Shown: positions 1 to 64,000, numbered from the stretch's first letter. The stretch is 64,000 nt of DNA from Azolla caroliniana (GCA_043228905.1 JBHGNT010000017.1:1984001-2048000), one strand, 5' to 3'. A program made the numbers and translations. The notes: generated by a model not told the origin, from the sequence alone.

Positions 1-2605
1 CGGAGAGGTCAGGAACACGGTACGTTAGTACCACGGGAGGGGGTGTGGAGCGAGCCACCCTCTCGACTTGCGAAAGAAGGAAGACCCAGGATAAGGGTCA
101 GAGATACGACGAGCCTAAGGAGGATCCTTCACACCGGTTCCGGAGACTCCGGCGGTCGGCCCGAGAGCCGGTGTGAGACCAAGAGGGACGATCGGTGGCG
201 GCGAGGGGACGAAGGCAAAGAATTACATATGGGCGGTCCCACAAAGATCCTCACACCGATCTGGCTATCAGCCCGAGTGCCGGCGTGAGTCCTATAGGAG
301 AGGTCGGTGGCGGCAGGTGAACGTGACCATACGGCGAGCGGTGCTGCAGCGACCTTACACACACCGGTTCTAGAGACTCCGGCGGTCGGCCCGAGAGCCG
401 GCGTGAGTCCTATAGGAAAGGACGGTGGCGGCAGGTGAACGTGATCGGACAACGGACAATAGAGAAGGAGGGTATTAGGCCGGCGATGCGGCTACGGACC
501 ATCTCGGATCTTCCAGGAAGGTCAGTGGGCATAAGGAAGTCCGGTCCTACGGGATCCCCACACCGAACCAGAGACTCTGGCAGTTCGGCCAACGTGGCAA
601 CATGAGACCGAGAGAGAAGGTTGGTGGCGGCGGGAAACGGGACCCGGCTACGCGGAAGACACGAGGAGAGTCGCGAAGGACTCCAACAAAAGACACCCAA
701 ATTTCGGCAAGTAGAGAAACAGAGTCCGGTCCTATGGGACCCTCACACCGATCCGGAGACTCCAGCAGTTCGGCCAACGTGGCAACGTGAGACCTAGGGA
801 GAAGGACGGTGGCGGCAGGGAATGAGACCCGACGACACGAGATAGCGGATCGGGAGTCGGTAAGACGGGGGCGAACGAAGTGCGAAACCCTTACCGGCCA
901 GTTACGGTTCGGAAGGAGCCGGTAGGGGCAAACACGGGGAGGTGTGTCGGGTCGGAAAGGCACACCTGGGATGGAACAAGAGTCTCGCAAGTGGCCATCG
1001 CGGGCCGGATCGAAGCGTGACTACGGGACGGTGTTCGGCACGGGCGGTGCCGAACAAAGGAAGCGGAAGACGGCACAAGGGAGGTGCCGGGAACGAGGTG
1101 ACGAGTGCATAGTGGACTGCACATGGTCGGAGTCAGGGGATGACAAGGGAGTCCGGAGGAGGATCCTCCACACTCGCTTCGTAGATCTCAGCAGCTCAGT
1201 AAGAGTAGCGAAGACTGACACGGCAAGCCTGGGATGACAAGCTGGTGGGGGCGAGGGGACGACGGCAAGCTGAAGACTCAGGACCTGTTGCAGCAGCGCA
1301 AAACGAGAAGGGCCAAGTGGGCTACTACGGGGTGTTCCTCAGATGCGGATGACACTGGTATGCGGATGAGCGGCGATGCATGATTTGGCTGGGAAAGGGG
1401 CCGACAAGCCGTGCAATGAACCGAAGTGTGGCACAGGCAGTGCCAAACAACGGACGAGGGTATGCGGCACACGGAGGTGCCAGAGCGGAAAGGCGAGCGC
1501 GAAGATGGGTTGCGCGGTTCGGAGGTAGCGCGTAGAAGGCCAGAGAAGGATCCTCCACACCGTTCCGGAGACCATGGCGGTTCGAGCCGACGTGGCGACG
1601 TAAGACCATGGAGAAGGAAGGTGGCGGCGAGAGGATGAAGGCAACGCGAAACAACATGGGACGGCAATCAGGACAACACGAATGGTCGACGGAGGCCAAG
1701 CGGGCCACTACGGGCGTTCCTCAAGCGGAGGACATCGGGCATACGGCGGAGAGCAGGGCGTGCATACGACCGAACAAGGGCCAACGAAAGTACGCGTACT
1801 ACGGAGATCGCGGCGAAGGACCCATCGACGGGTCGAACGAGCCTACGGGGAGGTAAGCGTGAAGGAAGAACCGAAGTTGACGGTTCAAACTGGTAGCGAG
1901 CCGGGATGCGGATTACAGAAGACCGGTTTCTCACCGGCTGAAATCTCTCACCCTTCACTGGATTTGGCACGTACCGGTGGACGTGCGGTTTGGTGGGGGC
2001 GGATGTCGTGAAAAATTTCGGCTAGAGGCGGAAACCGGGAAATATTGGCTACATCGACGGGGTGCAGCATGTGCAATCACCCTTGTACATTTAGTGTGAA
2101 TAACGAGGGCACCTTTATGGCGCTGAAGAGTAGTCAAGTCGGGACAGAGAATCCCATGTAAGTCGGGATTTATCCCACATTGTGACGCGTCTCCCTCCTT
2201 GTTCTATAAAAGGAAGGGAGCGCCTCTTGTGAAGGGGTTGCCCATTTTGTGTTAGAGGGTATACCGTTAGATTTAGGGTTAGTTTCTTCTTTTCCTTCTT
2301 CTTCTTCTTCGCCGTGTGGGTTGAGGGTTCATGTCTGTTTAGGGTTGTTTCTGCTCGGTCTCCTGTGCAAGACCCCGCTTTGCGCGACGAGCTTGAGAGC
2401 TCCCCGGACGACGGCTTGGCAACAGACTGCTGTTGTAACCTACCCTACCTTGGTCTGGCTCGAAGCCGGGAATGTATTCTTCCCCCCCTGTCATATACAT
2501 ACTCGTATCTGTTTGTGCATATTGGTGTTTTTGGTGGTGTCGGGAGCACAACCCCTCTTGCTTCCTGTGCATAAGAGTCGGTGTCGCGCGCATGCTCTCC
2601 CTCTC

Positions 2606-2652
<47 letters not shown>

Positions 2653-2766
2653 TTCGGTTGCATCCGGGTCGTGTCCGGTGTCGGGTTTCTTGCCGTCCCT
2701 CTTCTCCCTCGTTCAAGACCCCCGTGGTCCCGCCCCTTCTACACGTACGCGCGTAACAACGCGACA
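1..2766 (+). mobile_element. 3' part of a non-autonomous Ty3/gypsy-clade element (repeat-rich internal region, PPT, 3' LTR); its 5' part lies outside the window
   Basis: PPT TGGTGGGGGCGGA (1991-2003) is followed by LTR TGTCGTG...ACGCGACA (2004-2766). The internal region is homologous to about 29350-30700 of the complete element at 26433-31539. No pol motifs are present. Confidence 0.85.
2004..2766 (+). repeat. 3' LTR (TGTCGT clade)
   Basis: TG...CA termini, TATA box (CTATAAAA near 2204) and a (CT)n tract. Similar to the LTRs at 20271-20980, 26433-27249 and 30710-31539. Confidence 0.9.
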
Positions 2767-4103
2767 CCGAAATACCTCACACATGACAAGGGCGATGGTT
2801 TCCTCGCTAGTGATGGCCTTAGTACACGGCACAAAATGTGCCATCTTTGTATATCGATCGACGATGGTTAAGATAGCATCGAACCCCTTCGAGACCGGCA
2901 GATCTGTGTTAAAATCAAGACAAATAGACTGTCACGGCTTACTTGGAATCGGTAAGGGTTCCAACAAGCCATATGGATGGTGTCGTGGCATCTTTGCTCG
3001 GTAACAAGCATCACAGGTCCGAACATAGTCGTCGACAAAACGGCGCATGTGGGGCCACCAAAAAAATCGTTGCACTAGCTCCAACGTCTTAGTACTAGCA
3101 AAATGTCCCACCGTATGGGTGTCGTGACAATTCTGGACGATTTGAAGGCGAAAGGAGCAATCGTGGACATATACGCGCTTTTTAAAGAATAACAAACCAT
3201 CATGATATTCGAATTGTCGGTAGTCAATACCTGGTTGTTGAGACCGAGAACAGGATGCCCGAGAAGTATCAATGTGCGCCAGGATGTCTTGAGCAAAACT
3301 ATCCGTCTTCAAGTTTGCACGTATGTCATCGGTAATCCGTGAATCCATCGGGGTGTGAAAAATCCACGTCGTGTGCAGTCGTGTTGGTCCCAAGATTACT
3401 TGCTTTTGATTATCAAATGCTGGATCACCAGGACGAGGTGCAAGATATGAATGTCGTGATAGTGCATCTGCTTTTCCTTGTTGCTTCCCCAGTCAATATG
3501 TGATTTTGAAGTCGAAACGCGTGAGGAATTGCGCCCACCGAGCTTGCCATCGATTTAGTACGCGAGCGTTCTGGAAATAAGCAAGATTTTTATGATCACT
3601 AAAGACAATGACCTGATGTGGAGAGCCCTCTAAGAAATGCCGCCATTGCACAAATTAATTCACGATGGCTAATAATTCCTTGTCATGTATTTCGTAGTTG
3701 ATTTCCGCGACATCGAATTTGAGCGAATGGAAAGCCACAGGATGCAACTCTTCTTTATCTCCTTGTTGAGAAAGGATGCTACCGAGGGCGAAATCTAATG
3801 CGTCGGCCTCCATGATGAATGGTTTGCTTGTATCCGCATGAGCTAGAATCGGTGCTGATGTAAAGGCTTTCTTAAGATGCCGAAAAGCCATATCTGCTTC
3901 AATGGACCAAAGAAATGCTTGTCCCTTCTTCGTAAGTTGTGTGAGAGGTAAAATAATCTTCGAGTAATCCTGTATAAACTTACGGTAGAAGTTAGCAAAA
4001 CCTAGAAAACATTGTACATCTCGTACCGACCGTGGAATTTGCCACTCTAGTACAGTTTGGACTTTAGCTGGATCCATGGCGATGCCCTTTGAGGAGATGA
4101 CGT
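2767..4103 (-). pseudogene. Tcn1-like pol fragment: end of RT, RNase H and integrase N-terminus
   Basis: The real part of ORF 3655-4731 (MDPAKVQTV...FLGFANFYRKFI...NYEIHDKELLAIV) and ORF 2932-3393 (HDT..GHF..WWPHMRRFVDDYVRTCDAC). Contains stops and frameshifts. Confidence 0.85.
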
Positions 4104-4348
4104 TGTCGTGAAGAAAACCGTCCCCTGGCGCAATCGGTGAATAGCGCACATGAACCGGCCCTTCACGTGTGCACGCTCTTAGTGTATATAATATAAGAAT
4201 TAGGTACAGAGAGAGATCCAGGGTAGTTAGATTCGGTAGGTAGGAAGTAAATGAGGGAGACGGCTCCCTTCTTGACGCTATAAAGGAGAGGGAGACGCAG
4301 GGAGAAGGGATCGCGCATTGAGGAGGACAAAGTGTTGTCGGACCGGAA

Positions 4349-5123
4349 ACGGATCGAGGCCGGTGAGTCCAGTGCCCGGGATAACCACAAGAAGGGCGGA
4401 TACCGGTTGGGCACGGAGATCGAAAGGACCACGGACCTGCGAAAGGTCCTGGAAGAACGAATCCTCGACAGCAAGGTGGAACTGTCATTGCGAGAGGTGC
4501 TCGGGATAGCCAAGAAGGAATTCCACGACTCCATCGTGGACTTGGTGAAGAGGAAGAGGCTGTCGACAGAGGCAGAACCGGAAAGGCTGGTGGAAGTGCG
4601 GACGACGCACATAGAGGACATGGCGCTGGAAGACGAGTGGGCAGAGAGCCACTATTCGAGGCCACACTGGGCCCGAGTGACCACGGAAACCCCGGTGAAG
4701 ATCGGAGATGTTCAGGAACCGGTGGTGGCACTGGTGGACCACGGTTCGGAAATAAACCTGATGTCCATGGACTTCTACAAAAAGGGGAAATGGCCGATCA
4801 ACACTAAGCACGGGTGGAAGATACGGGCAGCGACGCGAGCCACCGAGGAACTACACGGGGCCTGCCCAAACGTGCGAGTCAAGATCGGCGACGTCGAAAT
4901 AGACCAACACTTCTTTGTGCAGGAAACGTCCTCGCACCCGGTCATTCTAGGGGAACCGTACATTACGGCGGCACGAATGGAGACCAAGGTGCTGGACAAC
5001 AGGTCGGCTTACGCGAGGGTCAAAAGTCAGGACGGGCGTCATTCGGTCCAGTTCCTGACGGTGCGACCGAACCACGAGCGAAACCGCGAGTCCCTCGGTG
5101 GCGAGAACCAAGAGGAGTTTTAG
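4349..5123 (+). CDS. gag C-terminal region plus aspartic protease (ORF1 remnant)
   Basis: VVALVDHGSEINLMS...VILGEPY protease signature; collinear with the minus-strand ORF 35819-36622. Confidence 0.8.
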
Positions 5124-8100
5124 AGAGGGCTGCCAAGGCGTGGGGCCGCGACAGTCCGGACACTCCGGGAAAACCCCACAAATGTACGATAGAAGCGAAA
5201 CCGAAGAAACCTTGTACCATAAGTAGGAAGTTTTGTTTCTCCGACAACGGAGGGTGTACGATAGTTGGCGTCGTAGGCCGAGAAAAGACAAGAACGGAAA
5301 AGCGACTTCGGGCGTGCGGAGTTCTCGGGCCCAGCGAGGAAATCAACAGAGCCGTGGAGGCGGTCTCCTTCGACGATACCTTCGGAATACTACGAGAGGT
5401 GGTCGGAGAGGGCCTTAAAGAAGACCGGATGATACCGGTTTGTTCAGAAGAGATGTATGAAGTCATCGCGGATTTCAGTCGAGGGCTCGAGTCGGATCGA
5501 ACGGCCCGGGTTAACACGAAGTACAAAACTGTGGAGCGGAAGGTAAGGCTAGTCGCGGCACCCTTACCGGAGGGCAGCGAGTTACGAATCAAGGGGGTCG
5601 CGTCGGACCCCAGTTTACGAGATCCGGCCTGCATAGGGCACGCCTTCACCGACAGAACGCTACGGGAGCTCAAGGTCGGTGGGGGCGGGTTCCTACTGCC
5701 GGTGGAAGAAGACCGGTTTCGGAGAATGCTCGGAAGGCACGGGAAAGCCTTCGCATTCTCGCCGGGAGAGATCGGGTGCGTAGACCCGACAATCGTGAAG
5801 CCGATGGTGATATTCACGGTACTGCATGTGCCGTGGAATCTCAAACCAATTTCGGTACCGAGAGCTCACATCCCGGAGCTGATGGAGCTATTAAGGCAGA
5901 AAGTTGATATGGGCATCCTCGAACTGTCGAGTGCCCCATACTCGAACCGGTGGTTTACTGTACCGAAGAAGAACGGGGCATTGCGCTTCATTCAAGACCT
6001 GCAACCGGTCAACAGAGTGACCATTCGGAACGCAGGAATCGGACCAACGATAGACGAGTTCGCGGAGGCCTTTGCCGGAAGGTCGATCTACTCGGTCGGT
6101 GATCTGTACTCGGGATACGATCAGTTCCAGCTAGCCGTAGAAAGCAGAGACATTACGACGATGCGGACTCCTCTCGGCCTAGTGCGGATGTGTACCCTGC
6201 CACAGGGAGGGACGAACTCGGTGGCCCACATGGTGAATGCGATGAACAAGGTGCTGAGGGATTGTATCCCGGACATCACCATGCCATTCTTGGATGACAT
6301 CCCAATCAAGGGATGTCCGGTGGAGGAAAAGGACGAAACGATCGAACCGGACGGATGCCGGAAATTCGTGGCGACACACATTGACGACTGCGAGAGGGTG
6401 CTGCAGAGGCTAGAGGACGCGAGGCTCACCTTCTCCGGGGAAAAATCGGCCTTCGGGCAATCAGAGATCATGGTCGTCGGACATCTATGCGGACCGTATG
6501 ACCGGAAACCGTCTCCAGCAAAGGTGGAAGCCATCTCCGCAATGAAGCCCGACTGTAACTCGGTCACGGAAGTACGGAGGTTCTTGGGAGCATGCGCGTT
6601 CTACCACATATGGATCCCACATTACGCCCACGTTGCCAAGCCGCTGTACGGGTTGCTAAAAAAGGGGCGAAAATTCGAGTGGCGAGACAAGCATACGGAG
6701 ACAGTGTGAAAGATGAAGGAGGCTCTTGCTGCGGCTCCGACACTCCAGAAGGCTGTCTACGAGAAGGGCACTCTCGTCTACATAACGGTAGATACGAGTC
6801 CAACCGGGATCAGATGGGTCGTCAACCAAGAAGACGAGGATGACATCCGGTTCCCAATCTGGTTCGGCGCGAAGGTCCTCAACGAGCGACAGCGAGGATA
6901 CGCCCAGGTTAAATGCGAACTCTGGGGTATCGTTTCGGCGGTAAAGGCCGATAAAGACTATCTGATTGGGACAGAGGTGATTATCGAGACGGATTGCCTG
7001 CCGATCCTCGGCATGGTTTCCGGATGCGCAACCCCGGACCTGGCGATGCTCAGGTGGATAGCGTACATCAAGTCCCTGGATCCGGAAATACGACACATTT
7101 CGGGGAAAGACAATGCCATGGCCGACATGCTTTCGAGGACGCGATTCAACGACGAGGGCAGCATGGTTTCGGAGGACGAGGAAGTCGGCGTAGACTTCTT
7201 CGAGGCGGCTTACGTAACAACCGAAGGGGGGAGCACCCCGGCGCTTAACGATTTTAACAAGAGCAAGTACGACGGGGAGTGGCTGCAGATTGGGGGATTC
7301 TTAAGGACAATGATGCCGGACGCATCGTGGACAAGGGACGAGGCCAACCAGATCCGGAAGAAAGCGTACCGGTTCTTTCTCTGGGGCAGATACTTGTGGA
7401 AGCACCCGAAGAAGAGGAACGACATCCCGCTCCGAGTAGTGGCGACGAAGGAGGAACAAGAGGAATTGCTGAAGGCCTATCACGACAGCCCCTGGGCTGG
7501 GCACCGTGGGACGTGGGCCACGTTCGAGAAGCTGAAGGGGAAGTACTGGTGGCCGGGACTGTACCGGGACGTGCATCGGTTCGTGACAACTTGTGAGAGC
7601 TGTCAAGTGCACTCCATAGTCCGACATCGGGACGAGCTTCACCCCACATACCCTCCGGCCATCCACTTCAAATGGATGGTAGATTTGGTGACGATGCAGA
7701 TGGGCGTAGGACAGATGCGATATCTGGTGCTGGCCCAGGAGGACCTAACGAACCAGGTGGAAGGCTGAGCCCTGCAAAACAAAACGACCGCGGCCGTGTG
7801 TCGGTTCCTGATCGAGGACGTGATATGCCGGTACGGGTGCGTCGGAAAGATCGTGGCTGACTGCGGGGAGTTGGACACCGAAGAGGCCGAGGAGCTGTTC
7901 AACCGGTTGGGGGTCAAGCTCTCGCTCACCACAGCGTACAATCCGGAGGCAAACGGGAAGGTAGAGCGCGGGCACGGGCCAATCGTCAAAGCGCTAGTCC
8001 GGGCATGCGGAGTTGCGGAGACCAGGTCGGGATCTGGCCACGGCTGTTACCTTACGCCTTGTGGGCGGACCGGACAACGCACAGTTCGGTAACCGGGTTC

Positions 8101-8630
8101 ATGCCGTCAGAGCTCATGTTCGGACAGAAGCCGATCATGCCGATGGAACGGATGATCTCCTCTTGGGCGACAGTAGACTGGAGTAACAAAATGAGTCGGG
8201 AAGAACTGCTAGCGGCGCGTATACGGTAGCTCGAGCGGAGGCGAGAGGACGTGGAACGAGCGGCGGAGAGACTTCGGGCGGCGAGGATGAAGAACAAAGC
8301 CCGGTTCGACCGGACGCACCGGCTCCGACCAAAGAAAATCGAGGAAGGCGACTGGGTGCTAGTCTACGACAGCAGCCTCGACAACCAGCACCGAGCAACA
8401 CGGAAGTTCGCGAAGCGGTGGTTCGGGTCTTACGTGGTAACAAGCGCCAATGACAACGGGACGTATCACCTGGCGGAACTCGACGGTACAAGGATGGCGA
8501 TGCCGGTAGCAGGGAAGCGAGTGAAAGCGTTCAAGAAATGCCACGACGACGAACCGGATCTAAGAGGCCTGGACAACGAAGATGAGCAGTCCGAAACGGA
8601 GGGTGAACCGATGGACGAAGAAACGGAACC
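5120..8630 (+). pseudogene. pol (RT-RNase H-integrase) in the -1 frame relative to ORF1, with a few premature stops and a frameshift
   Basis: RT (DLYSGYDQF, TLPQGGTNS, PFLDD), RH (VDTSPTG, ETDCLP, NAMADMLS), IN (GHRGTWAT..C..C, TTAYNPEANGKVERG, KRWFGSY). Stops at 6709, 7768 and 8229. Confidence 0.9.
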
Positions 8631-8700
8631 CAGACCGGTTTTCTCCAACCAGAAGCCAATTTTGGCGCATACCGGTGGATGCGCGGTCAGGTGGGGCGGA

Positions 8701-9349
8701 TGTCGTGAAGAAAACCGTGCCCTGGCGCAATCGGTGAATAGCGCACATGAACCGGCCCTTCACGTGTGCGCGCTCTTAGTGTATATAATATAAGAATTAG
8801 GTACAGAGAGAGATCCGGGGTAGTTAGATTCGGTAGGTAGGAAGTAAATGAGGGAGACGGCTCCCTTCTTGACGCTATAAAGGAGAGGGAGACGCAGGGA
8901 GAAGGGATCGCGCATTGAGGAGGACGAAGTGTTGTCGGACCGGAACCGAACGCTTCTCCTCTATCTGTTCTCTGTTGCTCTTCTCTGCAAGTCTCGGGAG
9001 GCTCGCGCTGCTTCGAGGAACGCCCGTGTGCTTCCGGCAGCACCTCCATCCTATCCCCATTTCGTGCGCAGACGAATAGGCATCGGCATCTGTTCGCCGG
9101 CCTGTTCGGTTGTAGCTGCTCGCGCGTTCTGCTGTGTACTTGTTATTCGTTAATATACAAACACTTGTCTCTCCCTGTCTCTGTGTCCATTCGTGTCTTC
9201 TGTGTTGACGGCCCACGCCCCTGTGCTTCTTTGCTCATACGTGACCGGGCGTCTCTCTCCTTCTCTTTCCCCTTCTATCACCTGCTCTTCGGTTCAAGAC
9301 CTCGGTGGTCCCGCCTCGTTTCTCCACGCACGCGCGTAACAACGCGACA
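8701..9349 (+). repeat. 3' LTR of element 4104-9349
   Basis: TGTCGTG...ACGCGACA termini, preceded by the PPT. Confidence 0.9.
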
Positions 9350-9353
9350 ACGT

Positions 9354-10434
9354 AGCCTAGAAATTCCACTTGCTTGCAGTCAAAGCTACATTTTTCTAGC
9401 TTGGCATAAAGACCATTCTCGCGGAGTCGCTTAGTACATGAGAATTGTGCTCTTCTTGGGTCTTCAAATAAATCAATAGATCATCTAGATAGATCATCAA
9501 ACAGATATCCAAGAGGTCTCTAAATATATCATTTGCCATGTGTTGGAAGATTGCGGATGCATTGGTTAGACCGAACGGCATAATTGTATATTCGAAATGC
9601 ACATACCGCATGCGAAAGGCGGTCTTCCATTCATCTCCCGGTCGGATCCGCACGAGGTTATACGCTCCTCGTAGATCGATCTTTGTAAAAAACTTGGCAC
9701 CATTAACTCGCTCTAAAAGACTTGATATAAGAGGAAGTTCATACCTATTACGGATGGTGACTTTATTTAAGCCGCGGTAATCAACGACGAGACGAAGTAA
9801 GCCATCTTTCTTCTTGACAAAGAAGATGGGTGCACCGGCTTGCCAAGTTCTCCTCTATGTAGGCTCGAAGGACTTCTAACTTGGTGGGGGACAAGTTGTA
9901 AATGGGTCCCCATGGTGGCTCTGCTCCCGGTTGTAGATCGACGGGACAATCATAGGGATGATGATGAGGAAGAGTACTGGCTTTTACCTTGTCAAATACA
10001 TCAGCATAAGGATGATATTTCACCGGAAGTTGTACTAAGGATTCCTCCTTAATAGTGCTGGAAGGATGTACTGATATTGCAAATAGGAACATTGCCTCCT
10101 TATGTCCTTCTTCGCGTAATTGACGTAGTGAAATGGTCGAAACTCGATGAGTAGATTCTTGGGGCTGTCGATGTCGGACTTCTCTTGTTCTCCAATCTAT
10201 GTCTGGATTATGTAATTCAAACCAAGGTAATCCCAGGACAATGGGATGCTTTGGACTACTAATTATATCAAATGCTACTACACACACAAAACTACCTAGG
10301 ACAACTTGAATGGGTTCAGACTCTTCTACAATATTCCCGGAAGCAATGGGACGACCATCAATGACTACTACAGATGCGGGGCAAGGAAGTTTTCTTAAGG
10401 GTATCTGAGAAGCTTGGGCAAAATTTCGATCCAT
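9354..10434 (-). pseudogene. Tcn1-like pol fragment: protease C-terminal half and RT
   Basis: ORF 9781-10551 (VVIDGRPI..IVLGLPWFELHNPDIDW, YADVF..PPWGPIYNLS) and ORF 9396-9653 ([27 protein letters not shown]). Confidence 0.85.
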
Positions 10435-10439
10435 AAAAC

Positions 10440-10788
10440 TGTTAGGAAATAGGTCCCTCCGAATGGGAAGTGAGAAGACCCGGTGAGAACCGGATGACGA
10501 GTACCCAGCTACGGAAGACCCGGTGAGGACCGGATGATGAGTACCCGGCAACAGAAGACCTAGTGAGAACCGGATGAAGAGTACCCGGCAAGCGCTAGAT
10601 GATGTAGGCCCGGTGAGGAGTGCTCACCGGATGAAGGGACATATTCGTAAATATATTTTCTGAGAGTCCATCGGGCTATATTTGTAAATAGCCGAAAAGT
10701 CATATTAGTATAAATATGACTTAGGGCAAACTTAGTATGTAGAGTTGTTGTCATTCTTGTTGGTGCAAGACTGGAGTGCGTAACTGTG

Positions 10789-10841
<53 letters not shown>

Positions 10842-13800
10842 GTCGTTGCCTCTATTGTAACCGCCGCCTGTGGCGAAGATACCAAGCTCGAGGTCATTGC
10901 CTCGGTGCTTAACTGTTGTACATTGTGATATAGTGATAGTTTGCAGTCTGTGGGCTGCCGTGGTTTTTCCCTAGTTTGGGTTTTCCACGTTAACATCCTG
11001 TGTTCTCTTCTCTCCATTGTGTCGTGCATTCATTCCCCGTTTTTCTGTGTTTTGATTCTAAGCTCGGTTGTGGCCGAGCGTTGTTCATCGGGAGCGTGTA
11101 GTTCCTGCCAAAGTGGTATCAGAGCGAAACGACACAGAAAATGGACGATTCGTTGGGAGGCATGTTCAAGCTCACCGGCTCCAACTATTCAGTGTGGAAG
11201 TCGAAGATGAGGGACATGCTCGTGGTTAAAGATCTTTGGTTGTCGGTTCAGTTCGGGGACAAGAGACCGGACAAAATCGACGCCACGATATGGGAGGTGA
11301 TGCACATGAAGACAACGGCGTACATACGGTGCTTCATCGACATGAGCCTATACAACAACTTCAATGAAGAGAGCAAGGCTCATGAGCTCTAGGAGAAGAT
11401 CGGCATTATATTTCAGAACAAAAATGTTGTTAACCAGGTTTCGGTATTCCGGAAGCTAGTAAGACTCTGGTACCAAGATGGCTCCAGCATGGCGGAGCAC
11501 ATGAATGCCTTCCAGGGGCTGATCCACTAGGCAACATCATTGGAAGTACCTCTTTCCGATGAGGTACTAGCACTACTCCTGCTCGGTTCCCTCCCAGATA
11601 GCTAGGAGACGTTGGTTGTCACCTTGGGCAACGCCGGGCCGGAAGGGAAACAGTTATCCCTAGCAAGAGTGAAGTCGAGCTTGCTAGATGAGGAGGCGCG
11701 TCGGAAAGATAAGGATACGAGCTCCGACTCCAAAGCGCTCCTTACCGAATCGGAACGCGGAAGACAAAGGAACCATAGTCCCTAGAACCGGGAAAAGTCG
11801 AGGACACGGTCAAAGTCAAGGGGGAGGCCTACTTGCTTCTATTGCGGCAAGGCGAGTCACTTCTAGAAGAACTGTCGGCATTTCCGAAAGGACAAGGAAA
11901 CCGACGGTACCGATTCGAAGCGGACACCGGACCGGAACGGTAAAGACCGTAGGGGGCCGGACTGGAAGGGAACGACGACAATCGTGGCAAGTGAAGAAGA
12001 ATTGATGCTCATCACCGAGGAGAGTGAGCTAAACCTTGCCGGCGACGAGATGACCTGGGTGGTCGACTCCGGAGTGTCGTTCCACCTTACCCCGGACCGG
12101 AAATGCTTCTCATCCTACTTAGCCGGTGATCACGACAGTGTCCGTATGGGGAATGAAGGTACATGCCGAATTGTCGGCATAAGAGACGTGTGGCTGACAA
12201 CACCAACCGGATGCAAGATGCTGCTGAAGGATGTCCGACACGTTCCAGAGGTTCGTCTGAACCTGATATCAGCCGGTTGGCTAGATGATGAAGGCTACAC
12301 GGGTAGCATCCGGAACGGCGTTATGAAGTTCAGCAAAGGGAGCCTGATTGTGGCTCGGGCCCGGAAGTAAACACGTTGTACCTGATGAATGCCCGGTTAT
12401 GTCCGAAGGAAGTGAACGTGGCATCCGACACTGCCAATGAGCTGTGGCACAAAAGGTTGTGTCACAGGAGCGAGAAGGGGATGAAGAGGCCTGCAGATGA
12501 CAACCTCATTCCAGTGAAGAACGTGCACTTGGAGAAGTGCACTGATTGTCTGGCCAGTAAGCAAAACCGGACCTCCTTCCGACCAAGGCCACCAATGAGA
12601 CGTAATGCACCACTGGAGTTGGTGCATACTGATGTGTGTCAAGTGGGCACGAAGTCACATGCAAGATCGCAGTACTTCGTGACGTTCATAGATTACCACA
12701 ACCGAAAGCTGTGGGTCACACCGTTGAAGATGAAGGATCAGGTGCTATCCGTCTTCAAAGAGCTCCACGCGAGAGTGGAAAGAGAAGTCGGCCGGAAGCT
12801 GAAGGGGGTTCGAGCATATAACAGAGGTGAATACTGGGGGCAATTTGAGGAGTACTGTCGCTCGAAGGGAATCCGGCTCAAATTTATTGTGCCGAAGATG
12901 CCGGAACTAAACGGGTTGGCCGAGAGGATGAACCAGACCATAATAGAGAGGGTCTGGAGTATGCTGGCGCATGCAAAACTACCCAAGAAGTTTTGGGCTG
13001 AGGCACTGTCGACGGCGACATATGTGATAAACAGATCACCCTCAGTACCCTTGGACGGAGACACGCCACAGAGAGTATGGACCGGTAAGGAAGTGTCCTA
13101 CCGGCATCTGAAGGTGTTCAGGTGTCTCGCATACGTGCATGTAGCTAAGGACCAGAGAGGAAAGTTAGATCCAAAGACCCGTCCATGCATATTCCTCGGT
13201 TACAGCGACGATGAGTTCGACTACCGAGTGTGGGACCCGGTCGACAAGAAGGTATTCCAGAGTCGAGATATTATCTTCATGGAGGACAAGACGGTCGCCG
13301 ACTAGGAATCGGAGAAGAAGATAATGAACTTTGAGTCGATCGGTAAGGATCAATTCTACGATGAGCAGACCCAACCGGCAAGAAACCGGTTAGCACTCGA
13401 GGAACCAGCCGGTTACGGTGAGGATACCGAACCGGCAGAAGAAGAAGTAGAGGAAGCTGAAACCGGAACCGGCCAAGACCCCGAATCGGATTTGGATGAA
13501 GAGTGAATGGAGGGCCCGGTTACCGAAGCCCAAAGACAGAGATATCCTCACAGAGAGAGAAGGGCCCCCCGGAGATTTCCAAATGCAGAGCATGTGCTGC
13601 TAACTGATGAGGGGGAGCCAGAAAGCTTCGTAGAGGCGAAGGATGACACCCACAACCGCAAATGGTTAAGTGCCATGCAGGATGAGATGGATTCCCTGCA
13701 TGAGAACCATACGTACGAATTGGTGGAGTTGCCGAAAGCAAAGCGGGCACTCCGAAACAAGTGGGTGTACAAGTTGAAATCGGGAGATGCCGGCAACCCC

Positions 13801-15635
13801 CCGAGATACAAAGCCAGGATCGTGGTGAAGGGGTTCCAACAGAAGAAGGGCGTGGACTTCGATGAGATATTTGCCCCGGTAGTAAAGATGACCTCCATCC
13901 GGACGATGCTAAGTATAGCGGCAAGCATGGACCTCGAGGTATAGCAGCTGGACGTGAAGACGACATTCCTTCACGGTGACCTCGAAGAGGAGATCTACAT
14001 GCAGCAACTAGAAGGATTCGTGGAGAAAGGGAAGGAGCACCTGGTTTACCGGTTGAAGAAGAGCCTGTACGGACTTAAGCAGGCTCCCCGACAATGGTAC
14101 CGGAAGTTCGACTCCTTCATGACTGATCAAGGGTACCACAAGACGCAGGCCGATCACTGCATGTTTGTGAAGAAGTTCGAAGGAGGCGACTTCCTGATAC
14201 TCCTTCTGTACGTGGATGACATGTTGATCGTCGGACGAAACCAAGCCAAAATACGGATGCTGAAGAAGGCTCTAAACCGAACTTTCACAATGAAAGACTT
14301 GGGTCCGGCAAGACAGATGCTAGGGATGCATATCATCCGGGACCGGTCAACGAAGCAATTGTGGCTGTCACAGGAGAAGTACGTGACAAAGGTGCTTCAA
14401 CGGTTCAACATGTTAGAAGCGAAACCGGTCGGATCGACACTCCCGGCAAACTGCAGATTATCCGGTAAGCAAAGCCCGAAGACGAAAGCAGAGAAGGCTG
14501 ACATGATGAAGGTTCCATATGCCTCTGCCGTCGGGAGCTTAATGTACGCAATGGTGTGTACCCGACCGGATATAGGATACGTAGTCGGAGTGGTGAGCCG
14601 GTTTATGAGCAATCCCGGCAAGGAGCATTGGAACGCGGTCAAATGGATACTCCGGTACTTGAAGGGCACTTCAAATATGTATCTCCGATTCGGCTCCGGA
14701 AAATCTCAACTTGACGGTTTTACTAATTCGGACATGTCGGCCGATGTGGATACCAGCCAGTCTACATTCGGGTATGTAATGACATATGCAGGGGGAGCTG
14801 TTTCGTGGCAGTCGAGACTGCAGAAGACGGTTGCGTTGTCAACCACGGAGGCGGAGTACATGGCGGTTGTGGAAGCCGGCAAGGAAATATTATGGATGAA
14901 GGACTTCATCGGTGAGCTCGGTATCCGGCAAGATGAATATCGGCTCTATTGCGACAGTCAAAGTGCCATCCACCTTGTTAAGAATGCGGCCTACCATTCC
15001 CAGACAAAGCATATCCAGCGAAGGTATCACTGGATCCGGGAAAGAGTAGATGACCAGGAGTTCGCGTTGACGAAGATCCACACGGTCGAGAATGGGTCAG
15101 ATATGTTGACCAAAGTACTGATACCCGACAAGCTGGATGCATGCCGGAAGCGGATCGGACTAGTAAGACATCCTATGCCGAAGTGAAGGGGGAGTTTGTT
15201 AGGAAACAGGTCCCTCCGGATGGGAAGTGAGAAGACCCGGTGAGAACCGGATGACAAGTACCCGACTACGGAAGACTTGGTGAGGACCGGATGACGAGTA
15301 CCCAGCAACGGAAGACTCGGTGAGAACCGGATGACGAGTACCCGACAAGCGTCGGATGATGCAGGCCCGGTGAGGACCGGATGACGAGTACCCGACAACG
15401 GAAGACCCGATGAGAACCGGATGATGAGTACCCGGCAAGCGCCGGATGATGCAGGCCCGGTGAGGAGTGCTCACCGGATGAAGGGACATATTTGTAAATA
15501 TGTTTTCTGAGAGTCCATCAGGCTATATTTGTAAATAGCCAAAAAGTCATATTAGTATAAATATGACTTAGGGCAAACTTAGTATGTAGAGTTGTTGTCA
15601 TTCTTGTTGGTGCAAGATTGGAGTGCGTAATTGTG

Positions 15636-15671
<36 letters not shown>

Positions 15672-15940
15672 GAGGTCGTTGCCTATGTTGTAACCGCCGC
15701 CTGTGGCGAAGATAGCAAGCTCGAGGTCGTTGCCTCGGTGCTTAACTATTGTGCATTGTGATATAGTGATAATTTGTAGTCTGTGGGCTGCCGTGGTTTT
15801 TCCCTAGTTTGGGTTTTCCACGTTAACATCTTGTGTTCTCTTCTCTCCATTGTGTCGAGCATTCATTCCCCGTTTTTCTGTGTTTTGATTCTAAGCTCGG
15901 TTGTGACCGAGCGTTGTTCATCGGGAGCGTGTAGTTCTTG
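10440..15940 (+). mobile_element. Full-length Ty1/copia retrotransposon (Tnt1/Tork-like), decayed
   Basis: 5' LTR 10440-11110 (TGTTAGG...CCTGCCA), tRNA-iMet PBS TGGTATCAGAGC 11114-11125, PPT GAAGGGGGAG 15185-15194, 3' LTR 15197-15940 (last 3 nt missing). 5-bp TSD AAAAC (10435-10439 / 15941-15945). Confidence 0.93.
11141..15186 (+). pseudogene. copia gag-pol polyprotein (gag, CCHC, PR, IN, RT, RH) with multiple in-frame stops
   Basis: KLTGSNYSVW; WVVDSG; LELVHTDVC; PELNGLAERMN; YKARIVVKGFQQ; [14 protein letters not shown]; LLYVDDML; ALSTTEAEY; TKHI. Most stops are TAG/TAA, consistent with C>T transitions. Confidence 0.92.
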
Positions 15941-16498
15941 AAAACAAGAATTAGCTCCGGAATCTAGAAGTGCTAGGACATGTACTGGGGGAGTACTTTT
16001 AGTACTAACCATGAATCGGGCTAGAAACACATTGGTAACTTGCTTGGAGGGAATGGAACCACTAATGGGTTGTACAGATCTAGGGTTGTCCAACCAAACG
16101 GCTCCTATTTTGGTTGGACTCAATCGTTTAACTCTTCATCTAATTGACTAAGGATTTCAAATTTGTTTGAGATACTTGGGCTATTAGTACTATTAATACT
16201 ATCAAACACTCTATTAGTACTATTAATACTATCAGACACTCCTAAGGGAAGAATTGACTCGGGTTATTACAGGCTACAATTTGATTTACCTGTCTTCTTG
16301 GCCTATGGGGACAATTGATTGTGATAAAGACATAATCGATTTGCACGTCGTCGTTGCTTTTCTTCTTCCGATAACGGGCCGAGTCGATGCATGGTATCGA
16401 TCTCCATCGGTGTCGAAGTATTTGCTTGAGGTATGTCTCGTGCAAACGGTTTAACCCGCGACTGCGACGTAAGTGGGCTCCAGCCTAGAGCGTGGTAT

Positions 16499-17257
16499 CT
16501 ATAATTGACGTTCCGAACGTCGTTCGAAAAGGCGGTTGTCACATCGGACCGCTCGACTGATTGCCTCCGTAAGAGACTTTGGTTCTTCGGGGAAAGTTAG
16601 AAGTAGATCTTTGACATCGTTTCGCAGGCCATAGCGAAACTGCTCCATTAGTGCTTGATCATCCCAGGGTATATCTGAAGCGAGTAGGCGGAAATCCGCC
16701 GCGTAGGCAGAGGTTGGACGATCGCCTTGACGCAATCGCCGGATCTTGTTGATCGTCGTCTTGATGTTGTCGCTGTCTTCAAAGCAGGCTTTAAACTCAC
16801 TAATAAAATCTTCAAAGTTATTAAGCAAGGGCGATTGTTTTTCTAGAAACGGAGCGAACCATGCTAAGACTGAGCCGCTAAGCAACGTGCCTATTAAGCC
16901 GACTCGGGATGCATCAGTGGGGTATCGGGAAGGATGCATTTGGAGGACTAATCGTACCTGATTAAGGAATCCCCTGAATTGCGATCGCGTTCCATCAAAT
17001 TTCACAGGAAGTCCAATCTTTGGCTCTTTATGAAATCCTTGGGGACTTGATCCTTGTTGTTGCAATGCCGCTTCGAGTTGTTGCACCCGTAATGGTAACT
17101 CCCCATGTTGTTGCTGCGTTTGTTGTTTTTCTAGAGCGATTTGTTGCAGATCCCCTATTAGCCGTTGGTTTTCTTGTTCCAAGGCAACAAATTTTTCTTT
17201 TAAGCACTGTAGCTCGGAGAAAACGGATTGATATTCTTGGGCGCTAACATTAGCCAT
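16499..17257 (-). CDS. Tcn1-like gag (retrotransposon gag, PEG10/Rtl-type capsid region)
   Basis: EPKIGLPVKFDGTRSQFRGFLNQ..LLSG..AW..LRQG..YAADF..F..GL motifs; ATG about 70 nt after the LTR. Continues with a frameshift to PMEID..RRANRLCLY. Confidence 0.85.
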   Translation of the reverse strand: MANVSAQEYQSVFSELQCLKEKFVALEQENQRLIGDLQQIALEKQQTQQQHGELPLRVQQLEAALQQQGSSPQGFHKEPKIGLPVKFDGTRSQFRGFLNQVRLVLQMHPSRYPTDASRVGLIGTLLSGSVLAWFAPFLEKQSPLLNNFEDFISEFKACFEDSDNIKTTINKIRRLRQGDRPTSAYAADFRLLASDIPWDDQALMEQFRYGLRNDVKDLLLTFPEEPKSLTEAISRAVRCDNRLFERRSERQL

Positions 17258-17326
17258 AGTATAGGGAAAAGGGTAGGAGGATGAGGGAGAATGACAAGTA
17301 GGTTGGAGGAAGAAATTGGTTCAAAC

Positions 17327-17769
17327 TGTCAGGAATAGTACTAAGCAGAGATGGAACTAGTACTAAAGAAGAGCAGTACTATTAGTACTAAGAGGACGGG
17401 ACTACGTAAGACTCCCAAGAGAGAGAAAGAGAGAAGCGAAAAGAGAGATAGTGAGGATGAGAGAGAGAGAGAGATGATGATAACATCCAATATATTATGT
17501 GAAGGATAAGTACAAAATGGCTAAGAGGCTTAAGACTGGCGTTGAACCAATTTGGTTCAACATAATGCCTAGTGCCCTCTTTTATAGTGTTCTCAGGAAT
17601 AATCCTGAAGCTTCTAGAATGTTCCAGAGAGATCTGGAATATACATCAATTTTCTATGATAAAGCATAAATGAAAATAATATCCTACGTATTACAATTCA
17701 TAGTCTAATGGTAAGAGCTCGACCCATGTAGCATAAGGTCATGGGTTCGAGTCTTGCCATATCATGACC
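17327..17769 (-). repeat. 5' LTR of the Tcn1-like element
   Basis: Plus-strand termini TGTCAGGA...TCATGAC(C), with the right terminus imperfect. Minus-strand TATAAAA at 17580-17586; lies directly upstream of gag. Confidence 0.7.
17606..17625. promoter_or_regulatory. Perfect four-unit heat-shock element in LTR U3
   Basis: tGAAgcTTCtaGAAtgTTCc matches nGAAnnTTCnnGAAnnTTCn, about 20-40 nt upstream of the minus-strand TATA box. Confidence 0.65.
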
Positions 17770-19921
17770 ACGGGCAACCGACACCTCCCGTCCTGAATCC
17801 ACCGATTCAGCACAGCCGAGCCACTCAGCTTCCAACCATCCGACACCTATACCCGGTGCGACCAATCCAGTCATACCTTGAAGTTCCGATAGACTGCCGC
17901 AACCTCTAGAAAGGTACTCTTATGAAGAAGCATCGGCATCTGCCGACTCAGCCACCTGGCATTTGGCGATGGAGTCGGAATTGCACTCCATTCGTGCAAA
18001 AGACTTGGGACTTAGTCAAATTACCGAAGAATCGACGTGTTCTTCCGTGTAAGTGGGTCTATCGACTAAAAGAGACGTCCGACTCGACCAACCCAAAGTA
18101 CAAGGCCAGATTAGTTGCGAAGGGATTTCGACAAGAACATGGCATCAACTTCGATGAAATCTTTTCACCAGTGGTGAAAATGACAACCCTTTGTTTCGTG
18201 CTCGACGTCGTGACCACCGACAACTTGGAGCTGATTCAACTAGATGTAAAAATGACATTCCTCCACGGTGACCTACAGGAGGAAATCTATATGGAGCAGC
18301 CGAAAGGCTTTGTGCCATCCAGCGAGGAACATCTAGTCTGCCGACTTAGGAAGAGTTTATACGGCCTGAAACAGGCACCCCGACAGTGGTACAAGAAGTT
18401 CGACGACTTCATCCAGTCGGTCGGCTTCTCCAAGAGTGATGAGGACCACTATCTCTTCACCAAAACAGCTCAAGACGGGTCTCCCGTCTTCCTCATCATT
18501 TACGTGGAAGACATGCTACTCTCCGGCCGACATGCCGGAGAGCTCACCGAACTCGTTTGGAAACTGCGGTTGAAGTTTGCCATGAAGGACCTCGGTCCGG
18601 CAAGACACATACTTGGTATGAAGATTAGTCGGCATCGCGATAAACGACAACTTTTCTTATCTCAAACCGACTACATCGAACGTGTCTTGGAACGCTTCAA
18701 CATGCACTCGACCAGGTCTACTTCGACCCCACTCCCCATTAACCTTCGACTGTCTCAACGAGACTGTCCGACATCTGGTTCGGAGGGGGAAGATATGAAA
18801 TCAGTACTGTATGCACCGACAGTCAGCTCCCTTATGTATGTGATGGTCGCGACACGACTTGATATTTCTCACGTCGTAGGAGTCGTCAACAGATTCATGC
18901 ACAATCCAGGCCAATCGCATTGGGACGCAGTCAAGCATGTTTTCAGATATCTAACTGGCACAAAAGACCACGACATTCTTTTTGGCCCGAACTCAACCTA
19001 AGGCGGAGTCGATTAGACCGACTTGGAGTTCGCCGGCTGTGTGGACAATCAGAAATCAACAACCGAATACTGTTTCAAATTCGGCAATGGAGCAATCTCG
19101 TGGAAGTCGAAACTTGAGGAGTGCACAACCACCTCAACGACCGAAGCGGAATATGTAGTTGCGTCCGACGCGGCAAAAGAAGCTTTATGGCTCGGTCGGC
19201 TGGTGCACACGTTTCGACAAGTCAACTTCGATTCGGCTCCAGTTGTCTACAACAACAGTCAGGGTGTTGTTGCTTTGTCAAAAAATCTGGTTCACCACAA
19301 TGCCTCCAAGCATATCGACGTTCGATATCACTTTGTTCGGGACTGCGTCATTTCAGGGAAAATCGGTCTCGAGAAGATATCCACAACCAATGATGTCGCA
19401 GATGGAATGACCAAGTGTCTTTCGGCGGATCGCTTTCGGTCCTTTCGGCACCAAATGGGCGCAACGAAAAATCGGTCTGGTTAAAGTTGGACACACAGCA
19501 CATGATGGTTTCGGACAACTAACATCGGCTCTTTGAGGATTGGCTTCAGCTCTTCCAACCCGACTGGTTCAGTCTTCTGTCTTCAGATCTTGCCGACTCG
19601 AACAAAACTGATATGTCCGATAAACCTTTTATATACCTGTAATTTCAGATAACCCATGTATACGCCCATTACGAGGTAGTGTTGAATACGAGTGTATAAT
19701 GGCCATATTCACATTGTTCCTTTGCACATCCCAAGTTTGGGCTATTTTTGTAAATAGCATAAAGGGCAGTTGCCCTAGGATAGTCATTATATAAAGTGAC
19801 TTTGTAACCTTTAGTGAAGGTGGTGGTCATTTGTAACTGTTGCTATTAAGAAATAAAGCGTTTCTTTGTGCCTATCTCTCTCTCTGTATTTTATTCATTC
19901 TCATACACAGGTCCTTCAACA
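17770..19921 (+). mobile_element. 3' half of an older Ty1/copia element (RT-RH and 3' LTR), apparent host of the Tcn1-like element
   Basis: ORF 17922-19001 ([29 protein letters not shown]) and ORF 19023-19484 (STTEAEY..SKHIDVRYHF). LTR 19680-19921 has TGTTGAA...TTCAACA termini. Confidence 0.85.
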
Positions 19922-20188
19922 TTACAGATGTTGTTTGTTCTTTTGCACTGACGACCCTTTCCCCAACACATAGCGCATATGTAAGAAGTCTCAGCCAATT
20001 TGTGACTCGTCTATCGCATGCTCGTATTATCGTTTTGTTGACAATCGGCTCGTGCCCTCGTTCGACCTTCCCGTTCGCCAAATCACATCCTAATCGTAAG
20101 GGAGAGCTTGGCCCCTAGTCGGTCGAATAGTTCATTGGCTTCTTGTGCATCAAGCTCCCCTTGGCTACGATCTTCCACACGCACCCGT
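19922..20188 (-). pseudogene. Integrase fragment of an old, decayed TGTCGT-clade gypsy element (continues at 40244-41860)
   Basis: ANGKVERGHEPIV..WLRLLTYAL. Joining across the nested insertions restores EDVNCWYGCVWKIVA (compare EDVICRYGCVGKIVA at about 7815-7860). Confidence 0.75.
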
Positions 20189-20270
20189 TGTCGTGAAAAT
20201 CCGTCACTATGTGTAGGTCGTGAGACGGAACTGTCGGGGTTCTGGACTAGAAGAATTTAGTGCAACACGT

Positions 20271-20980
20271 TGTCGTGGAGAAAACCGTCCCTATGCGGAA
20301 TTGGAGAATATTGGGAGAATCGGCGGTGTGCACCATGTGCACTTACCCTTGTAAAAACGTGTGAATAATAGGAGTCAAGTCGGGACGGAGAATCCCATGT
20401 GAGTTGGGATTTATCCCACATTGTAATGCATCCCTCTCCTTGTTCTATAAAAGGAAGGGAGCGCCCTTTGTGAAAGGGGTTGCCCATTTTGTGTTAGAGG
20501 GTATACAGTTAGATTAGGGTTAGCGGTTTTAACTTGGAGGTTCTCTTCTTCTTCTTCCTCGTCGTGACGGTTGAGTGTTCGTTTTGTTTAGGTTTTGCTT
20601 CTGCTCTGTCTCCTGTGCAAGACCCCACTCAGTGCGACAAGCCCGTGAGCTCCCCGATCGGCGGCTTGGCAGCAGACTGCTGCTGTAACTTTCCTTGGTT
20701 CGGCCCGAAGCCGGGGTTGTATTCTTTCCCTTGTAATATACATGCTCATACCTGTTTGTGCGTAATGGTGTCTCTGTTGGTGTCGGGTGCATAACCCCCT
20801 CCTTTGTTTTGTTGTACATAAGAGTCGGTGTCGCATGCTCTCCCTCTCCTTTCTCTCTCTCTCGTTTTCAGCTGCATCCGGGTCGTGCCCGGTGTCAGTT
20901 TTCTTGGCATTCCTTCTCTCCCTCGTCCGAGACCCCCGTGGTCCCGCCCCTTTCACACGCACGCGCGTAACAACGCGACA
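20271..20980 (+). mobile_element. Solo LTR (TGTCGT clade)
   Basis: TGTCGTG...ACGCGACA with TSD ACGT. The empty site with a single ACGT is visible in the sister LTR at 38099-38102. Confidence 0.93.
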
Positions 20981-21639
20981 ACGTACAACACAAGCAAGTT
21001 TTAAGCATAAGACAAGTGGGAGAGACAAATCATTAGTTTATTGCAAAAGAAAATCGATTCTTTATAATTTCACAATCGTGTTAGAATGGGTTGGGTATGG
21101 AAATGAGAGATTAATTTTTCAAAGAAAGGAGCCAACAACCATGCAAGGAGTGGTCCGATATGAATACGAGAGATAATTTTTGACAAGAAAGATCCAGTAA
21201 ACAAAGCTAGGAGTTTGATATCAATATGTGAGATAATTTGTTTCTCTAATCCAAGAGGGAAGAAGGAAGAAAAAAAAAACTAGTGGGAAAAAGTGGGACA
21301 TATATCAAGCTCTTTGTTGATCCTCCTCCCCAATGTTACTTTGCATGCCCACTTTTAGTTGCATGGCCTCTATTTTTAGTTGCATGGCCTCTACTTTTAG
21401 TTGCATGCTTCCATTTTTAGATGCATGCCTTTTACTTTTAGTTGCATGGCCTTGGCTTTTGGTTGCATGCGACTGTTCATATAATTCGGCCAAATGACAC
21501 AATCATCCATAAAGTTTAGCCCGTGTGCAATCTGTAGATGCGTCTGCGCGCAATGTACCCCTCCACGCGCGCGCGCGTCCTGACCGCGTCGTGTACGCAT
21601 AACTTGATACTTATTATCCAATTCATGCGTAGTAAAATA

Positions 21640-22085
21640 CAAGTCGAGTTCCATCTAACTCCACTAAAAAATAGGTTGCATTGCTTTCTATTTTCTTGAC
21701 CATATACGGGCCAAACCATCGTTTTGCGAACTTTCGAGCAATGCTATATTGATTATCGAGACTACTATCATAGACAAGAACCCAATCTCCTTCTTCAATT
21801 TTTCTTTGTCGAAGACGATGCTTTCTATCAAAATTCTCCTTGTTCTTCAATCGAGCTTGGCGCAACCGTTCTATTGCCAACTCGACATCTTCGGGCCTTC
21901 GTTCTAATTGTTGAATCCTTGTGGCTAGCAAGTCTTCCCGACTCATTTCCTATTGCCATGGCAAAGATGTCCATGAAGCAACACTTTGCTCAATAGGCAT
22001 TATTGGTTTTTGTCCTAATATGAGTTCGGTGGGCATATATCCCGTAGTCATGTTATCTGTAGTTCTATCTGCCTACAATGCATAA
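21640..22085 (-). pseudogene. Integrase C-terminal part of element 20189-40243
   Basis: LLATRIQQLERRPED..EGDWVLVYDSSLD..KRWFGPY..LDGTRL, homologous to 8251-8520. Confidence 0.85.
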
Positions 22086-22490
22086 GGTAGTGTTGAGATA
22101 TCAAGCTCAACTAGTTTAATCTAGTTAGACAACACATGTAACTTAGTAGTTACCTAGATCGAATCTAGTTAACGTGTTGACCCTAAGCCTTTAAATAGGA
22201 CCTTGTACTTAAGTGGGATATTCTAGATCCTCCACTCCTTAGTACATTTAATGTAGGACTTACACATAAGTACCTATGTTCTACCCACACATGTGGACCT
22301 TTGCACATGGGTTGTATATATACCTCATTGTGGGTATTTTTGTATGTTGATGACACTTTTCAATATAGTCAATCATCCCCCATTTATCTTCGTGTTCATA
22401 AGTGTAACTTCCTCTCTCTCTCTCTCTCTCTCTCTCTTCCTCTCACACACTCTCATGTGCATATCATACTAATCTTCCGCTACTTAACGT

Positions 22491-23382
22491 TGTCGTGCCT
22501 TACGGCTCCGGATCGTTGCGTGAGTCGGGTGGGAACCGCTGGGGTTTTGGACTAGGAGGAAAGAAAATTCTAAGGCAATTAAGAATATGAAATATATTGT
22601 AAGAAAGGAAGATATGAAAAACTCGTGAATCCCACGAGTATAGAGTATTAGTGAGTACTCAAATTAAGAGAGAAAAATAGTTAGCAAACTCGTGGATCCC
22701 ACGATTATATTTTATTAATCAACCCTTGTAAAATAATCAACAACTCTATATATCTTTTTCTCTTCCTTATATAGTGTTGGAAGAGTCTAATTTTATCACA
22801 TGCAAGCATCATGCTTTTCCTATTTTTAGTTTTCATGCACATTGCATGTGCATGATTAGCTTTCTATCTCATCTTTTCTTTTAACTCGAGTGTCTATGCA
22901 TGAATAACTTTTTGTACCATGCATGTCTAGAAATTTTACATGGGATAAAGTTTAGTATAACTTTAAAATTCATAATACGCTAGTATAATGATAAGGCTTT
23001 ACATTATTAACATGGAGGTGCAAGGTTCGATTCTTGCCCTATGCATGTAATATATAATTTTATACTTTCTTCTATTTACAAATATGTCTCTTCATCTGGT
23101 GAGGGACTCTCACTGGCCTTCTTTATCCGGCTCTTGCCGGTTCTGCTTCATCCGGTTCTCGCCGGTTTTCTTTATCCGGTTCTTACCGAATCCTTCTTAC
23201 CGGTCCTCTTCGTCCATTTCTCACCAACTCTCACCGGCCTTCTTCATCCGGCTCTTGTCAGTCTCCTTACCGGTTTCAGTCCTCACCGGTTCTTCCTTCC
23301 GGTTCTCACTGGGTACTCCATATCCTATTCGGAGAAACCAAAAATGTAATTTTTCACGTAGTGTGCGAATTACACTACGACA
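22491..23382 (-). mobile_element. Solo LTR (TGTCGT clade, divergent family) inserted in a copia LTR
   Basis: TGTCGTG...TACGACA with TSD ACGT; empty sites at 32039-32042 and 42757-42760. Orientation inferred from a U5 motif shared with the other clade LTRs. Confidence 0.88.
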
Positions 23383-23612
23383 ACGTAACCATATAATTAG
23401 TCTCTAATTAACCCTAGTTAATTACCTAATTACTTAACATGGTATCAGAGCGCGTGGTTTAGGAAATCCACTAAGCCCACCACTTATTCGTGATTGTGTG
23501 TTCGAGACGTCGACGACAAATCTCGGCTATTCGCTATCCGCTACCGTAGTGCTACGAAGGACGTGTACGTGACCAAGAGAAGAAAAACAAAACGGAAGAC
23601 ACAACAATTAAC

Positions 23613-26275
23613 ATGAACACACAAATGGGAAGCTCACTCCCTAGCGAAATGCTAGACCAAAGCAACTATTCATCTTGGGAGTACAAGATGAATCAATACC
23701 TCGTCGGCCAAGGGTATTGGAACTACATCAATGGCGCACAAGAAAACAAACCCGAAATCACACACGCCAACTACCCAACGTGGGAGCAAGGCGCGAGTCG
23801 GGTAATGTATTGCTTGGCAACATGTGTAAACGACCACATGCTTAGCCACATTTGTGACGCCAAGACGCCCAAAGAGGCGTGGAAAAATCTCAAGAAGATT
23901 TTCGCCGCAGACACATCCGCGTGCAAGCTTCAACTCCGGCAAGAGTTGAACAACATGCGACAAAAAGAAATGTCTGTGACGGAGTACACCGCCAAGATCA
24001 AGAGCATTTGTGACTCGCTTGGCTCCATCAACGTCAACATCGATGAAGACGAGATGGTGCAAGTATGCTTGGGCGGCCTCACACAACGATTCAACCCATT
24101 GAGAACGGCAATCTTGGCGAGAGATACCCCTCCCTCGTTCTTCACCCTCCAATCAATGTTATTGGTCGAAGAAAACCACGTTCAATCAAAGACCAACACA
24201 TCAGAAGGACAAATGCTCTTCTCCGATATGGATGGTGCCCATAGACGAGGTCGAAGCGGAAGAGGTCAATTCGACCTATCCCACAAAGGGAATTCACAAT
24301 TTCGGCAAAGAAACGGAAGCCATCGAGGAACATTCACAAGAAGGGGGAGCTTCCACGCCGAACAAGGTCAGCGAACGATGCCACCTACGTGCAACTATTG
24401 TGTAAAAATCGGCCATCGCGAAGAGGAGTGCCGAAAAAGATGAAGCCAGTCGACTTCAACAAGCCGGCAACTCACGAATTACGTCGCAAACGCAAAATAC
24501 GCAGACTACGACGGACTCTTCGTGATGAGGCATAGAGCGAACTCTATGATGGCCTCCGATCCCGCAAACTCCGCAAGCACCTCCAACTCTGAACACTCGT
24601 GGTTCGTAGACTCCGGCGCCTCGCACCACATGATGTCGCACCAAGAGCGAACGCCGGATCGACCCGGCTACATAGAGACCGAAGACGACACTCTGCATCC
24701 CATTCGGCACATTGGTGATGTCCCATTCGGGAAAGAAGGCGAGCAAACCTACATCAAGAATGTCTTGCACGTGCCCACAATAACAAAGAATTTGGTCTTG
24801 GTCGGCCAAATCGTGGAGCAAGGCATGCAAGTCCGCTTCAACAAAGAAGGTTGATTCATCGAGAAAGACGACCGACTCATAGCCAAGGGACGGAGAGACG
24901 GTCGCTTGTTCATCCTCGACTCAAACGAGGTAAAATCAGCCATGTACGCCAAAGGTCTCAAGACCGAGTTGTGGCACAAGTGAATCGGCCACATAAACCT
25001 CCAACGGCTTCGCGGAATGCAATCAAAGGGAGTCGTAATCGGACTTCTGGCCTTCGAATCGAAACGAGTCGACCGAGTGTGCGAAGCATGCCAACTCGGC
25101 AAACAATATCGACTCCCATTCCCAAAGGAGAGCTTCGCAAGCAAAGGCTTCCTTGACATAATCCACTCGGACGTATGGGGACCGGCTCAAACGCAGACGC
25201 TTGGCGGATGCCGCTACTACATCACCTTCATCGACGACCACTCGCGCTACGCGTGGATATACCCGATGAAGAAGAAGAGTGAAGTGCTCTCCCACTTTCA
25301 AAGGCTCAAAAGTCAAGTGGAGAAAGAAACCGGTCGGCACATTTGATGCCTACGATCGGATGGAGGAAAGGAGTACTTCTCCGACAAGTTCACCTTCTAC
25401 CTCCAAGGTGAAGGCATTCGTAGAGAATTCTCATGCCGATACAGTCCCCAACAAAATGGAGTCGCCGAAAGGAAGAATCGGCAAATACTCAAGGTAGCAC
25501 GCGCCATGATGCATGAGAAGCACATGCCGAACTTCTATTGGGCGGAAGTGGCATCCACGGCCGTTTCTCTCATGAATCGATGAACCACAAATAGTGTGCA
25601 CGAGCTTACCCCATCCGAGATCTTCGTTGGAAGAAAGCCCATCCACTCGCACCTCAAGGTGTTCGGAAGCATTGTGAATGTACGCATCCCGAACGAAAGT
25701 CGAGAGAAGCCCGACGCGAAGTCGGAAGAATGTATCCTCATAGGATACTTGTCCTCGAAAAAGGCGTACAAGTGCTTCAACCCTTCGACCCGAGCGGTGC
25801 GGATAACTTGCGACGTCGTTTTCGACGAATCAGCATCTTGGTATAAGCCCGATGCGACTCCATCCGACCCAATCGAGGAAGAGTTGAATGCCAACACGGA
25901 TGATGAAACTCGGCCAAGCCCTCCACCGAAGGACAATCCAAGCTCTACTGAGCTAATTGGCCCACAAGAGCCTCCACGTGATGAAAACACGTTGCGGCCA
26001 AGTTCGACATCGGACAAAGGCAAAGGTAAGATGCTCGAATACGAAGTCAAGGTCCACCCCAACGACCGTGATTCGGATGATTCGGCTCGCTCACTAGACA
26101 GTGAGTTCAGTGTACCCATCATGAGGACACCCGGAGTAAAGAAGGCGCTCACATCGACAAACGAGAAACTCCGCCACTCATCACGAGCGAAGACCCAAGT
26201 CACTCGTTACGCCTACAACGAGTATATGGCCCATCACTATGCCCTCGCAATGAAGGTAGTCGCCAAACAAGAGCC
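23613..26275 (+). pseudogene. copia gag, protease and integrase with premature stops
   Basis: LDQSNYSSW; CNYCVKIGHREEEC; WFVDSGASHHM; CEACQLGKQ; IHSDVWGP; PQQNGVAERKN-like segment; KSEECILIGY. Confidence 0.88.
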
Positions 26276-26432
26276 CAAGGATCCAAGCCTTCGTCACAAG
26301 CTTGAGGGGAAGAATAAGCCGCAGAGAGCCGCGCAACGAAGCCTCGAAGAGCCACGCCACGAAGCCGTGGAGAGTTGCGCAATGAAGCCGCGAAGAGCTG
26401 TGCAACAAAGCTGCGGAGAGCCGCGAAGACGT

Positions 26433-29400
26433 TGTCGTGAAGATTTCGGGCCATAGTGAGAAACTGGGGGATATCAGAAGAATCGACGGAGTGCACCATG
26501 TGCACTTACCCTTGTAAAACGTGTGAATAGTAGGATTCAAGTCGAGACAGAGAATCCCATGTAAGTTGGGATTTATCCCACATTGTAACGCATCTCTCTC
26601 TTTGTTCTATAAAATGAAGGGATAGTCCCTTGTAGAGGGGTTGCCCATTTTGAGTTAGGAGGGTATACCATTTAGGGTTTGGTAGAGTTCTTCCTCTTCA
26701 TCTTATTCTTGTTCCCTTAGGGTTTGTACTTGGGTCTTCGCCCTATTTCGTTTAGGGTTTCATCCTCTCTTCTCCTTCTTCTGCCCCTCCGTGTTTGTTT
26801 AGGGTTTTGGCCCAGTGAAGAGCTTGTATGTTCTGTGGGGGTGGGTTTACTTCTACTCGGCCTCTTGTGCAAGACCCCGCTCGGCGCGACGAGCCCGAGA
26901 GCTCCGCCAACGGCGGCTTGGTGGCAGACTGTTGTTGTAACGTAACCTACCTTGGTCCGGCTCGAAGCCGGGGTTGTATCTTCCCCTTAATATATATATA
27001 TATTCATGTCTGATTGTGCATAATGGTGTCTCTGATGGTGTCGGGCGCATAGCTCCCCTCCTTTGTTTCCTGTACATAAGAATCGGTGTTGCGCACACAC
27101 TCTCCCTCTCCTTTGTCTCTCTCTCTCCTCTCGTGTTCGGTTGCAACCGGGTTGTGTCTGGTGTCGGTTTTCTTGGCCTCCCTCTTCTCCCTCATTTGAG
27201 ACCCTTGTGATCCCGCCCCTTCTACACGCACGCGCATAATAACGCGACATATTTGGTGAACCCGACGTGAAGGGCGGCACGGGAGAATGGAGGTGGAGGA
27301 AGACGACTTCGCGCAACTTTTTGTCGAAGCGGTGAGGGAGTTTGGACGAGCAACAACAAGAGGAGAGACAGCGCAGCAAGTGGTTGAGCGAGTGGTCGAA
27401 AGAGTCGGTCGTTTCAATGGGGACAAAGTCCCATTCTACTTGGAAGCCTACAACACGGAAATGGAGGAGCGAGACGTAGACGAGGCGTTGAGGTTGGAGT
27501 TCTTCTGCTGGGTAGTAGTCGTCTGTATGCACGCGGAAGTGAAGGAGCTCCGAGAAGCTCATAGTTCGTGGGAGGCCTTCGAAGAGGCGTTCCTACAGGC
27601 ATATGGGGGACGGCGGAAGAGCCAGGGACGACGCGACTTCGACCAGTGGTTTGCATCGGTGAAGACCCACCAGGGCGCAACGAAGGCGTTCCGAGAGTTC
27701 GAGCGACGGCTTGCTCGGCTCCCGGAGCAGGAACAAGGTTTGGTGGGGGCGGACAAAGTCTTGTTGTTCGTTAAGTCGATCAACCAAGCGGAATGGGAGG
27801 CCATCGGGGTTCAGCTCAAAGACGAGGATGGAGCGAATGGCCTTACCGAGGACTGGTCGAAGGTCGGAAGGGTATGCCAACGGCTAGATGATGAGCGAGC
27901 CGAAACGTCTAGGAGGAAGGTGCGCGACGGCGCGCCATCACAGCAGGAAGAGGCCGAACGACAAAGAGAGTCGGCAAGGCTTGGCTTCGCGGCCAGGATT
28001 GCAGAGGCGTACACAGCTCACGAGGCAATGCTCGAGGAAGAGGGAAGATCGAGGCCGCAAGCCGGCGCCGAGGAGACGAACTTGCCCCACGAGAAGGCAG
28101 AAGATCAGTACCACAGTACCAGGCGAGAGGGTGCGAAACAAAACACCCTCTCGACTTGTGGAGATAGAACGGCCGAGGACAAGGTCGAGATACCGATCGC
28201 AGAATCGGAACATTGGGACCGGCGGTTTCGGGCGCGTCAACCCGAGGCTCCGGACATTGGAGAAGCAAGCCTAGGCGAGGCTTGCGTGATCGGTAAGAAG
28301 ACGACCACCGAACAGGAGGAGCCGGTGGCTACGGACAAGGGCGTAAATAGGACGGGCGATTCTACGCGTCTTCCCACACTTGCTCCTGAGACGATGGCAG
28401 TCGGGCCCGAGTGCCCACGTGAGTCCCAAGAGGAGGAAGGTGGCGGTGAGAGACCGAGAATCACCGGCGAGACGATACGGGGAAGGAACGGACAAGAGCC
28501 CTCGGGACCGATTCCGGAGAACTCGGCATTCGGGCCCTTACGCCCATGTGAGACCGAAGAGATGGATGACGGTATCGAGGAGTCCTGGCATGATGCCAAC
28601 GAAGAAGGATGGGAGGTGGCCCGCGAGAAGGTCGACCAAGAAACGACCCGACCGGGGACCGAACAACGCGACACTCTGATTCAGTTGGAGCGCGATCCGG
28701 TCGTGGATTCTCCGACCGGGGCCAGAATCGGCATGAGGGTGCCGATACGAGAGAGGGTGCGGAACGAGCCGCCCTCTTTTACATGGGGAGAAAGACCAAT
28801 CGGGCAAAGGTCGGGAATTGGGAAGGAGATGATCGAGGGTACAAAACGAGTTTGGCAGGATCGGCATCGGAGTTCTAACTCCGGACATTAGAGAATCAAG
28901 CCCATGCGGGGTTTGATCGATCATAGAGCGGATGTTATCCACCAACACCACTAAAAGGGTCGGTGGCCCTGGATGAGTCGGCGGGAGTCGTTACGAAATC
29001 GGTGTCCCCACATCTTGACCGGAGACTTTGGCAGTTCAGTCGGCGTGGCAACGTGAGACCGAAAGAGATGGAAGATGGAGGCGGGAACGCAACAAGGAGA
29101 GTGACAACGAGTTCGGGAGAAGTACAAAGGACGGATGCGGAGAACGAAGACCGGTCCTATGGGTCACCTCACACCGGATCTAGAGACTTCGGTGGTCAGC
29201 ATCGGATCTGACGTAAGACCAAGATACTAACAGTGGTGGCAAGAGAACAGGACCCGGCAATCCAGAGAATGACAGACAAACCCAGATGAGAACCGAGCGG
29301 AGCGGACTTCTGGATAACCATTCCGGAAGGGAGGAAGAGAGCAGGCCTACGAAGAGGCCGGGAACACGGTACGTCGGTACCACGGGAGAGGGTGTGGAGC

Positions 29401-31539
29401 GAGCCACCCTCTCGACATGTGGAGAGAGACGACCCGGGATAAGGGTCTGAGATATGAAGAGCCCGAGGAGGATCCTTCACACCGGTTCTAGAGACTTCGG
29501 CGGTCGGCGTCGAATCCGACGTAAGACCAAGATACTAACGGTGGCGGCGAGGGGATGAAGGCAACCGAAGGAGGAAAGGGCGGTCTATGGAGATCCTCAC
29601 ACCGATCCGGCGATCGGCTCGAGTGCCGACGTGAGTCCTATAGGAGAGATCGGTGGCGGCAGGTGAACGTGACCAGTTGATGAGGCCGACGCGGAGGTCG
29701 GGGAAAACGGCGAGCGGTGTTGCCACGACCTTAGCCACCGGTTCTAGACACTCCGGCAGCCAGCAACGAGAGCCGGCGTGAGACCTAGAGATGGAAGAAT
29801 GGTGGTGGCGGCAAGGCGGGCAACCGAGACTGCAAACGGGGAAGGTCCCACGAAGATCCTCACACCGATCCGGCGGTTGGCCCGTGTGCCCACGTGAGTC
29901 CTATAGGAGAGATCGATGGTGGCAGGAGAACGTGATCGGACGACGAAAAATAGAGCGAAAGGAGGTATAAGGCCGGTGAGGCGGCCACGAACCGGATACG
30001 GACCCAACCGGCAGAGTCCGCAAGACAAAGATCAGATGCGTTTGGTACGAGAGTCGGTGACCCAACAAAACGGAGGCTTGAGAACGATCCTTCACACCTG
30101 CCGAAGACCCCGGCTGTTCGGCCAACGTGGCAACGTGCCACCAAGGGTAATGGAAGGTGGCGGCAAGGGGACAAGGGCGGCAACAGTAGAGGCATCGACC
30201 AGCCAAGGCCTTACGTGGAAGGAGGCCATGCGGGCCAGGACACGGCAAGGGTGATCTCCCGGTGAGCTGCCATGGGCACCCGGTTAAGGAGCAGTGTGTT
30301 GAGCCAAAAAGGGGCACACCCGGAAGCGGAACGGAAGACGTGCGTGTGGCCGTCCAGGGCCAAAGCGAAGCACGAGTACGGGACGACGTTCGGCACAGGC
30401 AGTGCCGAACAAGGAAAGGAGAAGGTGCGGCACACGGAGGTGCTAGAACGAGAACACGGGCATGCGGTCGAAAGAAGGACCAACAACGAGGCCTGCGTAC
30501 TACGAGATCGCGGTGGACGACCTATGTCGAACGAGCCTACGAAGAGGCAAGCGCGAAGGATAAACCGGAGCAGACGGTTCAAACCAGCAACGGTCGACGC
30601 GGCGAGCCGGGATGCAGGTCACGGAGGACCGGTTTCTGACCGGCCCAAATCTTTCACCTTTCGCCAGACTCAGCACGTACCGATGGACGTGCGGTTTGGT
30701 GGGGGCGGATGTCGTGAAGATTCCGGGCCATAGTGAGAAACCGGGGGATATCAGAAGAATCGGCAGAGTGCACCATGTGCACTTACCCTTGTAAAACGTG
30801 TGAATAGTAGGATTCAAGTCGAGACAAAGAATCCCATGTAAGTTGGGATTTATCCCACATTGTAACGCATCCCTCTCCTTGTTCTATAAAACAAAGGGAT
30901 GGTCCCTTGTAGAGGGGTTGCCCATTTTGAGTTAGGAGGGTATACCACTTAGGTCTAAGGTTTGGTAGAGTTCTTCCTCTTCATCTTATTCTTGTTCCCT
31001 TAGGGTTTGTACTTGGGTCTTCGCCCTATTTCGTTTAGGGTTTCATCCTCTCTTCTCCTTCTTTTGCCCCTCCATGTTTGTTTAGGGTTTTGGCCCAATG
31101 AAGAGCTTGTATGTTCTGTGGGGGTTTACTTCTACTCGGCCTCTTGTGCAAGACCCCGCTCGGTGCGACGAGCCCGAGAGCTCCCCCGACGGCGGCTTGA
31201 TGGCAGACTGTTGTTGTAACGTAACCTACCTTGGTCTGGCTCGAAGCCGGGGTTGTATCTTCCCCTTAATATATATATATATATATATATTCGTGTCTGT
31301 TTGTGCATAATGGTGTCTCTGATGGTGTCGAGTGCATAGCTCCCCTCCGTTGTTTCCTATACATAAGAGTCGGTGTTGCACGCACACTCTCCCTCTCCTT
31401 TGTCTCTCTCTCTCTCCCTCTCGTGTTCGGTTGCAACCGGGTTGTGTCCGGTGTCAGTTTTCTTGGCCTCCCTCTTCTCCCTCATCCGAGACCCCTGTGG
31501 TCCCGCCCCTTCTACACGCACACGCGTAATAACACGACA
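26433..31539 (+). mobile_element. Complete non-autonomous gag-only LTR element (TR-GAG-like) of the TGTCGT clade
   Basis: 5' LTR 26433-27249, PBS TGGTGAACCCGACGTGA 27254-27270 (complementary to the plant tRNA-Trp 3' end), gag-like ORF, repeat-rich non-coding region, PPT, 3' LTR 30710-31539. Flanks are ACGT / ACAC. Confidence 0.9.
27287..28891 (+). CDS. Gag-like protein (534 aa) with a long acidic, low-complexity C-terminal extension
   Basis: The first ~200 aa align by eye to gag of 20189-40243 (VGRFNGDKV / AGRFGGKNI; DKVLLFVK / DKVLLFLK; NGLTEDW / NGLVADW). ATG lies just after the PBS. No CCHC or protease motif. Confidence 0.75.
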   Translation: MEVEEDDFAQLFVEAVREFGRATTRGETAQQVVERVVERVGRFNGDKVPFYLEAYNTEMEERDVDEALRLEFFCWVVVVCMHAEVKELREAHSSWEAFEEAFLQAYGGRRKSQGRRDFDQWFASVKTHQGATKAFREFERRLARLPEQEQGLVGADKVLLFVKSINQAEWEAIGVQLKDEDGANGLTEDWSKVGRVCQRLDDERAETSRRKVRDGAPSQQEEAERQRESARLGFAARIAEAYTAHEAMLEEEGRSRPQAGAEETNLPHEKAEDQYHSTRREGAKQNTLSTCGDRTAEDKVEIPIAESEHWDRRFRARQPEAPDIGEASLGEACVIGKKTTTEQEEPVATDKGVNRTGDSTRLPTLAPETMAVGPECPRESQEEEGGGERPRITGETIRGRNGQEPSGPIPENSAFGPLRPCETEEMDDGIEESWHDANEEGWEVAREKVDQETTRPGTEQRDTLIQLERDPVVDSPTGARIGMRVPIRERVRNEPPSFTWGERPIGQRSGIGKEMIEGTKRVWQDRHRSSNSGH

Positions 31540-32100
31540 ACACGAAGAAAGTCGCGCAACACCGCGAAGAAAGCCACAAGCCGCACCGATGTCGACGAAG
31601 CCGAAGGAAGCTAAATCGGACGTTGGACGCCTCACACTTGAGCTTGAGGGGGCATGTTGAGATATCAAGCTCAACTAGTTTAATCTAGTTAGACAACACA
31701 TGTAACTTAGTAGTTACCTAGATCGAATCTAGTTAATGTGTTGACCTTAAGCCTTTAAATAGGACCTTGTACTTAAGTGGGATATTCTAGATCCTCCACT
31801 CCTTAGTACATTTAATGTAGGACTTACACATAAGTACCTATGTTCTACCCACACATGTGCACCTTTGCACATGGGTTGTATATATACCTCATTGTGGGTA
31901 TTTTTGTATGTTGATGACACTTTTCAATATAGTCAATCATCCCCCATTTATCTTCGTGTTCATAAGTGTAACTTCCTCTCTCTCTCTCTTCCTCTCACAC
32001 ACTCTCACGTGCATATCATACTAATCTTCCGCTGCTTAACGTAACCATATAATTAGTCTCTAATTAACCCTAGTTAATTACCTAATTACTTAACAGGTAG

Positions 32101-32949
32101 TAATCGTGGCCAATTCCCCATCTTGTCGTCGCAAGCCTTTGCTAGAGCTTTTACAATCGGACTATGTCCTCGTTCCACCTTCCCATTTGCGTCCGGGTTG
32201 TATGCCATGGTGAGCGATAGTTCGACGCCTATTCTTGAAAAGAATTCTTTAGCTTCATTCACATCTAATTCTCCCCTATCAACTACTATTTTGCCAACAC
32301 ATCCGTATCGACAAATAACATCTTCAAGGAGAAACTTACAAACTGCCGAAGTTGTTTTATTCCTTAGCGCTCATCCTTCTACTTGGTTGGTGAGATCCTC
32401 TCTTGCTAGCACGAGATACTTCATTTGCCCCAATCCCATCGGCATAACCACTATGTCTACCAACCACTTATAGTGCATTGATAATGGATATGTCGGATGA
32501 AGTTCATCCCTATGTTGAATATTCGAGTATAATTGGCATTGTTCACATGTTTCAACATAGCTTGCTACATCTTTGTAAACACCCGGCCACCAATACTTCT
32601 CCTTGAGCTTTGCAAATGTTGCCCATATACCTCAATGACCTGCCCACACACTATCATGAAATTCAGCAATTAGTGTTTGACAGGAACTACACGCTCTCTA
32701 TGTGCAATGCTCGGCCACAACCGAGCTTAGAATCATACACAGAAAACGGGAATGAATACACGCGACACAAAGGAGAGAAGAGTACACAGGATGTTTACGT
32801 GGAAAGCCCAAACTAGGGAAAAACCACGACAGCCCATAGACTGCAAACTATCACTATATCAGAATGTACAATAGTAGAGCATTGAGGCAACGACCTCGAG
32901 CTTGCTATCTTCACCACAGGCGGCGGTTACAACAGAGGCAACGACCTCT

Positions 32950-32986
<37 letters not shown>

Positions 32987-35820
32987 CATTGTTACGCGCT
33001 CTAATCTTGCGCCAACAAGAATGACAACAACACTCTCTCAATAAGTTTGCCCTAAGTCATATTTATACTAATATGACTTTTCGGCTATTTACAAATATAG
33101 CCCCGATGGACTCTCAGAAGACATATTTACGAATATGTCCCTTCATCCAGTGAGCGCTCCTCACCGGGCCTGCATCATCCGGAACTTGCCGGGCACTCGT
33201 CATCCGGTTCTCACCGGGTCTTCACCATCCGGCTCTTGCCGAGTACTCGTCATCCAGTTCTCACTGGGTCTTCCGTTGTCGGGTACTTGTCATCCGGTTC
33301 TCACCGGGTCTTCACCATCCGGCTCTTGCCGGGTACTCGTCATCCGGTTCTCACCGGGTCTTCCGTTGCCGAGTACTTGTCATCCGGTTCTCACCGAGTC
33401 TTCCGTAGCCGGGTCTCCCACATCCGGTTTCGGCCTCGGCCGAGTTTGCTCATCAGTACTGTTCTTCTCACTTCCCATCCGGAGGGACATGTTTCCTAAC
33501 AGTGTTTGTTGATCTTGTTTCTTGCGCACCACTAGAAGTGGAGTTCCATTCTTCTTCTTTGGAAACTTCCATAGATGTCCTTCTTTGAGGAAGAACTTGT
33601 AGGCCTTCTTCCTAATTCAGTAGAAGTCTTCCTTTGACTATGATTCATCTTTTGTAAGAGAGTTTAAGTATTTGCCAATTTCGATGAATTCACCCTCATA
33701 ATCTTCTACTTTGAACACTGCTAGCACCCGAGCACAAGAAATCGTAAAGAAGTTTAGGCCAACATCCTCTTCATCGGAGTGCAAATATTCTTCACCCTCA
33801 TACCTCGCCCTTGACAACATATCGGCCACCACATTATGCTTTCCATTTATATGCCGAATCTCAGGGTTGAGGGACTTGATATAGGCAATCCATCGCAGCA
33901 TAGTAATATCCGGTGTAGCACAACCGGATATCATTCCAAGAATAGGCAGACAATCAGTCTCAATTATGACCTCTGTTCCGATAAGGTAGTCACGATCGGT
34001 TTTAACCGCGGATACTATTCCCCATAGCTCTCTCTTTACTTGGGCATACTTCCTTTGTCTTTCGGTTAACACCTTTGCACCGAATCAGATTGCATACCGA
34101 TTCTTTTCTTTGTCTTCTTGGTTTATCACCCATCCAATTCCGGTTGGGCTTGTATCCACCGTTACATATATCGGGGTACCTTCGGTGTAGTCGGCTTTTC
34201 GCAGTGCCGAAGCTTCCAATAATAGTTTCTTTAGCTTTTGAACCGCGTAGGTATGCTCATCTTCCCATTCGAACTTCTTCCTTTTCTTTAGTAATCCATA
34301 CAATGGTTTAGCGACATGAGCATAATGTGGAATCCATATGTGATAGAATGCACATGCTCCCAAGAATCTTCGCACCTTTGTTTGAGACACACATTCTTCT
34401 TTCATCTCTTGAATAGCGTTCACCTTGGATGGAGATGGCTTCCGGCCATAAGACCCACATAAATGTCCTACTACCAATATTTTTTGTTGACCGAATGCAG
34501 ACTTCTCTCCCGAAAACGTGAGATTTGCATCCTCAAGCTTTTGCAACACCTTCTCGATATCCTTTATATGATCGATGATGAATCTTCGGCAACCATCTTC
34601 ATCTTTCGATTCATCCTTTTCTTCCACCAAGCATCCTTTGATTGGAATATCATCTAAGAAGGGCATTGTGATATCAGGGATACAATCCCTCAACACTTTG
34701 TTCATGGCATTCACCATGTGGGCTACGAAATTTGTCGCACCTTGGGGTAAGGTGCACATCCTTACCAACCCGATCAACGTCCTCATTGTCGTTATGTCTC
34801 TACTATCGACGGCCAAATGAAACTGATCATAGCCCGAGTAGAGATCACCAATGGAATAGATCGATCTTCCCGCGAAGGCTTCGGCAAATTCATCCACGCT
34901 TGGACCAATTCCGGTATTTCGGATCGTCACCTTGTTGATGGGTTGGAGATCTTGTATAAAGCGTAAGGTCCCGTTCTTCTTCAACACCGTAAACCATCTA
35001 TTAGAGTAGGGAGCATTGGATGGCTCAAGAATTCCCATCCTAACCTTTTCCTTTAGAAGCTCAATCATCTTTGGAATGTGAGCTCTTGGAACCGGTATCG
35101 GCTTGAGGTTCCAAGGTACATGCGGCACCGTAAAAATCACCATCGGCTCTATTATCTTTGGGTCGGCGCATCCGATCTCTTGTGGAGAGAAGGCGAAGGC
35201 TTTCCCATGTCTCTCAAGCATCCCGCGAAACACTCTCTCCTCTTCAGGGAGAAGGAAATCTTCCCTTCCAACTTGTAGCTTCCCTTTTGTCTCTTTGGTG
35301 AAGACATTCATGACCTATTGCCTTTGGATCCCTTAAGCTCGGATCATTAGCAACTTCCTTCATCTTCTGCCAGCTATCTTCCGGTAGCGGAACCGCAACT
35401 GGCTTGATCTTCTTATCCACCGTTTTATATTTTGTGTTGACTTCAGCTTCCTCCATCAAGATGTCTCGATGATATTCATCGATGATAGTGTACACGTTGA
35501 CGGAGTTAACCAAAATCACATTTTGATTGTGAGGGTAGCTCAAGTCCACGACTTCCTCGATTTCGCCGATGATGTCATTAAATGAGGCTTCCTCTAGAAT
35601 ATGAGACACGAATTCTTCTTCTTCGATTATGCTTTCTTCTTTCAGCATCTTCTCGAAGTCTTGTATCTTACGCTTGTCCTTCTTGTTGAGTAGTGTTAGT
35701 TTACATGCGCCACTAGGTGTCACACATGTTGCTTCTCCTTGCAATCCACTAATTTCGCTTCCTTGTGGGGACTTATGATTGCTCGAACTATTCGTGCCCC
35801 ACGCTTCAATAGTCCGCTCT
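32101..35820 (-). pseudogene. pol (RT-RH-IN) of element 20189-40243, frameshifted and interrupted by a solo LTR
   Basis: TKYKTVDKKIKPVAVPLP; DLYSGYDQF; TLPQGATN; PFLDD; VDTSPTGIGW; ETDCLP; AYNPDANGKVERG. Confidence 0.9.
32678..33501 (-). mobile_element. Solo LTR of the copia family at 10440-15940
   Basis: Reverse complement of the 10440/15197 LTRs (TGTTAGG...CCTGTCA); 5-bp TSD GTGTT (32673-32677 / 33502-33506). Confidence 0.92.
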
Positions 35821-37963
35821 AAAAATCCGAGGATTCGCCTCCAAGGCTATCTCGGTTCCTTTCGTGATTAGCCCGCACAGTAAGGAATTGAACAGATCTT
35901 TGATTGTCAAGGCTCTTGACTCGCGCGAAGGCCACTCTATTATCGAACACCTTAGTCTCCATCCGGGACGATGTGATATATGGTTGTCCTAGGATGACGG
36001 GATGTGAAGCCGAGTCTTGCACAAAGAAGTGTTGATCCATCTCCACAGCTCCAATTGTGACTTTAACATTGGGGCAAGCTCCGTACAAGTCTTCTGTGGC
36101 CTTCGTTGCCACTCGTATCTTCCATCCGTGGTTTGTATTGATCGTCCATCTTCCTTTCTTGTAGAATTCGTTCGACATGAGGTTGATCTCCAAACCATGG
36201 TCAATCAAGGCTACCACGATCTCCTTCTTCTCTTTGATCTTCACCGGCGTCTCTGTTGTCGCTCTTGCCCAGTGAGGCCGAGAGTAATGGTTGTCCGCCA
36301 TCACTTCTTCTTCCTCCTCCTCTTCGGATCTTGCCATGGTTATGACACTTGTTTTCACCTCTTCTTCATCCGATTGTTGCCGCTTCCGATTAATGAAGTC
36401 CGCAATAGTATCGTGGAACTCCTTCTTAGCAATCCCAAATAGCTCTCTCAAAGTAAGGTCAACATGACTATCTAAAACCTTCTCCTCAAGGACCTTCCGC
36501 AAGTTGGTTGTTTGTTCTATGTCCGACCTTAGCTTGTAAGTCGGTGCCACTCGTTCCTTTCCTTTCTTCACAGATTCATCGACTTCCATCCGACAAGGTT
36601 GGCTCGATCCATCGGGCTTCATGCTTGTTTCTCCTATCTCTTTTCGTGGCGTAGGTTGGGCTTGTCCTTCTTTCCATGCATTCCTCGTATTATGACGCTT
36701 TGATGTGCCATCTTCTTCACCGGTTCTTTTCCTCTTCTCTTCAACAAGAGTTTCGTCAACTGGATCCGACCATCCGGTAACTTGTCACACATTCTGATCA
36801 ACATGTTTTAGATCCTCCAAATCTATTTTTCCTTTCTTTTCACACTCGAATACTGTTGGCCAAAACCCAACTCCCAACTTGATCATCTTTAGATTCTCTC
36901 TTCCGACTCTTATTCCCGTCGATGCGGCGTAGTGCATGGCTTCCACATGCCTAGCATCTTCCTCTTCCACGATCTTTTTCAGCCCGCCTCTTCTGAAGTT
37001 CACTCGTAGTGGCTTTCGGGTCTCACTTGAGTGGATCATGTTGCCGTCCAAATAGACGACATTCTTGCGAATTGCGTCTTGCAAATCAGTACACTCCCTT
37101 CGCGAGTGCTCAAAGCTGTCGCACCACACACATCTATACGCTTCTTTTCCCTTCGGCCCGCATCGACCTAAGTTGGCCAGCAATACCGCTTCAAACTTCT
37201 TGGAGAGCTCTTCGATTATAGATTCCTCCATCGCTTTCTTGTCGAAATTGTTGATCGGCTTGTTAGACTCGATCGTCACAGGTACCTTCCTACTCCACGA
37301 TTGTGGATTCTCCATATCAGTTTCCTCTTGCCATTGTCGACGCTTATCAAGACGACTACAAGCCTTCTTCACCGCCGCCCAGTCCGCTACCAAGCCATTT
37401 GGTTGTGTTTCATCCTCCAAAAAGTTACCCAATTCACGCCAATCTTTCGCATCCACTGCCTTAAGGAATAGTAGGACTTTATCTCCATCGAGAACTCGTT
37501 GATCAACACTCGGAAGTCGGTTATACTTCTGGTCGAATTCGGCATAAACTCCAGACGCACACATATTCTTCCCTTTCTTCTCAATCCAAGACATTAGCGT
37601 ATGTCGAGTCATCCGTGATGCGTCTTCAAGCATGTATTCAGCGAGAAGCGCCTTTTCGAACTCCACCTAAGTTGCATGCTCGTTTTGGATCTCCATGACG
37701 CGCTCGCGGATCCCTGGTTCCACCACATGTTTGAAGCTAGAAATTTGTTTGAGATCATTGACATCCCTTTGTTGCATCTCGTTCTGATAGGTAGCAAGAA
37801 AATCCGTGATGTTCTTGCCACCAAATCGTCCAGCTATCTCGACCGTACGATCAACAGCTTTGTCGATTAAAGCTTCTCGATCTCTCACCTTCAGCATGTA
37901 TTCCACTACGAACACCATGCCTTTCGTTAATTCCTCTCCTTGAGTTCTGCTTGTGGAAGCCAT
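35819..37963 (-). pseudogene. gag-protease ORF1 of element 20189-40243 with two in-frame stops
   Basis: ORFs 37667-37999, 36785-37666 and 35819-36622 share one frame. Zinc knuckle CVWCDSFEHSRREC; protease ALIDHGLEINL..VILGQPY. Confidence 0.88.
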
Positions 37964-37995
37964 TGTTGCACTTGATATCCTCCCTACCGCCTCTT

Positions 37996-38012
37996 TCACG
38001 TCGGGTTCACCA
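37996..38012 (-). promoter_or_regulatory. Primer-binding site, tRNA-Trp
   Basis: Plus strand reads TCACGTCGGGTTCACCA, the 3' end of plant cytosolic tRNA-Trp including CCA. Identical to the PBS at 27254-27270. Confidence 0.8.
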
Positions 38013-38020
38013 CTTTATTA

Positions 38021-40243
38021 TGTCGTGAAAATCCGTCACTATGTGCGGATTGTGAGACGGAACCGTCGGGGTTCTGGACTAGAAGGATTTAGTGCAACAC
38101 GTACAACACAAGCAAGTTTTAAGCATAAGACAAGTGGGAGAGACAAATCATAGTTTATTGCAAAAGAAAATCGATTCTTTATAATTTCAGAATCGTGTTA
38201 GAATGGGTTGGGTATGGAAATGAGAGATTAATTTTTCAAAGAAAGGAGCAAACAACCATGCAAGGAGTGGTCCTATATGAATACAAGAGATAATTTTTGA
38301 CAAGAAAGATCCAGTAAACAAAGCTAGGAGTTTGATATCAATATGTGAGATAATTTGTTTCTCGAATCCGAGAGGGAAGAAGAAGGAAGAAAAAAAAACC
38401 AGTGGGAAAAAATGGGACATATATCAAGCTCTTTGTTGATCCTCCTCCCCAATGTTACTTTGCATGCCCACTTTTAGTTGCATGGCCTCTACTTTTAGTT
38501 GCATGCTTCCATTTTTAGATGCATGCCTTTTACTTTTAGTTGCATGGCCTTGGGTTTTGGTTGCATGTGACTGTTCGTATAATTCGGCCAAATAACACAA
38601 TCATCCATAAAGTTTAGCCCGTGCGCAATCTGTAGATGCGTCGCAACCAAACCGTAGACATGTCCGCGCGCAAAAGTCCCGATCGCGCAATATACGCATC
38701 CACGCGCGCGCGTCCAACCTGCACCGTGTACGCATCCGCACACACGTGTGTCCTGACCGCGCCGTGTACGCATCCGCGCACTCGTTTGCATACACGCGTC
38801 CGTCTGAAACATCCACGCGGCTGCACCGTGTACGCATCCGCGCACACACGCGTCCCGATCGTGCCGTGTACGCATCTGTGCGCGCGTTCGCATACACGCG
38901 TCCGTCTGAAACATCCACGCGGCTGCACCGTGTACGCATCCGCACACACACGCGTCCCGACCGTGCCGTGTACGCATCTGTGCGCGCGTTCGCATACACG
39001 CGTCCGTCTGAAATGTCCACACGGTCGTGCACGCGTATGCCCGAAACTTGCACGCACGCATATGTCCGAAAACGTCAACGCGACCGTGCATACGCACGTA
39101 CGCCCGAAAACGTCCACTCAACCATGCATACGCGCGTACGTCCGAAGCGTCCCGACCGTGTCGTGTGCGCATCTGTGCGCGCGTTCGCATACACGTGTCC
39201 GTCTGAAATGTCCACGCGGTCGTGCACGCGTATGCCCGAAACTTGCACGCACACGTATGTCCGAAAACGTCAACGCGACCGTGCATACGCACGTACGCCT
39301 GAAAACGTCCACTCAACCGTGCATACGCGCGTACGCCCGAAGCGTCAAGACGGGCCGTGTACGCATCCGCACACACGCGCATCCCGACCGTGCCGTGTAC
39401 GCATCTGTGCGCGCATTCGCATACACGCGTCCATTTGAAATGTCCACGCGGTCGTGCACGTGTATGCCCGAAACTTGCACGCACGCGTATGTCCGAAAAC
39501 GTCAACACGACTGTGCATACGCACGTACGCCCGAAAACGTCCACTCAACCATGCATACGCGCGTACGCCCGAAGCATCAAGACGGGCCGTGTACGCATCC
39601 ACGCGCGCGTGCATCCAACCCGCACCATGTCCGAAAACGTCAACACGACCGTGCATACGCACGTACGCCCGAAAACGTCCACTCAACCGTGCATACGCGC
39701 GTACGCCCGAAGCATCAAGACGGGCCGTGTACGCATCCACGCGCGCGTGCATCCAACCCGCACCATGTATGCATCCGCACACACGCGCGTCCCAACCACG
39801 CCGTGTACGCATCCGTGCGCTCGTCCATGCGGCCACCCGAAAACATCAACGCGACCGTGCATACACTCATACGCCCAAAAACGTCCTCGCAACCGTGCAT
39901 ACGCGCGTTCGACCGAAGCGTGCACACCACACAATGTAGCCTAAGTCACCTTGAACATTCTGTGCTCCACACATTGATTGATTTAATATGTTTTGGTTTC
40001 CCTTATATATCCTGCGTTCCAATGTTGACCTATCTATGTGGGATATCTCATAGTTTTGTATTTTTTTCGTTTACTCTTCAAACTTCTCACTCACATAACT
40101 TGATACATATTTATCCAATTCATGCGTAGTAAAATATATTATGAAGCTCTTGAACACATCTATCTTTCCATATCAATATATTAAGCTAATCATAAATAAT
40201 TATTTTACTAGTTTTCATATCGTGTGTGAAAAACCACACGACA
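38021..40243 (-). repeat. 5' LTR (about 2.2 kb) of element 20189-40243
   Basis: TGTCGTG...CACGACA termini; 38021-38640 matches 20189-21540 once the solo LTR is removed. Confidence 0.88.
38690..39930. repeat. CpG-rich complex tandem array inside the LTR
   Basis: Recurrent CCGTGTACGCATC, CGCATACACGCGTCCG and CCGAAAACGTC modules in irregular higher-order units. Confidence 0.9.
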
Positions 40244-40249
40244 CCGTAC

Positions 40250-40700
40250 TGTTACGGGCATGACATATAATATCCCGTGGTGAGAATTTACCGTAGTATT
40301 CTATACACGTGGATAAGTGTGAGGGTTAAACGAGAGAGTAAAGATGCGGAGAATTACTTTTAATCCTCGGGATTGAGACAACCCATTAGGCCAAGTGTGA
40401 ATTTGCTTGGGGGCCTTGGGTCTTGCTATAAATATGAGGCCTAGCTACCCTCATTTCATCATCTCTTGACTACGTCGATACTCTGTTTCGTGGTGGGTCA
40501 ACTCTTGTAGCGAGTGCGCAACACTAGGTATGACTCGACGCCAAGACGGTGGTAAGGGACCCCGATCGAGGCTCGAGTTTGTCTCGATCCCTTCGCTCGA
40601 GGGTGGTCAGGTGGATTGGCACCCTTCTTTCTCTCTCTCCTTTCTTATTTATCTATCTTATATCCTTATCATATGCTTACATTAGATCATCACTCTAACA
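40250..40700 (+). mobile_element. Solo LTR of an unassigned family
   Basis: TGTTA...TAACA termini, TATAAATA near 40427, 5-bp TSD CGTAC / TGTAC. Confidence 0.75.
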
Positions 40701-41860
40701 TGTACCAACAATTCACATCCTCAATCTGGAACAGGCATACCGTTGTAGTCGTCTTGTTCAGTTATGCTCGACCCTCTACCTGGTTCATCGCGTCTTCTCT
40801 TGCTAGCACCATGTACTGCATCTATCCTACACCATCGTCATCGTCACTATATCAACCATCCACTTAAAGTGAATGGTCGACAGGTAGGTCGGGTGCAGTT
40901 TGTCCCAATGCCAACTCCAAAATGTACCTGGCAACTGTCGCACATTGACACAAAATGATGCACATCTTTGTACATCCCCGACCACCAGTACTTCTCTTTC
41001 AGCCTTTCGAAAGTCACCCACGTTCCCCGGTGTCCGGACCAAGGACTCTCGTGGATCTCCAACAACAATGACGGGTCTTCCGCTTGCGTCACCACCCGGA
41101 ATGGTGGGTTGTTCCGCCTCTTCGAATGCCGCCAAATCACCCTGTCTTGCAAGAAGAACTTGTAAGCCTTCTTCCGTATTCGACCGACCTCTTCCTTTGT
41201 CCACGCTACATCAATCGTCATCGTGCTTAGGAACCGTCCTATACGAAGCCACTCCCCATCGTAATCATCCTCGTTGAACTCGTTCAAGGTTGGAGTGCTT
41301 CGCCTATTTACCGACAATTAAGCTGACTCGAAGAAGTCCACGCCGACATCCTCGTCTTTTGATACCATGTCGTTCTCGTCGTCGTATCATGCTCTCGATA
41401 GCATGTTGGCCATGGCATTATCCTTTCCAGAGATGTGCCGAATCTCCAGATCGAGGGACTTAATGTACGCGATCCACCTGAGCATTGCCAGGTTGGAAGT
41501 CGTGCATCTGGAAACCATCCCAGAGATCGGGGTTTCCGACGGTATGGTTCGCACAGGTGTTCGACCACCAAGATTTCGGAGTGTCTGAATTCCCACTTCT
41601 CCGAGAAGGTGAGTCGCGCACCTTTGAGCTTGTGCAATATCTTCTCGCAATCGGTGATGTGATTGGCCACGAACTTCCGGCATCCATCCTCTTTTACTGA
41701 CTCGTCCTTCTTGTCCTCCAAACCCCCATTTATCGGGATGTCATCTAAAAATGGCATGGTGATGCCCATAATGCAATCCCTCAGCACTTTGTTCATCGCA
41801 TTCACCATGTGTGCCACTGAATTTGTGCCACCTTGAGGCAGGGTACACATCCGAACTAGG
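40701..41860 (-). pseudogene. Decayed TGTCGT-clade pol fragment (RT, internally deleted RH, IN)
   Basis: MCTLPQGGTNS..PFLDD; LAMLRWIAYIKSL; WSGHRGTW..KYWW..C..C. Confidence 0.85.
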
Positions 41861-41869
41861 CCAATTACA

Positions 41870-44250
41870 TAAGTGCACCAACATTAGCCATATAAGGATA
41901 TTGTGGTCCCAATGTTGACTCGTTAGAAGATCTTGCCATCGAATTTGCTGCATAAGGTCTTTCTTTTCATTCGAATGATATTTTCTTGAGTCTCTCTCTC
42001 TCTCTCTCTCTCCTTGGTACTCACAATCTATTTTCTTCCTATTAGATTATCTGCCCTATTACTATGTCGCTCACATTCCTTGTAACGACCCAACAGTTGA
42101 CAATAAGTGCACCAACAGTAGCCATGTAAGGATATTGTGGTCCCATGTTGACTCGTTAGAAGATCTTGGCCGAAATGGGTCACGAGAAGGATCTAGAGAG
42201 TGCGCTACCATAGGAGTTCTAATAGAATGAGCTTGATCCATGGAAAACCGTTTTGATATTTTATGGATATAAGAGCTCTGATGAAGAAGAATTCCATTAT
42301 ATAGGTGCTCGATCTAAAGACCCAAGTAGAATGTCGTTAAACCGACGTCTTTCATTTCAAATTGGCGGCTAAGCATAACAAGAACGTCTTCAATAACATT
42401 GGATATCCCAATGATATTGAGATCATCAACATAATTTGTGATGATGACAAATTCTCTAAGATTATGATAACTTGATCGATGAATTGCGAAATTTTCCAAG
42501 CTGCATACAGTTGCAAAGTTCTTCGGGTATCTTCATGTATATATCTTTATCCAAATCACCATAAAGATAAGGTGTAACCACATCCCTGAGATGCATATGA
42601 CAATTTCGTTGAACAGTAAAATGAATCAGCCAACGAAAACTTGTTGCATCCATAACTTTATCGTGACGCTTTTGCACAAAAACCTAACGATAGCCAATAA
42701 GTGTGTTAAGTAATTAGGTGATTAACTAGGGTTAATTAGAGACTAATTATATGGTTACGTTAAGCAACGGGAGATTAGTATGATATGCGCGTGAGAGTGT
42801 GTGAGAGGAAGAGAGAGAGAGAGGAAGTTACACTTATGAACGCGAAGATAAATGGGGGATGATTGACTATATTGAAAAGTGTCATCAACATAAAAAATAC
42901 CCACAATGAGGTATATATACAACCCATGTGCAAAGGTGCACATGTGTGGGTAGAACATAGGTACTTATGTGTAAGTCCTACATTAAATGTACTAAGGAGT
43001 GGAGGATCTAGAATATCCCACTTAAGTACAAGGTCCTATTTAAAGGCTTAAGGTCAACACATTAACTAGATTCGATCTAGGTAACTACTAAGTTACATGT
43101 GTTGACTAACTAGATTAAACTAGTTGAGCTTGATATCTCAAAAGAGTGTATGACCAATAGGCGTCTCTTGAATTTTACCAAAAACTCCTTGTTTGAGAAG
43201 ACTATTTATTTAGCTCAACCTGAATAGCTTCTTTCCACTTATCCCAAAAAGGAGATGCTTTTGCTTCTTGAATAGTTTGAGGATCTGATTCGTTCATGAA
43301 AGTCGTTGCGACATAGAAAATGAAGATATCATTAACCTCTTGTAGTGGTATTAACTTTAGAATTAGCATAATTAGCAATAAAAGATTCTTCACGAATGAT
43401 CCTATTTGATATTATAGGAACCTAAATTTTAGCCTCAATTGTTGGTTTTCTCTTCCTAATTGTTTATCTTTTGATGCAATAGGCCGTCCACGCTTCCTTT
43501 GAGATTCAACGACGTGTGCCGATGATTCTCAAATCGAAATTCGAGTAAGCACATTCATAGCAGTATTAATGTCGGAGACCTTGATATTGATAATGTCAAC
43601 AAAAGCAAATGGTGCATTGTTGGCAATACTTTGTAGATGTAATATTCATTGATCTTCTTCCTCCCCCTCTCCAGTATAAGGATCTAGTGGTATCCATTGC
43701 ATCGCACATCTGCAAATGCATGAAGATTTCTTAGTGAGGTAGGCGCATAGTTAGCATCACATATTTCCAGGAAAGTGCCACTTGGAAGTTGGATAGTGGC
43801 GGGGCCTCTTCCTTGTCCAATACAAGAACGAAATATAATCTTGATGTCGAAAGGGGCTTCATCTTTAATATGATGAAATAATTCTTTATGACATAGAATA
43901 GTGTGTGTTGAGGCGTAGTCAATAAGACAAAGAAAATGGCTTGTATGCAAATTAATTACATGGGCTTCAATCATGTTTACCTCAGGCTCAAAATCCAAAG
44001 GCTGATACATAAAACTATATTCCAATATTAGAATTGATGGTGAGATCGTTCATGTTTTTGCCTCTGGTTTCCTATCTTGACCTTGCTTGCCATACTTTTG
44101 GTAAAGATCAACATCAAACATAGAAGTTTGGCAAGTATTTGCCCAGTGCCCTCGTAAACCACATCGAAGACGTGAATTCGATGAAGGCTTATCTTGACCT
44201 GACTTTGATTGATGATGCAATTGTTTGAGGCTTTTACCATCCAATTCCCG
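41870..44250 (-). mobile_element. Highly decayed Ty1/copia remnant (Bianca-like)
   Basis: CGLRGHWANTC zinc knuckle, CLIDYASTHTIL protease, DPQTIQEA..WKEAIQVEL, DVVTPYLYGDLD..YMKIP, YVDDLNIIG. Confidence 0.7.
42704..43143 (-). mobile_element. Solo LTR of the copia family at 22091-32095
   Basis: Near-identical reverse complement of 31655-32095; flanks AAGTG / GAGTG. Confidence 0.9.
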
Positions 44251-46453
44251 ATTCTTTGTAGTGCAATTTTTTAGTTCGAGTGTCGATCTTTGCGTATATG
44301 AGATTGTTATATGTCATGTCCAAAGTTACACACCGGTGTTATCTATAAAGGGGCGAATGGATAAGAATAATTTGGGAAACTCCTCATGGGGACAAACCCA
44401 CGACTAAGACATTTTAGGTGTTATATCATAAGATCGAGGATGCTTGATTATATTCATAGGTAGTGTTAATTAAGAAATGAATCATATTCACAAAAATGGT
44501 TGATAGGTCTCATTGAAGCGAATCATGTAAAACAATTGGTTCCAAAATGTTTTCAATTGTGAAATCGGGTTACGACTAGCATGCTTGAGTCATTTTTGTT
44601 TGTCGTTATACAAAAGGCCTTAACCCATGGTCCTTCTAACTACCTATTCTTAACAATCCACATTTTGTTGAGTGGATAGATTTAACGAAGGCTTACAATG
44701 TCCATGAAGAATGTGAATTCCTAAATAAGCATTTCCTTTTATGCCATTGTCTCCATGATGTATATGGAAAATCCTCGCAAGCACAAGTTTTGGTGGCTAT
44801 GGGGGTAGTTTATTGTTTTCCTTATGGCTTCCTTCGAGTGTTGTCTCTCTTGAATGGAGCTAGTGTTGATGCGTTGGCAAGGGATACGGTCCCAACATAC
44901 TTCCCACCCAATATATATTGCCATCTTCACACAAGTCATTGGGTACAATGTGTTGTAGAGTTTGCGGGTGGTGAAGAAGTATGATGTCCGAGAGGAATAA
45001 GATCTCGTCTAAGAAGAAGGGCACAAACTTGTGTTTGTGATCGATATGCCTTGCGGTCAGAGAGAAGCCATACATCCATGATCCAAATAATAGGTATTGA
45101 CTGCCTAACATGTTGCACGATTATAGCCCGGGGGTTGTTAAGACCTATAGAGCCAAATTTGTGCCCACCATTGATAGTTTGTTGTAGTTGGACATGCGTG
45201 CAAAGCATGACGTAGATGGTTGATGTCGATGAGGAATAATGCTAGGATTCGGACCAACAGATCAACCTATCTTGCGTTCGATACTCGTTTTTTCGATCAG
45301 CTAACACACACACCAAAATTTGTATTTGATGCATTGCGCAACGCATCGACAAGTTTCCGAACGACGAGAGGAAAGAGACATATGCCATCACGTGTTGTAC
45401 CATGAATGATTACTTAATGGAAGAATGTTTCAATAATGAAGTGAACTCGAAGGATTGCCCCATAGTTGAGTCCCAAATTGGTTTTGTCTTGGGCATGATT
45501 AACCACAACACAGAGAATAAAAAGGGTTGTGTGTCACGTCCCTATGCATGCGTAATGGTCCGAATAGCATGTTAGCTCAAGAAGGCCTAGCGATACTATC
45601 AATTGCATACAAGGGTCGCGTCGTCTAATGAACGCTTTATGTTAGGTTGTGATGCACTTACGTCCTATATAAACGTAGTTGTGGTTTAAGACATCGATGA
45701 ATGGGGTCGAGGCCTAGCCCACGTGTTGTTGCCTCTCGAGTTCTGGGGAGAATATGTATCTTTTCTATTGGTGGAAGGTGAAGTAGATGTCAGTCCATCT
45801 TTACTTTGCGTGCGCTCGTATTGGTCGAGACACGCTTTGCATTAAGATGGAGGACAATGCATGACATGTTAAAGAGATGTTCAAAAAGTTGAGCACAACA
45901 TTGTCATCAAGTATGAGCACATGGATGGGCAAGTTTTATATGCACATGTGCATCTAGAATACATGCATCCCTCAACACCAAAATGCTCAACATTCGACAA
46001 ATGAACACAAAACGAAGAAAGAATGTGAGTGCGAACTTTCTCATTTAGTTGGAATAGGGGAGAAGCTAAAGAAGAGGAGGTAGGAAACTTCCTCAACACC
46101 AAGATGCTCAACATTCGATATGGGAGGGAATGAAACCAACATGGTCACTACTACTGTACGAGTCCCTTGCAAGTCAACGATCGTCAAGAACTTAGCGCAA
46201 GGATAAGAGGAAGCGATTTGGGGTTATGTAGGCGTACATATGGATAGGTGCACGTGGATTTGAGATGGAGTGAGTTGGGGAAGCATTGCCGAAGCAAGGC
46301 GACATTGAGCTTTGTAATGTGGATTATGTATGGAGAGAGGTGCACGAGAAGTAACTAACCTTTCATGAAGGTTGTTATTATACATGGTATTGTTATTTGA
46401 TGTGGGAAGAGAAAAGGTTAACATACGTAACTGTAAATAAGAGGGGGGAAGAT

Positions 46454-46493
46454 ATCCCACATAGGGAATCCTGCTCACGCTCAGCCTATAAGT
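46454..46493 (+). promoter_or_regulatory. snRNA promoter of the U2 locus (USE + TATA)
   Basis: ATCCCACATAG (46454-46464) matches the plant USE RTCCCACATCG; TATAAGT at 46487-46493. Confidence 0.8.
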
Positions 46494-46519
46494 ATGGAAG
46501 TAGAAGCACAGAAGAAATC

Positions 46520-46663
46520 ATACCTTTCTCGGAAGGCCACATGATATTAACCTAATTTCTTTCATGGGGGCAGCACCCGTTCGAGGCAGCTTGCTGTCTC
46601 TGGGAGCTGCGTGCGTCGCCTTGGTATTGCACTAACGCCGAGGTTATACAGGCGCGCCCCCCC
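46520..46663 (+). ncRNA. U2: U2 snRNA, internally deleted variant or pseudogene
   Basis: Starts ATACCTTTCTCGG (plant U2 5' end), then jumps to GGCCACATGATATTAA. Retains an Sm-like site, stem-loop III (GCAGCTTGCTG) and stem-loop IV (ATTGCACTA). The branch-point recognition region GTAGTA is absent. Confidence 0.8.
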
Positions 46664-47196
46664 ACTACAATCAATACCGAAATGTTCGTCCTTGTCCTTC
46701 TCTTGGAAAGATAAATGATGAATAAATAAATAATGCGAGAGTGTTTCCGGATTCATTATCTTCTGTAATACAGGTTACTTGAACCTCCGTAGTCATTACG
46801 GTTATTCTCAGAATTCCTTCCGTAAGATAAGTTAATTGACCTTCGAAGTCGTTTGGGGTATTCATTCGGTTAATGATGGACAGACATGGAAAATATGGTA
46901 TTTTGCTGGGAAGGGCCCATAATAGAGATATATATACATAGATCTGACCAAGACCGTCACATTCACACGGCAAAGACTTGACAATGGGACGCTCTCTATT
47001 CTCTGATTGGGGCCACGAAGGCGGACCTGAACCTAAACAAGCCATGACTAATAACCTAGTTTAGGCCTAGCTGGTAGATAACTTCCTGTTTGCCTACATT
47101 CTCTTTACACCTATTGGTTGGGGTATGTATACCCATGATTTTCCGCACCCGTATCATGATAAGAATTTGGCAGCATCTAGCATGTCTATGAGTGTA

Positions 47197-47301
47197 TAGA
47201 CATGCATGTGATGCTTCCTACCCGACTGATCATGGATTGGATATGGAGGCATAAATATATCTATAGATCAGTCGGGCAGGAAGCATCACATGCTATGTCT
47301 A
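47197..47301. repeat. Inverted repeat / hairpin with ~35-bp arms
   Basis: TAGACATGCATGTGATGCTTCCTACCCGACTGATC pairs with GATCAGTCGGGCAGGAAGCATCACATGCTATGTCTA. Confidence 0.8.
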
Positions 47302-47451
47302 ATACATATTTGCAATAGTTAATATATATATATTTACATCACATACATCTGAATTATATAAACTTAATGTCATTTACACACATAACGTAGTCCACAGATG
47401 CAACACCCAAATTTCAGTATGGCATTCAGAATTTGATTTGGTTGATTGAGA

Positions 47452-47615
47452 AGGGGGCCGCGCGAACGCGAGCCCCCACTGCCACAAATTATGACGTGCA
47501 CTCTCCCACATTGGGGAGATGCTAGGGCAAACAGCCCCTCCTGTAGTGCAATGGAGGCGCCGGCCCTAAGCCATCGGCCTTGCTGATCACCGATAGACCC
47601 CGCCCAGGTAAGTAT
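47452..47615 (-). ncRNA. U1: U1 snRNA
   Basis: Minus strand reads ATACTTACCTGG, then the GATCA loop I, ATTGCAC loop II, Sm site AATTTGTG and terminal stem GGGGGCTCGCGTTCGCGCGGCCCC; about 164 nt. Confidence 0.95.
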
Positions 47616-47640
47616 GTTCTGCTGCTGCTCAAAGCACTCG

Positions 47641-47680
47641 ATTTATACCTCCCTTCCTCCCCGTCCTCTCTATGTGGGAC
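47641..47680 (-). promoter_or_regulatory. snRNA promoter of U1 (USE + TATA)
   Basis: Minus-strand GTCCCACATAG (47680-47670) and TATAAAT (47647-47641). Confidence 0.82.
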
Positions 47681-49199
47681 AAACAGACACACACTCCACA
47701 CTTTTCCATTTCTGCTCTTTTTTGTATCTATCTTCATTTGCCGTGACACACTCCGCACTACTACTAGTACTACTTTTACTAACCATTCCATGTTGTTTCT
47801 CTCCTTGCACCATGACCTGACACCTCCTACACCACCACTATTGTATACAACACGAACGAGTTCCAATTTCAAAAATCTAACAATTTGGATCCACGCCTTG
47901 GATTGATTATTAGCATTGGTGCACTTATGTGGATGAACTCTTCATTCAAGAAATCATACGGTTTCATACTTCCCTTATTTTGACCCTTGACAAATTGTCC
48001 AATGTTGGATGCAACATTTGAGGCATGTGGAATACTATCAATCCCAAATTGTAGAGGAATAGCATCCATTGGATTGTTGCACAACCATGTATTATAATGG
48101 GATGTAGTCAAGGTGGAATAGTGATGTGTGTGGGGGGAATATAGAATTGTTGGTACTAATAAGTGGTACTAGAATTGTTGTTATTGTCCTATGCCAATAC
48201 GTGTGGGGGGAATATAGTGTGCAATTTCTTGCTTGAAAACGTCATATGCCGATATGAGTGTGTGGGAATGTAGTGGTAGACATGGGAGAGTTCATGCCAA
48301 TGAAGATATAAAGCTTTTTGAGCAAGCAGGGGTATTTATATATTAGAAGATATACTCTGCCTTCCTTCAATCTACTCCCAACCAAGCAATTCTGCGTAGC
48401 GTGCGCGTGCGTGCATGCGTGCGTGTGTTGGGGGGAAGAGCTGAGTTCTCCCCTACAATTGCTTATAACCCAATAGCCATTCTTGGCACATACAAGTGGA
48501 CGTGCATGTCTCGAGGGTGGATAATGCACAACACGCTTTCTATTAAGATGGAGTATAATGCACGACATGTAAAAGGGTTGTTCAAAAAGTCGAGCACACG
48601 GATGGGCAAGTTTTACATGTACAACATGTGCATCTAGAATACATGCTTCCCTCGACACCACGATGCTCAACATTCGATAAACAAACACAAAACAAAGAAA
48701 GAATGTGAGTGCGAACTTTCTCCTTATAACCCAATTGCCATTCTTGGCACATACAAGTGGACGTGCAGGTCTGGAGGGTGGATGTTGTGACGTGGCGAAA
48801 CCAAAGGCAGAATGTAGGGAAATGAGGGGAGAAAGAGAAGATGTAAAATCAATGTAAATATAATCTCAAAAGTTTATGTGGAGGAGAAGACATATTCTAT
48901 ATTCACACAAGTCCTTGGGCACAATGTGTTGTAGAGTTTGTGGTTTAGAAGTTTGATGTTCAAGGGGAATAAGGTCACATCCTAGAAGAAGGGCTCAAAC
49001 CTGCCTTGTGACCGATATGCCTTGTGGTCAAAGAAATCCAAATAATGCTTATTGTCTCCCTAACATGTTGCCTAATTACACCCTAGGTGTTGTTAGGACA
49101 TATAGACCCCATGGAGACCATCATAATAATCCATTTTGCCAGCTCCAATTGTACCACATATCCCAATATTTAATGGAGTAGAAAGGAACTTTCTTTAAT

Positions 49200-50190
49200 G
49201 ATGAGGGTAAAACTCTAGCTCCTCGAAGAAAAAACCAAGGGTGATAGAACATCTTGAATTAATGATGCATAAGTACCCAAATTGTGTTAGCCAATTGGCA
49301 TGTAATGAATCTATGCTTGGCATCTTCCTCAATCACTGGACAGATAAAACACACCCCAATGTAAGGCAACCCATCCACCAAAGAAACACTTGGCATGGAA
49401 GGAAGACAAGAATGCCATCCAACCTCACCACAAGTAATACGCTATGAATGTAAAACATTCATCACTAACCAAGCTCCATCTTCAATCAAATTATGATATG
49501 CATCATTGGGGTGCATCACCGATTGTTTTTTAATATCGTCAAATAAGCAAAATTTCCGCAACTCATCTACCATCAAACCTGAAATAGGGTTCACAAGAAA
49601 GCACTGCCTTTAGTAATCACCAACTATAGCCGTGTCTAGGAGGCATATGAAACCTAATGTTCAGTTTCCTAAATGCGATGATGTACTTGCATGCCTTAAA
49701 ACAATATTTTGTGTTGGTATCAATTGTATAGTTGTCTACTCACAAACATTTTCTGAATCTTCTCAAATCATTCCATGCATTTAGTGAGATAGTGCTACCC
49801 CACATTTCTAGTATAGAGCAAGACTTGGGCCACCATTTCATTAACTAGAATTCTCATTCATGAGTGTCACATTCCATTTATTCTCCAACATGTGATAACT
49901 TTTCCAAGTAGGTCAAGGCTATTTTCAAAACATTCACTCCATAGATTCATGGCATGTAGACCAAATGGAAGCAACCTCATCCTCAAAGGTGTCCATGTTA
50001 TGTCAACCAATTTTATATATGAATGTTTTTTTGTGACATATACATTGCTTTCATGGAAGCGGGAGCCCTTATTTGTCATTCACTACCAGCATGAATCATG
50101 CATTTTCTTTGATGTTGCACGTGTTAATTTATCTAGTACCTTTGTTGCTTTGACGAAGATTATTGATCATGAGGATTGTATTTCTTAATG
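49200..50190 (-). mobile_element. Degenerate LINE 3' remnant (zf-RVT-like); boundaries uncertain
   Basis: Minus-strand translation of about 49358-49277 gives GVCFICPVIEEDAKHRFITCQLANTIW, fitting the C-x2-C..E..H.F..C...W pattern. Confidence 0.45.
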
Positions 50191-50928
50191 GGGTATATTA
50201 AAATAAAGTATCATCCACACACAACATAATAGAGAGATGGATTTGGGTTTCGAACTCAAGACATAATGTAGTAGTGTAATAGCTTGCCGTTAGGGTCAGG
50301 TAATTACGATAAAAGAAAAAAGAAAAAAAGAAAAAGAGAGAGAACAAATATCATCCACACATAGAGATGGAGACCAAAAGGTCATGGGTTCAACCCCTAC
50401 ATTCCACAATGGCATCTAGTCAATTAAGAGATATGTTTGAAGTAAAAAATTTATGTTTGGAGCCCAAGACATTACGCTAGTAGTGTAACAACTTGCCACT
50501 AAGGTAAGCTAATTATGGAAAAAAGAAAGAGAGATATTTTTTAGAGTCGATATTGATTAAGGGGACCTAAGTACCTAAGTACAGAAGTAGTTTCTTGACC
50601 TACACCTCCTTCCAAAGAACAAATATTCACACTTTGAAGCACAAAGTTTCAATGTGTAAACAAGGGATACACATGACCTCAGCCTTCTAGGTGTTGTTTT
50701 TAGTGTGACACTCACGCTTTCATAAATTACACTATGTGTAGAGCACATAAAAAGCAAGAGATATTGATCCTTTACTAGCCCCTCCTCATTTACCTTGCAT
50801 GCCATATATATGACAACTTTGATGCTATAATGCAACTTCAACACCTAGTTTGTGTGATCAACTTTGAAGGTGTGGGCTCTACAAGAGTTCAAATTTCATG
50901 TTAGGAATGAGACAGATCCAAGAGATAG

Positions 50929-50962
<34 letters not shown>

Positions 50963-51641
50963 CAACATACCAAAGCTAAAACAAAAGATCGCCTTAGCCA
51001 CAAAGATCACTTCAAAAAGTATCGCATAATGTTAACATGAAAACAAAATTGTGACATAGCTAGAATATATATCGCTTTTTGACACTATTGATGTATATTT
51101 TGATGCAATCCTTTAGATTAGCAAAGAACATAATGATTAATGCAAAATTGGGACAACAAAGGAGGTATAGATTCCATCCAACAGCAAAATGTATCAAATC
51201 TCTTGCTAGATTCAAATCCAATGCACAAAATTTGCAGCTTTCACAATATTCATTACTTCACTTCTGTTGGTTGATACCAAGCATAAGCCTTACTTGCACC
51301 ACATATATTCCTGTTAGCTTATACAATACTCGTTGTATTGATCTAAGGCTACCATTACATTAGGACTAAATAATGGTGAGAATGAATAAGCACAGCACCT
51401 CCATACAGTATCCAATCAGAGTGAATGCGTCCCAGCCATAGAATAAATGGATTGGGCAAATTTACCTGCAATAATACCCTGCTTTGCTTGAAATATTGGG
51501 TAAAGCTGTCATCTTTTCCAAGCAATTAGTACTAGTAAATTTTTTTTTTAATTATATTTGGGTAAAGATCTTCCAGCAAATTTGATTGCAGAAATTTGTT
51601 AGTGACTGGTTTCTTTCCTTTATTCCTGTTGAAGGCAAACT

Positions 51642-53466
51642 TCAATCACCATCTTCATCTCTCTTTCTCTCCACCTTGCTTACAACTGATACTAGATTCT
51701 CAAGCATGGTCAAAAAACCATGAAGATATGCAACTTCACGTATAGATGGCCTGGCACGAAATAAAAGCTTCCGAAGAAATAAGAAAAACCTTTCTGGGGT
51801 TTTGTACTCCGGCAATCCTGCCAATTTTGATAAATCGTTGCAAGAGTTAAAAACATGTTCCCACCGATACAACACGTTCTCCACATCGACGATGCTTGCT
51901 GTACCTGGTATATTCCTTTTCATTAGCAGTGAATGTAGCAATTCTCATAGTCCCACTTTTTTAGAGATAAATCTGGCAATACTTTGAGTAAATCTAGCAA
52001 TGTTCATAACGCCACTTTGTTTAATGATAAATCTGGCAACGTTTTTTCATTATGCAGTAGATCTAGCAATCCCGTCTTACTTTAAGGAAATATGTATGAA
52101 ATTTATTGTACTTGGAATCTGATCAAAGTTCATGATAAATAATAAACACCAACCAGGCAGTGTCTTATAAGCTACCGAATCAAGCCGTGCAGTATCATAG
52201 ATGTCACTTTGTTTCGGGGCCCATGATTCATACAATCTCGAAAGCACAACAGTCACGGCATGACTTAAATCTACACAACACACAAGAAAAAGAAGGTTTA
52301 AACTCGGAATTCAGTTAATATTTCCGGGTTTCCCAACAAAGAGAAATCTCGACGGGCAGTATGTACATACTCAGAGAGCCTTGCCATGAACCAGTTGATA
52401 TTGTACAAACATGAGTACACTGCAATAATTCATCAGTATGAAGGCCACAATCTTCTCTACCAAACACAAGCTGTAAAATAGTTTGTCGTCATCATCATTT
52501 GGGATGGATAATAAACTAAAGATAAAAGTCAAAATCAGGGTTTTGTTTCAATACCGCTAGTTTAAGATTCTTATGCTCAGGGGAAATCAAATCAGATAAC
52601 GTGAAGCTCGGAAGCCGGATTTTCCCAACACGCCTTGTGAAAGCAACAGCCTAACAACACACATAGATTTGAAGGACAAGATGAAAAACTCAAAAAAATA
52701 CCAGCAAAAGATATCCATGGAATGGAACTCCTTCATCCATTATAGCTATGTACCATTGTGCAGCTTTCGAGAGCCTGGGGCAATGATGATTCGATACGAG
52801 CTTGTTGCAAAAGTTCTCTAGAGATGGGGTTGCTAGCTGCATTAAACCCATCCTGAGAATTGGGATCACAATCAGGATTCACCTGCAACAAAAACGAGGT
52901 AAAATTAAGGAGATGTAAAAAGACAACTAGTTAGTTCATGCCTTAAAAAAGCATGAGACCGAGATCGCATAGTGAAGGATGGTGAAGGTATAAAAAAAGG
53001 AAAATGAAAGATTTTTTTAAGTACCAGGAAGACATCTCTGCACTCTGCTTTCCTGGAAGACACAGAACAATCAGAATGGCCGAGGTATACATATGCATAT
53101 AAGAAGGATTAGATTGATCAGGGAAAGAAGAAGAGAAGGAGCACCGAAGTTGGCTGCAGCGCGGCAGACAGAGCCTACATTCCCGGCGTGCTGGGGACCC
53201 ACAAGCACCACACGCACGTCATGCAGAGCTCCCGGCTCTCCTTCTGAGAAGAACGTCCTTTCGGGTGGACCGCAGGTGGTGCAGGGGATCACATGATGCA
53301 CAGGCGAGTGGAGGAGGAAGAGGCGATGGCGATGGCGATGGCGTTGCCTCTGCCTCTGCTTCTGCCGCACCAATGGCACTGCCAGGAGGAGAGGGGAGGG
53401 GCGGCAGAGGATCGGCGGCGGCGGCGGCGGCGCAGCAGGGCAAGGGCAGGTGCTGTTGCGGATCAT
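51642..53466 (-). CDS. trmJ: TrmJ/LasT-like SPOUT-family tRNA/rRNA 2'-O-methyltransferase, 7 coding exons, probable organellar transit peptide
   Basis: Exons 53466-53145, 53044-53025, 52882-52754, 52650-52555, 52470-52371, 52270-52154 and 51904-51642 join in frame with GT-AG introns. Motifs: VRVVLVGPQHAGNVGSVCRAAANF, AVAFTRR, LVFGREDCGL..DEL..C, GSLNLSHAV, and C-terminal LRKLLFRARPSIREVAYLHG. Confidence 0.88.
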
Positions 53467-53607
53467 GGGGGCGGTCAGATCGATGGATTTTATGTCAAAA
53501 TATGTATGGAAACCTGTTCAGAAGAGATCGATCATTCTAACTCCCTGCACCTCTGCAACATACATACAAGAGGGAAGGGGTTTTGGATAAGCCTCTATGC
53601 ATCACTC

Positions 53608-53999
53608 CAACAATCGGCAACGGTTCGGTTTGAACCGAACCGAACCTCGAAACCGCGGCTTAACAGCTTAACAGTTTCAACGGTTCAGGTTTAGATTTTA
53701 AATTTTTTTAAAAATTGCTTTTAACCAATCTTTTCATTTATTCTCACATTTTTAGGAACATCTTAAAAATTTTAAAAATTCTAAATAAAGAAATATTATA
53801 AATTTAAAAAAATTAAAAATTAAAAATTAAAACTTTGACCTATGTTGAAAACCGAAACCGAACCACGAAACCGCGGTTTTTATGGTTTAACAGTTTGAAT
53901 TTTTTTTTAACAGTTTCGCGGTTCGGTTCAGGTTTCAAAAAAATTAAACGGTTTGGTTTGGACCCTCTCAAACCGAACCGAACCGTTTGCCGATTGTTA
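53608..53999. mobile_element. MITE-like non-autonomous DNA transposon
   Basis: TIRs AACAATCGGCAA(A)CGGTTCGGTT / AACCGAACCGTTTGCCGATTGTT, subterminal AACCG/CGGTT repeats and an AT-rich core; CACTC on both flanks. Confidence 0.8.
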
Positions 54000-54325
54000 C
54001 ACTCCATCACCATCACCATCACCAGGTGTAGTGTTGAGAACAGTCAGAAAAAGAAATCTTTTCAATCACAACCCTACAATTAGAGCAGAGAAATATAAAC
54101 ACCTCACAAGATCCCACACTGCTGGAAAAAAACAATGTTGTGCCTGGAATTCCCAATTTTTTACACCCACAAGATCGATTGAAAACCGAAGCAAAATTCT
54201 GTCTAATTTTGCCATTACGAGGTTAGTCATCCTCGTTCAACATGGGTAGTATGAGTGACCCATAACCTCTAGCTAACACGCTTGCCCACTCTTATGCTTC
54301 TATATAATGTGCCCAACCAGCCCAT

Positions 54326-54484
54326 TGCTAGACTTATCAACATGTCACTCCTATGTATCCTTGTGAATATGTACTCTTTGCAACCAATATAGTTGAAGAG
54401 GGAATGCTAGACTTATCAACATGTCACTCCAATGCATCCTTGTGAATGTGTACTCTTTGCAACCAATATAGTTGTAGAGGGAAT
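54326..54484. repeat. 79-bp tandem duplication
   Basis: TGCTAGACTTATCAACATGTCACTCC... at 54326 and 54405. Confidence 0.8.
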
Positions 54485-55724
54485 TCTGGGTGTACCATTG
54501 TGGACCACACACATTCCATCTTGCCATTTGTGAGGGACTTCTTATTCATTGTAGGAAAACGTCACTAACTCACAACACTCCTAAAAGTGGGGAATGATGT
54601 TGTGAAGGCAAGTAGAAGCCTATTATCTTGAAGATGCCATTCCCATATCTTTGGTTGGCTAATGGGCATGAGTTCAAACTCTTGGATTGAGAATTGCAAG
54701 GTGTTATGGTTTCAACGTGACTTTTCTATGTGTGACCTCTTCAAATACAATGTGGAGGATATTGTTGCTTTGCAGGTGTTAGTGTTTTCTTGTTACAAAG
54801 GGTCTACTAGTGAAGAGTTCGAACAATGAGTATCTTACCATCACATCCCTCATTTTGGGGTATGAAACATTTCGAGCATCATTGCTATATTTCCATGGGC
54901 TAATATCATTTGAAAGGAGCAAGCACAGCCAATAACTCATAATTCATTAATGAGCTAATATCATTAATGTTGGACAACCCATAATTCATGGAGGGAATTG
55001 ATATTCTATACAGCACTTCAGTGTCCACCTTTGTTGTACGTGCCACATTCAACTAATATCATTTTCAAGCAAGAGTTGTTTATAAAACAACCTTCATACA
55101 TAACAATATGTTCATCCAACCTTTATATTAATCAATACACAATCCTTCATAAGATGAGCAACAAAGTCGGCATCCATCAACCGATACTTTTGTGGAACTC
55201 ATACAAAACCTCTAAGAAAAGTGGGTCCAAGTTGTCAGTATGTTGTGCAAGCAAGATCTTATTTCCTTTTAAGACAGGCCATTTAGACTAAATGACCTTG
55301 AAATAGTAATGTAGTTAAATGTTTAAAAATCCTAGCAAAGGGAATGTAGTATAAAATGTTTAAGGATATGCCATTTACACACGTCAAAACTGGATAGTAC
55401 ATTATTATAGTTATGTGTTGCCTACATCTTGAGGATTAGAAACAAGGCTCTCGTATTAGCGATTATACAGGAAAACACAGCTGTGTCTAGCAACATATGG
55501 TACTGCTGCAATCAAAGCAAATATTGAAGTTCCCAGATGTAGTTGCCATGCTGCTGTTGTATAGGCATAAAAGGAATTCATAGATGGTCCTATCATGGTT
55601 GATACTTCAGTATGTGAAATAACTTTGCTTTGAACAACAGGTAAAAGCTTTCACTGAAGTTCTCCACATGTTAGTGTGCTACACAATCAAACCTTGTAAG
55701 AATACTCGCCAGATTGTTGAATAT

Positions 55725-57794
55725 CTACACTTGAATATCGTAATCTTCAAAATCACCATCATCATCTGAATCTACAATTGTTGGGCCTTCACACAGCTGT
55801 TGCTGAAGTGACAATCTCTTAGGCACAACAAGCTCTGCATTCTTTCCATCATTTTCAAAATACGACTGCAGCAGAATCTGAGACCAGACAAAACCAGCTA
55901 TATAATGGCCGTTCAGAGATATAATTAGCATGCAGAGAATGAGAAGGAAACTTACCACTGCAGCATAGGCATCGAGACGTGTTCTTCTAGCTTTCTTAGT
56001 AGAGCCCCTTTATGCAGATTGAAACACATTAGAAGAAACCTTCACAGGTTAAACCACAAGTTTGACTGATGAGGAACCACAAGAGAGAAAGGTGCTTACA
56101 TCATAAGCATGTAATCAAGAGCATCACATGAACTTCCAAACTCATTATATAAGTATACACAGCAGCCTCTGCACATCACAGAGAAAGTTATTTAAGGGGA
56201 CCATCATGATGATATTAAAGCAAGCAGGGCATTTCTAAGATTATAAGCACAAATACATGGACATATGACAAGATTTATAATAATATACATTCTTTACGAC
56301 CCTAGAATATGGACTCCCACAACCTTCCAGACGGCTCCAAACTTTCCTTAGAGTCAAGTCTAAGTTCCCATTGTTCAAGTTTTCAGAAGGTTGTGCCTAA
56401 CATCCACTAATATTTTTCCAGATAGCGTATTCCATCCTAGCACCTAACAGTAATTACTTCAGCACAAACATAATGCCAGATTCAAGTCTTTGCAGAGCAT
56501 GCCATGTGGATTGCTTGTTTCTTCTTTCTTAAGTCTGCGCTGGTCCATGCATTGGTGAAAATTGGTTTTAGGTTTGCTGTTACTGTTACTGTACAGATTT
56601 TTTAACAACCAATGGACTTGAAATAGACATTAACCCATCACAATACAAAAGATCAAGATCATGCTTCACCAGATAAATCCACTACAACTTGATATTAGGA
56701 CATGAACTTCCATCTATTATTCATCAAAAACTGGCATATCCAAGTTCATTTGCATTAAGAGCATGCTACCTAAATTGAGAGGTAATCAGCAGTATAATCA
56801 AAGAATGATGTACAATTTTTTAATACCTTTGGGCAGCTACAACGGCAAGCCTGCCCGCAAAATGCCGAACCTTGCTACATTGTCTGCTTTCTAGCCCAGA
56901 TATGGACTTTGGAAGACCCACAATAAATTCATTTGCCTTCTGCATCCCAGGTTTTACATAAAAACATGAGAGATTTTGCCATGTAGATATCAAATCATGT
57001 AACATTTCAGAAAAAGCTATATAATCTGTCCTTATAGATATGAATGAGCTAATGCAATGAAAAAAGGAAAATAAACAAATCTAAAATATACTATCTTCCT
57101 AATGTTGTATAAATAAATAAACAAACTACAAACTTCATGCCTCTCTCTCTGCAATCTTGATGAGGTAGTCGGCTAGTTTCTGGCCTTTTAACTCCACCAC
57201 CTATTATTGTATACACCATATGTTATCAAGCAAACATAATGCAATTAGGAAACTTTTGTCCAGAAGGTTTCACTGGTGATTAATATCTTCAAGAGATTGT
57301 ATATATACTTCAATAGGCCGAGGAGCAAAACCTTTGCTGATTGCAATACCCGTTCTTGCATCTCCAACATCAATACCAAGACTATATGAAGCCGGATATG
57401 GTGATGAAGAGCGTGATTTCAGTCTATGTGCATTGGAATGAAGCAAGGAAAGCTTCTCTTTTATTTCCGATCTTCTCGTTTCATTATCAGACTCCTCACA
57501 GTCATCATCATCATCCTGGGGTCTCTCTTCGTAATTCGTCTTCTTCACCTCCTTTTCCTTTTCTTCTTCTTTCATCTTTAAATTCTTCATTCTTTTCTTC
57601 TTCTTTGAGGTAGTAACCACATCCAAGCTTCCTTCATTTCTGAGAGACGAATACGAAGGTATCCTCTGCGTTTGAGCATACCTATATATGTTGTGTGGCA
57701 GAGGGAAGGCACGTCTGGCTGTATCACTGGAGTGAGTTGTGAAGCTGATCCATCGCGACGACGCCAAAGCAGCTGGTTCGCAAACAGAAACCAT
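55725..57794 (-). CDS. yqgF: YqgF/RuvX-like (putative pre-16S rRNA nuclease, RNase H fold), 6 coding exons, probable plastid transit peptide
   Basis: Exons 57794-57309, 57200-57141, 56939-56827, 56168-56100, 56007-55956 and 55877-55725. Motifs: SLGIDVGDARTGIAIS..APRPIEV, EFIVGLP, VYLYNEFGSS, LDAYAAVILLQSYF. Intron 2 needs a GC donor. Confidence 0.88.
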
Positions 57795-57843
57795 GGCGCT
57801 CGCTATAGATATTAGAAACAAACAAAACCGACAGTGCACTTGG

Positions 57844-57879
<36 letters not shown>

Positions 57880-58461
57880 ACAGAGGTGGAGACGATGAAT
57901 CAAACAAAAGAATTATTTCATGCTCTACGAGTAACCATTAAGTGGTGTAGGTTTTCACATAGGCTTGAAGTGGGATTTGATATCATCGAGAATTCTCGCG
58001 TTTGTGATCATGTTGGGCTCAAGTTCGGGTTCGGGTTCGGGTTTCGATTCCAGTTCCGTGTCCATCAAGAAACCCTAAACCCTAGCCCTCAGAGTAAGGT
58101 ATGTTTGTGGAGAAAAATTTAGAATTCCATGTAGTAGAGGTCAACATACTACCAAACTACTCCTTCAGGGTCCACCTCCATGAGCCCACTATTGGTTTTT
58201 GGTTTTCACGCACCTTCGCCAACCCAATCCACCTCCACAACCCCACTATAGGACAATGTTCCATCTGCCTAAATGAGGCTACGTTGGGCCAAGGTCCTTA
58301 TCACCTCCGCAGGACCAGTAGAAGACAAGGTTTTATTCGCTTCAAATTAAGAACTCCCTATGGATAACACGATGATCAAAGTTATGTGTGTGGTGAGGAG
58401 TTCCAATCTATTGGTTAATTTCAAAATGTTGAGGGTTTCGAATCAATGTGTTCCAAATTTC

Positions 58462-58755
58462 TGGATATCACTCAAGCATGTAAACACGTGCATTATCTCA
58501 ACGCTCTTACATGACACTTCGATCAAGAGAGTCGACTTTTGTCCATCAAATGTCAATTATCTTGGGTCCTAATAGCCTGTAGGTTATGGCGGCTCATGCC
58601 TTTAGTTTTTTGGATATCACTCAAGGATGCAAACACGTGCATTACCTCAATGCTCTTATGTGACACTTCGATCAAGAGAGTCGATTTTTTGTCCATGAAA
58701 GGGCAATTATCTTGGGTCCTAATAGCCTATAGGTTATGGTGGCTCGTGCCTTTAG
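58462..58755. repeat. ~149-bp tandem duplication
   Basis: TGGATATCACTCAAG...TTCGATCAAGAGAGTCGA...TTATCTTGGGTCCTAATAGCC starts at 58462 and at 58611. Confidence 0.75.
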
Positions 58756-59480
58756 TGCATCCACGAGTTCAAGCCTTCTCGAGTCCATTCATACAATCAT
58801 TTGTGTGGATGGTTTTGTTCAAGACATCTTTAAGATCATGTTTTTCCATATCATGCTTCTTGTTTGAGATCTAAGTATATTTTTGAATCCTTAGACTCGA
58901 GTGCAAATTTATCTTCAAGTTTTCAAAGCACGCTCAAGTTGCTTAAATTTGCATCTAAGCTTCAAGCTATCACTATCACACATACGCAATGGCCAAATTG
59001 AGCATGCAAATAAGTTGTTAAAGTGGCATCTTCATTTATTCATTGACTATTGTATTACTAATATTGGATCCTCACAATTGCCAACAAGATGATTGAGTTA
59101 GCCTATTGCATTCTAGAAAGTTTTCTTACAATGAGTCGGTACATTCCATCATCAAACATACTTCATTCTTTGCAAAAATAGATCATCATCCTCGTTGGAG
59201 GATGTTTAAGTTTCCAAAAGACTTGAAGTATCCTATTGTTGAGGATCACCTAATTCAACTCTGAGCACTTCAAATCAAGGTTTCTCATCATTTATGTGTC
59301 ACGCAATCCTCACTTTTGGGATCGTGTAGTAGTTACAATGTCATCTAAATACTATCAAGTAATGTGAATTATTAGATTATCCATGCCTTAGTGCATTCAT
59401 GATGCCTTGCATCTCCTCACGTAATCATCTTCACTTAGTGTTCCATGTCTCACTTTGGGGGCCTTATATTTTCCAACTCT
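58756..59480 (+). mobile_element. Very decayed Ty3/gypsy integrase remnant
   Basis: KLSLSHIRNGQIEHANKLLKWHLHLFIDY resembles the KLSTAYHPQTDGQTERVNQ..LR.FI.Y core. Confidence 0.5.
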
Positions 59481-59856
59481 ATTTCTCTCACCGTTTGGTT
59501 TGACTTGCTAATGTTCTACAACATGATTTTGAAGCTATTTTAAATATTATTGTTGTGCAGAAATAAGTCCATTGTTCGGTGGATTGGTTAGGTTTCACAC
59601 TAGGACTTGTTGAAAATATTGTTAATGTGTTCATTCTTGTCATTTGGTGTCATGAACACAACAGTTTTGGGAAGAGTTGAACTCATGACCATCTTAGATC
59701 AAGCACCAAAATAAGATATTTATAGAAAATGGTATATATCATTGTTGAACCTCACATTTCGATGTTATATGCTTGTAATACATGACACGAGGATCCTATG
59801 GTATATTGTTATATCATTCTAATATAAGATATACAAGGATTAATAGATAATATAAG

Positions 59857-61077
59857 ATGTCATGTGACAATAATGCTCATGATGTATTTAAGGGGGAAAC
59901 TAAATTTATTCTCTTTATATGGCTATTAGTGCATATGGCATTACCAATTGGTCATTCATTGAAAGGGAATGTAGCACCCAATCTTCGTCAATGTGGCTTT
60001 TGCCATGAAGCTCAGGAGACTACCAAGCATGTCCTCTGGTCTTGTCCCTTGGCTCAACAAGTATGGAATAAAGTCCTTTCGTTATTCTTATCAATCAATG
60101 TCGGTTGCCTATTTTCAAGGGGATCAACGATTTGGGGAGTGTTACATTCCAGCTTGATGTTGCATGAGGCTAACGATGCTCAGGAGGCAATGATGGTACA
60201 CAATAGAAGATTGATATTAGTTAGCCCCTTTCAGCAACCTCGAAAGCAGGTGCGATTTGTCTAGGTTTGGAAAACAATGAATATGGTAACGTTATGGGCA
60301 TAATTTATGGAAATGTCGATGTAATCGACTTTATGATGTGGCAAATCTTCGTCTACTCATATGGTTATGTTTTGGAAACAGTTTTGGTCTATTAAATGCA
60401 TGAATAAGATATTGCATTTTCGGTGGTTGATGATTCATTATGCATTGCCAATAGGTCATTTATTGAGGGGATCGGTGAGTAATCGGTCATGTATTATGTG
60501 TGGGTTTGTGGATGAGACATTGCATCATGCATTTTGGGAATGTGTTTCCACAAAAAGTTTTTGGTGTCGAATTCTTAGGCTTCTAGGCCGTAAGTATAAG
60601 TCTGCTATTTTTACGTGGGGTGTAGTCTTTTGGGGAATGTTGGATCAACAAAGGGCTTTTTATCATTATAATCATTCTTCATTGTCTTTATATGTAAGAA
60701 GTTTTCAGGTATATTCTACTTCAGGATCCTTGCAGGGAGTCAAGTTCTTCTCACGGAGCTATGTTTGGCAGATTGTCTCCTCGTTGTCTCTATGGGTTCT
60801 TTGGAAAGCTCGGTGCTCCAAGTTATACAATGATGAAGACATTCACGTTGTGGATCAGGTAAAGTCTTTTTGGAATTTATTAGTACATTCGGTTAAAGGT
60901 GAGTATGACAGGTATAAAGGCTATGGAAACACAGCCATTCGAAAAAGAAAGAGATTACGACGAGTTTGGTCAGCTATTCCTATAATGTTAGATGCAGGCA
61001 CGGAGGTTAGGTGGAATTATGTGCCACCTCGTTGGTTGTTCCCGCCACCAGTACCATTCTTATGGCGAACAACATGA
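59857..61077 (+). mobile_element. LINE (L1-like) 3' fragments: two consecutive zf-RVT-type segments
   Basis: FIWLLVHMALPIG..CGFC..ETTKHVLWSC..W and FRWLMIHYALPIG..CIMC..ETLHHAFWEC..W..LWVLWKARC. Confidence 0.7.
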
Positions 61078-61239
61078 GATAACAGGGAGGAGACGGTGGC
61101 GGCATGTATGAAGCCTATTTTAATGTAGGTAAGATATACATATGCTAGAAGAAGATATGAGGAAATGGGATGATGTTCTGGATGCTGAATCAGGCTAGTA
61201 AAAGAAGATTTTAGTGGTATGAGGCAGATTTCGTGTGAT

Positions 61240-62340
61240 AATCAGAGACATCGACATGGTGGATGTGGACAGGTTGAAATAGGTTTAAGTTGTTTTCTGA
61301 TTAGGATGACTGATGGTGGTGGGGGTTGTCGAAGATTACTAGGAGAAGGTGAGGATTTCTGTTTGTTTTCTACTCATTTGTTGGTTGTTAGTGTAACAGG
61401 ATTGTCGAATCGGAGATAGTGAGATGGTAGATAGGGACAGGACGAAGCCGTTTTTCTGTTTTTTGTGGTTAGGATGAGTGATGTTGGAGTGGGGGCTGAC
61501 GCAGATTATTATGAGAAGGCGAGGAATGATTTTCACTCATTTTTTGTTGTGATTACAGGGCCGCGTTAATCGGTGAGATGGAATAGGGGAAGCAAGATAC
61601 CCTAGATATGGGTTGACTTAAGACAGATATTATGGTTCTCATAGGTTGCGGGATGATGGCAGTGGGATTTGAAGCAACTTTGTCATGGTGTGAGGATGAG
61701 TGGTGTTGGTGCGAGGGCTGAAGCAGATCAGGAGGGGAGAGGAATCATTGTTCACTTATTTTGTTGTTAATTACACAAGATATTGGCGGTACTCGGCGAG
61801 ATGGTGGATGTGGATTGATTGAAGCAATTTGTTTGTTTTTAGGAGTGATGATGGTGGGGGGGACAGAAGCAAATCATGAGGGGATGAGGAACCATTATTC
61901 ACTTGTTTTTGTTGTTTTTGTATAGGTCAGAGGTGGTATTCGGCGACATGGTGGATGTGGTTTGACTGAAGCAATTTCTCTGTTTTTAGGAGTGACGATG
62001 GTGTGGGGGAACGAAGCAAATCATGAGGGAATGAGGAACAATTTCTCATTTTTGTTGATTCATTGCACAGGACATTGGTGCTATTCGGCGAGATGGTGGA
62101 TGTGGACTAAAGGAAGCAATGTGTCTGTTTTAGGAGTGATGATGGTGGGGGGGATCGAAGCAGCTCATGAGGGGATGAGGAATTTTTTATTTATTTTGTT
62201 GTTAATTCCACAGGACATTGGTGGCATTCGGCGAGATGGTGGAGGTGGATTGAATGAAGCAATTTGGTTGTTTTTAGGAGTGATGTTGGTGAGGGGGCCT
62301 AAGCACATCATGAAGGGAGAGTGAATAAGTTGTGGGGATC
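61240..62340. repeat. Degenerate G/T-rich tandem repeat, ~145-bp period
   Basis: ATGGTGGATGTGG...GAAGCAAT...TTTAGGAGTGATG recurs at about 61800, 61948, 62092 and 62236, with weaker copies upstream. Confidence 0.75.
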
Positions 62341-63589
62341 GAAGCAAATGGGGTGAGAGGTGGAATTAGTATAGTACATTTCATTTTCATGGTCTGTTTT
62401 TTTCTCCCCAACAGTTTTTACAAATGTTGGAATCACTTCAGATCTGTTTGCAACTGTTTCTGTTGGGATGGTGAATCTTCTTACAGAGACGGAAATCTTC
62501 TTACACCTGACACATATGATTGGAAAGACGGAGGACATGGAATCTGCAGCAGATCACTGGAATCAATGTTGTGTTTTATGGCTGTTTTTTTTCCCAACAG
62601 TTTTTACAAATACTAGAATCATTTCAGATATACTGGTGGAGATGAAACAATATTATGTACTATTTGTATACTGCCTCCGGGCTTTTTATTAATACCAATG
62701 GAGCATATGTTTTATGGTAAAATCTTCGTCTCTCAAATGTCCTGCTTGATATATGGAAGAACTTGCGGGCAGTAGTTCGTGGCCAATATGACAATATGCA
62801 TGGTTCCCCAGAGACTATGAACAAGAGAAGGAAGAAGCTTCTTCACTAATGGAAAAAGTTGCCCCTGTTTACTGAGTCAACTCAAGGGCCTCAATGGCAC
62901 TATCAACTTCCATGGAGCCCTTATTGAATATCAGTAAATCATGGTAATGTACATCAACAAATTCCAACACCTTCTACAAAGTCCTATCTTTGGTCTTAGG
63001 ATTATTGTACATCATTGTACATAAAAAGTTGTAAGCTTCTGGGTAGACAAGTTCAATTTGTAGCCTTCAGGCGTTTTTTTCTTAATACTATTGAAGAAAA
63101 TCTTTGAAGAAAAAAAAAATGCTCATGATGTACACTTGTATATCACGGGTATCACCTCACCATTTTCAATGCATATATACATATACATATACACATACAT
63201 GAATTCTCGATTTTTTCCTACACGGTATCAAAGCCCTAAACCCTCTTCTCTCTATAAGAGGGTATCCATCTAAATGTCGTTTTCTCTTCATTACCTCATC
63301 TCTTCGACATTGTGCCAATGTTGTGAAGTTACATGCATGTGTGTGAAATGTGAGTGAAACCTTGGGGGAACCAAACCATGGAAGATGGATTGATCCTAGT
63401 GGAGAATTGTAAATAAATAGCGTTCCACTTTATACGTCCTAGAACACTATTATTTTCTTCCCATGTCGAGAATGCTAGTTGTATGGGGTGAGAATCTAAT
63501 AGATTGTTACTAGAGCCTTCACCAGCTCCTCACTTGAGTGCCTTTGTTTAGATATTTGTTTATCGGTGTAACATGAAGAGTGTAAATAG

Positions 63590-64000
63590 AGATGGGTGTA
63601 TCTAGGTTTGATTTTGAGTAATATGATATGTATTTGCATATTTGTGATGTTCGTGTTTGTGTGAGTGTATGTATGGTACATATATATCGTGATTGTATAT
63701 GTATATGCATGTGTGTGTATGGAAAGGATCGTATGCACAAGCATATGAGCATGTGAGTCTATATGTACATAAGTGTGTACATCTCTATATTGTGTACAAG
63801 TGGTGTGTGTGTGTGTGTGTTGGTTTAAGAGTGTAAGTGTTTGTGTAGGTATGTAAATGTATTTGAATGTGAATGAGTATGCGTATGTATGATTATGTAT
63901 ATGTTCATGTTTATATACATAATCATACACACACATATGTATGTATGTATGTCTTCATATGTACTAAGTCTATATTTATGACTGTGTATGTATTCTTGTT
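63590..64000. repeat. TG/TA low-complexity tract
   Basis: Degenerate (TG)n, (TATG)n and (TA)n runs. Confidence 0.8.

What the first reader, a model, noticed from the sequence alone, without database searches (positions are those of the whole stretch)
2767..40247. A gypsy clade that integrates at CpG: 4-bp CG-centred target sites in 6 of 6 insertions
Seen: every element with TGTCGT...CGACA termini has a 4-bp flank with CG in the middle. The sites are ACGT/ACGT (4104-9349), ACGT/ACGT (20271-20980), ACGT/ACGT (22491-23382), CCGT/CCGT (20189-40243), ACGT/ACAC (26433-31539) and CCGA (right flank at 2767, left end outside the window). Two TSD lengths are confirmed by empty sister sites with a single ACGT (38099-38102; 32039-32042 and 42757-42760). 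One target lies in an AT-rich LTR with few CpGs. Copia and other insertions in the same nest have ordinary 5-bp TSDs (AAAAC, GGTAG, GTGTT, RAGTG, YGTAC). Established: most plant LTR elements make 5-bp TSDs with weak sequence preference. Inference: this integrase, which has no visible chromodomain, reads CpG directly, possibly methyl-CpG. That would steer it into other transposons.
Basis: partly seen in the sequence, partly recalled or inferred. Interest (0 to 1): 0.8.

Follow-up and report, generated by a model that had tools for sequence, protein, structure and literature searches.

The report
Phygy-type retrotransposons insert at CpG
Six jumping-gene insertions in this plant DNA sit on four-base target sites centred on CG; the preference is real but was already reported for the moss Phygy lineage, to which these elements likely belong, and whether their integrase reads methylated CG remains untested.

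Summary
Of five complete elements, four have a perfect 4-bp NCGN duplication and one has ACGT/ACAC; the sixth shows one flank, CCGA. CG stands in 10 of 11 flanks, against a local CG frequency of 1-8%. In three sequencing runs, about 50 junction contigs each give a flank consensus ending ACGT. In related loci, 16 of 19 host junctions are NCGN. The elements are Ty3/gypsy without chromodomain or aRH, in a clade that includes Riccia and Adiantum proteins. This profile is published: REXdb lists Phygy with a 4-bp NCGN duplication in 100% of 186 elements and a tRNA-Trp primer site (PMC6317226). I could not place them on a tree with labelled Phygy sequences, so membership is likely, not shown. Direct CG readout by the integrase is inferred; methyl-CpG readout is untested and not needed, since CG is about threefold denser in this transposon nest than beside it. 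This scan filed another locus of this genome under Phygy before (e1-10618240). What is new is modest: the preference in a host that is probably not a moss, and candidate integrase residues.

The parts
2004..2766 (+). Element A, 3' LTR (763 bp); left end outside the window; internal part resembles non-autonomous element D
   Evidence: PPT before 2004
2767..2770 (.). Right flank of A, CCGA (one side only), inside a chromovirus-like gypsy integrase region on the minus strand
4100..4103 (.). Left target duplication of B, ACGT
4104..9349 (+). Element B: 5' LTR cut after 248 bp and fused to gag; gag end, protease, RT, RNase H, integrase with stops and frameshifts; 3' LTR 8701-9349
9350..9353 (.). 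Right target duplication of B, ACGT; host pol frame in register with one copy
20185..20188 (.). Left target duplication of E, CCGT, in the integrase of an older element of the same clade
20189..40243 (-). Element E, about 8.5 kb without its three nested inserts; 5' LTR 38021-40243 with a tandem array; 3' LTR at the left end, shortened; gag-pol 37666 to about 21626 in pieces
20271..20980 (+). Solo LTR C (710 bp) inside E's LTR, ACGT on both sides
22491..23382 (-). Solo LTR F (892 bp) inside a copia LTR, ACGT on both sides; its ends match the LTR ends of pol-bearing loci L025 and L026
26433..31539 (+). Element D, non-autonomous (gag-like ORF 27260-28891, no pol hit); LTRs 26433-27249 and 30710-31539; flanks ACGT and ACAC
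27254..27270 (+). Primer binding site of D; complement of the CCA-ending small RNA miR894; tRNA-Trp 3' end by recall
37996..38012 (-). Primer binding site of E, same 17 bases
38099..38102 (.). Empty sister site of C, single ACGT
32039..32042 (.). Empty sister site of F, single ACGT
42757..42760 (.). Second empty sister site of F, single ACGT
40244..40247 (.). Right target duplication of E, CCGT
45390..45393 (.). Empty site, single ACGT, for an insertion of this clade seen in locus L037

Best explanation
These are non-chromovirus Ty3/gypsy LTR retrotransposons, likely of the Phygy lineage, that duplicate a 4-bp target with CG at its centre, and their integrase likely selects that CG itself by base contacts while bending the target, probably without needing methylation. 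Shown: the 4-bp NCGN sites, the TGTCG...CGACA ends, the shared primer site, the domain content, and the same preference at many other genomic copies. Inferred: two cuts 4 bp apart put the central dinucleotide at the kink of the target, as in foamy virus integrase; a generic liking for flexible pyrimidine-purine steps does not explain CG alone, so base-specific contacts are needed. Candidates are the acidic residue of the ADRGE motif, at the place of foamy virus Ala188, and the near-invariant L-x-x-Q-H...K-F loop of the C-terminal domain, the loop that holds Arg329 in foamy virus. Nesting in other transposons would follow in part from their higher CG density.
For: Window flanks; frame check. 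Junction contigs in runs X1, X2, X4: 53, 48 and 51 contigs go loose before 38021 with a consensus ending ACGT, and 6 and 5 more before 38020 end ACG. Related loci: 16 of 19 junctions NCGN, 19 of 19 with C at position 2, local CG 3.6%; 2 of the 3 exceptions have CG in empty sister sites. No chromodomain or archaeal RNase H family in 20 of 20 pol proteins. Match to the Phygy row of REXdb: 4 bp NCGN, tRNA-Trp, 7.7-10.0 kb; E nets 8501 bp and L017 spans 7859 bp. CG is 26% of pyrimidine-purine steps in the nest, so 6 of 6 under a generic rule has P about 3e-4. Best structural matches are foamy virus intasomes, then Ty3; foamy virus makes 4-bp duplications, unstacks the central step and contacts bases with Ala188 and Arg329 (PMC4005685). 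Glu or Asp at the Ala188 place in 139 of 139 homologs; Q 100%, H 97%, K 100%, F 100% in the loop among 136.
Against: No labelled Phygy sequence could be compared (the REXdb fasta and element table are too large to read; no Physcomitrium name among the listed hits). The tRNA-Trp identity was not confirmed by a tool. One search gives a consensus only (agreement 0.37-0.39 over 30 letters, 86 rows not shown) for one LTR family, so no per-site fraction. One flank in the window (ACAC) and 3 of 19 in loci lack CG; L017 has unequal flanks (CCGC, ACGT). The homolog sets are redundant, so conservation is overstated, and much of this integrase is conserved anyway. In HIV-1 the Ala188 equivalent acts at positions -3 and 7, not at the centre. 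The model has pTM 0.50 and the candidate loop is partly under pLDDT 50. Nothing here measures methylation.
Confidence: 0.68

Rival explanations
1. The integrase reads methylated CpG, so the element is steered base by base into silenced transposons without a chromodomain.
For: All six window insertions lie in other LTR elements; no chromodomain; CG sites in these elements decay fast, a sign of methylation (18 of 46 in D's LTRs); Phygy nests in Tcn1 in moss and is enriched in predicted centromeres of a liverwort (PMC12885004).
Against: The first 45 kb are almost all transposon, so there is no unmethylated control. CG density alone is 36-85 per kb in 1-44000 and 14-24 per kb in 48001-64000. No methyl-binding family was hit. 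In Drosophila the ZAM integrase binds CGCGCg directly (PMC2527525 abstract), in a genome with next to no CG methylation (recalled).
Confidence: 0.13
2. Same CG-reading mechanism, but the clade is a separate lineage that only resembles Phygy (for example a sister group or an aRH-less relative of TatI, which also has 4-bp duplications and a tRNA-Trp site).
For: Phygy was defined as specific to Physcomitrella; no labelled member was aligned; TatI shares 4 bp and tRNA-Trp.
Against: NCGN is listed for Phygy alone, TatI carries aRH in 100% and none is seen here; Phygy domains are reported in a liverwort; the clade here already spans Riccia and Adiantum at 67-75% RT identity to the reference protein.
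Confidence: 0.12
3. No base readout: the integrase favours any flexible pyrimidine-purine step, or a host CG-binding protein tethers it, and CG is picked up indirectly.
For: Foamy virus integrase favours pyrimidine-purine steps at the centre of a 4-bp site.
Against: CA, TG and TA together outnumber CG about 3 to 1 in the nest yet only 2 of 30 flanks show one of them at the centre (ACAC, ACAG). A tether gives regional bias, not centring to the base (inference).
Confidence: 0.05
4. Artefact: the CG belongs to the element's ends or comes from the CG-rich nest.
For: The LTR ends themselves contain CG and the nest has 6% CG.
Against: Internal LTR junctions show PPT directly before TGTCG and other bases after CGACA; empty sites hold one ACGT; binomial P below 3e-5; same flank in other runs and loci.
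Confidence: 0.02

Closest known systems
Phygy clade, non-chromovirus Ty3/gypsy (REXdb; Neumann et al. 2019, PMC6317226: passages, section 9, supplements 5 and 6 read)
   Same: 4-bp NCGN duplication; tRNA-Trp-type primer site; no chromodomain, no aRH; full length about 8-8.5 kb; nesting into Tcn1-like chromoviruses (PMC6911290, section 7).
   Different: Phygy was described from Physcomitrella only. The host here is not identified and is likely another non-seed plant; non-autonomous gag-only forms and solo LTRs of four LTR types are present. Tree placement with labelled Phygy not done.
Selgy and TatI clades (same paper, supplement 5)
   Same: 4-bp duplications; Selgy lacks extra domains; TatI uses tRNA-Trp.
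   Different: No NCGN preference listed; Selgy uses tRNA-Ala and is about 5 kb; TatI has aRH.
Drosophila ZAM/Tirant subgroup errantiviruses (PMC2527525 abstract; PMC5408687 passages)
   Same: Ty3/gypsy integrase with a CG-rich palindromic target; ZAM integrase binds its target sequence directly in vitro.
   Different: Target is CGCG/CGCGCg, LTR ends AGT...AnT, env-bearing insect lineage; here only the central CG is fixed.
Prototype foamy virus integrase (PMC4005685 abstract and passages; PDB matches)
   Same: 4-bp stagger, bent target with the central step unstacked, same domain layout.
   Different: Prefers any pyrimidine-purine step weakly; has Ala at the place where this clade has Glu or Asp.

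Membership tests
Ty3/gypsy | Domain order gag-PR-RT-RH-INT between LTRs | tested here: met
Phygy | RT-RH-INT falls in the Physcomitrella Phygy clade | not testable with these tools
   REXdb fasta too large to read; tree has no labelled Phygy row; RLG2 transcript cut at 400 letters
Phygy | 4-bp target duplication, NCGN | tested here: met
Phygy | Primer site for tRNA-Trp | tested here: inconclusive
   Same site in 42 of 80 loci, one hit not beside an LTR end; complement of CCA-ending miR894; Trp identity recalled; ARAGORN found no Trp gene among 174 pattern hits
Phygy | No chromodomain, no aRH | tested here: met
   0 of 20 pol proteins hit such a family; mostly 18-58 residues follow the last C-terminal-domain motif
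Phygy | Length 7.7-10.0 kb with coding sequence filling the internal part | tested here: met
   E 8501 bp net; L017 7859 bp with gag-PR and pol filling the internal part; B and D are shorter deletion or non-autonomous forms
Phygy | Host is Physcomitrella | tested here: inconclusive
   No genome held; named relatives are Riccia and Adiantum; earlier notes say likely a fern, unchecked
TatI | Archaeal RNase H domain | tested here: not met
Selgy | tRNA-Ala primer site, about 5 kb | tested here: not met
   full elements about 8 kb; primer site not Ala by recall only
Chromovirus | Chromodomain at the integrase C-terminus | tested here: not met
Methyl-CpG reader | Preference for methylated over unmethylated CG | not testable with these tools
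   no methylome or biochemistry available

The most novel reading that the evidence does not exclude
The integrase of this bryophyte-and-fern gypsy lineage reads 5-methyl-CpG at the centre of its target through its C-terminal Q-H loop and an acidic core residue: a chromodomain-free integrase that finds silenced DNA by reading the methyl mark on the very bases it bends.
Probability: 0.13. Interest if true: 0.75.

Novelty: new member of a known kind. Interest (0 to 1): 0.25.

Why it matters
The preference itself is in print as one sentence and one table cell. This locus suggests it is an old property of a lineage that spans liverworts and ferns, not a moss quirk, and it names residues to test. 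A CG-specific integrase gives a simple route into young, CG-rich transposons and away from CG-poor DNA. If it needed methylation it would be a new way for a retroelement to find heterochromatin, and a useful tool; nothing here shows that.

Tried and rejected
No own genome is held, so no genome-wide logo could be built. LTR-end pattern in viral contigs: 0 hits. Primer-site patterns in prokaryote and viral contigs: 54 and 120 loci, no tRNA-Trp gene among 174. Three protein searches and one cluster look-up gave no Physcomitrium name among the listed rows; the ESM Atlas gave generic RT-RNase H clusters. No RNA holder listed for the LTR. The first read-laying on 7.3 kb was too crowded to show flanks but did show joints across both solo LTRs. 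Paper searches: DUF4100, 0 papers; miR894 with tRNA-Trp, 0; LTR retrotransposon + CpG + insertion preference + integrase, 4 listed, none on this by title; Phygy, 18 listed, 3 opened; fern/non-chromovirus/CG methylation, 6 listed, none opened. In none of the passages read is methyl-CpG readout by Phygy discussed; this covers open-access text only. Rows dropped before the 16-of-19 count: L024 and L031 (PPT or primer side), L026 at 513, L038 twice, L046 at 7143 and L047 at 7049 (inside LTR or coding sequence). One more junction seen later (TCGC in L043) was not added. Rejected: boundary artefact; generic pyrimidine-purine preference; chromodomain targeting.

Full report
Observation. Four of five complete elements have a perfect 4-bp duplication (ACGT three times, CCGT once), the fifth has ACGT left and ACAC right, and the sixth shows only CCGA. 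CG fills positions 2-3 in 10 of 11 flanks. Three empty sister sites hold one ACGT. The host reading frame around 4104-9349 is in register with exactly one ACGT, which fixes the length independently. The imperfect pair is best read as ACGC with one transition on each side (inference); CG sites in that element's LTRs differ at 18 of 46 places. CG is 6.2% of dinucleotides in the nest and 1.1-8.4% in the host stretches; 5 or more of 6 has P of 5e-6 to 2e-5. Five control insertions have 5-bp flanks with other centres.

Anatomy. The first 45 kb are a nest of LTR elements. A (ends at 2766) and B (4104-9349) sit in the pol of a chromovirus-like gypsy on the minus strand (the Tcn1/Tf1 resemblance is judged by eye from recalled motifs). 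E (20189-40243, minus strand) sits in the integrase of an older element of its own clade. Solo LTR C sits in E's LTR; solo LTR F and non-autonomous D sit in a copia that is itself inside E. B and E encode gag with DUF4100, protease, RT, RNase H and integrase, broken by stops and frameshifts. D has only a gag-like ORF, 34% identical over about 200 residues to an intact gag. F has no coding part, but both its ends match the LTR ends of pol-bearing loci L025 and L026, so it belongs to the clade.

Beyond the window. No genome is held. I laid contigs of three public runs from three studies on E's LTR end next to its primer site, where host flanks must go loose. Of 985, 896 and 743 contigs laid, 53, 48 and 51 go loose exactly before 38021, and the consensus ends ACGT in each run; 6 and 5 more go loose one base earlier and end ACG. 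This gives a consensus, not a fraction, for one LTR family, and the runs come from one or two related organisms. In 80 related loci the same primer site occurs in 42, and the same PPT and TGTCG start recur. After dropping seven internal matches, 19 host junctions remained: 16 NCGN, all 19 with C at position 2, against 3.6% CG in those flanks. Two of the three exceptions (ACTT, CCTT) have CG in their empty sister sites, so they likely changed after insertion; the third (ACAG) has no sister site. One locus, L017, has unequal flanks.

Lineage. An RT tree of 53 rows puts B and E in a 47-row clade (support 100/100) on a very long branch, with named Riccia and Adiantum proteins at 67-75% identity to the reference protein P0122 (the six outgroup rows are long-branched and unnamed). 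None of 20 pol proteins hits a chromodomain or archaeal RNase H family. REXdb's Phygy row reads: 186 elements, 4 bp (100%) (NCGN), 7656-9968 bp, tRNA-Trp 81%, no extra domain (PMC6317226 supplement 5), and the text names Phygy as the one exception with an insertion preference for NCGN. E nets 8501 bp and L017 spans 7859 bp. Phygy inserted into Tcn1 was the commonest repeated nested pair in Physcomitrella (PMC6911290 section 7). The primer site is the complement of the CCA-ending small RNA miR894 (PMC5846777); that this is the tRNA-Trp 3' end is recalled, and tool checks found no such gene. The deciding test, a tree with labelled Phygy, could not be run: the REXdb fasta and element table were too large to read and may bear on termini and membership. 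I put membership at about 85%.

Mechanism. Centring to the base points to the integrase, not to a tether (inference). The predicted integrase (pLDDT 71, pTM 0.50) matches foamy virus intasomes best, then Ty3. Foamy virus cuts 4 bp apart, unstacks the two central pairs, favours pyrimidine-purine steps there, and touches bases with Ala188 and with Arg329 in the first loop of the C-terminal domain (PMC4005685). CG is such a step, but only 26% of them in the nest, so flexibility alone does not give this pattern. The clade has Glu (130) or Asp (9) at the Ala188 place in 139 of 139 homologs and a near-invariant L-x-x-Q-H...K-F loop among 136. These are candidates only: the sets are redundant, the loop is poorly predicted, and the HIV-1 equivalent of Ala188 acts outside the centre. 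Direct sequence targeting by a gypsy integrase has a precedent in Drosophila ZAM (PMC2527525 abstract; PMC5408687 passages).

Methylation. Nothing here tests it. All six targets are in transposons, but so is nearly all DNA in this part of the window. CG runs at 36-85 per kb in 1-44000 and 14-24 per kb in 48001-64000, so a methylation-blind CG rule already favours young transposons about threefold. The searches and the passages read showed no test of methylation dependence for Phygy, so the question seems open in open-access print. I give methyl-CpG readout 13%.

Earlier notes. One note on this genome (e1-10618240) also names Phygy as closest; I had reached that reading before and checked the paper myself. 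Other notes call the host a likely fern; I did not verify that.

Verdict. Real, well supported, and largely known. New member of a known kind; interest 0.25.

Noticed in passing
window 20267-20270 and L043:999-1002: Two different LTR families inserted at the same homologous position, about 80 bp into an E-type LTR, although several CGs lie nearby: a possible hot spot beyond the CG rule.
   Followed up: partly
window 4104-4351 and 21580-21630: B has lost most of its 5' LTR, primer site and gag start; E has lost its PPT, integrase tail and about 100 bp of its 3' LTR. Short shared words lie at both joints.
   Followed up: partly
window 38719-39970: E's 5' LTR carries about 1.2 kb of CG-rich tandem repeats (units of 102, 138 and 195-232 bp) that are almost absent from its other LTR.
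   Followed up: no
window 27260-30709, 1-2003; L001:7431-10691: Non-autonomous members keep the primer site, PPT and a gag-like ORF extended by acidic repeats, without pol; in L001 one follows an autonomous element and shares an LTR with it.
   Followed up: partly
window 40250-40700: A solo LTR with a 5-bp CGTAC/TGTAC duplication lies 2 bp from E's right target copy and overlaps it.
   Followed up: no
window 27254-27270: The primer site is the exact complement of the abundant plant small RNA listed as miR894, which could also silence these elements.
   Followed up: partly
window 61648-62318 and 60337-61077: A 147-bp tandem array, and an ORF with a zf-RVT hit (likely a LINE fragment), in the CG-poor part of the window.
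   Followed up: no
L034 minus strand, position 7450: An element of the clade inserted in reverse at a CCGT just 3' of the primer site of another member.
   Followed up: no
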